Source: Candidatus Saccharimonadota bacterium
Lineage (GTDB): Bacteria > Patescibacteriota > Saccharimonadia > Saccharimonadales > Saccharimonadaceae
Reading direction: 5' to 3'
Assembly (NCBI GenBank): GCA_001029695.1
Contig: CP011211.1
Coordinates: 150,001-182,000, forward strand
Length of the DNA stretch: 32,000 bases
In this document: positions 1-32,000 of the stretch, one piece after another
Numbering within the stretch: position 1 is the stretch's first letter
Layout: each line of letters begins with the position of its first letter
The notes under the pieces: model-generated
Database searches by the model: none
Seen by the model: the letters and a program-made list of their open reading frames with translations, nothing else
What the model was told of the DNA's origin: nothing
Program-made: the position numbers and the translations under genes

Positions 1-93
1 AGGTTTTTTCTTGTTGATGACGCGTAGGACACCTTTACGGCGAACTATTTGATCATCGGGACTGATTTTTTTGACACTCGCACGAACTTTCAT
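1..93 (-). CDS. rpmJ: 50S ribosomal protein L36 (bL36); 3' end cut by the window edge
   Basis: Reverse-strand ATG at 93-91. My translation, [31 protein letters not shown], matches the canonical L36 N-terminus. It lies directly downstream of infA. The usual Cys ligand positions are S/D/N. Confidence 0.85.
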
Positions 94-124
94 GAACGTC
101 ACAAACTCCAGTTTTCCGTTAAAT

Positions 125-349
125 TTAATCTCGCAGGCGGAAGCTGATTCTGCCCTTCGTAAGATCGTAAGGGGTCAACTCAACTTCTACCTTATCGCCC
201 GGTACTAGACGGATATAATGCTTTCGCATCTTACCGCTAATGTGGGCAATAATACTATGTCCATTCTCAAGTTCTACCTTAAATTGAGTATTAGGCAGTG
301 CTTCCACTACCTTTCCCTGCAACTTAATTACTTCCTTTTGACTAGCCAT
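125..349 (-). CDS. infA: Translation initiation factor IF-1
   Basis: 74 aa from the internal ATG at 349: [74 protein letters not shown]. This is a typical IF-1 S1-fold sequence. The 28 extra codons in the ORF track have no support. Confidence 0.93.
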
Positions 350-453
350 AGTTAACAGTGGTTGATTATACAGTAAATTTCCCACTACGTAAAGTGTTTT
401 AGTAAATTCCATGTCTCCGAATTTCCGGGACATGGAAAGCTTTGATAGTTCTT

Positions 454-481
454 ATTGTAACAAAGTCAGATCTGACGTCAA
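454..481 (-). promoter_or_regulatory. Putative sigma70-type promoter for infA-rpmJ
   Basis: The minus strand reads TTGACG (481-476), a 16 nt spacer, then TACAAT (459-454), about 100 nt upstream of the infA ATG. Confidence 0.5.
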
Positions 482-495
482 GTTATAACAAATAT

Positions 496-540
496 CTCAT
501 CTCTTCACCCCTAAGCGCAGCTTAGATCCAAAGAGATGAG
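496..540 (-). terminator. Bipartite hairpin downstream of the 139 aa ORF
   Basis: CTCATCTCTT (496-505) pairs with AAGAGATGAG (531-540). An inner stem CTAAGC/GCTTAG (511-516/520-525) sits inside it. An AU-rich tract follows on the minus strand. Confidence 0.45.
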
Positions 541-582
541 GACAGAGGAGAGCGGCTCCAATGAACCTCACCGTTAAAGCAA

Positions 583-1002
583 TTACATATCAGAAAATCG
601 AACATCCCAGCCAAGCCTTAGCCTGTGAGACAGCCCCGAAGGCTCAACTACAGACGCCGAGAACGCTGCTTCAGCACCATAGAACTGGCCTAAGCGAACA
701 GCGAGGTCATTTGCAAATAGGTTACGCTGACCGTCATAAGCGTCAGTAACCCATTTCCCGATATGGCTCACTACTTCTTTATTAAAAACAAATCGTCTAG
801 CAGTCAGGATGTCAAACATATATTTGCCATCGGCCCAAGCAAAGAAGTCATCATTCGGTAGGTTATCCTCATAAGCAAAACCAAGAACAATAACAACTGC
901 ATCTATAACTGGGCGTCTCAGTGCAGCTCTCGCTTCATCAAATTCAAGTGACTTGGCGTATACTCTATGTAACCGTTCGGTAATATGGTTGGATAGTATC
1001 AC
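583..1002 (-). CDS. Hypothetical protein, 139 aa, no domain recognised
   Basis: GTG start at 1002, preceded on the minus strand by AGAGGAGAAGTC (strong SD). It has its own promoter and a downstream hairpin. It occupies the position where adk/map usually sit. Confidence 0.6.
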   Translation of the reverse strand: MILSNHITERLHRVYAKSLEFDEARAALRRPVIDAVVIVLGFAYEDNLPNDDFFAWADGKYMFDILTARRFVFNKEVVSHIGKWVTDAYDGQRNLFANDLAVRLGQFYGAEAAFSASVVEPSGLSHRLRLGWDVRFSDM

Positions 1003-1099
1003 GACTTCTCCTCTGTCAGGTACACTGATCTACTCAACGCCGCTCATCGACTAGATACAGGTGTATTATTCGAGTTGGGCGGAGTGTCCAGATAGATTA

Positions 1100-1128
1100 T
1101 TTATACCATAGACCAGTGAACTCATCAA
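1100..1128 (-). promoter_or_regulatory. Putative promoter for the 139 aa ORF
   Basis: The minus strand reads TTGATG (1128-1123), a 17 nt spacer, then TATAAA (1105-1100). Confidence 0.5.
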
Positions 1129-1173
1129 AGCATAAGACTAATGCAGTGTACGCCAACCTGTAGTCTCTAATGA

Positions 1174-1866
1174 TTAATTGACGGCAACAGCGCGCAGCAT
1201 AACACGTTTGTCAAAGACTTTATCGCGTGGAACCCAGTTGCCGGCACAAGTGATAAGACTAAGACCTTCTTTTGTCGGATCTATCGGAAGCATCATGTTT
1301 TTCATACCAGACTCATTTGCTTCTTTAAGGCTCATCGTTTTGTTCTCAGCGACTTTGTAGGTAATCTTTTTTCCGTCACCGCGTTCGATCATAATCTCGT
1401 CGTCAACCTTAAGCTGACTGAGCTTTGCGAATATACCATCTTTTGTCACACCGCCGTTGTGTCCATCGATTACTACCGCTCCGTAGCCGCTACCAGGAAG
1501 GCCGCTGGCTGTATACCATGCAGTATCATTGATATTTTTTGGCGTATCTAACTGTTTATCTTTTGTGAGACCAACCCCGATAACTCGCGTCTTTTCAACG
1601 CCGATAGCAGGAATTGATATATATCGAGGCTGCGTCGGCGCTACTTTATGATCATTAATCTCTACACCGCTCACAGGCGACTCATCGATGGTAGGATCCG
1701 CCATCGCTGAGGCCGGTACGGGTATGAGTGGCGGCTGTTCGCCTTCTACGTACCATCTGTAGCCAAACCATCCACATGCGACAAGGAGCAGTACACAGAC
1801 CACTAAAGCGATCCAGCTCCCAAACTTACGATCCTTTTTTTGTTGAATAGTTAACCCCGAACTCAT
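1174..1866 (-). CDS. Sortase-family transpeptidase (class E/F-like), N-terminal membrane anchor
   Basis: N-terminal TM segment WIALVVCVLLLVACGWFGY. Catalytic-type motifs VIDGHNGG (His), LSLITCAG (Cys) and RVMLRAV (Arg). I prefer the ATG at 1866; the track's TTG at 1884 is an alternative. Confidence 0.8.
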   Translation of the reverse strand: MSSGLTIQQKKDRKFGSWIALVVCVLLLVACGWFGYRWYVEGEQPPLIPVPASAMADPTIDESPVSGVEINDHKVAPTQPRYISIPAIGVEKTRVIGVGLTKDKQLDTPKNINDTAWYTASGLPGSGYGAVVIDGHNGGVTKDGIFAKLSQLKVDDEIMIERGDGKKITYKVAENKTMSLKEANESGMKNMMLPIDPTKEGLSLITCAGNWVPRDKVFDKRVMLRAVAVN

Positions 1867-1895
1867 ATCTTTTAAGTATAACAACTATACTCATG

Positions 1896-1926
1896 AAAAA
1901 CAGCCTTCCGAGCAAACGAAAGGCTG
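1896..1926 (-). terminator. Intrinsic terminator after secY
   Basis: A 10 bp stem (1901-1910 / 1917-1926, one G-U pair) is followed on the minus strand by TTTTT (1900-1896). Confidence 0.65.
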
Positions 1927-1951
1927 TGATATTTTCAACACGTCGTGCTTC

Positions 1952-3364
1952 TTATTTGTAGTCGTCGTATGTGACCATGAGGGCACGAGAGTTGATCTGA
2001 CGAAGACTTTCTAGTCCAACCGACACAACGATGAGCAGCCCCGTACCGCCAATAGCAAGGTTCTGGATACCCGTTACTCCTGCTTGTGCAAAGATATACT
2101 CTGCGACGAATGGCATAACGGCGATAAGTCCAAGTACGAGAGATCCGAAAAGGATGAGCCGGTTTACTGTTCGGCTAAGGTACTTCTCTGTCTGAATGCC
2201 AGGTCGTACACCTTCGATAAATCCACCTTGCTTCTGAAGGTTCTCTGCGATTTCGTTTGCATTAAAGACGATTCCTGTATAGAAGTAGGTAAATAAGATA
2301 ACGAGGAAGAAATAGGCTGCAGGATAAATTAATGCACTAAGAGTATCGCCCGTAAATGCACCTGGCTGCGGTGCTTGAAACCATGCGATAAGATTGTTTG
2401 CAAGCGTCAGATACTGAGCATCACCAGTCGCCTTTAGGACCTGGCCGACAAATGCAGGAAGTGAAAGGAAGGCTACAGCGAAGATGACAGGGATCACACC
2501 AGCGGCAATGAGCTTTATAGGGAGGATACTCTTTACTCCGCCATAGCTACTATTACCTTGCACGCGCTTGGCGTAGTTAATAGTCACCACACGTTGCGCT
2601 TCGTTGATCTTCACGAGTAGATATAACACCAGCAACGATGCAAGCGATATCGCCAGCGTCACCCAGAACGCGGTTGGATTGACCGGAAGATTAAACCAAC
2701 CGAAGACACTCAGTGAGCCTTGCTCTGTGTTGAATAGTGAGGTGCCAAGCGTACCAAGCGTTGTTGGAAGCTGACTGATAATACCTGCGAAGATAAGCAT
2801 ACTAATACCGTTGCCGATGCCCTGTTCTGTAATAAGCTCACCTAGCCACATAAGAAGGAGCGCACCTGCTGTCATGGCAGTGACCGAAACGACCCACTCC
2901 ATAGGAGTAGCGCTGTCTACGATTGCCGTGTTGCCCGCAAGTACTGACTGACGAAGGATAAAGATAAATGCGATAGACTGGATAATCGCGAGTGGGACAC
3001 TTATCATACGAGTCCACTGGTTGATCTTGCGACGACCTGATTCACCATCTTTATGAAGCTCCTCGAGCTTTGGGATTGCTTTTGTCAGAAGCTGCGTGAT
3101 AATACTTGCGGTGATAAATGGACTCAGCCCTACAAGTACAATAGAGAGTTGTGCAAGCGCACCACCCGAGAGTAGGTTTAGGAATCCACCAAACTCACTT
3201 GCACCGACAACACTCTCGATAGCTTCTTTTAGCTGCGTTGGTTCTGTGAGCGGCACTGGTACATGAGCCAAAAAGCGGTACGCAACCACGAGCCCAAGCA
3301 CAATAAGCAGACGCTTTTGCATGTCCTTGTTTTTAAATGATTTGAGGATTGTTTTCCAGTTCAT
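1952..3364 (-). CDS. secY: Preprotein translocase subunit SecY
   Basis: A 470 aa polytopic protein with typical SecY sequence (…GISPFITASIITQLL…, …GGFIEGVRPG…). It follows rplO as in spc operons. Confidence 0.97.
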   Translation of the reverse strand: MNWKTILKSFKNKDMQKRLLIVLGLVVAYRFLAHVPVPLTEPTQLKEAIESVVGASEFGGFLNLLSGGALAQLSIVLVGLSPFITASIITQLLTKAIPKLEELHKDGESGRRKINQWTRMISVPLAIIQSIAFIFILRQSVLAGNTAIVDSATPMEWVVSVTAMTAGALLLMWLGELITEQGIGNGISMLIFAGIISQLPTTLGTLGTSLFNTEQGSLSVFGWFNLPVNPTAFWVTLAISLASLLVLYLLVKINEAQRVVTINYAKRVQGNSSYGGVKSILPIKLIAAGVIPVIFAVAFLSLPAFVGQVLKATGDAQYLTLANNLIAWFQAPQPGAFTGDTLSALIYPAAYFFLVILFTYFYTGIVFNANEIAENLQKQGGFIEGVRPGIQTEKYLSRTVNRLILFGSLVLGLIAVMPFVAEYIFAQAGVTGIQNLAIGGTGLLIVVSVGLESLRQINSRALMVTYDDYK

Positions 3365-3453
3365 CAGTCTATTCCCTATCTACTTGGTAATTATTACGGC
3401 ATTCCGTAGCACAATACTATACGTATTATACTACGGCCAGCCTAACAATTAAT

Positions 3454-3936
3454 TTATTTGTCGTTCTTTTCAGCTTCTTTTTCAGACTTCTTGAGTGGAG
3501 TAGCGATTTTCTCGAAACTACCACCAGCCTTTGTAACTGCCTCTTGGACGCTCTTTGATGCACCCTGCACCTTAAGAGTTACCTTTTCGGTCAATTCACC
3601 ACGTGCGATAACCTTTACTGCATGGAAAGGAGTTTTGATGTAGCCTTCTTCGAATAGTACGAAGTTGTCGACAGTCTTACCCTTTAGTGCATTCAGGTGA
3701 TCGAGATACACAACCTGAGCTGGAGTACGCTTGCTCTTAAAGCCACGTGCCTTTGGAATAGCTGTCACGAGTGAACGTGAGCCACCCTGGAACATAGCGT
3801 GAAGCTTTTTACCAGTACGCGCGCCCTGACCTTTTGTACCGCGACCAGCAGTTTTACCCTGACCAGCAGCGATACCGCGACCAACGCGTTTGCGGTCTTT
3901 GTTTGCCGTAACTTGGAGTTCGTTGTACTTAGTCAT
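3454..3936 (-). CDS. rplO: 50S ribosomal protein L15 (uL15)
   Basis: Gly/Lys/Arg-rich N-terminus RVGRGIAAGQGKTAGRGTKGQ. Correct position in the spc order. The start overlaps the rpsE stop by 1 nt. Confidence 0.96.
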   Translation of the reverse strand: MTKYNELQVTANKDRKRVGRGIAAGQGKTAGRGTKGQGARTGKKLHAMFQGGSRSLVTAIPKARGFKSKRTPAQVVYLDHLNALKGKTVDNFVLFEEGYIKTPFHAVKVIARGELTEKVTLKVQGASKSVQEAVTKAGGSFEKIATPLKKSEKEAEKNDK

Positions 3937-4520
3937 TACTTAGCCTCCTCTTTGCTTGCTTTCTTAGCAGGCTTTGCATTGAGCCATTGATCTTTAGGAA
4001 CAAGGCTATTCAATGCTTCGATTGTTGCGTAAGCGATGTTTACCTTGTTTGTTGAACCAAGTGACTTTGAAAGCATGTTACGGATACCTGTTACGCCAAT
4101 GATCTGACGAACAACACCACCGGCGATCACACCTGTACCAGGAGCAGCTGGCTTGATAAGCACCTGCGCACCTGAAAGCTTGATCTCAGCATCATGAGGA
4201 ATCGTCTCGTTTGCAACTGGGATTGTGATAAGGTGCTTCTTTGCAACATCAGTTGCTTTTGCAACTGCTGACTGCACATCCTGCCCCTTAGCGACACCAA
4301 CACCAACTTTATTCTTGCGGTTACCTACAACAACCAAAGCCTTGAATCGGAATCGTCGTCCACCCTTTACAACGCGTGAGACACGGTCGATATTGATAAC
4401 AAGTTCTTCGAACTCTTTTGGCTCTTGTGGAGTCTGATCACGGCGGTTGTCACGGCGTGGACCGTTACCGCGAGCCTGACCCTGGCGAGCGTTTGTTGTA
4501 GCTGCTTGTTGTTCAGCCAT
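3936..4520 (-). CDS. rpsE: 30S ribosomal protein S5 (uS5), with basic N-terminal and Lys-rich C-terminal extensions
   Basis: Core sequence VINIDRVSRVVKGGRRFRFKALVVVGN is a typical S5 dsRBD. It sits between rplR and rplO. Confidence 0.96.
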   Translation of the reverse strand: MAEQQAATTNARQGQARGNGPRRDNRRDQTPQEPKEFEELVINIDRVSRVVKGGRRFRFKALVVVGNRKNKVGVGVAKGQDVQSAVAKATDVAKKHLITIPVANETIPHDAEIKLSGAQVLIKPAAPGTGVIAGGVVRQIIGVTGIRNMLSKSLGSTNKVNIAYATIEALNSLVPKDQWLNAKPAKKASKEEAK

Positions 4521-4522
4521 GA

Positions 4523-4876
4523 TTAAAACTCCAATCCTTCCTTACGTGCAGCGTCAGCGAGGGCAGCAAGACGACCAGCGTACTGGCGACCGTTGCGATC
4601 AAATACGACTGCAGTAATTTTAGCTTTCTTAGCCTTTTTCGCGATATCTGTACCAACGAAAGCAGCCTGCTCAGCGATTGAGCCAGTTTGCTTCGTACCA
4701 ACAGTCGTGCTTGCAGCAATAGTATGCTGTTTCACGTCATCGATAAGCTGAGCACTTACGTGCTTGTTGCTGATAGTAACCGTCAGACGTGGACGCTCTG
4801 CAGTGCCACTAATCTTTGCGCGAACGCGATTCTTGCGAAGACTCTTGTTGAGAAGTTTCTTAGCGAGGTCTGCCAT
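4523..4876 (-). CDS. rplR: 50S ribosomal protein L18 (uL18)
   Basis: 117 aa, RPRLTVTISNKHVSAQLIDD…VFDRNGRQYAGRLAALADAARKEGLEF. Correct position in the spc order. Confidence 0.96.
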   Translation of the reverse strand: MADLAKKLLNKSLRKNRVRAKISGTAERPRLTVTISNKHVSAQLIDDVKQHTIAASTTVGTKQTGSIAEQAAFVGTDIAKKAKKAKITAVVFDRNGRQYAGRLAALADAARKEGLEF

Positions 4877-4878
4877 GA

Positions 4879-5412
4879 TTATTTACCAGCCTTTCCTGCT
4901 TTTCGAAGTACAACTTCGTCAGCATACTTAATTCCCTTACCCTTGTATGGTTCAGGTTTCTTGAGGGCACGGATTTCAGCTGCGACCTGGCCGACTTGCT
5001 GCTTGTCAATACCGCTCACGATAATGTTCATCTTTTCCGTTGCAATTGTTACGCCAGCTGGAGCTTCGTACTTAACTGGGTGTGAAAAGCCAAGACTCAT
5101 TTCAAGTACAGGACCACTCATACCGACACGGAAACCGACGCCATTTACTTCTAGTTTTTTCTCAAATCCCTTAACAACGCCTTCAACAGCGTTGAAAAGA
5201 AGTGAGCGCTGCAAACCGTGCTGCGCTTTGGCAACGCGCTGGTCATCCTTGCGTGTCACGATTGCCTGTGTACCAACGAGCTCCACAGTCACGTCACTCA
5301 GATGTGGTACAGCTAGTTCGCCCTTAGGCCCCTTAACTGAAATAACATCTGAATCAATCGTGATTGTCACACCTGTAGGTACGTCAATTGGTAGTTTTCC
5401 GATTCGACTCAT
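4879..5412 (-). CDS. rplF: 50S ribosomal protein L6 (uL6)
   Basis: Starts MSRIGKLPIDVPTGVTI… and ends …KPEPYKGKGIKYADEVV. Correct position in the spc order. Confidence 0.96.
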   Translation of the reverse strand: MSRIGKLPIDVPTGVTITIDSDVISVKGPKGELAVPHLSDVTVELVGTQAIVTRKDDQRVAKAQHGLQRSLLFNAVEGVVKGFEKKLEVNGVGFRVGMSGPVLEMSLGFSHPVKYEAPAGVTIATEKMNIIVSGIDKQQVGQVAAEIRALKKPEPYKGKGIKYADEVVLRKAGKAGK

Positions 5413-5533
5413 CTTACTTCTCTTTCTTGTTATCGTTGTCTGACCGTTTTTTTCGGTCTACGACACCATATCCAATATAGTTATGGAAAAACTCCACTAT
5501 AGCGAATACGAATGCGTATACCTTTTGTATCAC

Positions 5534-5935
5534 TTAGTACACCTTAAGGAGTAGCTCACCGCCAAGACGCTGTTTAACAGCTTCGTGACCAGTGATAACA
5601 CCCTTGCTCGTACTGATAAGGACAAGTCCACGACCACTTTTGATGCGTGGAATGTCATCAGCACCAACATACACACGGCGACCTGGCTTTGAAAGGCGTG
5701 TGATCTCATTGATCGTGCAGTTCTCACCTGGCTTGTTGATAGTGATAACCAGCGTATCGCGTGGCTTACCAGCTTCAACCTTGACGTCTGTAAGGTACTT
5801 GTTTTTCTTTAGTTGCTCAGCAACTGTCTTTTTCATCTTGCTTGCTGGAACACGAACTTCGTGCTTGCCAACCATTGCCGCATTACGAATGCGGGTGAGA
5901 AGGTCGGCGATTGGGTCAGTTGATTGTAGTGACAT
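5534..5935 (-). CDS. rpsH: 30S ribosomal protein S8 (uS8)
   Basis: Contains DPIADLLTRIRNA… and …GGELLLKVY. Correct position in the spc order. Confidence 0.96.
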   Translation of the reverse strand: MSLQSTDPIADLLTRIRNAAMVGKHEVRVPASKMKKTVAEQLKKNKYLTDVKVEAGKPRDTLVITINKPGENCTINEITRLSKPGRRVYVGADDIPRIKSGRGLVLISTSKGVITGHEAVKQRLGGELLLKVY

Positions 5936-5955
5936 ATCTTAAATTCCTTTCCTTC

Positions 5956-6225
5956 TTACCAACTACTTTTCGTAATACCTGGGATTTCTCCCTTAGAGGC
6001 TTTTTCGCGGAAGCTAATTCGGCTAAGGCCAAACTTACGCATATATCCACGAGGACGACCATCAAGTGCATCGCGGTTCTTCCAACGGCTCGGTGAGCTG
6101 TTTTTTGGAAGCGCCTGAAGTCCTTCGAGGTCACCGAGCTCTTTGAGCTCAGCACGCTTTGCAGCATACTTCGTGATCATTTTCTTACGCTTTTCGTCGC
6201 GTGCGATCATAGATTTCTTAGCCAT
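5956..6225 (-). CDS. rpsN: 30S ribosomal protein S14 (uS14), long 89 aa non-zinc form
   Basis: Starts [15 protein letters not shown]… and ends …[27 protein letters not shown], with no CxxC pairs. It lies between rplE and rpsH. Confidence 0.94.
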
Positions 6226-6803
6226 TAGCGTCGGCCTCCTTCTTTCTCAAATGGTATGCCAAATTTCTCAAGAAGCGCACGGCTGTGAGCTGGGTCTTGA
6301 TTCTTAATAGCAAAGGTAAGCTGAAGTCCGTGAAGTACTTGCGTCTCCTCGAAAGTAAGCTCTGGGAAGATTGATTGCTCAATGATTCCTAGGTTGTAGT
6401 TACCACCCTTATCGAATTTAGTACCGACACCGTGGAAGTCACGAACGCGAGGCAATGAGACATTGACAAGACGGTCGAGGAATTCGTACATACGAGCACC
6501 ACGAAGTGTGACGCTCACGCCTACTGGCGCACCCATGTTTGCACGGATCTTGAATCCAGCGATAGATTTTTTAGCAAGACGCTCAACTGGCATCTGGCCT
6601 GTAATCTTTGTGACGGTATTCTTTACAGTTTCAAGGTGACGTTTGTCATCCTTGCTCTTACCAGTTCCTACGCTGACCACAATTTTCTCGAGCTTAGGTA
6701 CTTGATGTACATTTTCGAGGTTCAATTCGGCCTGGAGTTCTTTGACGTACTGAGTAGCGTACAAAGCTTTCAAGCGAGGAGCGGTAGTAGTAGCTTTTGC
6801 CAT
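6225..6803 (-). CDS. rplE: 50S ribosomal protein L5 (uL5)
   Basis: 192 aa, …[14 protein letters not shown]… and …[15 protein letters not shown]…. Correct position in the spc order. Confidence 0.96.
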
Positions 6804-7126
6804 TACTTAATCTCCTTGTTCTTTGCCTGACGCGCAAGACGAATCTTTGCACCATCAGCATTAGTACTGTAGCCAACACGACTTGTTGTTGCAGCTTTTT
6901 CGTCGATAACGAGTGCTACTTTATGAAGTGGTGTTGGAACATGAATGTCTTTTGTGCCACCACGTGGGTTAAGCTGGCTTGGCTTAACTTTACGGTGAGA
7001 CACACCGATACCTTCGACAAGTACAGCATTCTTCTTTGTAAGAACCTTTACTACCTTACCGGTAGTGCCTTTGTTGTCGCCGCTAATAAGCTTAACGATG
7101 TCATCTTTTTGAATACGATGAGCCAT
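6803..7126 (-). CDS. rplX: 50S ribosomal protein L24 (uL24)
   Basis: KOW-type N-terminus IQKDDIVKLISGDNKGTTGKVVKV. It lies between rplN and rplE. Confidence 0.95.
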   Translation of the reverse strand: MAHRIQKDDIVKLISGDNKGTTGKVVKVLTKKNAVLVEGIGVSHRKVKPSQLNPRGGTKDIHVPTPLHKVALVIDEKAATTSRVGYSTNADGAKIRLARQAKNKEIK

Positions 7127-7127
7127 A

Positions 7128-7496
7128 TTAGAGTACCTCCGGTGCTAGGCTAATAATCTTTGCGTAGCCCATGTCACGTAGTTCACGTGGCACAGGACCA
7201 AAGACACGTGTGCCTTTAGGGTTCTTATCGTCGTTGATAATAACAGCAGCGTTATCATCAAAGGCGATCGTACTACCATCTTTACGATGAATTTGATCAC
7301 GAGTACGCACGACAACAGCTTTAACAACTGTTTTTCGCTTGACGGTACCCGTTGAACTAGCTTGCTTGACGGTAGCGACAATAATGTCACCAACACGTGC
7401 ATAGCGACGCTTCGTTCCACCAAGTACGCGAATACAAAGGATTTCCTTTGCACCCGAGTTGTCGGTGACTTTAAGACGAGTTTCTTGTTGAATCAT
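7128..7496 (-). CDS. rplN: 50S ribosomal protein L14 (uL14)
   Basis: Starts [18 protein letters not shown]… and ends …[10 protein letters not shown], 122 aa. Confidence 0.97.
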
Positions 7497-7774
7497 TACG
7501 CTTCAACCTCTTCTTCTTTAAGCTCAACTGAACCACGTGACTTTTCGTCAACGCTCTTCAGAGTGAAGCTCTTTGTCTTTGAAATAGGACGAACTTCAGT
7601 GATCGTTACCTTATCGCCGATTTTTGCCTCATTGTTTTCATCATGAGCTGTGTATTTACGGTTCACAGAATACTGCTTTCCGTAGATAGGGTGAGTCTCA
7701 CGACTAGTCACAGTGATGGTAATTGTTTTATCGCGAACATCCGAGCTCACGATACCAGTCAATGTCTTGGCCAT
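7496..7774 (-). CDS. rpsQ: 30S ribosomal protein S17 (uS17)
   Basis: 92 aa from the ATG at 7774: [22 protein letters not shown]…[23 protein letters not shown]. The upstream 29 codons in the track overlap rpmC and are rejected. Confidence 0.94.
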
Positions 7775-7775
7775 A

Positions 7776-8012
7776 TTATTTACTCTCCTTTGCTGCAAGC
7801 TCAGCTGCTCGGATAGCAGTGTGCAAGCGAGCGATTTCTTTACGAGTCGCTGTGATGACACGTGGATTCACGAGCTCACCGGCAGCATGACTGCGCTTGT
7901 TTGCAAGCTGATCGGTTCGCTTCTGAAGAAGCTCTTCCTGTAGCTGTGCAATCGTCTTTACTTCATCAGCCTTCTTAGGTGCGGCTTTTTTGGTTGTTTT
8001 AGTTTCAGCCAT
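7776..8012 (-). CDS. rpmC: 50S ribosomal protein L29 (uL29), Lys-rich N-terminal extension
   Basis: 78 aa, …LQEELLQKRTDQLANKRSHAAGELVNPRVITATRKEIARLHT. It lies between rplP and rpsQ. Confidence 0.93.
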   Translation of the reverse strand: MAETKTTKKAAPKKADEVKTIAQLQEELLQKRTDQLANKRSHAAGELVNPRVITATRKEIARLHTAIRAAELAAKESK

Positions 8013-8014
8013 GA

Positions 8015-8428
8015 TTATGCCTCCTCTCGCTTAATGAATTTTGTCTTTACTGGAAGCTTGTGAGAAGCGAGTCGCATCGCTTCGCGAGCAATCTCTTCAT
8101 CAACACCCTTCATTTCAAACATAACTGTTCCGGCTTTCACCTTAGCTACGAAGAATTCTGGGTTACCTTTACCGCTACCCATCTTGACGTCCTGTGGCTT
8201 ACGAGTCACAGGAGTATGAGGGAAGATACGGATCCAGATTTTACCACCACGCTTGATGTAGCGTGTCATCGCCTGACGAGCTGACTCGATCTGACGACTA
8301 GTAATTCGTTCGTTCGACTGACTCTGTAGTGCGTAGTCACCAAAAGCGACATAGTTACCACGAGTCGCAGTACCAGGGTTTTTACCCTTGCGAACTTTTC
8401 GGTACTTGGTTTTCTTTGGCATTAACAT
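8015..8428 (-). CDS. rplP: 50S ribosomal protein L16 (uL16)
   Basis: Starts [15 protein letters not shown] and contains …[17 protein letters not shown]. 137 aa. Confidence 0.97.
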
Positions 8429-9066
8429 TAGCGGTCAGCCCTTTCACCTTTGTAGATCCAGACTTTCACACCGATGATACCAACACCAGGAGCGTTCGCA
8501 CGTGCAGAGTGGAAATCGATATCAGCACGAAGCGTGTGAAGTGGCACTGAGCCTTCGATTACCTTTTCACGACGAGCCATTTCAGCGTTGTTCAAACGAC
8601 CAGCCACCTGAATACGGATACCCTTGGCACCAGCGTTCATAGTGTTTTGTGCAGTCATCTTCATCGCGCGGCGGAAATTGATACGACGTTCAAGCTGACG
8701 AGCAATATTCTCGGCAACAAGTTTTGCATCAAGTTCTGGACGCTTAACTTCTTCAATGTTGATACGAACTGGGAGTGAAGCAATCTTTTCGATTTGGCTC
8801 TTCAGCTCAGTTACACCAACACCACCACGTCCGATCACAACACCAGCTTTTGCAGTATGGATCGTTACAGTGATTAGGTTAGCTGAACGTTCAATCTCGA
8901 TTCGGCTAATAGTTGGACGACTTGCGAACTTCTTTTCGATAAGTTCACGAATCTGAATGTCCTCGTGAAGCCACTTGGCAAAATCTTTTTTACCAGCGAA
9001 CCAGCGTGAATCCCAATTCTTTGTTAATTGAAGACGGAAACTAATTGGGTTTACTTTTTGGCCCAT
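8428..9066 (-). CDS. rpsC: 30S ribosomal protein S3 (uS3)
   Basis: 212 aa from the ATG at 9066: [24 protein letters not shown]…. The 45 upstream codons in the track overlap rplV and are rejected. Confidence 0.96.
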
Positions 9067-9067
9067 A

Positions 9068-9481
9068 TTATTTGCTCTCCTTCTTCTCAGCCGTTTCAGC
9101 TGGCTTTGCAGCAGCAACTGGCTTCTTCTTAGGTTTTTCAACTCCAGTAACCTCAACCAAAATGTTTGAAGTCTTCTTCTGGAATGGCAACGCACGGCCA
9201 CGGCTTGCAGGCTTAAATCGCTTCAAGCGCGTACCGACAGTGACTGAAATTGTTGAAATAACAAGTGTTTTTCCGTCAAGACCGTGAGTGTTAGTAGCGT
9301 TAGCTTTTGCACTCTCGATAGCTTTTTTGACTGGAAGTGATGCACGCTTTGGGACGTGCTCAAGGATAACAAGTGCATCTGCAACAGTACGATTACGTAC
9401 AAGAGCAGCGACTAGACTCACTTTACGTGGAGCCTGGTCAACACCTTTTGCGTAAGAACGAACAGTTAATTGCTCAGCCAT
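9068..9481 (-). CDS. rplV: 50S ribosomal protein L22 (uL22), with a Lys/Ala/Pro-rich C-terminal tail
   Basis: 137 aa, …APRKVSLVAALVRNRTVADALVILEHVPKRAS…. It lies between rpsS and rpsC. Confidence 0.95.
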   Translation of the reverse strand: MAEQLTVRSYAKGVDQAPRKVSLVAALVRNRTVADALVILEHVPKRASLPVKKAIESAKANATNTHGLDGKTLVISTISVTVGTRLKRFKPASRGRALPFQKKTSNILVEVTGVEKPKKKPVAAAKPAETAEKKESK

Positions 9482-9747
9482 TACTTCTTATCCTTTCCAC
9501 CGTGCTTGCGGAACTTACGAGTTGGGCTAAACTCACCGAGTTTGTGACCAACCATATTTTCCGAGACAAGTACAGGTACGTGTACGCGACCGTTGTGAAC
9601 AGCGATCGTGCGGCCTACCATCTCTGGGGTGATCGTGCTAGCACGAGCCCAAGTTTTGATGATAGTACGATCATCAGGCGTCAAAGCCGCCACTTTTTTA
9701 GCGAGCTTGGCGTCGATGAATGGGCCTTTTTTGAGTGATCGACTCAT
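9481..9747 (-). CDS. rpsS: 30S ribosomal protein S19 (uS19)
   Basis: Starts [12 protein letters not shown] and contains …[26 protein letters not shown]. Confidence 0.97.
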
Positions 9748-9750
9748 ATA

Positions 9751-10590
9751 CTACCTCTTCCTCTTCGCATCATGGCGACTTTTAACAATCAACTTGCTGA
9801 CGTCTTTACGTCGGCGAGTTCGGTATCCAAGAGTCAACTGACCCCATGGAGTACGTGGTGGCTTACCACTACCGTGTCGTCCACCGTCACCACCACCGTG
9901 AGGGTGATCTGTCGCGTTCATCACGACACCACGAACACTTGGGCGAATACCCTTGCGTCGATTACGACCGGCAGAACCGATTTTAACGTTTTGGTGCTGT
10001 ACGTTACCGACAACGCCAAGTGCAGCAGTCGCTTCCAATCGGAATCGACGAACTTCACCTGATGGAAGACGAACCATCGCATAGTCACCTTCTTTAGCCA
10101 TCAACTGGGCTTTTGTACCAGCTGAACGTACCATCTGTGCGCCCTTACCAACTTGGATTTCGATCGCGTAGATCTGTGAACCAACTGGAATCTTTGCAAG
10201 TGGCATACGGTTTGAAGACTCGATTGGAGCTTCAGGACCGCTGACGATTGACTTACCCTTGAACATGCTGGTATCAGCAAGTACGTAGTGGTAAAGACCG
10301 TGCTGATCTTTGATACGAGCAATACGTGCAGAACGGTTTGGATCGTATTCAATCTCTTCGATCGTTGCAACAGTACCTGGCGCAAGTTTGTGATTCATCA
10401 GACGATGATGTCGTTTGACACCACCACCACGGTGACGCACAGTGATGCGACCAGTATTGTTACGACCAGCGTTTTGCTTCTTACTCTTGATCAGACTTTT
10501 TAGTGGCTTACGAGTTGTAATCTCACTATAGTCTTCACTTGTCATGCCTCGTCGAGCTGGAGTGGTTGGGTTGTAAGCTTTAATTGGCAT
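9751..10590 (-). CDS. rplB: 50S ribosomal protein L2 (uL2)
   Basis: 279 aa, contains …GRNNTGRITVRHRGGG… and …MNATDHPHGGGDGG…. Confidence 0.97.
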   Translation of the reverse strand: MPIKAYNPTTPARRGMTSEDYSEITTRKPLKSLIKSKKQNAGRNNTGRITVRHRGGGVKRHHRLMNHKLAPGTVATIEEIEYDPNRSARIARIKDQHGLYHYVLADTSMFKGKSIVSGPEAPIESSNRMPLAKIPVGSQIYAIEIQVGKGAQMVRSAGTKAQLMAKEGDYAMVRLPSGEVRRFRLEATAALGVVGNVQHQNVKIGSAGRNRRKGIRPSVRGVVMNATDHPHGGGDGGRHGSGKPPRTPWGQLTLGYRTRRRKDVSKLIVKSRHDAKRKR

Positions 10591-10907
10591 TACTTCTTCT
10601 CCTCTTCAGTTGCAGGCTGATCAAATACTTGGATACTGCTTCCGGCAGCAAGAGTGACATACGCCTTCTTGTTGTCTTTGCGGTTCGTTGTACCTGGGTA
10701 GCGGTTCTTTCCTCGTGAGAATCGAACAGCTTTACCAGATTGAACGAGTGTTTTGATTCGCTCTACTTTTACTTCAAACTGAGCTTCCACAGCTGCAGCA
10801 ATTTCTTGCTTATTTGCAGTTAGTGGAACATTAAATACGTAAACATTGTTTTGTGACTGAGCATAGGCTTTCTCAGATACACGTGGGATAACGCTGATAA
10901 GTGTCAT
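10590..10907 (-). CDS. rplW: 50S ribosomal protein L23 (uL23)
   Basis: 105 aa, …YVFNVPLTANKQEIAAAVEAQFEVKV…. It lies between rplD and rplB. Confidence 0.94.
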   Translation of the reverse strand: MTLISVIPRVSEKAYAQSQNNVYVFNVPLTANKQEIAAAVEAQFEVKVERIKTLVQSGKAVRFSRGKNRYPGTTNRKDNKKAYVTLAAGSSIQVFDQPATEEEKK

Positions 10908-10908
10908 A

Positions 10909-11529
10909 TTACGCCTCCTCCTTTACTAACCAGCTTTTGATAACTGGAACGGATTTAGTCGATAGTACGATCGCATCAGCATTAAGGATGTGATACACAC
11001 TGAGGTATGTTGCGCGAACTAGTAGAACATTCTGGATGTTATTAGTTGCACGAATCAACTCAGGTGTTTTCTCGTCAACAACGATAAGTGTACGACGTGC
11101 GTACTTGTTGTCAGCGAGGAATTTCACTACTTCAGCTGTTTTACCAGTTGTTTTGACGTCTTGTACAAACACCTTCTTTGCTTCATTAGCAAGAGTAAGT
11201 GCCTGCTTCACTGCAACGCGTTTGCTTGTTGTAGAGAGTCGCTTTGAGTAATTTTCATTACCGCGTGGACCAAATACAACACCACCACCGCGCCAGATAG
11301 GGTTTCGTGTCGAACCAAAACGTGCTCGACCAGTACCCTTCTGCTTCCATGGTTTCTTACCACCACCGCGTACTTCACCACGCTGCAAAGTTGTAGCACT
11401 TGCTTGGCGTGAGTTTGCGAGGTAGCTATCGTAAGCAAGCTTCAATAGTTCGTGGTTTTGAACCTCGACATTGAAAACCTCTGTAGGTAGGACAGTTTTA
11501 GCTGTCGTAGTTTTAGTAGTCTCAGCCAT
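10909..11529 (-). CDS. rplD: 50S ribosomal protein L4 (uL4)
   Basis: 206 aa, …GGGKKPWKQKGTGRARFGSTRNPIWRGGGVVFGP…. Confidence 0.96.
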   Translation of the reverse strand: MAETTKTTTAKTVLPTEVFNVEVQNHELLKLAYDSYLANSRQASATTLQRGEVRGGGKKPWKQKGTGRARFGSTRNPIWRGGGVVFGPRGNENYSKRLSTTSKRVAVKQALTLANEAKKVFVQDVKTTGKTAEVVKFLADNKYARRTLIVVDEKTPELIRATNNIQNVLLVRATYLSVYHILNADAIVLSTKSVPVIKSWLVKEEA

Positions 11530-12143
11530 TATGCCTTTCCTCCAATTACGATAAGACCCTTACGTGGCCCAGGAACTGCTCCCTTAAGACCAATAAGGTT
11601 GTTCGTTGCATCGACATATGCCACTTCAAGGTTCTTTACAGTTACGCGATCAGCGCCCATACGGCCGGCCATTCGCTTACCCTTAAAGACCTTTTGTGGA
11701 TACATTGATCCAATTGAACCTGGCTTACGGACATTTCCGTTTCCACCATGTGTGCTTTTGCTTGTCGCAAAATTATGTCGTTTTACCGTACCGGCAAAAC
11801 CTTTACCCTTGCTTGTACCAGTCGCATTTACCATGTCGCCTAGCGCAAACTGAGTTACGTCGATCGTGTCACCTACCTTGAGACCTTCTGGTAGTTCTGC
11901 AACACGAAATTCCCGAATGTGTTTCGGGGTCACTTTAGCTGGACTGGTGTGTCCAGCAACGGCCTTGCTCAGGTTCTTACCCTCACCATATGCCACTTGA
12001 ACTGCGGTATAGCCGTCGATATCGACAGACTTGACCTGAGTCACAGTCACTGGGCCAGCTTGAATAAGCGTGACAGGAACTGCCTTGCCATCTTCGCTGA
12101 TGATTTGGGTCATACCAATTTTGGTACCGAGAAGTGCTTTCAT
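11529..12143 (-). CDS. rplC: 50S ribosomal protein L3 (uL3)
   Basis: 204 aa from the ATG at 12143: MKALLGTKIGMTQI…. GGAGCAAAGAGGG lies upstream as the SD. The track's GTG at 12161 would sit inside that SD. Confidence 0.95.
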   Translation of the reverse strand: MKALLGTKIGMTQIISEDGKAVPVTLIQAGPVTVTQVKSVDIDGYTAVQVAYGEGKNLSKAVAGHTSPAKVTPKHIREFRVAELPEGLKVGDTIDVTQFALGDMVNATGTSKGKGFAGTVKRHNFATSKSTHGGNGNVRKPGSIGSMYPQKVFKGKRMAGRMGADRVTVKNLEVAYVDATNNLIGLKGAVPGPRKGLIVIGGKA

Positions 12144-12167
12144 TGCCCTCTTTGCTCCCACTTAAAA

Positions 12168-12220
12168 CTCTTGGTGAGAGGTGGTTTCTCATCTGTTGAG
12201 ACCTACCAATTCACCAAGAG
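12168..12220 (-). promoter_or_regulatory. Terminator-like hairpin in the rplC 5' leader (candidate attenuator)
   Basis: Perfect 10 bp arms CTCTTGGTGA (12168-12177) and TCACCAAGAG (12211-12220) with a 33 nt loop. On the mRNA strand it is followed by UUUUAAG, about 25 nt before the rplC ATG. Confidence 0.45.
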
Positions 12221-12252
12221 CAGATTGTTATTACGTAATAAGTTACCATCGA

Positions 12253-12281
12253 ATTGTAGCACAGATACAGGGGTAAGTCAA
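12253..12281 (-). promoter_or_regulatory. Near-consensus promoter for the rplC…secY operon
   Basis: The minus strand reads TTGACT (12281-12276), a 17 nt spacer, then TACAAT (12258-12253). Confidence 0.6.
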
Positions 12282-12317
12282 CTAGTTAGGACACATTTTA
12301 CGATAATACGGCGGGTA

Positions 12318-12346
12318 TTGTATTACCTTTATAAATGTTTTATAGT
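12318..12346 (+). promoter_or_regulatory. Promoter of small ORF P1, divergent from the rplC promoter
   Basis: TTGTAT (12318-12323), a 17 nt spacer, then TATAGT (12341-12346). Confidence 0.55.
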
Positions 12347-12420
12347 CATACACTGTTTATTCCGTTTAGAAATAAATTGAGTAGACACGTACTTTGCCAC
12401 CGACAAACTAAGGAATCTCC

Positions 12421-12720
12421 ATGACAAACGATAACGATGACTTCGACAATCAAGAGATAGCAATCCTTGACATGCTTATGCGAGACTTTCATGATCAAGA
12501 CATTATCTCGTCGGTCGAAGACCTCATTAGCGTGCTTAACGATCATGCTATGCCAAAGCAGAGTCAATCGACAGGATCCAATAGAGTAAGTGAAACTACA
12601 CTTGGGGTAGTTTCAATCCTTGCAAGTGCCAGGCCTGATCTCTTCGGAGTTGAGATGCTCCGCCGTTATGTAGTTTTCTATGACAGCTGCAGGGACACCT
12701 CAGAAGACAGCCCTCGCTAG
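12421..12720 (+). CDS. Small orphan protein P1, 99 aa, very acidic N-terminal half
   Basis: ATG preceded by AAGGAATCTCC (SD). It has its own promoter and terminator. 12 of the first 42 residues are D/E. The C-terminus contains YVVFYDS. Confidence 0.6.
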   Translation: MTNDNDDFDNQEIAILDMLMRDFHDQDIISSVEDLISVLNDHAMPKQSQSTGSNRVSETTLGVVSILASARPDLFGVEMLRRYVVFYDSCRDTSEDSPR

Positions 12721-12787
12721 AGTCAAGAGAGAGGTAAGCAAGTACGCATCGTCGGAGGCCTGCACATACAGTGACCTCCGGCACGAC

Positions 12788-12813
12788 GCCCCACTTTCGA
12801 GTGGGGCTATTTT
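12788..12813 (+). terminator. Intrinsic terminator of P1
   Basis: GCCCCAC (12788-12794) pairs with GTGGGGC (12801-12807), followed by TATTTTA. Confidence 0.6.
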
Positions 12814-12821
12814 ATATCAGG

Positions 12822-12850
12822 TTGAATTGCGCGACGCATGAGAATATAGT
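12822..12850 (+). promoter_or_regulatory. Promoter of small ORF P2
   Basis: TTGAAT (12822-12827), a 17 nt spacer, then TATAGT (12845-12850). Confidence 0.55.
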
Positions 12851-12902
12851 ATCGTACCTGTATGCTGTTGGATTCCCACGGCAAGTACACCAAGGAGTAG
12901 CC

Positions 12903-13244
12903 ATGACTGAACAGCGCGTGCGTGATCTCGTCACTCCAGAAACGATGTTAGTTATACACGCCAACATAGATGACGATTCAAGATCACGGCTTGAAATCAA
13001 TGTATTTCACCACCCTACCTATGCCCCTCAATTCGATAGGCGCAACCTGCTGTTTGCCCCTGTAGTAAGAGACGAGTTCGATACCCCTCAGAATCCGCAC
13101 ATCGTCCAGATCATGGGTGGGATGCCGGAAACATTCGACTCCGACACAGTCATACAGTTCTACGACGATGGAGCAGTACGCTTCGCCACTGTCTGTGGCT
13201 TCGAACAGAAACCAAGCCCACATCCAACTCTTACCACGCCGTAA
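12903..13244 (+). CDS. Small orphan protein P2, 113 aa
   Basis: ATG at 12903 preceded by CAAGGAGTAGCC (SD). The track's longer form starting at 12771 would begin inside the P1 terminator and run through the P2 promoter, so it is rejected. Contains VIQFYDDG near the C-terminus. Confidence 0.6.
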   Translation: MTEQRVRDLVTPETMLVIHANIDDDSRSRLEINVFHHPTYAPQFDRRNLLFAPVVRDEFDTPQNPHIVQIMGGMPETFDSDTVIQFYDDGAVRFATVCGFEQKPSPHPTLTTP

Positions 13245-13280
13245 GAGTCATCAAAAGTCTCGCCCCATGCGAGAAACACC

Positions 13281-13325
13281 TTCCGCCACTCTCGTCGAGA
13301 AACTCCGAGAAAGGCGGAGTTTTTT
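13281..13325 (+). repeat. 3' module copy 1 of 4 (hairpin terminator plus upstream arm repeat)
   Basis: TTCCGCC-ACTC-TCGTCGAG-AA-ACTCCG-AGAAA-GGCGGAGT-TTTTT. Compare the copies at 14084, 14649 and 19069. Confidence 0.7.
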
Positions 13326-13354
13326 AATTCCTAAAGCACCATTTAAGTGCAGTT

Positions 13355-13534
13355 ATGATCTCTGCTACTATCAGTCTCGGTAGGTCATCTCAAGTAACTG
13401 TATCCTCTGGGACTACATCTCGAACGATCACTATACCTGATCTGTTCATGCAAATCGATTCCATGTACGAAGACTCTGTCATTGATGAACTAGCTAACAT
13501 CCAGAGATCTGCTCGAGAGGGAAATCTCTCGTAA
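13355..13534 (+). CDS. Possible 59 aa ORF P3, or a gene remnant
   Basis: My translation is MISATISLGRSSQVTVSSGTTSRTITIPDLFMQIDSMYEDSVIDELANIQRSAREGNLS, below the track's length cutoff. A clean terminator follows. I found no promoter and no convincing SD. Confidence 0.25.
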   Translation: MISATISLGRSSQVTVSSGTTSRTITIPDLFMQIDSMYEDSVIDELANIQRSAREGNLS

Positions 13535-13552
13535 ACAGCCTCGCAAAGTCAC

Positions 13553-13579
13553 GAAAAGTGCCTCTTGCGAGGCACTTTT
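13553..13579 (+). terminator. Intrinsic terminator
   Basis: Perfect 9 bp stem AAGTGCCTC/GAGGCACTT with loop TTGC. The terminal TT of the 3' arm begins the run TTTTT (13575-13579). Confidence 0.65.
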
Positions 13580-13598
13580 TATATCCCAAACATAAAAA

Positions 13599-13627
13599 TT
13601 GATTCATACATAATAATATGATATAAT
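13599..13627 (+). promoter_or_regulatory. Promoter of P4
   Basis: TTGATT (13599-13604), a 17 nt spacer, then TATAAT (13622-13627). Confidence 0.6.
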
Positions 13628-13638
13628 TATGTATATGC

Positions 13639-13656
13639 TCATCACTATTTTGATGA
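13639..13656 (+). promoter_or_regulatory. Palindrome TCATCA-N6-TGATGA in the P4 leader (operator or 5' stem-loop)
   Basis: TCATCActatttTGATGA, starting 11 nt after the -10 element. Identical half-sites occur at the same offset upstream of P5. Confidence 0.5.
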
Positions 13657-13701
13657 TACTTCATTCGACATAGCGCCGAATTGTACCTTACAGGAGAAAC
13701 T

Positions 13702-14055
13702 ATGCGTCAGCTACCCAGTTACTTTCATGAAGTACCTTTCATCGATGTAGGCGAACTTGTGTATAGGCAACGAGTAATCATCGTTGATAGCACCGGCAAT
13801 ATTCATCTTTTTGCCAAAGATACCCCTCCCTACTCACTCAAATGCCAAAACCCAGAGCACGCTGGGTGCAGGAAACGAGGCATCCGCGCACGCTTCATAC
13901 ACCGAGGTAAGCCATTGAGCATTCAAGTTAAAGGAGCTTGTCACACCGATCCTCCGATACGTCTTTATGTGCAGAAGCTTGGTACTCTCGAGCTAACGCC
14001 TAAAAAGATTATCAACCTCGTGAACCGGCAAACAGCCAAAAAGATTCTTCAATAA
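13702..14055 (+). CDS. Small orphan protein P4, 117 aa, paralog of P5
   Basis: ATG at 13702 preceded by CAGGAGAAACT (SD). The N-terminal block VIIVDSTGNIHLFAKD and the later LTPKKI / LVNRQ blocks align with P5. Confidence 0.65.
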   Translation: MRQLPSYFHEVPFIDVGELVYRQRVIIVDSTGNIHLFAKDTPPYSLKCQNPEHAGCRKRGIRARFIHRGKPLSIQVKGACHTDPPIRLYVQKLGTLELTPKKIINLVNRQTAKKILQ

Positions 14056-14083
14056 GACTGCAGCGCCGCTATAATAATCCATC

Positions 14084-14129
14084 ACTCCGTCCCTTCGTCG
14101 AGCCAAAACTCCGAAGAGGCGGAGTTTTT
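14084..14129 (+). repeat. 3' module copy 2 of 4
   Basis: ACTCCG-TCCCT-TCGTCGAG-CCAAA-ACTCCG-AAGA-GGCGGAGT-TTTT. Confidence 0.7.
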
Positions 14130-14135
14130 ATATTA

Positions 14136-14164
14136 TTGTAATATTAGATATTATATGTTATAAA
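14136..14164 (+). promoter_or_regulatory. Promoter of P5
   Basis: TTGTAA (14136-14141), a 17 nt spacer, then TATAAA (14159-14164). Confidence 0.55.
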
Positions 14165-14174
14165 AGTATTGCAT

Positions 14175-14192
14175 TCATCAGTAATTTGATGA
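14175..14192 (+). promoter_or_regulatory. Palindrome TCATCA-N6-TGATGA in the P5 leader
   Basis: TCATCAgtaattTGATGA, starting 10 nt after the -10 element. Confidence 0.5.
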
Positions 14193-14237
14193 CATGCCCT
14201 AATTTGAATCAGCTTCAAATCGCACCCAAGGAGAATC

Positions 14238-14636
14238 ATGAGTATGTTCACTGAACATTACAAGAGCGTCCCCTCCCTCAATCTCAACAGTGTGCTGTCT
14301 CCAATGCACTTCGTCATCGTCGACATCGCCGAAAATGTACACCTTTTCAGCAAGGGCATGCAGCGCAATGTCATCTACTTGATCGGTACATCATTGAGAA
14401 TCGATAGCCCCTCACAGGGCACCATGCGCATCAGCCAAGGATCACTCATCCACCCGATGCACACTTGGCATATCAGTGAGCGAGGCAATGTAAATCCGCA
14501 ACAACTGACACCAAGGGAAATTTACTTCGAGAGTAGACGCCCTGTCGGTGAAGATTCACGTTCTAGCTTTGAACTCGTTAACGAACAGTTCGGTAATAAG
14601 CTGATTGATCTGGGTATGTTGCAAAACGTCCGGTAG
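14238..14636 (+). CDS. Small orphan protein P5, 132 aa, paralog of P4
   Basis: ATG preceded by AAGGAGAATC (SD). FVIVDIAENVHLFSKG, LTPREI and LVNEQ align with P4. Confidence 0.65.
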   Translation: MSMFTEHYKSVPSLNLNSVLSPMHFVIVDIAENVHLFSKGMQRNVIYLIGTSLRIDSPSQGTMRISQGSLIHPMHTWHISERGNVNPQQLTPREIYFESRRPVGEDSRSSFELVNEQFGNKLIDLGMLQNVR

Positions 14637-14648
14637 TTCCTGCTACCT

Positions 14649-14695
14649 ACTCCGCCCTCTCGTAGAGCCTAAAGACTCCGAGGAGGCGGAGTTTT
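14649..14695 (+). repeat. 3' module copy 3 of 4
   Basis: ACTCCGCC-CTC-TCGTAGAG-CCTAAAG-ACTCCG-AGGA-GGCGGAGT-TTT. Confidence 0.7.
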
Positions 14696-14724
14696 AATTT
14701 GTCCGAGGAGAGTATACTAGAAGT

Positions 14725-15501
14725 ATGAAGATCTCCCGCCCGCATCGTCTCAATCCTTTGATTATGATAACTGTCATCATAGCCGTTATCCTAGCTGCCG
14801 GCGTTGTGTGGTGGCTCCTCAAATTCCAGACGGCTGCGCCTAAAAAAGCTCCCGACCCGCAGGTATCATCCGAGCCTCAGACTGTCGTATCACCGCAACC
14901 TAGCTTTGATAAAAAGCTATACTCAACAATTGACCCTACTAGTCTTTGGGTTATCGTCAACAAGCAGCATCCACTCACCCCAATAGACTTTACTCCGGCT
15001 GATATCATCACCGGACTTGATGGCTATGCATACAGTCAACGCATCGACACGTATCTTCGTGCACTGTTCAAAAAAGCCGAGACAGATGGTATAGCAATCA
15101 GTCTCACCAGCGCATTTCGTCCTTTTAGCGGGCAACAGACTCTCTATCGTAACTATGCCGCCCAGTACGGACAGGCGACCGCAGATACCATCAGCGCTCG
15201 TGCGGGTTATAGCGAGCACCAGACAGGGCTCACGGTAGACATTAGCGGATCTAGTCAGCCAACGTGCAACTTCAACCCATGTTTTGTCGACACAGCCGAA
15301 GGAAAATGGCTCGCCCTAAACGCACGCGAATTTGGATTTATCGTTCGCTACACTGCTGGCAATGAAGATATTACGGGCTATAACCCAGAAGCATGGCATC
15401 TACGCTATGTCGGCACAGAGCTTGCATCAATACTCGCGAAAGAAAAGATAGACACCCTCGAAGAATTCTTCAACGTCAAAGGTGGAAAAGTTTACAAATA
15501 A
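14725..15501 (+). CDS. VanY / M15B-family D,D- or L,D-carboxypeptidase, membrane anchored
   Basis: N-terminal TM segment. Motifs SAFRPFSGQQTLY, SEHQTGLTVD and EAWHLRYVG match the Zn-peptidase VanY/LdcB pattern. Confidence 0.85.
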   Translation: MKISRPHRLNPLIMITVIIAVILAAGVVWWLLKFQTAAPKKAPDPQVSSEPQTVVSPQPSFDKKLYSTIDPTSLWVIVNKQHPLTPIDFTPADIITGLDGYAYSQRIDTYLRALFKKAETDGIAISLTSAFRPFSGQQTLYRNYAAQYGQATADTISARAGYSEHQTGLTVDISGSSQPTCNFNPCFVDTAEGKWLALNAREFGFIVRYTAGNEDITGYNPEAWHLRYVGTELASILAKEKIDTLEEFFNVKGGKVYK

Positions 15502-15502
15502 G

Positions 15503-15844
15503 CTATAGGACAATGCCGGCTGGCACAAAGTAGCATATGATCGTCACAATAATAAGTGCAGCATACCAAATCTTACGATTGAGTTGATTCTTTTCTAGCG
15601 TCTTTATACCGACCAGACCAATGATCGTACCGAGAGGTATTCCACCAAGTGGCAGACCAAGCCATAGCACAGGAGTACTCAGCTTGAGCCATAGCGTCCC
15701 CAGTATGACGACACAGACGAGCTTTAAGAAGTATTGCCCGTCACTCTCAAGTACTAATGAATTGCCTCGTCGACTTACTAATGCTCGGTTCCGTGCGTAC
15801 GTACGAGGGCGTTTTTTCTTTAATTGTTTTTGTGTTTGCGCCAT
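15503..15844 (-). CDS. Small membrane protein, 113 aa, basic N-terminus and about 3 TM segments
   Basis: ATG at 15844 preceded by AGGGAGTTT (SD). Hydrophobic segments LVCVVILGTLWL, LGLPLGGIPLGTIIGLVGI and WYAALIIVTIICYFVPAGIVL. Confidence 0.55.
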   Translation of the reverse strand: MAQTQKQLKKKRPRTYARNRALVSRRGNSLVLESDGQYFLKLVCVVILGTLWLKLSTPVLWLGLPLGGIPLGTIIGLVGIKTLEKNQLNRKIWYAALIIVTIICYFVPAGIVL

Positions 15845-15955
15845 AAACTCCCTCAACTATAGCAAACCGATAATCATAAGTACAATGGCTTGCGCCTCTT
15901 GGTTATATTTGCGATAATGCATGCAGTTACTCTATTTTTAATAAAAGGATGTTTT

Positions 15956-16309
15956 ATGGCTACGACCAAGGCAAAATCGACGAAAACCGCTAAACCGACC
16001 ACAAAAACGGCAAAGAAAGCTCCCGTAAAAAAGAAGACCGCGACACGTGCTGCATCGACAAAGAAAGCACAGCCACAGTACCGATCACTCCATGTATCAT
16101 CGCCCGACAGGCCATTTCTTAGCTTTAACGTCACACGACAGACATTCTACTGGCTTATCATCCTTGCACTCGTACTAGGATTAGGCGGCTGGGTTATTAG
16201 TCTCCAGATCAAAATCAACGACCTCTACAATAAGATCGAAGAAAATCAACAATCTATTAGTACATACCAGACTATGGAACTAGCAGCAAAGAAAAAAGCC
16301 GCACGTTAA
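15956..16309 (+). CDS. Bitopic protein, 117 aa: Lys/Thr/Ala-rich N-terminus, one TM segment, then a predicted coiled coil
   Basis: ATG at 15956 preceded by AAAAGGATGTTTT (SD). MATTKAKSTKTAKPTTKTAKKAPVKKK…, TM segment FYWLIILALVLGLGGWVISL, then IKINDLYNKIEENQQSI. The topology resembles FtsB/DivIC; this rests on topology only. Confidence 0.55.
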   Translation: MATTKAKSTKTAKPTTKTAKKAPVKKKTATRAASTKKAQPQYRSLHVSSPDRPFLSFNVTRQTFYWLIILALVLGLGGWVISLQIKINDLYNKIEENQQSISTYQTMELAAKKKAAR

Positions 16310-16340
16310 AGAGCCAGCAGCCATAATCCGTGTAAAGTAA

Positions 16341-16372
16341 AAAATAAAACGCTCATTGAGCGTTTTATTTTT
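16341..16372. terminator. Bidirectional terminator between the bitopic-protein gene (+) and rpsJ (-)
   Basis: ATAAAACGCTC (16344-16354) pairs with GAGCGTTTTAT (16358-16368). A-runs and T-runs lie on both sides. Confidence 0.7.
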
Positions 16373-16388
16373 ATCTGTGACTATCTAA

Positions 16389-16712
16389 TTACATTCGGAT
16401 TTCTGCATCGACACCAGCTGGAAGGCTGAGGTTCTGCAGGCTGTCAATTGTCTTTGGCGTTGCATTTGTGATGTCGATAAGACGTTTGTGAACACGCATC
16501 TCAAACGCTTCTCCACCTGTCTTGTAAACGTGTGGTGACTTAACGACCGTAAATGTGCTACGACGTGTTGGTAGTGGCACTGGACCAGCGATACTTGCAC
16601 CAGTACGGATAGCCGTATCGATGATTTGCTTTGCTGATTGGTCAATAACTTTGTGATCGTATGCCTTTAGGCGAATACGAATACGTAGGCCTGCTGCTTG
16701 CTTATCTGCCAT
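16389..16712 (-). CDS. rpsJ: 30S ribosomal protein S10 (uS10 / NusE)
   Basis: 107 aa, …[26 protein letters not shown]…HKRLIDI…. SD AAAAGGAGTTATCTC. Separated from rplC by 4.2 kb. Confidence 0.96.
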
Positions 16713-16805
16713 GAGATAACTCCTTTTATGTGCTACGCTGTAACCTCTTCTCGGAGTTAAAGATATACCGGACGAGTTCTCAACGTGATTTAATAATACC
16801 TAGCT

Positions 16806-16834
16806 ACTATACACTATCCGACACTTATGCGCAA
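16806..16834 (-). promoter_or_regulatory. Promoter of monocistronic rpsJ
   Basis: The minus strand reads TTGCGC (16834-16829), a 17 nt spacer, then TATAGT (16811-16806). Confidence 0.5.
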
Positions 16835-16851
16835 CGAACGCAATATATACA

Positions 16852-16880
16852 TTGACTTTACAAAGTAATTATGCTATAAT
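16852..16880 (+). promoter_or_regulatory. Promoter of P6, divergent from the rpsJ promoter
   Basis: TTGACT (16852-16857), a 17 nt spacer, then TATAAT (16875-16880), with TGc immediately upstream (extended -10). Confidence 0.65.
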
Positions 16881-16952
16881 TCATCTACTATCTCGACCAG
16901 AGGTGGTGAACCTGCGATTACCTTATCGCAAACAATTCGAGAGGAGCAGGCA

Positions 16953-17252
16953 ATGTCCGAAATGTTGGTTAAAGCAGACAAGCGGTCTATTGTCGTTCTC
17001 AGTGATCTCACACAGCAATACGAAAGTCATGCTCGTATTAGCAAACGCCCCACAACTTCAATCTGCATCGCAAGGAGCAATGAAGACGGGAGCGAGCTAG
17101 ATATCGAGTCCGCTTCATTTCTTATCGAAAGTACGAGCTACAGCAGAAGATACAAAGCGGTAGTGATTCTCGGTAGGGTTGACGATGACAAAGTCATTGT
17201 TCATTTCTACGACAACCGACGTATCATGCCGCGCATATACCCAAGAGAGTGA
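16953..17252 (+). CDS. Small orphan protein P6, 99 aa
   Basis: ATG preceded by GAGAGGAGCAGGCA (SD). The C-terminus contains KVIVHFYDN. Confidence 0.6.
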   Translation: MSEMLVKADKRSIVVLSDLTQQYESHARISKRPTTSICIARSNEDGSELDIESASFLIESTSYSRRYKAVVILGRVDDDKVIVHFYDNRRIMPRIYPRE

Positions 17253-17275
17253 GCATCACTTGAACCTCTCTCCCA

Positions 17276-17323
17276 CCCCTTCAAGTCTACTACTGGAATA
17301 GTATATGACTTGGAGGGGTTTTT
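17276..17323 (+). terminator. Terminator of P6
   Basis: CCCCTTCAAGT (17276-17286) pairs with ACTTGGAGGGG (17308-17318, one G-U pair), then TTTTT. An upstream ACTTGAA (17258-17264) could alternatively pair with TTCAAGT. Confidence 0.6.
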
Positions 17324-17324
17324 A

Positions 17325-17353
17325 ATGACAATAGTTAATTATTATGATATAGT
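17325..17353 (+). promoter_or_regulatory. Promoter of the P7 unit
   Basis: ATGACA (17325-17330), a 17 nt spacer, then TATAGT (17348-17353). Confidence 0.5.
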
Positions 17354-17435
17354 ACGCATAACTCTTCGCTACCGTGAAGAGAGTACGCCTAGAGTTTAGA
17401 CTCGGCAATACAATCTGGACAGAGAGGCGCAAAGC

Positions 17436-17534
17436 ATGATAAAAAATAAGCTACTAAGATTCGTTTGCTGGCTAATGGTTGTGGTATTTCCCGCAGAGCC
17501 ACCCGAAAAGGGGCCTTACAACCGCATACCTTAA
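17436..17534 (+). CDS. Possible 32 aa hydrophobic upstream ORF in the P7 leader
   Basis: My translation is MIKNKLLRFVCWLMVVVFPAEPPEKGPYNRIP. GAGAGG lies 8 nt upstream. It stops 23 nt before the P7 ATG. Confidence 0.3.
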   Translation: MIKNKLLRFVCWLMVVVFPAEPPEKGPYNRIP

Positions 17535-17557
17535 ATACTAGCCCGAGAGGAAAAACA

Positions 17558-17899
17558 ATGAGCGACAACGAAGAAACACTGCAACTACTCGCAAAAGCGT
17601 TATTCGTAGAAGCAACGAGCATTCATGCTAGAATGCAACGAAACGGCCTGGACATCAAAACAACTGATTTCCTTTTAGCCAAGGTAAGCAAGCTGCTTGA
17701 CCACCACGGCTTAACTGATGATCCGGTAGTTAGCAAGGAAGTTAACCTCTCCACTATTGCTGACATCGTCAATAACGATCTTGGCAAAAACTCCACCTTC
17801 GAAGTGGTATTCGAGGTACAGTATAGAGCACCGGAAGATAGAACATCAGTGCCTGCTCCATGCTACACAGGTCGATACAGGCATCCGATTCCATCATGA
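17558..17899 (+). CDS. Small orphan protein P7, 113 aa
   Basis: ATG at 17558 preceded by GAGAGGAAAAACA (SD). The track's TTG start at 17465 lacks an SD. Confidence 0.6.
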   Translation: MSDNEETLQLLAKALFVEATSIHARMQRNGLDIKTTDFLLAKVSKLLDHHGLTDDPVVSKEVNLSTIADIVNNDLGKNSTFEVVFEVQYRAPEDRTSVPAPCYTGRYRHPIPS

Positions 17900-17940
17900 A
17901 AGGTATTCGAGGATATGGCTATTCGCCTCTCTGTCCTCGT

Positions 17941-17983
17941 CTACAGAACAGTCAATTATAACGATCAATTGACTTGTCTGTAG
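17941..17983 (+). terminator. Long hairpin after P7; no U-tract
   Basis: 17 nt arms (17941-17957 / 17967-17983) pair at 15 of 17 positions, with a 9 nt loop. It directly abuts the P8 promoter. Confidence 0.4.
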
Positions 17984-17993
17984 ACGATGAAAT

Positions 17994-18022
17994 ATGACAA
18001 GTGGACATATTTACCGTATAAT
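17994..18022 (+). promoter_or_regulatory. Promoter of P8
   Basis: ATGACA (17994-17999), a 17 nt spacer, then TATAAT (18017-18022). The imperfect palindrome GTATCAC-N3-GTGTTAC follows. Confidence 0.5.
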
Positions 18023-18101
18023 TATAAAAAGAGTATCACACCGTGTTACGTACCTTTCGTTCAAGCGCTCGCTTATAACGACCACTCGAAAAGAGAGAAC
18101 T

Positions 18102-18503
18102 ATGCCAATTTCGTACCTACTTATGGTAGCTCGATGGCTGTACAGAGTTATCACAGGCAATGAGCCGACGTATCATAAGGGCTACGAAGTCGCCCAAGTG
18201 AAGGTTGCGGAAATCCATGATGCCACCCCAAAAGCAATCCTTACGGAGGCTATTAAGGCGGCAGACGTGGTAGCGAGCGTCATGAGAAAGTCAAAGGACG
18301 ATATAGAGGTTGAGATAACACCATTTCCCTCTACTAGTGGACTAAGCTATTTGGAGATTACCCATCTTTTAGAAAGCTTAACCGCCACCACGACCCGAAC
18401 AGGACTGCAATTCATTCATCTCATCGAACGGAGAGCATACTTCAGTAGGGCTGACGGTCAGCACGCAGGCTCAGTAAACACCGAGTACTACGAGCAACAC
18501 TAG
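18102..18503 (+). CDS. Small orphan protein P8, 133 aa
   Basis: ATG at 18102 preceded by AAAAGAGAGAACT (weak SD). The start is uncertain; the track's ATG at 17994 lies on the predicted -35 element. Confidence 0.5.
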   Translation: MPISYLLMVARWLYRVITGNEPTYHKGYEVAQVKVAEIHDATPKAILTEAIKAADVVASVMRKSKDDIEVEITPFPSTSGLSYLEITHLLESLTATTTRTGLQFIHLIERRAYFSRADGQHAGSVNTEYYEQH

Positions 18504-18524
18504 CCATCCATAAGACAGAATTAC

Positions 18525-18586
18525 AAACCTCGCCTCACGGTAGTACCTCGCGGTTCTTCTGGAATTGGCGAGGTTTTACCTTTTTT
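18525..18586 (+). terminator. Terminator of P8, with a duplicated 5' arm
   Basis: AAACCTCGCC (18525-18534) pairs with GGCGAGGTTT (18567-76), then TACCTTTTTT. The loop carries a second arm copy, ACCTCGCG (18545-18552). Confidence 0.55.
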
Positions 18587-18605
18587 CACCCATACTCGCC
18601 GATAT

Positions 18606-18634
18606 TTGATGAAATAGACAAAGCCTTATATACT
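18606..18634 (+). promoter_or_regulatory. Promoter of P9
   Basis: TTGATG (18606-18611), a 17 nt spacer, then TATACT (18629-18634). Confidence 0.55.
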
Positions 18635-18689
18635 TATATGTAGAGATGGGAGTACTCATCTTTCGGATCTTTGCACCTCAGACCACATC

Positions 18690-19079
18690 ATGTATGTGCC
18701 GACAACGGATGAAGACATGAAGTCTCAAGCAATAAACGCTCCAGGTTCAGCTGACGCTGAGTACAGAAAAACACAGTCGGCAAAAATAACCAGGGACAAT
18801 AAGAAAGAGCTGGCTATTCGACTCGCGCAAGAGTTCAAAAACCGCTCGCGCCATTCGCCCAGCCTCCTACAGGCTACGATCAGCTTTCGGTCCATCCAAA
18901 GAATATGGATCAAAGATGTTTCGGCATTGACTCACCGGATATATGCGTGGCAAGACACAAAGACACTCCATGAAATTGCAGACCTTGCAACGAGTAGCTT
19001 TACTGGCTTGCAGGCAAACTTTATCATCTCTTACGACCCAGAGGACAGCATTTTCCGCTACCAACACCACTCCGCTTAA
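18690..19079 (+). CDS. Small orphan protein P9, 129 aa
   Basis: ORF with its own promoter and terminator module. There is no clear SD at 18690; an alternative ATG lies at 18717. The C-terminus contains NFIISYDPEDSIFRY. Confidence 0.5.
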   Translation: MYVPTTDEDMKSQAINAPGSADAEYRKTQSAKITRDNKKELAIRLAQEFKNRSRHSPSLLQATISFRSIQRIWIKDVSALTHRIYAWQDTKTLHEIADLATSSFTGLQANFIISYDPEDSIFRYQHHSA

Positions 19080-19116
19080 TTCGTCGAGAAGTAATTCTCC
19101 GAGAAGGCGGAGTTTT
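19069..19116 (+). repeat. 3' module copy 4 of 4; overlaps the last codons of P9
   Basis: ACTCCGC-TTAAT-TCGTCGAG-AAGTAAT-TCTCCG-AGAA-GGCGGAGT-TTT. Confidence 0.7.
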
Positions 19117-19149
19117 ACATTTATAATCACCCTAAAAGCACTATCACAC

Positions 19150-19181
19150 AAAAATACCCCTGATCGCTCAGGGGTATTTTT
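19150..19181. terminator. Bidirectional terminator between P9 (+) and tuf (-)
   Basis: Perfect 13 bp stem AAAATACCCCTGA (19151-19163) / TCAGGGGTATTTT (19168-19180) with loop TCGC. Confidence 0.75.
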
Positions 19182-19198
19182 GTAAGTTAGAGAACTAA

Positions 19199-20383
19199 CT
19201 ATTTGTTGATCTTAGTAACAACACCGGCACCAACAGTTCGGCCACCTTCACGAATAGCGAAGTTTAGACCCTGCTCCATAGCGATTGGCTGAAGGAGAGT
19301 AACCTTGAATGTCAATGTGTCACCAGGCATAACCATTTCTTTGTCAGCTGGAAGTTCAACTTCACCAGTAACGTCAGTTGTACGGAAGTAGAACTGTGGC
19401 TTGTAACCCTTGCTGAATGGTGTATGACGTCCGCCTTCTTCCTTCTTAAGGATGTAGACTTCTGCTTCAAATTCAGTGTGTGGGTTTACAGAACCTGGCT
19501 TAGCAAGAACCTGTCCACGCTCAACCTGATCACGCTCGATACCACGAAGGAGAAGACCTGCGTTGTCACCAGCTTGACCTTGGTCAAGGTTTTTCTTAAA
19601 TGCTTCGATACCAGTTACAACAGAACTCTGAGTAGCTTTGATACCAACGATTTCGATTGGATCGTTTAGCTTGATGATACCCTGTTCAATACGACCGGTA
19701 GCAACTGTACCACGTCCCTTGATTGAGAATACATCTTCGATAGGCATAAGGAATGGCTTATCAAGGTCGCGTACTGGCTCTTCAACGTAGCTGTCAAGAG
19801 CAGCAACAAGTTCCATGATCGCTTCTTCAGAAGCTGCATCACCTTCGAGGGCCTTAGTAGCAGAACCCTTGATGATTGGAGCGTTGTCACCATCGTAACC
19901 GTTCTTAGTAAGAAGTTCGCGAACATCCATTTCAACAAGCTCTACGAGTTCTGGATCTGCAAGATCCATCTTGTTTAGGAAAACAACGATCTTTGGAACG
20001 TTTACCTGGTGAGCAAGAAGAACGTGCTCACGAGTTTGTGGAAGTGGACCATCGTTTGCAGCAACAACGAGGATTGCTCCGTCGATCTGCGCAGCACCGG
20101 TGATCATGTTCTTTACGTAGTCGGCGTGACCTGGCATGTCAACGTGTGCATAGTGACGTGCTTCTGACTCGTATTCCTGGTGAGATGAAGCAATCGTGAT
20201 ACCACGAGCTTTCTCTTCTGGAGCGTTGTCAATCTCGTCGTAGTTACGAGGTTTGTTAGTTTCGCTTGGAAGCTTCTTTGCAAGCACGTGTGTGATTGCT
20301 GCTGTCAAAGTAGTCTTACCGTGGTCAACGTGACCCATAGTACCAACGTTGACGTGAGGCTTGGTTCGATCGAAATCTGCCAT
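19199..20383 (-). CDS. tuf: Elongation factor Tu
   Basis: 394 aa, [23 protein letters not shown] and NKMD GTPase motifs. SD AGGAGATATAATCCACA. Confidence 0.98.
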
Positions 20384-20452
20384 TGTGGATTATATCTCCT
20401 AATTAATTATATTCGCGCACAGCCGTAAAATGACTCCACGACGTATGCCTGT

Positions 20453-20481
20453 AATTATACAGGGTTTCTTACTGTTCGTAA
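20453..20481 (-). promoter_or_regulatory. Putative tuf promoter
   Basis: The minus strand reads TTTACG (20481-20476), a 17 nt spacer, then TATAAT (20458-20453). Confidence 0.5.
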
Positions 20482-20493
20482 AGAGATATTATT

Positions 20494-21168
20494 TTACGGC
20501 AACGACTCAAAATAGCTACTGTAGTGAGTAAGATAGTGACCCTCGAGCGCTTGAGCGTACATTACAGGCTCCCCACCTAAGACGTCTGTAGCATATGCAA
20601 GCCGACGAAGCGTATCGATGCATTTTTTCTCGGAATCCAACTGATATTCAAATGACTCAAAATCAGGACGTAATAGCGATGACTTAATATCTCGTGCAAC
20701 ATATTTTTGTAAACAAAACCCATACTGACAATTCACATCATTATTATTAAGAGTCACCCTACAGCTGTCCAGTTCGTGACGACTCTCTTTGGGCAAGACA
20801 ACATCATACGCCCTTGGTAGCCAATCATCGATTTCTTCACGTGTATGCGTTTCCTCGTAGGCGGGTATTATCACGTCGTAAAACGCACGACGAAACTGTT
20901 CCTTGCCACTCTCCTCATCTCTCTCGAACTCCTCTCGAGAAGGAAGAACTCCCTTTTCTAGCAAGTCGCCGACAAAGTCATCTGCAAATGAATCCAACTG
21001 GTCGAGACTCCAAGCTCCATCCTCATAACCCGGAAGAATAAACTCTTGATAAACGTAGCGCTGAAATGCCATATGTATAGTTACGTAGTCTTTGCAATGA
21101 TGTAAATCGCTAAAGAGTACATAGACTGGAGGTTTTTCGTGATTCATTTCGCCGTTCTCATAACTCAT
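20494..21168 (-). CDS. Hypothetical acidic cytoplasmic protein, 224 aa (237 aa if it starts at the TTG at 21207)
   Basis: Long ORF, third gene of the fusA-tuf island. Rich in D/E (e.g. EEFERDEESGKEQ). No domain recognised. Start uncertain. Confidence 0.55.
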   Translation of the reverse strand: MSYENGEMNHEKPPVYVLFSDLHHCKDYVTIHMAFQRYVYQEFILPGYEDGAWSLDQLDSFADDFVGDLLEKGVLPSREEFERDEESGKEQFRRAFYDVIIPAYEETHTREEIDDWLPRAYDVVLPKESRHELDSCRVTLNNNDVNCQYGFCLQKYVARDIKSSLLRPDFESFEYQLDSEKKCIDTLRRLAYATDVLGGEPVMYAQALEGHYLTHYSSYFESLP

Positions 21169-21210
21169 AGTACATGAGACTATACGCCGAGATTCATGTA
21201 AATTCAAGTA

Positions 21211-22284
21211 CTATTGAGCGTCGTCGTCAAGCGCAGCTGCAACTTGGCGTATAAACACAACAAGCCATCCAAAGATGATACCAGCAGCGATAAGTTCAAA
21301 CGTCGTCAAGTTAAAGTATTCAAGTCCAACCCATAGCCAGTAACACAAGATTAATACGCCCATTAAAGCGTACGACAATGCGAAGAAGGCTTTAGAAAAT
21401 GATGGCACAAGAAGTGGCAGCGCGATGATAAGTCCTACGAAAAGGACTGCCATACCGCCTGCAGCTGTATTATGTAAAAGCGGATCAGTGTCGTAAGCAA
21501 AGACACCCACAAGTGCCAAAAAGATACCGATGAGCGCAAGTACTACGCGCACAGCAGTTGTCTTAGCCTTTTTATACAAGAGTGCCTTTTGCTTCAGCTT
21601 TGCAAAGTCTTCAGCTATATAGTCAGAAAGACTCACGATCACCGCCCCAGCAATAATAAGCGTAATGTTAAACGCATAAGAAGACGCGGAATCGCCCGCG
21701 CCAAGTGCACTAAAGTGGCGTTGCCACCAGTACGGATCCTCGGCAGTAATCATACTCGTCAGTGCACCGCTCACGAGAAACACAGCAAGTGCCGTCGAAA
21801 TACGTAGGGTTGTCATCTGAGCAGCCACGAGATATATAATATAGCTCAACACAGCTACTGTCGTTGCGACAATCGCCGAAGCAGCATACTGATCAAGAAG
21901 TAACCCCCTAAAGGCATCGTGAATAATAAAAAAGGCACCAGCCAACAGCAGGAAGCTAATAGATGCATGCACAAATGCAAGCGCCATTGTCGTCAATGCT
22001 AAGTGTAATTTCTGAGCGCGGCTTCGCTTCACCGCTTCGCGTACTCGAGTCGATGCAATCATATAGCCCACAAAAGCCGCAATTGTACCAAGAACTGCCG
22101 CCGCAAGCCCAACTGACCCATCCCGCCCAAAGAGTGGAACTGCCGGACTTTGAAAATAGAGGTAGCTTGCAATGAGCGACGCGATGAATGTCGCTCCGCC
22201 GTAGTAAATAGCCCGCGTCTCGATCGAACGACTAGTGCGACTAGTGGCGCTCAATGCCTTTTGCGTTTTTGGAGATTTCGTCAT
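21211..22284 (-). CDS. Polytopic membrane protein, 357 aa, about 10 TM segments, unknown family
   Basis: ATG at 22284 (MTKSPKTQK…). By eye there are ten hydrophobic segments. TGcTATAGT lies 6 nt upstream of the ATG. The upstream 45 codons in the track have no support. Confidence 0.6.
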   Translation of the reverse strand: MTKSPKTQKALSATSRTSRSIETRAIYYGGATFIASLIASYLYFQSPAVPLFGRDGSVGLAAAVLGTIAAFVGYMIASTRVREAVKRSRAQKLHLALTTMALAFVHASISFLLLAGAFFIIHDAFRGLLLDQYAASAIVATTVAVLSYIIYLVAAQMTTLRISTALAVFLVSGALTSMITAEDPYWWQRHFSALGAGDSASSYAFNITLIIAGAVIVSLSDYIAEDFAKLKQKALLYKKAKTTAVRVVLALIGIFLALVGVFAYDTDPLLHNTAAGGMAVLFVGLIIALPLLVPSFSKAFFALSYALMGVLILCYWLWVGLEYFNLTTFELIAAGIIFGWLVVFIRQVAAALDDDAQ

Positions 22285-22449
22285 GCCACAACTATAGCAT
22301 GCCCCTCGTTGAGAATCATAGCTACCAGCTCCTATTCGTTTCGTCCTTTGTAGACTCCTAAGAATCGGACTCATCAGAACAATTTTTAATTGTTGACGAA
22401 TAGAGCACATGGCGACCAAGCTGATTACTTGGCCGCCGAAGAAAAGATA

Positions 22450-22887
22450 CTACGGCAACTTGAGAAAGTGTGCGACTGCATCACCGAATATAGCGTCTGT
22501 AATGTCACCTCTCTCCTCAACTGGCTTGATCACATCAGGTAAAAGCTGTAGCTGCAATCTACCGCTAGTGTGATCTCCTATCCACTCAAATCGCACACCC
22601 AGAAGTATCCAGTACCGTTCATCGCTCATGTCATTGATCAGACAGAGTAGCCTATTCTCGAAGACGCTGACCACTCCACGTACCGCAAAGTCGTGCTTCT
22701 CGCCATCGATGTAGACTCCAACAGGATATCGGGTACTAGCCTGACTATGTGCATCATCGGCCGAACCAATCAGATGGCCCGTTAGCGCTACAGCTGTGCT
22801 ATGCACCTCCACCTGTCTCATCAAATTCTTTTCTGATTGATCTGATTCGAATTGTACATCTGCACTGCGATAGACGAGTGTACTCAT
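22450..22887 (-). CDS. Hypothetical protein, 145 aa
   Basis: ATG at 22887 preceded by AAAAGAGCTACT (SD). First gene of the island, with its own promoter. Confidence 0.55.
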   Translation of the reverse strand: MSTLVYRSADVQFESDQSEKNLMRQVEVHSTAVALTGHLIGSADDAHSQASTRYPVGVYIDGEKHDFAVRGVVSVFENRLLCLINDMSDERYWILLGVRFEWIGDHTSGRLQLQLLPDVIKPVEERGDITDAIFGDAVAHFLKLP

Positions 22888-22943
22888 AGTAGCTCTTTTC
22901 TGTGCTCGTAAGGTGCGAGTGAAGTATATCACTGCATATTAAT

Positions 22944-22972
22944 ATTATAGCATATTAACGTTATATATACAA
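22944..22972 (-). promoter_or_regulatory. Promoter of the three-gene fusA-tuf island
   Basis: The minus strand reads TTGTAT (22972-22967), a 17 nt spacer, then TATAAT (22949-22944), with TGc upstream (extended -10). Confidence 0.6.
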
Positions 22973-23001
22973 ATACACCGCCTCTACTGGGCGGTGTATT
23001 T
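22971..23001 (-). terminator. Hairpin terminator after fusA
   Basis: Perfect 12 bp stem AAATACACCGCC (22971-22982) / GGCGGTGTATTT (22990-23001), 18 nt downstream of the fusA stop. Confidence 0.65.
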
Positions 23002-23018
23002 GTTATGCATTTTATCGA

Positions 23019-25115
23019 TTACTTGCTTGCGCGTTTTTCGATGATTTCTTGTGCAACATTTGGTGGCACTTCCTCGTACTGTGCAAGCTCCATCGTGCTA
23101 GCTGCACGACCTTGGCTCATTGAGCGGATATCGTTTGTATATCCAAACATACTTGCAAGAGGCACGATACCACGAACGAGCTTCGCTCCACCCTGAAGGT
23201 CTTCCATAGCCTCGATACGACCACGTCGTGCGTTAAGGTCTCCGATAACATCACCCATGAACTCTTCTGGTGTTGTTACTTCAACTTTCATGACAGGCTC
23301 AAGGATAACTGGCTTAGCTTGCTTGATACCTTCACGTGTCGCTAGTGAACCTGCCAACTTAAAGGCAAGTTCGCTTGAGTCGACGTCGTGGTAGCTACCG
23401 TCATAAAGCGTCGCTTTGATGTCTACTACTGGATAGCCAGCGATAACACCACCATTAAGTGTTTCGACAATACCCTGCTCAACAGGCTTGCGGTATTCTT
23501 GTGGAACCACACCACCCTTGATCGCATCGGTAAATTCGAAGCCTTTACCAGTTTCGTTTGGCTCGAAACGAATCCAAACATCACCGTACTGACCACGTCC
23601 ACCTGATTGCTTCGCGTGCTTACCTTGGACTTCAGAAGTACCACGGATTGTTTCACGGAACGCAACTTGTGGTTCACCGATATTTGCTTCGACGTTAAAC
23701 TCTCGCTTCATACGGTCGATGAGGATGTCGAGGTGAAGCTCACCCATACCAGACATGATAGTCTGACCAGTTTCTTCGTCTGTATGAATACGGAAAGTCG
23801 GATCTTCTTCTGCAAGACGCTGAAGGGCAATACCCATCTTCTCTTGGTCGCTCTTCGTCTTTGGCTCAACAGCAATAGATACTGGTGGCTCTGGGAATGT
23901 GATTGACTCAAGAGTGATTGGATGTGCTGGATCAGCAAGTGTTGCACCTGTAAATGTCTCTTTAAGACCAACTACGGCAGCGATATCGCCAGCTGCGATT
24001 TCGTCAATCTCTTCACGTTTGTCGGCATGCATACGAACGATACGTCCAACGCGCTCTTTGTTACCTGTCGTCGTATTCAAGACATATGAACCAGCCTTGA
24101 GCGTACCACTATACACACGAACGAAGATAAGCTTACCAACAAAAGGATCGGTTGCAATCTTAAATGCTAGTGCTGATAGTGGCTCAGTAACGTCCGGCTT
24201 GCGCTGTACTTCTTCGCCAGTCTTTGGGTTCTCACCCCAGATAGCATCAACATCAAGTGGAGATGGAAGGTAGTCGGCAGCAAGGTCAAGTACCTTTTCT
24301 ACGATCACACCACGGCCGTCACCACCAGTAACAAGGAAGAAGTCACCGGCAAGCACACGCTTACGAAGTGCAGCCTTTAGCTCGTCGATAGTGATTGACT
24401 CTTCACCCTTATCGAGGAAGCGCTCAAATAGCTCGTCGTCAGCTTCGACAGCTGCTTCAACAAGAAGACTACGAGCATTCTTTGCTTTATCGAGCATGTC
24501 TGCAGGGATTTCACCAGGAACGAGCTCGTGATCCGTGTAGTCTGTATATGTGTACGCCTTCATGTCAACAAGGTCTACAACACCATTGATTTCTTTTTCA
24601 AATCCAATAGGAAGGTGGATAGGAAGTGCCTGGCGAGACAAACGATTGTGAATTGTCTCAAGAGATTTGTAAAAATCACCACCGGTTTGGTTGATCTTGT
24701 TGATGAAACAAATACGTGGCACGCCGTACTTGTTTGCCTGACGCCATACGGTCTCAGTCTGAGCTTCAACACCCATCTTACCGTCAAATACCGTGACAGC
24801 GCCGTCAAGAACACGAAGTGAACGCTCAACTTCAGCAGTAAAGTCGATGTGACCTGGAGTATCGATGATGTTGATCTTGTGACCCTTCCAAAAGGCAGTC
24901 ACAGCAGCTGAGGTAATAGTAATACCACGCTCTTTCTCCTGTGCCATCCAGTCAGTTGTCGCACCAGCTGGATCGTCACCTTTTACCTGGCCAATTTTGT
25001 GGTTAATACCAGTACGGTACAAAATACCCTCAGTAGTCGTAGTCTTACCTGCATCGATATGTGCGATAATTCCGATATTTCGAAAGTCCTTTAGTGGGAC
25101 ATTTTTTTCTGCCAT
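23019..25115 (-). CDS. fusA: Elongation factor G
   Basis: 698 aa, [28 protein letters not shown] region and typical EF-G domains IV-V. Confidence 0.98.
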
Positions 25116-25184
25116 GAAGTGTGTTCTTCCTATCTTCTTTTTAATTACTGCTATTTTGAGACATAAAAAATAGCGCTTAGCTCT

Positions 25185-25193
25185 ATTGTAACA
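25185..25193 (-). promoter_or_regulatory. Possible extended -10 promoter for fusA
   Basis: The minus strand reads TGtTACAAT, about 70 nt upstream of the fusA ATG. There is no good -35 element. Confidence 0.35.
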
Positions 25194-25255
25194 GATTGCT
25201 GCACTTTATTCCAGGCCTTCTGGTTGCGCGGTGGTGTATACTCGTAGTAGTCACT

Positions 25256-25987
25256 ATGTACAAAAAATATGGCAACAAATTTATGTGCTTTTCTCCGCCG
25301 GTTATGCTGGCAACATTTTTTATTGAATTCGCTTTTGCTTTCTATGTAATATGGCGCTACAAAATGACGACAATTACTCGCCTTGTTACAGCAACACTTT
25401 TAACCCTAGGTACTTTCCAGCTGGCAGAGTATATGATTTGCGGTGGGCTTGGGTGGACACATGTCGAGTGGGCTCGCCTTGGATATGCCTCTATCGTGCT
25501 ACTCCCCGCTCTTGGTATTCATCTTATCGTGGCGCTCGCGGGCAAGAAAGCACCGCTGCTCGTCACCAGCGCATACGCAAGCTGCCTGGCATTTGCTGCG
25601 TTCTTTACACTTGCCGGCGGGGCGATCACAGGACAAGAGTGTCGTGCTAACTATGCGTATTTTGATACACACGACGCAAGCGTTATCCCATTTGCACTCT
25701 ATTACTATGGATGGATGCTCACAGGAACACTACTCGCCTGGAAATGGAGCGGCAAAGCATCGAAAAAAGCGGAAGCCCTCCAGTGGATGTCTATCGGATA
25801 CCTCCTCTTCATGCTGCCGACAACCACCGTCAATATCATTGATCCGTCAACTATTTCCGGTATTCCGTCAATTATGTGCGGCTTTGCGGTACTCCTCGCG
25901 TTTGCACTCGTCGTGAAAGTTATGCCAAATAGCCAGGTGCCCGTACGCCGCTCCCTACAATCAGTTAAGCAGCGTTTCGGGATATGA
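25256..25987 (+). CDS. Polytopic membrane protein, 243 aa, about 7 TM segments, unknown family
   Basis: First in-frame ATG at 25256; the track's TTG is at 25196. The stop overlaps the PAP2 start (ATGA). Start uncertain. Confidence 0.6.
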   Translation: MYKKYGNKFMCFSPPVMLATFFIEFAFAFYVIWRYKMTTITRLVTATLLTLGTFQLAEYMICGGLGWTHVEWARLGYASIVLLPALGIHLIVALAGKKAPLLVTSAYASCLAFAAFFTLAGGAITGQECRANYAYFDTHDASVIPFALYYYGWMLTGTLLAWKWSGKASKKAEALQWMSIGYLLFMLPTTTVNIIDPSTISGIPSIMCGFAVLLAFALVVKVMPNSQVPVRRSLQSVKQRFGI

Positions 25988-26508
25988 AACGATACCTTCA
26001 CCATTTTGATAAAGTATTTATCGCACTTATCGCGAAGGTACCTTTATCATTCCGACCACTCATGCTCTTTGGGACGCTGATCGGCCAACCTCCAATAACA
26101 ATAGGTATTGCGCTCATCGTCATTGGCTATGGATTTATCGAGACAGATCATCTCTTCGTCACGTCAGGCATCATAGCGCTCCTTACTATCCTTACGAGCA
26201 GTATACTAAAGCTTGCGCTTCGCCGAGCGCGACCAGACAACGACTATGTAAAAAGTATGCTCGTACAAACATTTAGCTTTCCAAGTGGCCACGCGGCAGG
26301 AACACTCGTCAGCTTTGGGCTTCTCGTGGTCCTCTATAGCCAAAGTCTTGGAGCGTGGACAATACCTATCACACTCGCGACTACTGCACTCTGCGCGATC
26401 GTTGGTGTATCTCGCGTGTATCTTGGCGCCCATTATCCCAGTGACGTCATAGGTGGCTGGATAGTTGGAGGGCTAGGGATTCTCGCTATTATGGCGGTTA
26501 GTATATGA
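25984..26508 (+). CDS. PAP2-superfamily lipid phosphatase (undecaprenyl-diphosphatase / phosphatidate phosphatase type)
   Basis: The three PAP2 motifs are present: KLALRRARP, PSGHA and SRVYLGAHYPSDV. It is a membrane protein. Confidence 0.85.
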   Translation: MKRYLHHFDKVFIALIAKVPLSFRPLMLFGTLIGQPPITIGIALIVIGYGFIETDHLFVTSGIIALLTILTSSILKLALRRARPDNDYVKSMLVQTFSFPSGHAAGTLVSFGLLVVLYSQSLGAWTIPITLATTALCAIVGVSRVYLGAHYPSDVIGGWIVGGLGILAIMAVSI

Positions 26509-27371
26509 AAAAAAATGTCACTATTGCTGCACTTGTATACAATCCGAAGTCAGGAAGCGCGCTCACAAAAGACCAGCTAGGTGAAGTATTTGAATCTCAT
26601 AATATATCTATTGGAGCATTTATTGCGATATCCGATACCCTACCCGAAGACCTTGCGCCCTATATCAAAAAAAATGCACTCATCGCCGCCATTGGCGGAG
26701 ACGGCACACTAAGCGCAGTAGCCGGTGTTCTTACGGGAACAGAATCGATTTTTGCCCCCCTTTCTGGAGGTACTCTCAATCACTTCACGAAAGATCTTGG
26801 CATCAAGCAAGACCTAAATGAGGCAGTCGAAGCCATTCTCAATGCAAAGCCACAAACGATAGATGTCGCTTCAATAAACGACACAGTCTTTATTAATAAC
26901 TCTAGCCTAGGACTATACCCTTCGTCCCTACAAGTGAGGGGCCAGCTCGAAGACAGGCTCGGCAAGTGGCCATCCGCGGTGATTGGAGTAATCCGTGCTT
27001 TTGTGCAGTTTCGCTCATACCATCTTACAATCAATAAGACTTCTTTTGATACTCCATTCATTTTCGTCGGAAACAATGACTATCATCTTGATACTCTCGA
27101 AGGGTCGCGAACATCACTCAACGAAGGCTTATTGTCGGTCTATGTTATATCCTCAAACAGTCGCTTCACACTCTTAAAGCTACTTCCTTACGCCCTCATC
27201 GGGAAGCTAAACGATCATGATGCATTTCATACCTACCACACAACATCGTTTACTATCAGCAGCAAGCGCCCTGCTATAAGTATCTCTCACGATGGCGAGC
27301 TCAGTAAGTTCGAAACACCTCTTACGTACGCGATCATTAAAGATGGACTACGTATTATCGGAAATTCGTAA
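26505..27371 (+). CDS. Diacylglycerol-kinase-catalytic-domain lipid kinase (YegS/BmrU-like)
   Basis: AAIGGDGTLSAV (GGDGT motif) and the overall DAGK_cat layout. ATGA overlap with the PAP2 gene. Confidence 0.8.
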   Translation: MKKNVTIAALVYNPKSGSALTKDQLGEVFESHNISIGAFIAISDTLPEDLAPYIKKNALIAAIGGDGTLSAVAGVLTGTESIFAPLSGGTLNHFTKDLGIKQDLNEAVEAILNAKPQTIDVASINDTVFINNSSLGLYPSSLQVRGQLEDRLGKWPSAVIGVIRAFVQFRSYHLTINKTSFDTPFIFVGNNDYHLDTLEGSRTSLNEGLLSVYVISSNSRFTLLKLLPYALIGKLNDHDAFHTYHTTSFTISSKRPAISISHDGELSKFETPLTYAIIKDGLRIIGNS

Positions 27372-27849
27372 AGGCTGTCACGAAGTCAAAATCCGCTCCA
27401 CGGACCGCATTCATCACCGCTTGAAGATCATCCTTACTCCCACTCGTAATTCGAACTGCTTCACCTTGGATTTGGGCTTTTACTTTCGGAAACTGCTCTT
27501 TTAGAAGTTTAGTAATCTTCTTTGCCTTATCTTGATCAAGACCCTCGATAAATGGAACTTCTTTCGTAGCTTTGAGGTTGTTTTCGTGCACTTCTTTTGA
27601 GAGGTCAAGCACTTTACTGCTCAGTTCACGAGTAGCGAGTTTTTTGCGAACAATATCGAGTACGGCGTCAATCTGCCACTCGTTACTACCTGAGATCTTG
27701 AGACCTTTTTTATCCGCTAGCCACTCAATGGCAGCTGGCGTTCCCTTGAAATCAAATCGAGTACTGATTTCTTTTTCTGTTTGACCAAAGACATTATTCA
27801 TCTCTGCTTTATCGTATTCACTTACTATATCAAAACTAAATGTCGCCAT
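27355..27849 (-). CDS. yajQ: YajQ-family nucleotide-binding protein (UPF0234)
   Basis: MATFSFDIVSEYDKAEMNNV…TRFDFKGT…, 164 aa, a typical YajQ sequence. Its 3' end overlaps the convergent kinase gene by 17 nt. Confidence 0.85.
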   Translation of the reverse strand: MATFSFDIVSEYDKAEMNNVFGQTEKEISTRFDFKGTPAAIEWLADKKGLKISGSNEWQIDAVLDIVRKKLATRELSSKVLDLSKEVHENNLKATKEVPFIEGLDQDKAKKITKLLKEQFPKVKAQIQGEAVRITSGSKDDLQAVMNAVRGADFDFVTAFTNFR

Positions 27850-27860
27850 ATTCTATCCTT

Positions 27861-28211
27861 TTACTTTCTCAAAACCTGGGCAGCTGCAGTCAATCCCCAG
27901 CCTGCAAGTAGGTAGATAAATATTGCGATGATCGTTTCAAACTCAAGTCGTGCACGTCCGTACTGAAACTCACCTACCTGCAGCAAACCGCGAAAAGGCT
28001 CTACGAATATATATGTCGTGTTATAGATGAACGTTGCAAAGCCGTTTGTCTGATCGACACCAATAAGCGAGAAGACTACTCGAATAATCAAAAGAATAAC
28101 AATAATAGTAACGAGCAGCCAAATAATTTGGATGATTTTAGATAAAACCCCTCCTACTCCTGGTGAAGCTCTTCGAGGTGCGGGCACTGGTGTCTGTTGG
28201 TCTGGATTCAT
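27861..28211 (-). CDS. YggT-like small membrane protein
   Basis: Two TM segments flank IYNTTYIFVEPFRGLL, which resembles the YggT motif. GGAG lies 6 nt before the ATG at 28211; the ATG at 28217 directly abuts the SD. Confidence 0.55.
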   Translation of the reverse strand: MNPDQQTPVPAPRRASPGVGGVLSKIIQIIWLLVTIIVILLIIRVVFSLIGVDQTNGFATFIYNTTYIFVEPFRGLLQVGEFQYGRARLEFETIIAIFIYLLAGWGLTAAAQVLRK

Positions 28212-28278
28212 GTTCATCTCCTATTTTCTATTACTATACCACAGTAGCAGCGTCGAGATGCCATAGTAAGCCGGTCGG

Positions 28279-29175
28279 TCATGGAAGATGGTTGCCACCG
28301 GTCACCCCTATCACCTCACTTGTTATATAGCTCGACTCCTGCGACGCCAGAAAGACATAAGTTGGCGCAAGCTCAGCCGGCTGACCGGCTCGGCCAACCG
28401 GAGTATTTTTACCAAATTGTGTAAGTTTTTTCATCGGCTGTCCATAGCTTGGCTGGAGTGGAGTCCAGATAGGACCTGGGGCGACCGCATTCACACGAAT
28501 ACCTCGACTCGCTAACTGCTTGCCGAGTCCGTGAGTAAAAGCAGTAATCGCACCCTTAGTTGACGCATAGTCGATGAGCCCAGGTGAAGGCTGGTATGAT
28601 TGGATCGATGTCGTATTGATGATAGAGGCGCCAGCAGGTAGATACTTCAGTGCAGCTTTTGTAATCCAAAACATAGCAAATACATTTGTTCTAAAGGTCG
28701 ACTCAAACTGGTCGGCATCAAGATCTTCTAGTTTCTCAACATACAATTGGCGACCTGCGTTATTGACGAGTATATCGATACCGCCTAGCTTACTAGCAGC
28801 CTCCTCCACAAGCTGTTTTGAGAAAGCTTCGTCTGAGATATCACCAGGAATCGCAACAGCCATGCACCCTTCAGCTTCGATAAGTGCAATAACCTCATCA
28901 GCATCCGCTTGTTCACTAGGAAGATACGACAAAGCGATATCCGCCCCCTCTCTCGCATACGCAATCGCGACAGCGCGGCCAATACCCGAATCTGCACCTG
29001 TAATGAGGGCCTTTCTACCTTTTAATCGCTCAGCACCTCTATAGGTCTTCTCTCCATGGTCCGCCAAAGGAATCAACTTGCTATCAAGACCTGGCTCCTC
29101 TTGACGTTGCTCAGGTATATCAAGATCGGGATACTGCGTTACTGGATTTTGCATTGCATATTGGTTCTTTGTCAT
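28279..29175 (-). CDS. Short-chain dehydrogenase/reductase, YghA/YhdF-like
   Basis: TGADSGIGRA, NNAG and YASTKGA motifs, with the N-terminal extension typical of this SDR subgroup. SD GGAGGTAATTTT. Confidence 0.88.
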   Translation of the reverse strand: MTKNQYAMQNPVTQYPDLDIPEQRQEEPGLDSKLIPLADHGEKTYRGAERLKGRKALITGADSGIGRAVAIAYAREGADIALSYLPSEQADADEVIALIEAEGCMAVAIPGDISDEAFSKQLVEEAASKLGGIDILVNNAGRQLYVEKLEDLDADQFESTFRTNVFAMFWITKAALKYLPAGASIINTTSIQSYQPSPGLIDYASTKGAITAFTHGLGKQLASRGIRVNAVAPGPIWTPLQPSYGQPMKKLTQFGKNTPVGRAGQPAELAPTYVFLASQESSYITSEVIGVTGGNHLP

Positions 29176-29241
29176 AAAATTACCTCCATACCCTAGATTA
29201 CAAGGAGTAAATTTGCGGGTCAGTAAGATTTTTTACGTATA

Positions 29242-29277
29242 TAAAAAACAACCTCCGTTGATAAAACGGAGGTTGTT
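29242..29277 (-). terminator. Strong intrinsic terminator after rpsG
   Basis: Perfect 13 bp stem AACAACCTCCGTT (29247-29259) / AACGGAGGTTGTT (29265-29277). On the minus strand the terminal TT of the 3' arm begins the run TTTTTT. Confidence 0.8.
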
Positions 29278-29296
29278 GATTGCAGAAAGTATCGTA

Positions 29297-29776
29297 CTAT
29301 CCGCGGGCAAAGTGTGCAAACGCGCGGTTTGCTTCTGCCATTTTGTGTGTGTCTTCTTTTTTCTTGTAAGCAGCGCCGGCTTCGTTATGAGCATCAATAA
29401 TCTCAAGCGCAAGACGCTTAGAATATGGCATACCCTTACGAGCACGTGCAGCCTGGACGAGCCAGCTATACGCGAAGTGAAGTTGACGGTGACCAGCCAC
29501 CGGGAAAGGAATCTGGTAGTTTGCACCACCAACACGTCGAGATTTGACTTCGAAGTTTGGTGAAACATTCTTAAGTGCTTTTTCAAACACTGCAAGTGGA
29601 TCTTCTGAATCAAGCTTCTTAGCAGCTTGTTCGAGCGCAGCATACACTGCACGCTCAGAAACAAGTTTTTTGCCGTCAAGCATAGACTTGTTGATAAGAC
29701 GCTGTACAAGTACAGACTGGTATTTACGATCTGGTGAAAGAACGCGTTGTAGACTCTTCGTTACTTTACGAGGCAT
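29297..29776 (-). CDS. rpsG: 30S ribosomal protein S7 (uS7)
   Basis: 159 aa, MPRKVTKSLQRVLSPDRKYQS…NRAFAHFA. Confidence 0.97.
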   Translation of the reverse strand: MPRKVTKSLQRVLSPDRKYQSVLVQRLINKSMLDGKKLVSERAVYAALEQAAKKLDSEDPLAVFEKALKNVSPNFEVKSRRVGGANYQIPFPVAGHRQLHFAYSWLVQAARARKGMPYSKRLALEIIDAHNEAGAAYKKKEDTHKMAEANRAFAHFARG

Positions 29777-29778
29777 GA

Positions 29779-30192
29779 CTACTTATCCTCCTTCTTAGCG
29801 CCGTACTTAGAGCGGCCTTGTTTGCGTTTTGCGACACCCTGAAGGTCGAGCGCACCACGAACGATATGGTAACGAACACCTGGAAGATCTGGTACACGAC
29901 CACCACGGACAAGCACAACGGCGTGCTCCTGGAGGTTATGACCTTCACCACCGATATATGCCCAAACTTCTTGGCCATTTGTAAGTCGCACACGTGCAAC
30001 CTTACGGAGCGCCGAGTTTGGCTTCTTTGGTGTTTTTGTTGTTACCTTGATACAAACACCACGCTTAAGTGGACTTGTCTGCTCGTAGTAACGAACCTTT
30101 AGTGCGTTATGGATACGACCAAGCGCAGGTGACTTCGACTTTTTCGCCGCAGTCTTGCGTGGCTTACGCACCAATTGATTGATTGTTGGCAT
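29779..30192 (-). CDS. rpsL: 30S ribosomal protein S12 (uS12)
   Basis: 137 aa from the ATG at 30192: [13 protein letters not shown]…[17 protein letters not shown]…. The 10 upstream codons in the track are rejected. Confidence 0.97.
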
Positions 30193-30357
30193 TGTTATGC
30201 AACTCCCTTGGTAATTTAACATTCTTTATAGAGACAAGAAATCGTCTCTGGTACGAGTTGGATTCAGCAGCTCCGCCTCGTGTCATACTACAAAACTTTA
30301 GTTCACGCGTACACATTCAATGCGTTTACTAATTTTCGTAGAGGAAACTCATCTGAC

Positions 30358-30386
30358 AGTATAGCAAATTATTTGCTTTTTAACAA
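30358..30386 (-). promoter_or_regulatory. Promoter of rpsL-rpsG, with a leader of about 160 nt
   Basis: The minus strand reads TTGTTA (30386-30381), a 17 nt spacer, then TATACT (30363-30358). The spacer contains the palindrome GCAAAT-t-ATTTGC. Confidence 0.5.
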
Positions 30387-30417
30387 TAAGACTACGGCGA
30401 TTATGCCGTAGTCTTAT
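30386..30417 (-). terminator. Perfect 13 bp hairpin insulating the upstream cassette from the rpsL promoter
   Basis: ATAAGACTACGGC (30386-30398) pairs with GCCGTAGTCTTAT (30405-30417), loop 6 nt. Only a weak U-tract follows. Confidence 0.45.
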
Positions 30418-30504
30418 AATCATTCGAAAGTGAGCCTGCCAAAAGGAGCTCATGCTACGAATATCTCCATTCGTGAGCAGGCTCAACTTTCGGCAGGGTT
30501 GTAC

Positions 30505-30843
30505 TCATGCAGCAGGGTTTTTCAATCGATCACCAATTTGAGCGCTGATCTCCTCTATCTCTTGGCGCGCTGGTGAGTTTTCGGCGAGAATCTCATTGAA
30601 ACTCCCAATAAGTGTCCTCGCGATGAACCTGTACTTTGCACATGTTGGCTGCTTTTCCGAATCACTACGGATCCTGTACAGCTCGTCATATACACCTCTT
30701 GCGTCGTAAGCCATGAGTAATTCATGCAGCTTCTCGCCATGATGGCGATTGAAATCCTCGTGACGATCTAGTGCTTTACGTATTACATCGAACCAAGGTC
30801 GATAAACACTACTCACCAGGTCCTGAGAAAATACTTTACTCAT
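30505..30843 (-). CDS. Hypothetical protein, 112 aa, predicted helical
   Basis: ATG at 30843, 5 nt after the stop of the 64 aa ORF. No domain recognised. Confidence 0.55.
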   Translation of the reverse strand: MSKVFSQDLVSSVYRPWFDVIRKALDRHEDFNRHHGEKLHELLMAYDARGVYDELYRIRSDSEKQPTCAKYRFIARTLIGSFNEILAENSPARQEIEEISAQIGDRLKNPAA

Positions 30844-30848
30844 AAAGA

Positions 30849-31043
30849 TCACCCTGTTTCGATTGCACTCGTGTTCAAAGTTGGCTCGTCCGACTTTTCA
30901 TTGTCGAGCAAGGCAAGAACACCAGTTGGTTGTATCACGGCAGCGTCGTAGCTATTGTTCGCCAAAGCCGCGCGAGTGAAGTGTCCTACAGTTACTTCGG
31001 TATCCGTCCTACTAAAAGGAGGGACCACTCTTCTGCATGACAT
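30849..31043 (-). CDS. Hypothetical small protein, 64 aa
   Basis: ATG preceded by AAGGAGACGTA (strong SD). It has its own promoter. Confidence 0.55.
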   Translation of the reverse strand: MSCRRVVPPFSRTDTEVTVGHFTRAALANNSYDAAVIQPTGVLALLDNEKSDEPTLNTSAIETG

Positions 31044-31094
31044 TACGTCTCCTTATGCTGAGTAGACATGTACTTACCTGTATGGTACCTTCTT

Positions 31095-31123
31095 ATAATA
31101 ACCCCTTGTACTTGCGGTTTCAA
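31095..31123 (-). promoter_or_regulatory. Promoter of the 64 aa / 112 aa pair
   Basis: The minus strand reads TTGAAA (31123-31118), a 17 nt spacer, then TATTAT (31100-31095). Confidence 0.5.
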
Positions 31124-31221
31124 CCACTTTCATGGTTTTTGTAAGATTTCTTACTGCGAGACTCGTCGATATGATCGCCGAGCGGCTAACAATAAACCAG
31201 TCCGAGTAAACGACTACATCT

Positions 31222-31252
31222 AAAAAACACCCGCATCGAGCGGGTGTTTTTT
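31222..31252 (-). terminator. Intrinsic terminator after rpoC
   Basis: ACACCCG (31227-31233) pairs with CGGGTGT (31241-31247), flanked by A and T runs, 16 nt downstream of the rpoC stop. Confidence 0.75.
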
Positions 31253-31267
31253 AGAAGAGTAAAAACT

Positions 31268-32000
31268 CTACTCTGCGATGTCGAGGATCTCTTCGACTTC
31301 AACTTCCGTAATAACTTCCTCAGGAGTATTAACAATCGCACCAGTTCCCACAGGGATCTTACGTCCGATGATAACATTCTCCTTGAGTCCGTGAAGACGG
31401 TCAGCGCGTCCACTTGTTGCTGCGCTAATCAAGACACGAGTCGTATCTTGGAATGACGCTGCAGAAAGCCAACTATCGCTCCAGATCGATACCTTCGTGA
31501 TACCGAGGAGTAGCTGCGTATACTGCACAAGTTCTTGGCCGCGTGCCGCGAGTTCTGCGTTTGCATCGACGACTGCAGCTTTTGATACGATATCGCCAGT
31601 TACAAACGTGCTCTCGCCTGGATCTTCCACCTGAACACGACTGAACATCTGTCGCACAATGATCTCAAGGTGCTTGTCAGCAACATCTTGACCCTGTGCC
31701 GCATAGATGCGCAGTACTTCGTTAATGATGTAACGTTGAGTCGCCTCAGTACCCTTAAGTCGCATGAGATCATGCAAGTTCAGTGATCCGATAGTGAGAC
31801 GATCACCCGCCTCAACCTGATCATTCGCTCGAACAACAAGTTGCGTGTTGCCTGGAATCTCGTAACGTACTGGTGCGCCTGCGTTTGCAGCAAGTACCAA
31901 TGTGTCTTCAGCAACCTCTACGACACCATCAAATGGCGCAACGAGCGGTCGAGCTTCACCTTCGCTTGATGCAAGAACGTCACCAACCTTTACATTACTT
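31268..32000 (-). CDS. rpoC: RNA polymerase beta' subunit, C-terminal part; the 5' end lies beyond the window
   Basis: The frame is open to position 32000. …SAASFQDTTRVLISAATSGRADRLHGLKENVIIGRKIPVGTG… is the conserved beta' C-terminal region. Confidence 0.95.
   Translation of the reverse strand, partial: SNVKVGDVLASSEGEARPLVAPFDGVVEVAEDTLVLAANAGAPVRYEIPGNTQLVVRANDQVEAGDRLTIGSLNLHDLMRLKGTEATQRYIINEVLRIYAAQGQDVADKHLEIIVRQMFSRVQVEDPGESTFVTGDIVSKAAVVDANAELAARGQELVQYTQLLLGITKVSIWSDSWLSAASFQDTTRVLISAATSGRADRLHGLKENVIIGRKIPVGTGAIVNTPEEVITEVEVEEILDIAE

Follow-up and report, generated by a model that had tools for sequence, protein, structure and literature searches.

We asked why the rpoBC-str-S10-spc-alpha transcription-translation supercluster of a groundwater Saccharibacterium, an ultra-small bacterium of the CPR/Patescibacteria, is broken up by long gaps, and what the DNA in these gaps is. 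The stretch of 32,000 nt that we analysed (the window) carries all of its core genes on the minus strand, and IF-1, SecY, L3, S10, S7, S12, EF-Tu and EF-G were identified by Pfam. From high to low coordinates we find the 3' end of rpoC (31268..32000; identified from its translation and from homology with relatives' rpoC), rpsL-rpsG (29297..30192; Pfam and junction census), fusA (23019..25115), whose 698-aa product has all EF-G domains, tuf (19199..20383) and rpsJ as a single-gene fragment (16389..16712). These are followed by the unbroken block rplC-rplD-rplW-rplB-rpsS-rplV-rpsC-rplP-rpmC-rpsQ-rplN-rplX-rplE-rpsN-rpsH-rplF-rplR-rpsE-rplO-secY (1952..12143), which has no L30 gene, and by infA (125-349) with the start of rpmJ (about 1-93), together at 1..349. 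According to the gene tables of relatives, the latter two begin a tight infA-rpmJ-rpsM-rpsK-rpsD-rpoA-rplQ-rplM-rpsI block.

Taking 30192, 12143 and 349 as the biologically sensible starts of rpsL, rplC and infA (from the ORF table and the translations), the gaps measure 1075 nt (rpoC|rpsL), 4181 nt (rpsG|fusA), 2635 nt (fusA|tuf), 2486 nt (tuf|rpsJ), 4245 nt (rpsJ|rplC) and 1602 nt (secY|infA). The first-pass annotation had given these sizes and the flanking genes correctly to the base, and its estimate that about half of the window (about 16.2 kb) lies in gaps agrees with our sum of 16,224 nt, or 50.7%.

Is each fragment a unit of its own? Directly 3' of the six stop codons there are strong hairpins followed by U-runs (fold z-scores -2.9 to -6.9), and all six terminator positions proposed earlier fall within them. 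On the minus strand, intrinsic terminators follow rpoC (31219..31255; -32 kcal/mol, z = -6.9), rpsG (29247..29277; 13-bp stem and U-run, z = -5.3) and secY (1900..1927; terminator scan and fold score). The one after tuf (19141..19190, minus strand) has a 17-bp stem between A- and U-runs (z = -6.2), and the palindromic hairpin after fusA (22969..23003, minus strand; z = -5.7) has a weaker minus-strand U-run than the other five. The perfect palindrome at 16340..16372, with 16/16 complementary positions and an A-run and a T-run at either side, is a bidirectional terminator for rpsJ (minus) and the convergent ORF 15956-16309 (plus). Terminator-like sites are more frequent than expected by chance, with 22 versus 13.4 in positions 1-16500 and 27 versus 13.7 in 16000-32000.

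The picture is less clear for the six promoters that had been proposed. Four of them pass a consensus scan, namely those of rpsL (30358-30386), tuf (20454-20482), rplC (12253-12281) and infA (454-481), whereas the sites of fusA (-10 ending at 25185) and rpsJ (-10 ending at 16806) have a good -10 box but a -35 box with only 3/6 matches. As promoter-like sites as a class are no commoner than chance (17 versus 22.1 expected in 1-16500; 25 versus 23.0 in 16000-32000), the predicted promoters are consistent with separate units and do not prove them. In the Saccharibacteria strain TM7x, the promoters of tuf and rpsJ and the terminator of tuf function as stand-alone expression elements (PMC10633639). 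Furthermore, a terminator lies 3' of tuf in 12/14 Saccharibacteria loci whose tuf|rpsJ gap is short, and since it is kept even there, the unit boundary after tuf is older than the cargo. The fusA|tuf split is not universal, because in 4/5 compact Saccharibacteria loci the two genes are close together and no terminator separates them.

We wanted to know whether the fragmentation is an event of this genome, as the first reading implied. A census of about 85 Saccharibacteria loci, in which junctions above 300 nt were counted as wide, shows that it is common to the whole lineage, in which ancestral gene order and strand are kept. The junctions rpoC|rpsL, rpsG|fusA, fusA|tuf, tuf|rpsJ and rpsJ|rplC are wide in 73-100% of the loci (rpsJ|rplC in 39/39), with medians of 715, 835, 1528, 917 and 1399 nt, respectively. 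The 20 other junctions of the cluster, including those of the rplC...secY block, have medians of 2-128 nt and are wide in 0-6% of the loci; rpsL|rpsG, for example, has 2 nt in the window and 2-124 nt in 14 loci. Compact relatives exist, such as L005 with gaps of 18-228 nt. About 75 loci from other phyla have medians of 48 nt for rpsG|fusA, 97 nt for fusA|tuf, 116 nt for tuf|rpsJ and 90 nt for rpsJ|rplC. The description as a normally tight junction does not hold for rpoC|rpsL, which has a median of 500 nt in control bacteria (n = 16). As for secY|infA, bacteria normally have adk-map there; in 10/10 loci checked both genes are missing from it. The content of this sixth junction also varies among these 10 loci, which encode an identical InfA. 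The status of a hot spot holds relative to neighbouring junctions only. The comparison junctions lie between essential genes whose reading frames overlap or nearly abut, and insertions there would be lethal anyway.

The gaps, which we call slots, contain both recognisable and orphan genes. Slot 1 (rpoC|rpsL, 30193..31267, minus strand) has two orphan ORFs, 30849-31043 and 30505-30852, for which the Pfam search gave no match. In slot 2 (rpsG|fusA, 25116..29296, both strands) Pfam and NCBIfam recognise an SDR (28279-29175), YggT (27861-28217) and YajQ/DUF520 (27355-27849) on the minus strand, and a DAGK-like kinase (26505-27371) and PAP2 (25984-26508) on the plus strand, where a membrane protein (25256-25987) is also encoded. 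Slot 3 (fusA|tuf, 20384..23018, minus strand) contains an orphan ORF (22450-22887), a DUF998 membrane protein (21211-22284; Pfam) and a 224-aa protein (20494-21168) from a small lineage-restricted family with 43 representatives, all on the minus strand; its ORFs have dN/dS values of 0.01-0.19. Slot 4 (tuf|rpsJ, 16713..19198) has four monocistronic orphan ORFs on the plus strand, opposite to the core genes (16953-17252, 17558-17899, 18102/17994-18503 and 18690-19079), with no match in Pfam, PHROGs or PADLOC and dN/dS values of 0.05-0.57. The 18690 protein matched its own cluster alone among 5.8 billion proteins. Slot 5 (rpsJ|rplC, 12144..16388, both strands) combines an LdcB/VanY carboxypeptidase (14725-15501, plus; Pfam/NCBIfam), a small membrane protein (15503-15844, minus) and the ORF 15956-16309, whose sequence shows an N-terminal half rich in Lys and Ala and then a hydrophobic segment, with four plus-strand orphan cassettes (12421-12720, 12903-13244, 13702-14055 and 14238-14636) and a decayed gene remnant (13346-13522). 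Slot 6 (secY|infA, 350..1951, minus strand) encodes a sortase (1174-1866; Pfam/NCBIfam) and an orphan ORF (583-1002), both on the minus strand.

Potentially, the island ORFs could be frames that are open by chance in non-coding DNA under decay, or the gaps could stem from mis-assembly of a metagenome-assembled genome. Many island ORFs lack a homologue outside the species, one spacer holds the gene remnant, and ORF 13702-14055 has a dN/dS of about 1.2. However, Pfam assigns clear domains to half of the island genes, and all island ORFs tested remain open between strains, with no stops or indels and, apart from the ORF just named, dN/dS mostly of 0.01-0.57 (fusA: 0). Most of them are real genes under purifying selection. 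More than 10 independent assemblies, drawn from four repositories (NCBI, ENA, JGI and Logan) and in part with contigs of 0.3-0.9 Mb, share this layout at 97-100% identity, and the gap arrangement is therefore not an assembly artefact. Independent assemblies and strain comparison largely refute this explanation, to which we give hardly any credence.

Next, we compared the cargo across relatives. The alignment to related genomes, suggested earlier as a check, shows mostly unrelated cargo in the five usually wide junctions, and gap DNA is essentially unalignable where the nucleotide identity of tuf is below 88%. Grouping the 301 gap ORFs gives 212 clusters, 188 of them singletons; 150 cluster representatives matched 53 different Pfam families, with no integrase among them. 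Part of the cargo is old and resident, which speaks in part for the ancient fixed arrangement that the first reading had set against accessory insertion: the three residents of slot 5, two small membrane protein genes (15956-16309 and 15503-15844) and LdcB/VanY, are found in rpsJ|rplC in 22, 18 and 14 loci, and the PAP2-DAGK-YajQ-YggT-TM block recurs in parts by fusA in L090, L100, L105 and L126. Strains of the species share nearly the whole 16.2 kb, on which purifying selection acts, so that the gap DNA can be called accessory at deeper taxonomic levels alone. The suggested comparison of composition showed island GC (0.44-0.46) to match the core (0.47), while codon adaptation is below that of the core, as it is in native genes with weak expression. 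The gap DNA resembles no phage or plasmid record.

Turnover can be seen between sister strains too. Unrelated DNA replaces 30505-31072 in slot 1, and further cassette replacements affect 17424-17929 in slot 4 (in strain L086) and 12299-12749 and 13345-14649 in slot 5; a 4.0-kb insertion is present in sister strains at 31195/31196, just 3' of the rpoC terminator. These four replacements and one indel all lie inside slots, with abrupt breakpoints and flanks of 97-100% identity, and together with the wide gaps of the census they bear out the idea of slots with variable content. A repeated terminator module (..TCGTCGAG..CTCCGnnnAGGCGGAGTTTT; 13297..13329 on the plus strand, 14093-14129, 14660-14696 and 19081-19117; 3 matches versus 0.02 expected), which is present only in loci of the same species, marks both breakpoints of the 13345-14649 swap and the 3' end of each of four plus-strand cassettes. 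Several strain differences track two sub-lineages, A and B, and may thus reflect few events. The sole candidate import tract is the r-protein block of L086 at 82% identity; being at a contig end, it could be an assembly chimera.

Do transposases deliver the cassettes, or does an integron-like recombinase do so by recognising repeated hairpins or cassette-end inverted repeats? The module at cassette ends would suit the latter, as would the inverted repeats 17417-17435 / 17918-17936 that bound cassette 17424-17929, where the L086 allele brings its own matching arms; an IS200-like Y1 transposase lies in the tuf|rpsJ gap of the relative L001. However, this is the only mobility gene in the census of relatives' cargo, and domain scans gave no integrase, transposase or recombinase in any island ORF of the window that they covered; the earlier reading had seen no integrase or transposase either. 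The window has no tRNA genes, the borders of the 4-kb indel and of the cassettes have no target-site duplications, the species-specific module resembles an ordinary terminator, and the inverted repeat could just as well be a 5'-3' closing stem of the mRNA. We consider such insertion very improbable.

Maybe no exchange process is needed at all. With relaxed selection for operon contiguity in slow-growing episymbionts with small populations, genes could drift into tolerant intergenic sites, and the six junctions would be the sole non-lethal positions, not hot spots, with cargo unrelated to the locus. In Salmonella a growth-rate cost maintains operon contiguity (PMC6735719); for CPR bacteria such a cost could be small. 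Passive erosion would fit the native composition of the islands, the part of the cargo that is housekeeping-like, some of it kept in place lineage-wide, and the tight junctions, mostly of 2-20 nt, in which no insertion could survive. Against it, roughly 10 strains no more than 3% apart show about five structural changes, all in the 16 kb of slots, which is much for pure drift; the sharp breakpoints coincide with shared terminator modules, and the excess of singletons also counts against it. Erosion as the only process is thus possible but rather unlikely.

We think it probable that the fragments of the cluster are transcribed separately and that the slots between them are exchangeable. Each fragment (...rpoC, rpsL-rpsG, fusA, tuf, rpsJ, rplC...secY and infA...) would end at its own intrinsic terminator and transcription would restart from the promoter of the next; the six spaces would be permissive, since a gene inserted there breaks no essential co-transcription. 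Natural competence is a trait of Saccharibacteria. They take up linear DNA and recombine it via flanks of about 1 kb (PMC10633639). Incoming DNA would most likely be exchanged by homologous recombination, judging from the sharp breakpoints only, with the flanking translation genes, which are exceptionally conserved, and the shared terminator modules as anchors, and occasional IS activity may also contribute. We infer separate transcription and this route from sequence, as we would any function of the orphan genes. The cargo would then have two layers: old residents, chiefly genes of the cell envelope and of lipids (LdcB/VanY, small membrane proteins, PAP2, DAGK-like kinase, YajQ, YggT, SDR and sortase), and fast-turnover units, in most cases monocistronic orphan ORFs that encode about 100-170 aa, on the opposite strand in tuf|rpsJ and rpsJ|rplC, each of which seems to carry a promoter-like element and a terminator hairpin of its own. 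With the cassette replacements and the 4-kb indel, this turnover continues within the species.

The conserved transcription and translation genes of the window all lie on the minus strand and keep the canonical order rpoC, rpsL, rpsG, fusA, tuf, rpsJ, rplC...rplO, secY, infA. Based on ORFs and their translations, we find the 3' end of rpoC (31268 to the window end), rpsL-rpsG (29297-30192), fusA (23019-25115), tuf (19199-20383), rpsJ (16389-16712), an unbroken run from rplC to secY (1952-12143) and infA (125-349); Pfam agrees for rpsL-rpsG, fusA, tuf, rpsJ and infA, as do the gene tables of identical contigs for the rplC to secY run. The gaps rpoC|rpsL, rpsG|fusA, fusA|tuf, tuf|rpsJ, rpsJ|rplC and secY|infA, measured with the starts of rpsL, rplC and infA at 30192, 12143 and 349, are 1075, 4181, 2635, 2486, 4245 and 1602 nt long (16,224 nt in sum), exactly as listed in the first-pass annotation. 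Three of them, rpsG|fusA, fusA|tuf and rpsJ|rplC, break the contiguity of the str and S10 operons. In the ORF table and the translations there is no L30 gene (rpmD) between rpsE and rplO, whose ORFs abut at 3936 with nothing intervening; the absence of L30 has been reported for CPR bacteria, and this junction fits.

Tuf, RpsJ and InfA have their nearest relatives in Saccharibacteria MAGs. Contigs from a groundwater data set are 100% identical to the window, and at least 10 further assemblies (from NCBI, ENA, JGI and Logan; several of the contigs are 0.3-0.9 Mb long) are 97-99% identical to it. Since the layout occurs in many independent assemblies, an assembly artefact is excluded.

Using Tuf as an anchor in species-representative genomes and RpsJ as an anchor in metagenome contigs, we collected about 85 Saccharibacteria loci. 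Here, the median gap is 715 nt for rpoC|rpsL (n = 11, range 215-3409, above 300 nt in 73% of the loci), 835 nt for rpsG|fusA (n = 15, 5-2969, 73%), 1528 nt for fusA|tuf (n = 34, 112-6999, 85%), 917 nt for tuf|rpsJ (n = 60, 157-4830, 78%) and 1399 nt for rpsJ|rplC (n = 39, 519-6567, 100%). Medians are only 2-128 nt at rpsL|rpsG and at each of the nineteen junctions between rplC and secY, where 0-6% of the gaps exceed 300 nt. Other phyla (about 75 loci) have medians of 48 nt for rpsG|fusA, 97 nt for fusA|tuf, 116 nt for tuf|rpsJ and 90 nt for rpsJ|rplC. The loci of two other CPR bacteria (L005 and L073) are compact; together with the wide junctions of the Saccharibacteria, this makes the fragmentation a property of the Saccharibacteria lineage. 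It is not an event of this genome alone, given that the same five junctions are usually wide across the Saccharibacteria loci. Nor is rpoC|rpsL normally tight, as had been claimed: it is already loose in other phyla, with a median of 500 nt.

For secY|infA we compared ten loci with an identical InfA (L168-L177). None of them has adk-map at this junction; instead, they carry either a sortase, alone or together with a second ORF, or small unrelated ORFs. In the same loci, the rpsI|trpS junction that follows the tight infA...rplQ-rplM-rpsI block is again variable and contains, depending on the locus, a pentapeptide protein, a hydrolase, an MmeI-type restriction enzyme or a pilin-like protein. In two of them (L169 and L176, 2326-2736) a 136-aa ORF is found between rplO and secY, an otherwise tight junction.

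Each conserved fragment had been proposed to have its own promoter and terminator. For the terminators this is borne out: all six positions lie in strong hairpins with U-runs right after the stop codons of rpoC, rpsG, fusA, tuf, rpsJ and secY, with fold z-scores from -2.9 to -6.9. A perfectly palindromic hairpin, with an A-run and a T-run, follows rpsJ and is shared with the convergent gene 15956-16309. The promoters fared less well. A scan with the sigma-70 consensus recovered four of the six (30358, 20454, 12253 and 454), while the sites of fusA and rpsJ, with good -10 boxes and weak -35 boxes, were below the threshold. As a class, promoter-like sites are not in excess over shuffled sequence, and they are therefore at most consistent with the promoter claim. 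Three divergent promoter regions are joint with island genes (rplC with ORF 12421, rpsJ with 16953 and fusA with 25256; ORFs are named by their lower coordinate). From the terminators, the promoter-like sites and these three regions, each conserved fragment appears to be transcribed as a unit of its own. A terminator is also found 3' of tuf in 12 of the 14 Saccharibacteria loci with a short tuf|rpsJ gap, so that this unit boundary is older than the cargo. In TM7x, the tuf promoter, the tuf terminator and the rpsJ promoter have been used as stand-alone expression elements (PMC10633639). By analogy, the fact that they work alone would support independent units in the window as well.

Clear domains can be assigned to about half of the island genes. 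Searches with Pfam and NCBIfam identified an SDR, YggT, YajQ (DUF520), a DAGK-like lipid kinase and PAP2 in rpsG|fusA, a carboxypeptidase of the LdcB/VanY type in rpsJ|rplC and a sortase in secY|infA; Pfam identified a DUF998 membrane protein in fusA|tuf. The remaining ORFs are orphans, none of which has a Pfam match: four on the plus strand in tuf|rpsJ, four on the plus strand in rpsJ|rplC, two each in rpoC|rpsL and fusA|tuf, and one in secY|infA. Between strains the orphan ORFs have no stop codons and no indels, and their dN/dS is mostly 0.01-0.57, for example 0.06-0.10 for 18690-19079 and about 0.05 for 20494-21168, with 13702-14055 near 1.2. Given the open frames and the dN/dS values, the orphan ORFs are real genes. 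In searches of 5.8 billion proteins, the 14238/13702 family and the 18690 protein have matches in this species only. The 20494 protein belongs to a small family with 43 representatives, and the fusA|tuf gaps that we sampled contain none of them.

PHROGs and PADLOC gave nothing significant for the ten orphan ORFs scanned, so that a phage-derived or known-defence origin is unsupported. The idea of a single expanded family of small proteins was dropped, since 13702 and 14238 are the sole related pair (E about 1e-4 to 1e-5). AlphaFold2 models the 14238 family as all-beta, at a mean pLDDT of 54.8, too low to support a fold search. Both 13702 and 14238 have a palindromic, operator-like TCATCAnnnnnnTGATGA between their promoter-like element and their start codon (13639-13656 and 14175-14192), and a related site is found in the divergent allele of the sister strain L082; this suggests that the two ORFs are under a shared putative repressor.

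The first-pass annotation had seen no integrase or transposase, and we agree: such a domain is absent from every island ORF scanned with Pfam, PHROGs, PADLOC and NCBIfam. Scans of the whole window against Rfam and for tRNA or tmRNA genes came back empty, which rules out a known r-protein leader or other RNA as an explanation for the spacers. When the tuf|rpsJ and rpsJ|rplC islands were compared with phage and plasmid DNA records, the only matches were to rpsJ and vanY. The GC content of the islands is 0.442-0.459, against 0.473 for the core, and codon adaptation to the r-protein set is lower in the islands than in the core, as expected for weakly expressed native genes. In contrast to a classical mobile island, we thus see no integrase or recombinase gene in the scanned ORFs, no tRNA or tmRNA, no long direct repeats bracketing any island and no deviant base composition.

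Across loci, the cargo is very diverse. Clustering of the 301 gap ORFs (mechanical calls of at least 80 aa, some singletons of which may be spurious) gave 212 clusters, 188 with a single member. Just three families occur widely, all in rpsJ|rplC bar two exceptions: relatives of 15956-16309 (22 loci), of the small membrane protein 15503-15844 (18 loci) and of VanY/LdcB (14 loci). Furthermore, the block of PAP2, DAGK, YajQ, YggT and membrane-protein genes adjoins fusA again in four loci (L090, L100, L105 and L126). Pfam assigned 53 different families, but no integrase, to 150 cluster representatives; among these families are LDH, amylases, a PLP enzyme, ThrE, an Na/H exchanger, glycosyltransferases and pilin-like proteins. 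One IS200-like (Y1_Tnp) transposase, in tuf|rpsJ of L001 (2229-2858), a related Saccharibacteria MAG, is the sole mobility gene among the surveyed gaps. Below about 88% nucleotide identity of tuf, the gap DNA is essentially unalignable.

Within the species, the contents of the gaps differ between strains whose flanks are 97-100% identical, and the breakpoints are abrupt. An unrelated 155-aa ORF and a 25%-identical homologue of 14238 take the place of the segment 13345-14649 (ORFs 13702 and 14238); 12299-12749 (ORF 12421) is replaced by an unrelated 114-aa ORF in L085; 17424-17929 (ORF 17558) by an unrelated 107-aa ORF in L086; and 30505-31072 by 517 unrelated nt with a 93-aa ORF. In addition, 4.0 kb are inserted at 31195/31196, directly 3' of the rpoC terminator, in six sister assemblies (L178, L180, L182, L184, L186 and L187, positions 1628-5632). 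The insertion encodes proteins of 209, 381 (WxLIP_PGBD and LysM), 579 and 118 aa and looks like a cell-surface gene cluster; we found no clear direct repeats or target duplication at its ends. With four replacements and one indel, near-identical strains therefore carry non-homologous genes at the same position, as would be expected of islets exchanged by recombination. Some of these differences follow two sub-lineages, which leaves about four or five independent events at most.

Several breakpoints fall on the terminator module CTCCGnnnAGGCGGAGTTTT, and one on inverted repeats that close a cassette. The module is about 37 nt long (TCGTCGAG...CTCCGnnnAGGCGGAGTTTT) and has four copies (13297-13329, 14093-14129, 14660-14696 and 19081-19117), each 3' of a plus-strand orphan ORF; two of them bound the swapped block 13345-14649. 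The strict CTCCGnnnAGGCGGAGTTTT pattern has 3 matches versus 0.02 expected by chance, and in the locus comparison the module is seen in the loci of this species only. The inverted repeats 17417-17435 and 17918-17936 enclose the whole 17558 cassette. The unrelated L086 allele retains their 8-nt core GGACAGAG/CTCTGTCC, extended by complementary sequence of its own. In the predicted mRNA of the cassette, the repeats form a long-range 5'-3' closing stem (z = -6.7), which might stabilise the mRNA, or they might act as a recombination signal. As a general motif of cassette ends GGACAGAG was rejected, with 3 copies in the window being not above chance.

Other traces of turnover are found in the same regions. 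The stretch 13346-13522 is a decayed remnant of the 155-aa gene (30% identity over 59 aa, E = 1e-4), which is intact at the same place in the sister strains L082 and L086; it shows gene decay inside a slot. For the 25%-identical allele, a diversity-generating retroelement was discarded as an explanation, as the divergence spans the promoter, the whole ORF and indels and not a short variable region. At the contig end of L086 (ERZ27247813:k141_183343), the rplV-rplC block (window 8843-12150) is 70-85% identical to the window, and the adjoining island and rpsJ-tuf-fusA are 96-100% identical; the block may either have come from another species by recombination or reflect a chimeric end of the contig. 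The membrane-protein gene 25256-25987 of L081 (GCA_015999845.1) is 78% identical to that of the window, with 126 synonymous differences and a dN/dS of 0.08, and is located beside fusA and PAP2 genes that are 97-99% identical; it looks like a candidate for an allele imported by recombination.

How could such an arrangement arise and persist? Cultivated Saccharibacteria are naturally competent and recombine through flanks of about 1 kb (PMC10633639). Taking this together with the separate units, the old tuf boundary and the TM7x elements, we infer that the slots are probably positions where an insertion has no polar cost, and that their contents are most likely exchanged by homologous recombination, with the highly conserved flanking genes and shared terminator modules as anchors. 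A stronger version would see the supercluster as a fixed scaffold whose exchange slots, about six in number and integrase-free, are favoured sites for taking up, trying out and swapping small orphan genes; we find this version rather unlikely, if worth stating. Flanks that are near-identical across strains and species would then allow transformed DNA to recombine even between diverged lineages. The currency of the exchange would be self-contained units of promoter, ORF and terminator, some closed by allele-specific inverted repeats, and the swapped orphans might be host-interaction or immunity factors of the epibiotic lifestyle.

Passive erosion of the cluster under relaxed selection explains part of the picture, namely the old residents and the native composition of the islands, but it is a weaker account of the dense, recent and sharp replacements. 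A delivery of the cassettes by mobile elements or an integron-like system lacks its recombinase, and neither an attachment site nor a target duplication is present within the window. Functionally, the slots do resemble integron arrays in that short, promoter-proximal single-ORF units with hairpin-forming repeats are swapped as blocks. On the other hand, there is no IntI integrase, attI or attC consensus; according to the consensus scan and the repeat analysis, each unit apparently has its own promoter-like element and terminator hairpin; and the repeats are terminator-like (a GC stem and a T-run) and species-specific. Finally, both purifying selection and the large number of independent assemblies contradict the notion that the islands are artefacts or not genes at all.

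Core-gene-flanked hot spots of exchange are known from bacterial pangenomics as 'replacement' flexible genomic islets. The slots share with them a fixed site between conserved genes, non-homologous genes in close relatives, sharp breakpoints, a lack of mobility genes and homologous recombination in the flanks as the presumed route. Classical replacement islands, however, are large and carry surface-glycan genes, while here there are several small slots (0.5-5 kb) that alternate with the genome's most conserved genes and are occupied mainly by single small orphan ORFs. Another parallel is found in cyanobacteria, plastids and archaea, where rpsJ follows tuf, is detached from rplC and is co-transcribed with str, the remainder of S10 being located elsewhere. 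The window likewise has rpsJ apart from rplC and keeps the tuf-rpsJ adjacency; however, rpsJ is here a single-gene unit between two slots, and rplC comes next in the canonical order.

The insertions analysed in two earlier papers on this cluster lie mostly between operons and are treated there as rare events against the selection for contiguity, which is otherwise strongly maintained (PMC6735719, PMC8046335); the examples, all single events, are tusDCB in rpoBC|str, bfd-bfr in str|S10 and nrdHEF at rplL|rsmC. As in the window, genes were added at junctions of the same ancient collinear cluster while order and strand were kept; the added genes are ordinary chromosomal ones with no sign of distant transfer and only occasional transposable elements, and the unit borders have a terminator-promoter architecture. 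What differs is that four of the broken junctions here are inside the str and S10 operons (rpsG|fusA, fusA|tuf and rpsJ|rplC) or at str|S10, that most members of a class-level lineage have them broken, and that the cargo turns over down to the strain level. The window is the same kind of event as these insertions, taken much further, with a cargo that is mostly unique per locus. We found no description of this arrangement in Saccharibacteria in the searchable literature.

In practical terms, binning and phylogenomic pipelines that assume 16 syntenic ribosomal proteins on a short stretch should be used with caution, because rpsJ can sit several kb from rplC. The slots also suggest where genetic tools could be inserted with good tolerance in cultivated Saccharibacteria, and they are a concentrated pool of lineage-restricted CPR orphan genes that can be found in metagenomes via the anchors tuf, rpsJ and fusA. 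The rpoBC-str-S10-spc-alpha order is the textbook case of a gene order that billions of years have left unchanged. That a whole lineage routinely keeps four or five of the internal junctions open, with unrelated genes in them that are still changing between strains, shows that the constraint on the order can be lifted without scrambling it. The Saccharibacteria, slow-growing episymbionts with reduced genomes, are thus a natural test of the idea of 'operon concatenation'.

Follow-up and report, generated by a model that had tools for sequence, protein, structure and literature searches.

The small genes in the rplC-rpsJ and rpsJ-tuf gaps of this Saccharibacteria (TM7) genome are, in the overall explanation that we judge reasonably likely, real and fast-evolving cassettes residing in a gene-turnover hotspot, whose proximity to the gene for S10 is incidental. 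The window, meaning the whole stretch of DNA analysed here, covers 32,000 nt of the str/S10 region.

Coding evidence for the small plus-strand ORFs

Nine ORFs had been predicted on the plus strand between rplC and rpsJ (P1-P5) and between rpsJ and tuf (P6-P9), and all of them were found at the predicted coordinates:

12421..12720, plus strand: P1, 99 aa, acidic, pI 4.2, soluble
12903..13244, plus strand: P2, 113 aa, acidic, SD AAGGAG
13355..13534, plus strand: P3, 59-codon ORF, doubtful gene, own frame best by codon score
13702..14055, plus strand: P4, 117 aa, basic, pI 10.1, P5 paralog
14238..14636, plus strand: P5, 132 aa, pN/pS 0.40
16953..17252, plus strand: P6, 99 aa, pN/pS 0.34
17558..17899, plus strand: P7, 113 aa, strain pN/pS 0.38
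18102..18503, plus strand: P8, 133 aa, pN/pS 0.25, 8/11 differences at codon position 3
18690..19079, plus strand: P9, 129 aa, without SD, pN/pS 0.10, 8/11 differences at codon position 3

In each gap, four ORFs of at least 95 aa were present on the plus strand and none on the minus strand, while dinucleotide shuffles gave an expectation of 0.2-0.35 per strand and reached four in 0 of 300 trials. Both codon signal and conservation were found. By codon log-likelihood, the own frame was the top of six in 9/9 ORFs, compared with 0/31 shadow ORFs, and all nine are intact in a strain contig (L083) sharing 97.7% identity across 7.2 kb, in which the only two indels fall outside the nine ORFs. The pooled strain differences within them, 35 synonymous and 50 non-synonymous, give a pN/pS of about 0.41, which departs from neutrality (binomial P = 7.5e-5). 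Gene tables for related contigs contain P1, P2 and P4-P8, plus P9' in L150; P1 is called at identical coordinates in L083 with a single difference between strains, and a strain variant of P4 (P0002) is also called as a gene. For P4, pN/pS is 1.19 in the comparison with L083 and 0.42 in that with L081. The GC content (0.44-0.49) is the same as that of the flanks, showing no mark of recent foreign origin.

Frame, intactness and pooled pN/pS together support at least eight of the ORFs as genes, P3 being the one in doubt. No sigma-70-like promoter candidate was found in the scan upstream of P3 (score 7.0), it has no SD, and the tables for L083 and L084 give no gene at this place, so that P3 is doubtful as a gene; it shows zero differences between strains. 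On these sequence data, we conclude that eight of the ORFs (P1, P2 and P4-P9) are genuine genes encoding predicted small soluble proteins, fast-evolving and confined to a narrow lineage.

Features of the encoded proteins

As originally predicted, the nine proteins have no transmembrane segment (maximum 19-residue hydropathy below 1.3) and no recognisable domain, with zero matches in Pfam, NCBIfam, PHROG and PADLOC. Profile and structure searches yielded no match to a known family, a defence or phage protein, or a solved structure. The AF2 model of P5 is beta-rich with a C-terminal helix (pLDDT 67), and Foldseek found no neighbour for it. No secretion signal, partner toxin or defence match was found for the P proteins, and no recombinase, phage or defence match among the scanned ORFs of the window. 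As a low-confidence guess, the P proteins may serve as accessory binding proteins in the cytoplasm, engaged in some kind of arms race, for example as immunity, anti-defence or host-interaction modulators.

Architecture of the cassettes

The predicted regulatory elements, together with a small ORF (sORF) preceding P7, are as follows:

12318..12346, plus strand: weak candidate promoter of P1, TTGTAT-17-TATAGT
12788..12807, plus strand: P1 terminator hairpin, then UAUUUUAU
12822..12850, plus strand: P2 promoter, TTGAAT-17-TATAGT
13281..13326, plus strand: P2 terminator, repeated-module copy, z -3.5
13553..13580, plus strand: hairpin after P3, terminator, z -4.45
13599..13627, plus strand: P4 promoter, TTGATT-17-TATAAT, extended -10 TG
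13639..13656, plus strand: P4-leader palindrome, TCATCA-N6-TGATGA
14084..14130, plus strand: P4 terminator, repeated-module copy, z -5.4
14136..14164, plus strand: P5 promoter, TTGTAA-17-TATAAA with TG, homologous to the P4 promoter
14175..14192, plus strand: P5-leader palindrome, TCATCA-N6-TGATGA, copy of that of P4
14649..14696, plus strand: P5 terminator, repeated-module copy, conserved in L082
16852..16880, plus strand: P6 promoter, TTGACT-17-TATAAT with TG, 11/12 matches
17275..17323, plus strand: P6 terminator, z -4.5
17325..17353, plus strand: sORF-P7 promoter, ATGACA-17-TATAGT with TG, kept in the sister species
17436..17534, plus strand: 32-codon sORF (MIKNKLLRFVCWLMVVVFPAEPPEKGPYNRIP), SD GAGAGG
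17934..17990, plus strand: long hairpin after P7, without U tract, z -6.6, adjoining the P8 -35
17994..18022, plus strand: P8 promoter, ATGACA-17-TATAAT, 11/12 matches
18525..18576, plus strand: P8 terminator, z -3.5
18606..18634, plus strand: P9 promoter, TTGATG-17-TATACT
19091..19118, plus strand: P9 terminator, repeated-module copy, homologous to the P9' terminator in L150

Upstream of 8/9 ORFs, the best sense-strand sigma-70-like site consists of -35 and -10 hexamers spaced by 17 nt, and the -35 hexamers agree with those originally reported. The predicted promoters of P4-P8 score at least 10, a value attained by 5% of equal-size random segments, and those of P2 and P9 score 9.5, while the P1 candidate (8.5; null mean 8.1) does not rise above chance. 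Counted from the -10 to the ATG, the leader measures 72-79 nt in five cases (P1, P4, P5, P6, P8), 52-55 nt in P2 and P9, and 204 nt in P7. Five leaders are thus alike and those of P2 and P9 shorter, as had been described, but the "leader" of about 200 nt assigned to P7 carries the 32-codon sORF, a conserved and previously unnoticed ORF with 78% amino acid identity to its counterpart in the sister species (dN/dS 0.09).

Every ORF is followed by a stable hairpin (9/9, z -2.0 to -6.6), in 8/9 cases with a U-rich tract after it; the exception, that of P7, is conserved in the sister species. A repeated terminator module, ...CTCCG-N(4-5)-GGCGGAG-U(4-6), occurs in four copies (after P2, P4, P5 and P9), with no further copy in the window and none in 80 relatives. 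Most genes therefore fit the proposed self-contained promoter-ORF-terminator unit by motif prediction, but strict autonomy fails, because P7 lies behind the sORF on a shared predicted transcript, P3 lacks a promoter and an SD, and P8' and P9' in the sister species are only 58 nt apart, an interval with no obvious promoter or terminator.

P4 and P5 are shown by their sequences to be tandem paralogs, a whole-cassette duplication in which promoter, leader palindrome and terminator are better conserved than the CDS. The palindrome, whose right half in the P4 leader is found also in L082, may act as an operator or form a stem-loop at the 5' end of the mRNA.

Relatives and divergence of the array

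The genes had been called orphans, which is too strong, since one or two related species carry very divergent, syntenic counterparts of the P4/P5 family, P7 and P8, and probably of P9. P7 has a dN/dS of 0.22; its syntenic orthologs share 63% identity in the sister species (P0009, L150) and 29% in L006. For P8, the syntenic orthologs are 41% identical in the sister species (L151) and locally about 24% in L006. The rpsJ, tuf and rplC genes show 92-97% identity to their L006 counterparts. For P9, a weak homolog in L150 (27% identity across 56 aa, pairwise E 5e-4) is probably the syntenic ortholog. A P5 homolog of 129 aa (P0004) lies upstream of the VanY-type gene (see below) in another species. 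At the P6 position, the sister species has an unrelated protein (L152 1-366) upstream of the sORF and P7', and an ACP-like cassette is inserted exactly between its P9' terminator and the tuf terminator.

An alternative to recent exchange is that part of the array is old and vertically inherited, and indeed P7, P8, P9 and the P5 family hold their positions in related species, which argues for this in that part. The comparisons show three ways in which the array changes: tandem duplication of whole cassettes, as in P4/P5 and the four terminator-module copies, gain or loss of whole cassettes, and fast sequence divergence.

Junction variability across Saccharibacteria

The hotspot reading draws on a between-species comparison of the best 80 rpsJ relatives, nearly all labelled Saccharibacteria or without a phylum label. 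The junctions vary widely in size and content among these 80 species:

tuf-rpsJ junction: 124-4937 bp, median 1236
rpsJ-rplC junction: 459-5916 bp, median 1875
fusA-tuf junction: 104-8040 bp, median 2301

Singletons made up 153/283 gap ORFs, some of which may be spurious ORFs of the crude greedy ORF caller, and they lie more often on the opposite strand than on the same strand (95 vs 50, P = 2e-4). Among 121 singletons 80 aa or longer, just 16 Pfam families were matched, each by one member, and the only mobility-like matches were one IS200 and one GIY-YIG. Judged by these patterns, the junctions look like phylum-wide gene-turnover hotspots for lineage-specific, mostly domain-less and mostly opposite-strand genes.

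Turnover probably proceeds by homologous recombination via the highly conserved genes on either side, as suggested by the mosaic pattern in which one pair of strains differs (per 300 nt, 0-2 differences in places and 16-20 elsewhere; chi-square P = 8e-9). Exact runs of 35-69 nt are retained in the flanks between species. Cultured Saccharibacteria are naturally competent and integrate DNA with homology arms of about 1 kb by homologous recombination (PMC10633639).

Relation of the array to S10

Three conserved genes between rplC and rpsJ, encoding a VanY-type peptidase, M117 and X139, were omitted from the original prediction. They and the flanking features are:

12253..12281, minus strand: rplC-operon promoter-like site, TTGACT-17-TACAAT with TG, antisense score 11, divergent from the P1 promoter
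14725..15501, plus strand: VanY-type D-Ala-D-Ala carboxypeptidase (PF02557, 2.7e-37), in 23/80 relatives
15503..15856, minus strand: M117, conserved 117-aa membrane protein, in 35/80 relatives
15890..16309, plus strand: X139, conserved Lys-rich membrane protein, convergent with rpsJ
16340..16372: predicted bidirectional terminator of X139 and rpsJ, perfect 16-nt inverted repeat
16389..16712, minus strand: rpsJ (ribosomal protein S10)
16868-16896, minus strand: rpsJ promoter-like site, divergent from the P6 promoter
19141..19190: predicted bidirectional terminator of P9 and tuf, z -7.4
19199..20383, minus strand: tuf (EF-Tu), conserved flank

From the predicted promoters and terminators, rpsJ appears monocistronic, and each of rpsJ, tuf and rplC seems to belong to a transcription unit of its own. 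Since rpsJ and tuf have their own terminators, and rplC and rpsJ their own divergent promoter-like sites, the arrays lie between transcription units and not inside them, which speaks against an array "wrapped around" the NusE/S10 gene and directed against ribosomal operons. In Saccharibacteria genetics, the tuf and rpsJ promoters have been employed as separate predicted strong promoters (PMC10633639). Nor is a system centred on S10 borne out, as the same junctions span 124 bp to 5.9 kb with unrelated content across the 80 species, and fusA-tuf behaves alike. That the P proteins are ribosome- or NusE-associated factors is speculative, location being the sole point in its favour, and a functional link of the array to S10/NusE is not supported; the position next to S10 would instead reflect where insertions are tolerated and exchanged.

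Comparison with known systems

In their predicted motifs, most cassettes resemble the promoter-ORF-terminator architecture of phage morons. Transformable bacteria are enriched in hotspots that contain few mobile elements and lie between core genes undergoing recombination (PMC5635113), and the proposed hotspot described here is likewise almost without mobile-element genes and flanked by conserved core genes.

Organization of the str/S10 region

The window corresponds to the str/S10 region of a genome from the Saccharibacteria (TM7). Use of its S10 protein as a query retrieved 80 species-representative loci that are 84-97% identical, nearly all of them labelled Saccharibacteria or listed without a phylum name. 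In textbook bacteria, str and S10 are two contiguous operons (fusA, tuf, rpsJ, rplC). On the minus strand of the window, the gene order starts with rpoC (3' end), rpsL and rpsG, followed by a 4.2-kb insert carrying SDR, YGGT, DUF520, DAGK and PAP2 genes, and then fusA. Beyond fusA, a 2.6-kb insert (Y237, a DUF998 membrane protein and a 160-aa ORF) precedes tuf, beyond which lie P9-P6 (plus strand), rpsJ, the small membrane proteins X139 and M117, a VanY-type peptidase, P5-P1 and rplC-rplD-rplW-rplB through to secY. Set against the contiguous textbook operons, these inserts indicate that the cluster is split at each transcription-unit junction sampled in the window.

Residents of the rpsJ-rplC gap besides P1-P5
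14725-15501, plus strand: VanY-type peptidase
15503-15856, minus strand: M117, small membrane protein
15890-16309, plus strand: X139, small membrane protein

Three families recur in the rpsJ-rplC gap across the relatives, namely X139-like, M117-like and VanY; the two small membrane proteins, neither of which has a Pfam family, reside in this gap in about 25-35 of the 80 species. The between-strain pN/pS of the VanY-type peptidase was unusually high (0.78, with 13 non-synonymous and 5 synonymous differences).

Several further details of the region were noted. The VanY start is situated ~10 nt past a TATACT -10-like hexamer, itself 3' of the P5 terminator, and its leader may be very short. X139 has a Lys-rich N-terminus and is convergent with rpsJ. 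The rpsG-fusA junction (25196-29175) is filled too, holding a 263-aa ORF without a domain match besides the SDR-to-PAP2 genes. In the fusA-tuf junction (20494-22932), Y237 and the 160-aa ORF are both domain-less, and Y237 has a 32%-identical homolog in the closest species representative (L006, MAG MCT-ROC-43). No nucleotide similarity to window positions 20500-23000 was found in the 80 relatives.

Coding status of P1-P9

The nine small plus-strand ORFs that the original prediction had placed in the two gaps, P1-P5 between rplC and rpsJ and P6-P9 between rpsJ and tuf, are all present, and at least eight of them are real genes. Each gap holds four plus-strand ORFs of at least 95 aa and the minus strand none, while shuffles yield 0.2-0.35 such ORFs and 0 of 300 reach four. 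When a codon log-likelihood trained on the conserved genes of the window was applied, the own frame ranked top of six in 9/9 ORFs, compared with 0/31 shadow ORFs, and the scores were similar to those of nearby non-ribosomal genes. A long contig from a second strain (L083) aligned to window 12118-19361 with 97.7% identity and two single-base indels, both outside the nine ORFs, all of which are intact in that strain. The pooled strain differences comprise 35 synonymous and 50 non-synonymous changes, a departure from neutrality with P = 7.5e-5.

Between-strain pN/pS of individual ORFs
P9: 0.10
P8: 0.25
P6: 0.34
P7: 0.38
P5: 0.40
P4: 1.19 against L083; 0.42 against a further strain contig (L081)

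P1, P2 and P4-P8 are listed in the gene tables of related strain contigs, and the P9 ortholog is listed in a sister species. It is therefore highly improbable that the ORFs are not genes but chance ORFs, non-coding RNAs or decayed pseudogenes: their excess over shuffles, the 9/9 own frames, their intactness with synonymous-biased change between strains, the syntenic diverged orthologs of P5, P7, P8 and P9 with reading frames kept, and a dN/dS of 0.22 for P7 all argue against it. Some observations do point the other way, namely the lack of homologs in family libraries, the lack of both an SD and a gene call on L083 for P3 and P9, and the poor single-sequence AlphaFold2 model of P8 (pLDDT 39.6), which was unusable. 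P3 is a separate case. Neither a promoter nor an SD was detected for it, it received no gene call and the strains do not differ there, and the chances that it is not a gene are about even; it could represent a degenerate cassette or an RNA. A search of 12000-19300 against Rfam (E ≤1) returned only three sub-threshold chance matches.

As originally predicted, no TM segment was found, the nine proteins all being predicted as soluble, and there was no recognisable domain, with no significant match in Pfam, NCBIfam, PHROGs or PADLOC, nor among PDB sequences. Profile and structure comparisons, which the original prediction had proposed for all nine proteins, were carried through for the P4/P5, P7 and P8 profiles against PDB sequences (nothing below E 0.01) and for P5 with Foldseek (no neighbour). 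Five aligned sequences went into the P5 model, which is rich in beta structure and has a helix at the C-terminus (pLDDT 67, pTM 0.68); the best Foldseek E values for its family were 0.26 (PDB) and 0.15 (BFVD), TM stayed under 0.35, and no fold was assigned. An arrangement as toxin-antitoxin pairs was rejected because a hairpin and a promoter stand between each gene and the next; no match to a toxin or antitoxin family was significant, the best being VapC (E 0.09).

Anatomy of the cassettes

Upstream of 8/9 ORFs, the top sense-strand site is a sigma-70-like pair whose spacer measures 17 nt, in agreement with the original prediction. The promoters of P4-P8 score at least 10, a value that 5% of same-size random segments reach, and the chance of at least five of nine ORFs doing so is ~3e-5. 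P2 and P9 both score 9.5. The P1 score of 8.5 is close to chance level (null mean 8.1), and sigma-70-like motif scoring detected no promoter for P3. Leader lengths also agreed, at 72-79 nt for P1, P4, P5, P6 and P8, 52-55 nt for P2 and P9, and 204 nt for P7. A stable hairpin lies 3' of each ORF (z -2.0 to -6.6), and eight of the nine hairpins have a U-rich tail, the exception being the one 3' of P7. The predicted promoter-ORF-terminator layout was right, and by motif P2 and P4-P9 are self-contained units; the description is weak for P1 and does not extend to P3.

Repeated elements in the arrays
13281-13326, plus strand: terminator module after P2
14084-14130, plus strand: terminator module after P4
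14649-14696, plus strand: terminator module after P5
19091-19118, plus strand: terminator module after P9
13639-13656, plus strand: palindrome TCATCA-N6-TGATGA in the P4 leader
14175-14192, plus strand: palindrome TCATCA-N6-TGATGA in the P5 leader

The ~45-nt terminator module occurs in four copies, which have in common the motif CTCCG-N4/5-GGCGGAG followed by Us, and an upstream arm. It is kept in the strain contigs and in a contig of another species (L082), and a diverged form is present in a sister-species contig (L150); no further copy was found in the rest of the window or in the 80 relatives. The two TCATCA-N6-TGATGA copies are identical, stand 11-12 nt 3' of the -10 element, and may serve as an operator or form a stem-loop at the mRNA 5' end. 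A common origin of all cassette promoters and leaders was rejected, as the alignment of seven upstream regions revealed homology between P4 and P5 only.

Some neighbouring elements were also observed. The right half of TCATCA-N6-TGATGA is found in the homologous leader of L082. The hairpin 3' of P7 is a 57-nt near-perfect palindrome (17934-17990) that has no U tract, stops 3 nt short of the P8 -35 element and is kept in the sister species (L150 736-789). In L006, promoter-like sites are in excess between 5200 and 14250 (29 versus 11.5 +/- 3.6 expected).

A conserved small ORF ahead of P7

The 204-nt distance between promoter and P7 is as predicted; the region is not simply a leader, for it holds a conserved coding sORF.

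17436-17534, plus strand: 32-codon sORF with SD GAGAGG, product MIKNKLLRFVCWLMVVVFPAEPPEKGPYNRIP

The sORF is 78% identical to its counterpart in the sister species, with 10 synonymous and 7 non-synonymous codon changes (dN/dS 0.09), and the 204-nt region as a whole is ~85-90% conserved between species with saturated synonymous sites. The location of the sORF inside the supposed P7 leader indicates a small operon with P7 as its second gene. Upstream of the sORF, the 5'UTR (17354-17435, plus strand) is likewise ~90% conserved between species with saturated synonymous sites, and no covarying pairs were found in its predicted hairpins. A possible relative of the sORF occupies the same position in L006 (9637-9756, minus strand), with 11/32 residues identical in an ungapped comparison, a match that is not significant by BLAST.

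Duplication, divergence and gain or loss of modules

The paralogs P4 and P5 are 23% identical. Conservation is higher in their promoters, leader palindrome and terminators than in the coding sequences, which indicates tandem duplication of a whole cassette. Among 1.84 billion representatives searched exhaustively by HMMER with a P4+P5 profile, the matches were limited to strain variants that are nearly identical and a single true homolog of 129 aa; they led to the related-strain contigs. This homolog of P5 (P0004) lies directly upstream of VanY on a contig of another species, with a P4-like leader and a P5-like terminator. In a metagenome scan with VanY, a short contig (L141) was 100% identical to the window over P4, P5 and the 51 VanY residues covered; the rest of the scan returned mostly distant relatives (at most 53% identity).

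The P7 profile matched four clusters among 5.8 billion, including a 63%-identical ortholog. The contigs carrying this ortholog have the order unrelated ORF (in the P6 position), sORF, P7', P8', P9', ACP-like cassette and tuf, where primes denote the sister-species orthologs. Identity to the sister species is 63% for P7', 41% for P8' and 27% over 56 aa for P9' (E 5e-4).

Additional module in the sister species
L150 1700-2170: ACP-like (PF00550) promoter-ORF-terminator cassette

This ACP-like cassette fits precisely into the space separating the terminators of P9' and tuf, so that a single module has been cleanly gained or lost. In L006, P7-like (29%) and P8-like (24%, local) genes adjoin rpsJ in the same order as in the window. 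Opposite-strand small ORFs number nine in its tuf-rpsJ gap and seven in its rpsJ-rplC gap, and only two gap ORFs are detectably related to window genes. Between the window and L006, rpsJ, tuf and rplC retain 92-97% protein identity versus 24-29% for P7, and dN is 0.02-0.06 for the three flank genes versus ~0.9 for P7.

P1-P9 are absent from the gaps of the 80 species, except for P7 and P8 in L006. The predicted orphan status therefore stands in part: the P4/P5 and P7 profile searches found no homolog outside a narrow lineage, but P4 and P5 are paralogs and P5, P7, P8 and probably P9 have diverged syntenic relatives. Homologs of P1, P2, P3 and P6 were sought by tblastn against 154 loci and with concatenated P1-P5 and P6-P9 protein queries in a word-indexed search. 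The concatenated queries gave nothing, and these negatives are unreliable and carry no weight because near-identical matches (P0001, P0002 and P0006) were later found in the same collection.

Probable gene-turnover hotspots at the junctions

Gap lengths across the 80 species
tuf-rpsJ: 124-4937 bp, median 1236 bp
rpsJ-rplC: 459-5916 bp, median 1875 bp
fusA-tuf: 104-8040 bp, median 2301 bp

The same two conserved genes bracket differing gene content in differing genomes when compared between species. Among 283 gap ORFs defined with a greedy ORF caller, 153 were singletons (blastp E <1e-3), and singletons were more often on the opposite strand (95) than on the same strand (50; P = 2e-4). Pfam matches among the 121 singletons of at least 80 aa were limited to 16 families, none seen in more than one member; an IS200 and a GIY-YIG were among them. 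The one second-strain long contig (L083) has the same gene content as the window. The best reading of these data is that the junctions of the fragmented ribosomal cluster are gene-turnover hotspots with moron-like, fast-diverging cassettes. Duplication of cassettes and the gain or loss of entire modules have taken place in them, and turnover would be driven by recombination through the flanking genes.

Strain divergence along the region is mosaic (two strains; chi-square P = 8e-9), and the flanks of different species still share identical stretches of 35-69 nt. Cultured Saccharibacteria are naturally competent, DNA with ~1-kb homology arms being integrated by homologous recombination, and the tuf and rpsJ promoters have served as separate predicted strong promoters (PMC10633639). 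Transformable bacteria are enriched in mobile-element-free hotspots whose bordering core genes show recombination (PMC5635113).

A sharper version, compatible with the hotspot reading, is a recombinase-free, integron-like exchange platform, in which swappable immunity, anti-defence or host-interaction cassettes are moved by natural transformation. As near-universal homology arms, tuf, rpsJ and rplC could permit swapping of whole modules between strains or species. We regard this as unlikely. Cassette gain or loss exactly at terminator boundaries, repeated terminator modules, the mosaic strain divergence, conserved flanks with long exact runs, competence in cultured relatives and small, soluble proteins with pN/pS up to 1.19 (P4) are all consistent with it; however, no between-species transfer was observed, the shared P5, P7, P8 and P9 families look vertically inherited, no secretion signal, toxin partner or defence/immunity family match was found, and dN/dS is mostly <0.4, which represents weak purifying rather than diversifying selection. 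That the modules so exchanged between strains and species are specifically fast-evolving small cytoplasmic proteins for immunity, anti-defence or host manipulation is distinctly doubtful.

An origin as prophage or mobile-element remnants, either true phage morons or a defence/anti-defence island borne by a mobile element, is very unlikely. Promoter-ORF-terminator units of small, fast-evolving unknown proteins are typical of phage accessory genes, the predicted likeness to phage morons holds for the autonomous unit by motif, and the gaps of one relative contain an IS200 transposase and those of others GIY-YIG and T5orf172 domain matches. Yet the neighbours of the cassettes are rplC, rpsJ, tuf, VanY and membrane proteins, and no phage relatives were found: nothing fell below E 0.01 in PHROG, there was no tblastn match in 50,697 phage records, and the sole PADLOC match (PDC-M24A for P6, E 0.01) was not significant. 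In IMG/VR, P8 and P9 had no match, and the matches of P7 (L147-L149) were rejected as a shadow frame of a high-GC phage tail gene, seeded by one octapeptide pattern. Neither an integrase, a transposase nor a tRNA is present in the window, and no recombinase domain was found in those of its ORFs that were scanned against Pfam. Nor is there a shift in composition, as GC is 0.44-0.49 in the arrays versus 0.43-0.50 in the flanks and codon usage is similar to that of other non-ribosomal genes.

A dedicated system tied to S10/NusE or the ribosome, transcribed head-on for coupling to the ribosomal operons, is scarcely credible: it has in its favour only the position of small genes on both sides of rpsJ here, in L006 and in several other species, but gap content is unrelated between species, the tuf-rpsJ gap is <500 bp in 14/67 measured species, the fusA-tuf junction is equally variable, and the proteins evolve >10x faster than S10, which is not how stoichiometric partners of a protein conserved at 97% behave. 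Beside rpsJ, 79/80 species have none of the P families, so that co-occurrence fails and the NusE- or ribosome-associated role suggested originally is not supported. Furthermore, rpsJ and tuf each end in their own predicted bidirectional terminator, and promoter-like sites of rplC and rpsJ diverge from the P1 and P6 promoters. The arrays thus lie between transcription units, diverging from or converging on the ribosomal genes without overlap, and are not transcribed into the ribosomal operons.

If the hotspot reading is true, Saccharibacteria break even the most conserved bacterial gene neighbourhood (rpsL-fusA-tuf-rpsJ-rplC) at each transcription-unit boundary sampled in the window, and the breaks are a reservoir of lineage-specific small proteins. 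They would show where to seek accessory functions in these tiny genomes, possibly related to the epibiotic lifestyle, and would supply the phylum's new genetic tools with candidate sites for insertion and with compact promoters and terminators as candidate parts.

Comparison with known systems

Like phage morons, the cassettes are self-contained units that encode a small accessory protein, lie between conserved genes and are gained or lost as whole modules. Different from morons, they are without phage context or homologs, their composition is that of their neighbours, and some units are old and syntenic between species.

Integron cassette arrays and rAID-1, the recombinase-associated orphan immunity arrays of Bacteroidales, also consist of co-oriented small genes mostly of unknown function, with a repeated hairpin at several cassette 3' ends. 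Here, the 32-kb window has no integrase or recombinase, the cassettes have their own promoters, and no known immunity family was matched. An integron/attC reading of the repeated hairpins was rejected, as promoter-like sites precede 8/9 ORFs and the 3' element is not attC but a GC-rich, terminator-like hairpin followed by a U tract.

The junctions resemble the core-gene-flanked hotspots described by Oliveira, Touchon, Cury and Rocha in 2017 (PMC5635113) in having variable genes between the same conserved genes, high turnover, few recognisable mobile elements, possible signs of recombination and a phylum with naturally competent members. Hotspots are formally defined within species (PMC5635113), whereas our comparison is between species. 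In the present case the most highly conserved translation genes (fusA, tuf, rpsJ, rplC) form the flanks, and most of the cargo is made up of tiny opposite-strand genes that have a promoter each and no recognised domain.

With the species-specific native orphan genes of a gut-microbiome survey (PMC11293555), the cassettes share short proteins without detectable homologs beyond a narrow lineage, host-like composition and weak purifying selection; their own arrangement is in dense clusters at defined junctions. Because several of them can be followed to syntenic orthologs that have diverged greatly, rapid divergence is favoured over de novo birth. The novelty is moderate: the phenomenon is a variant of a known genomic one and involves no new mechanism, to which are added several new small-protein families and a conserved 32-residue micro-protein without known relatives.
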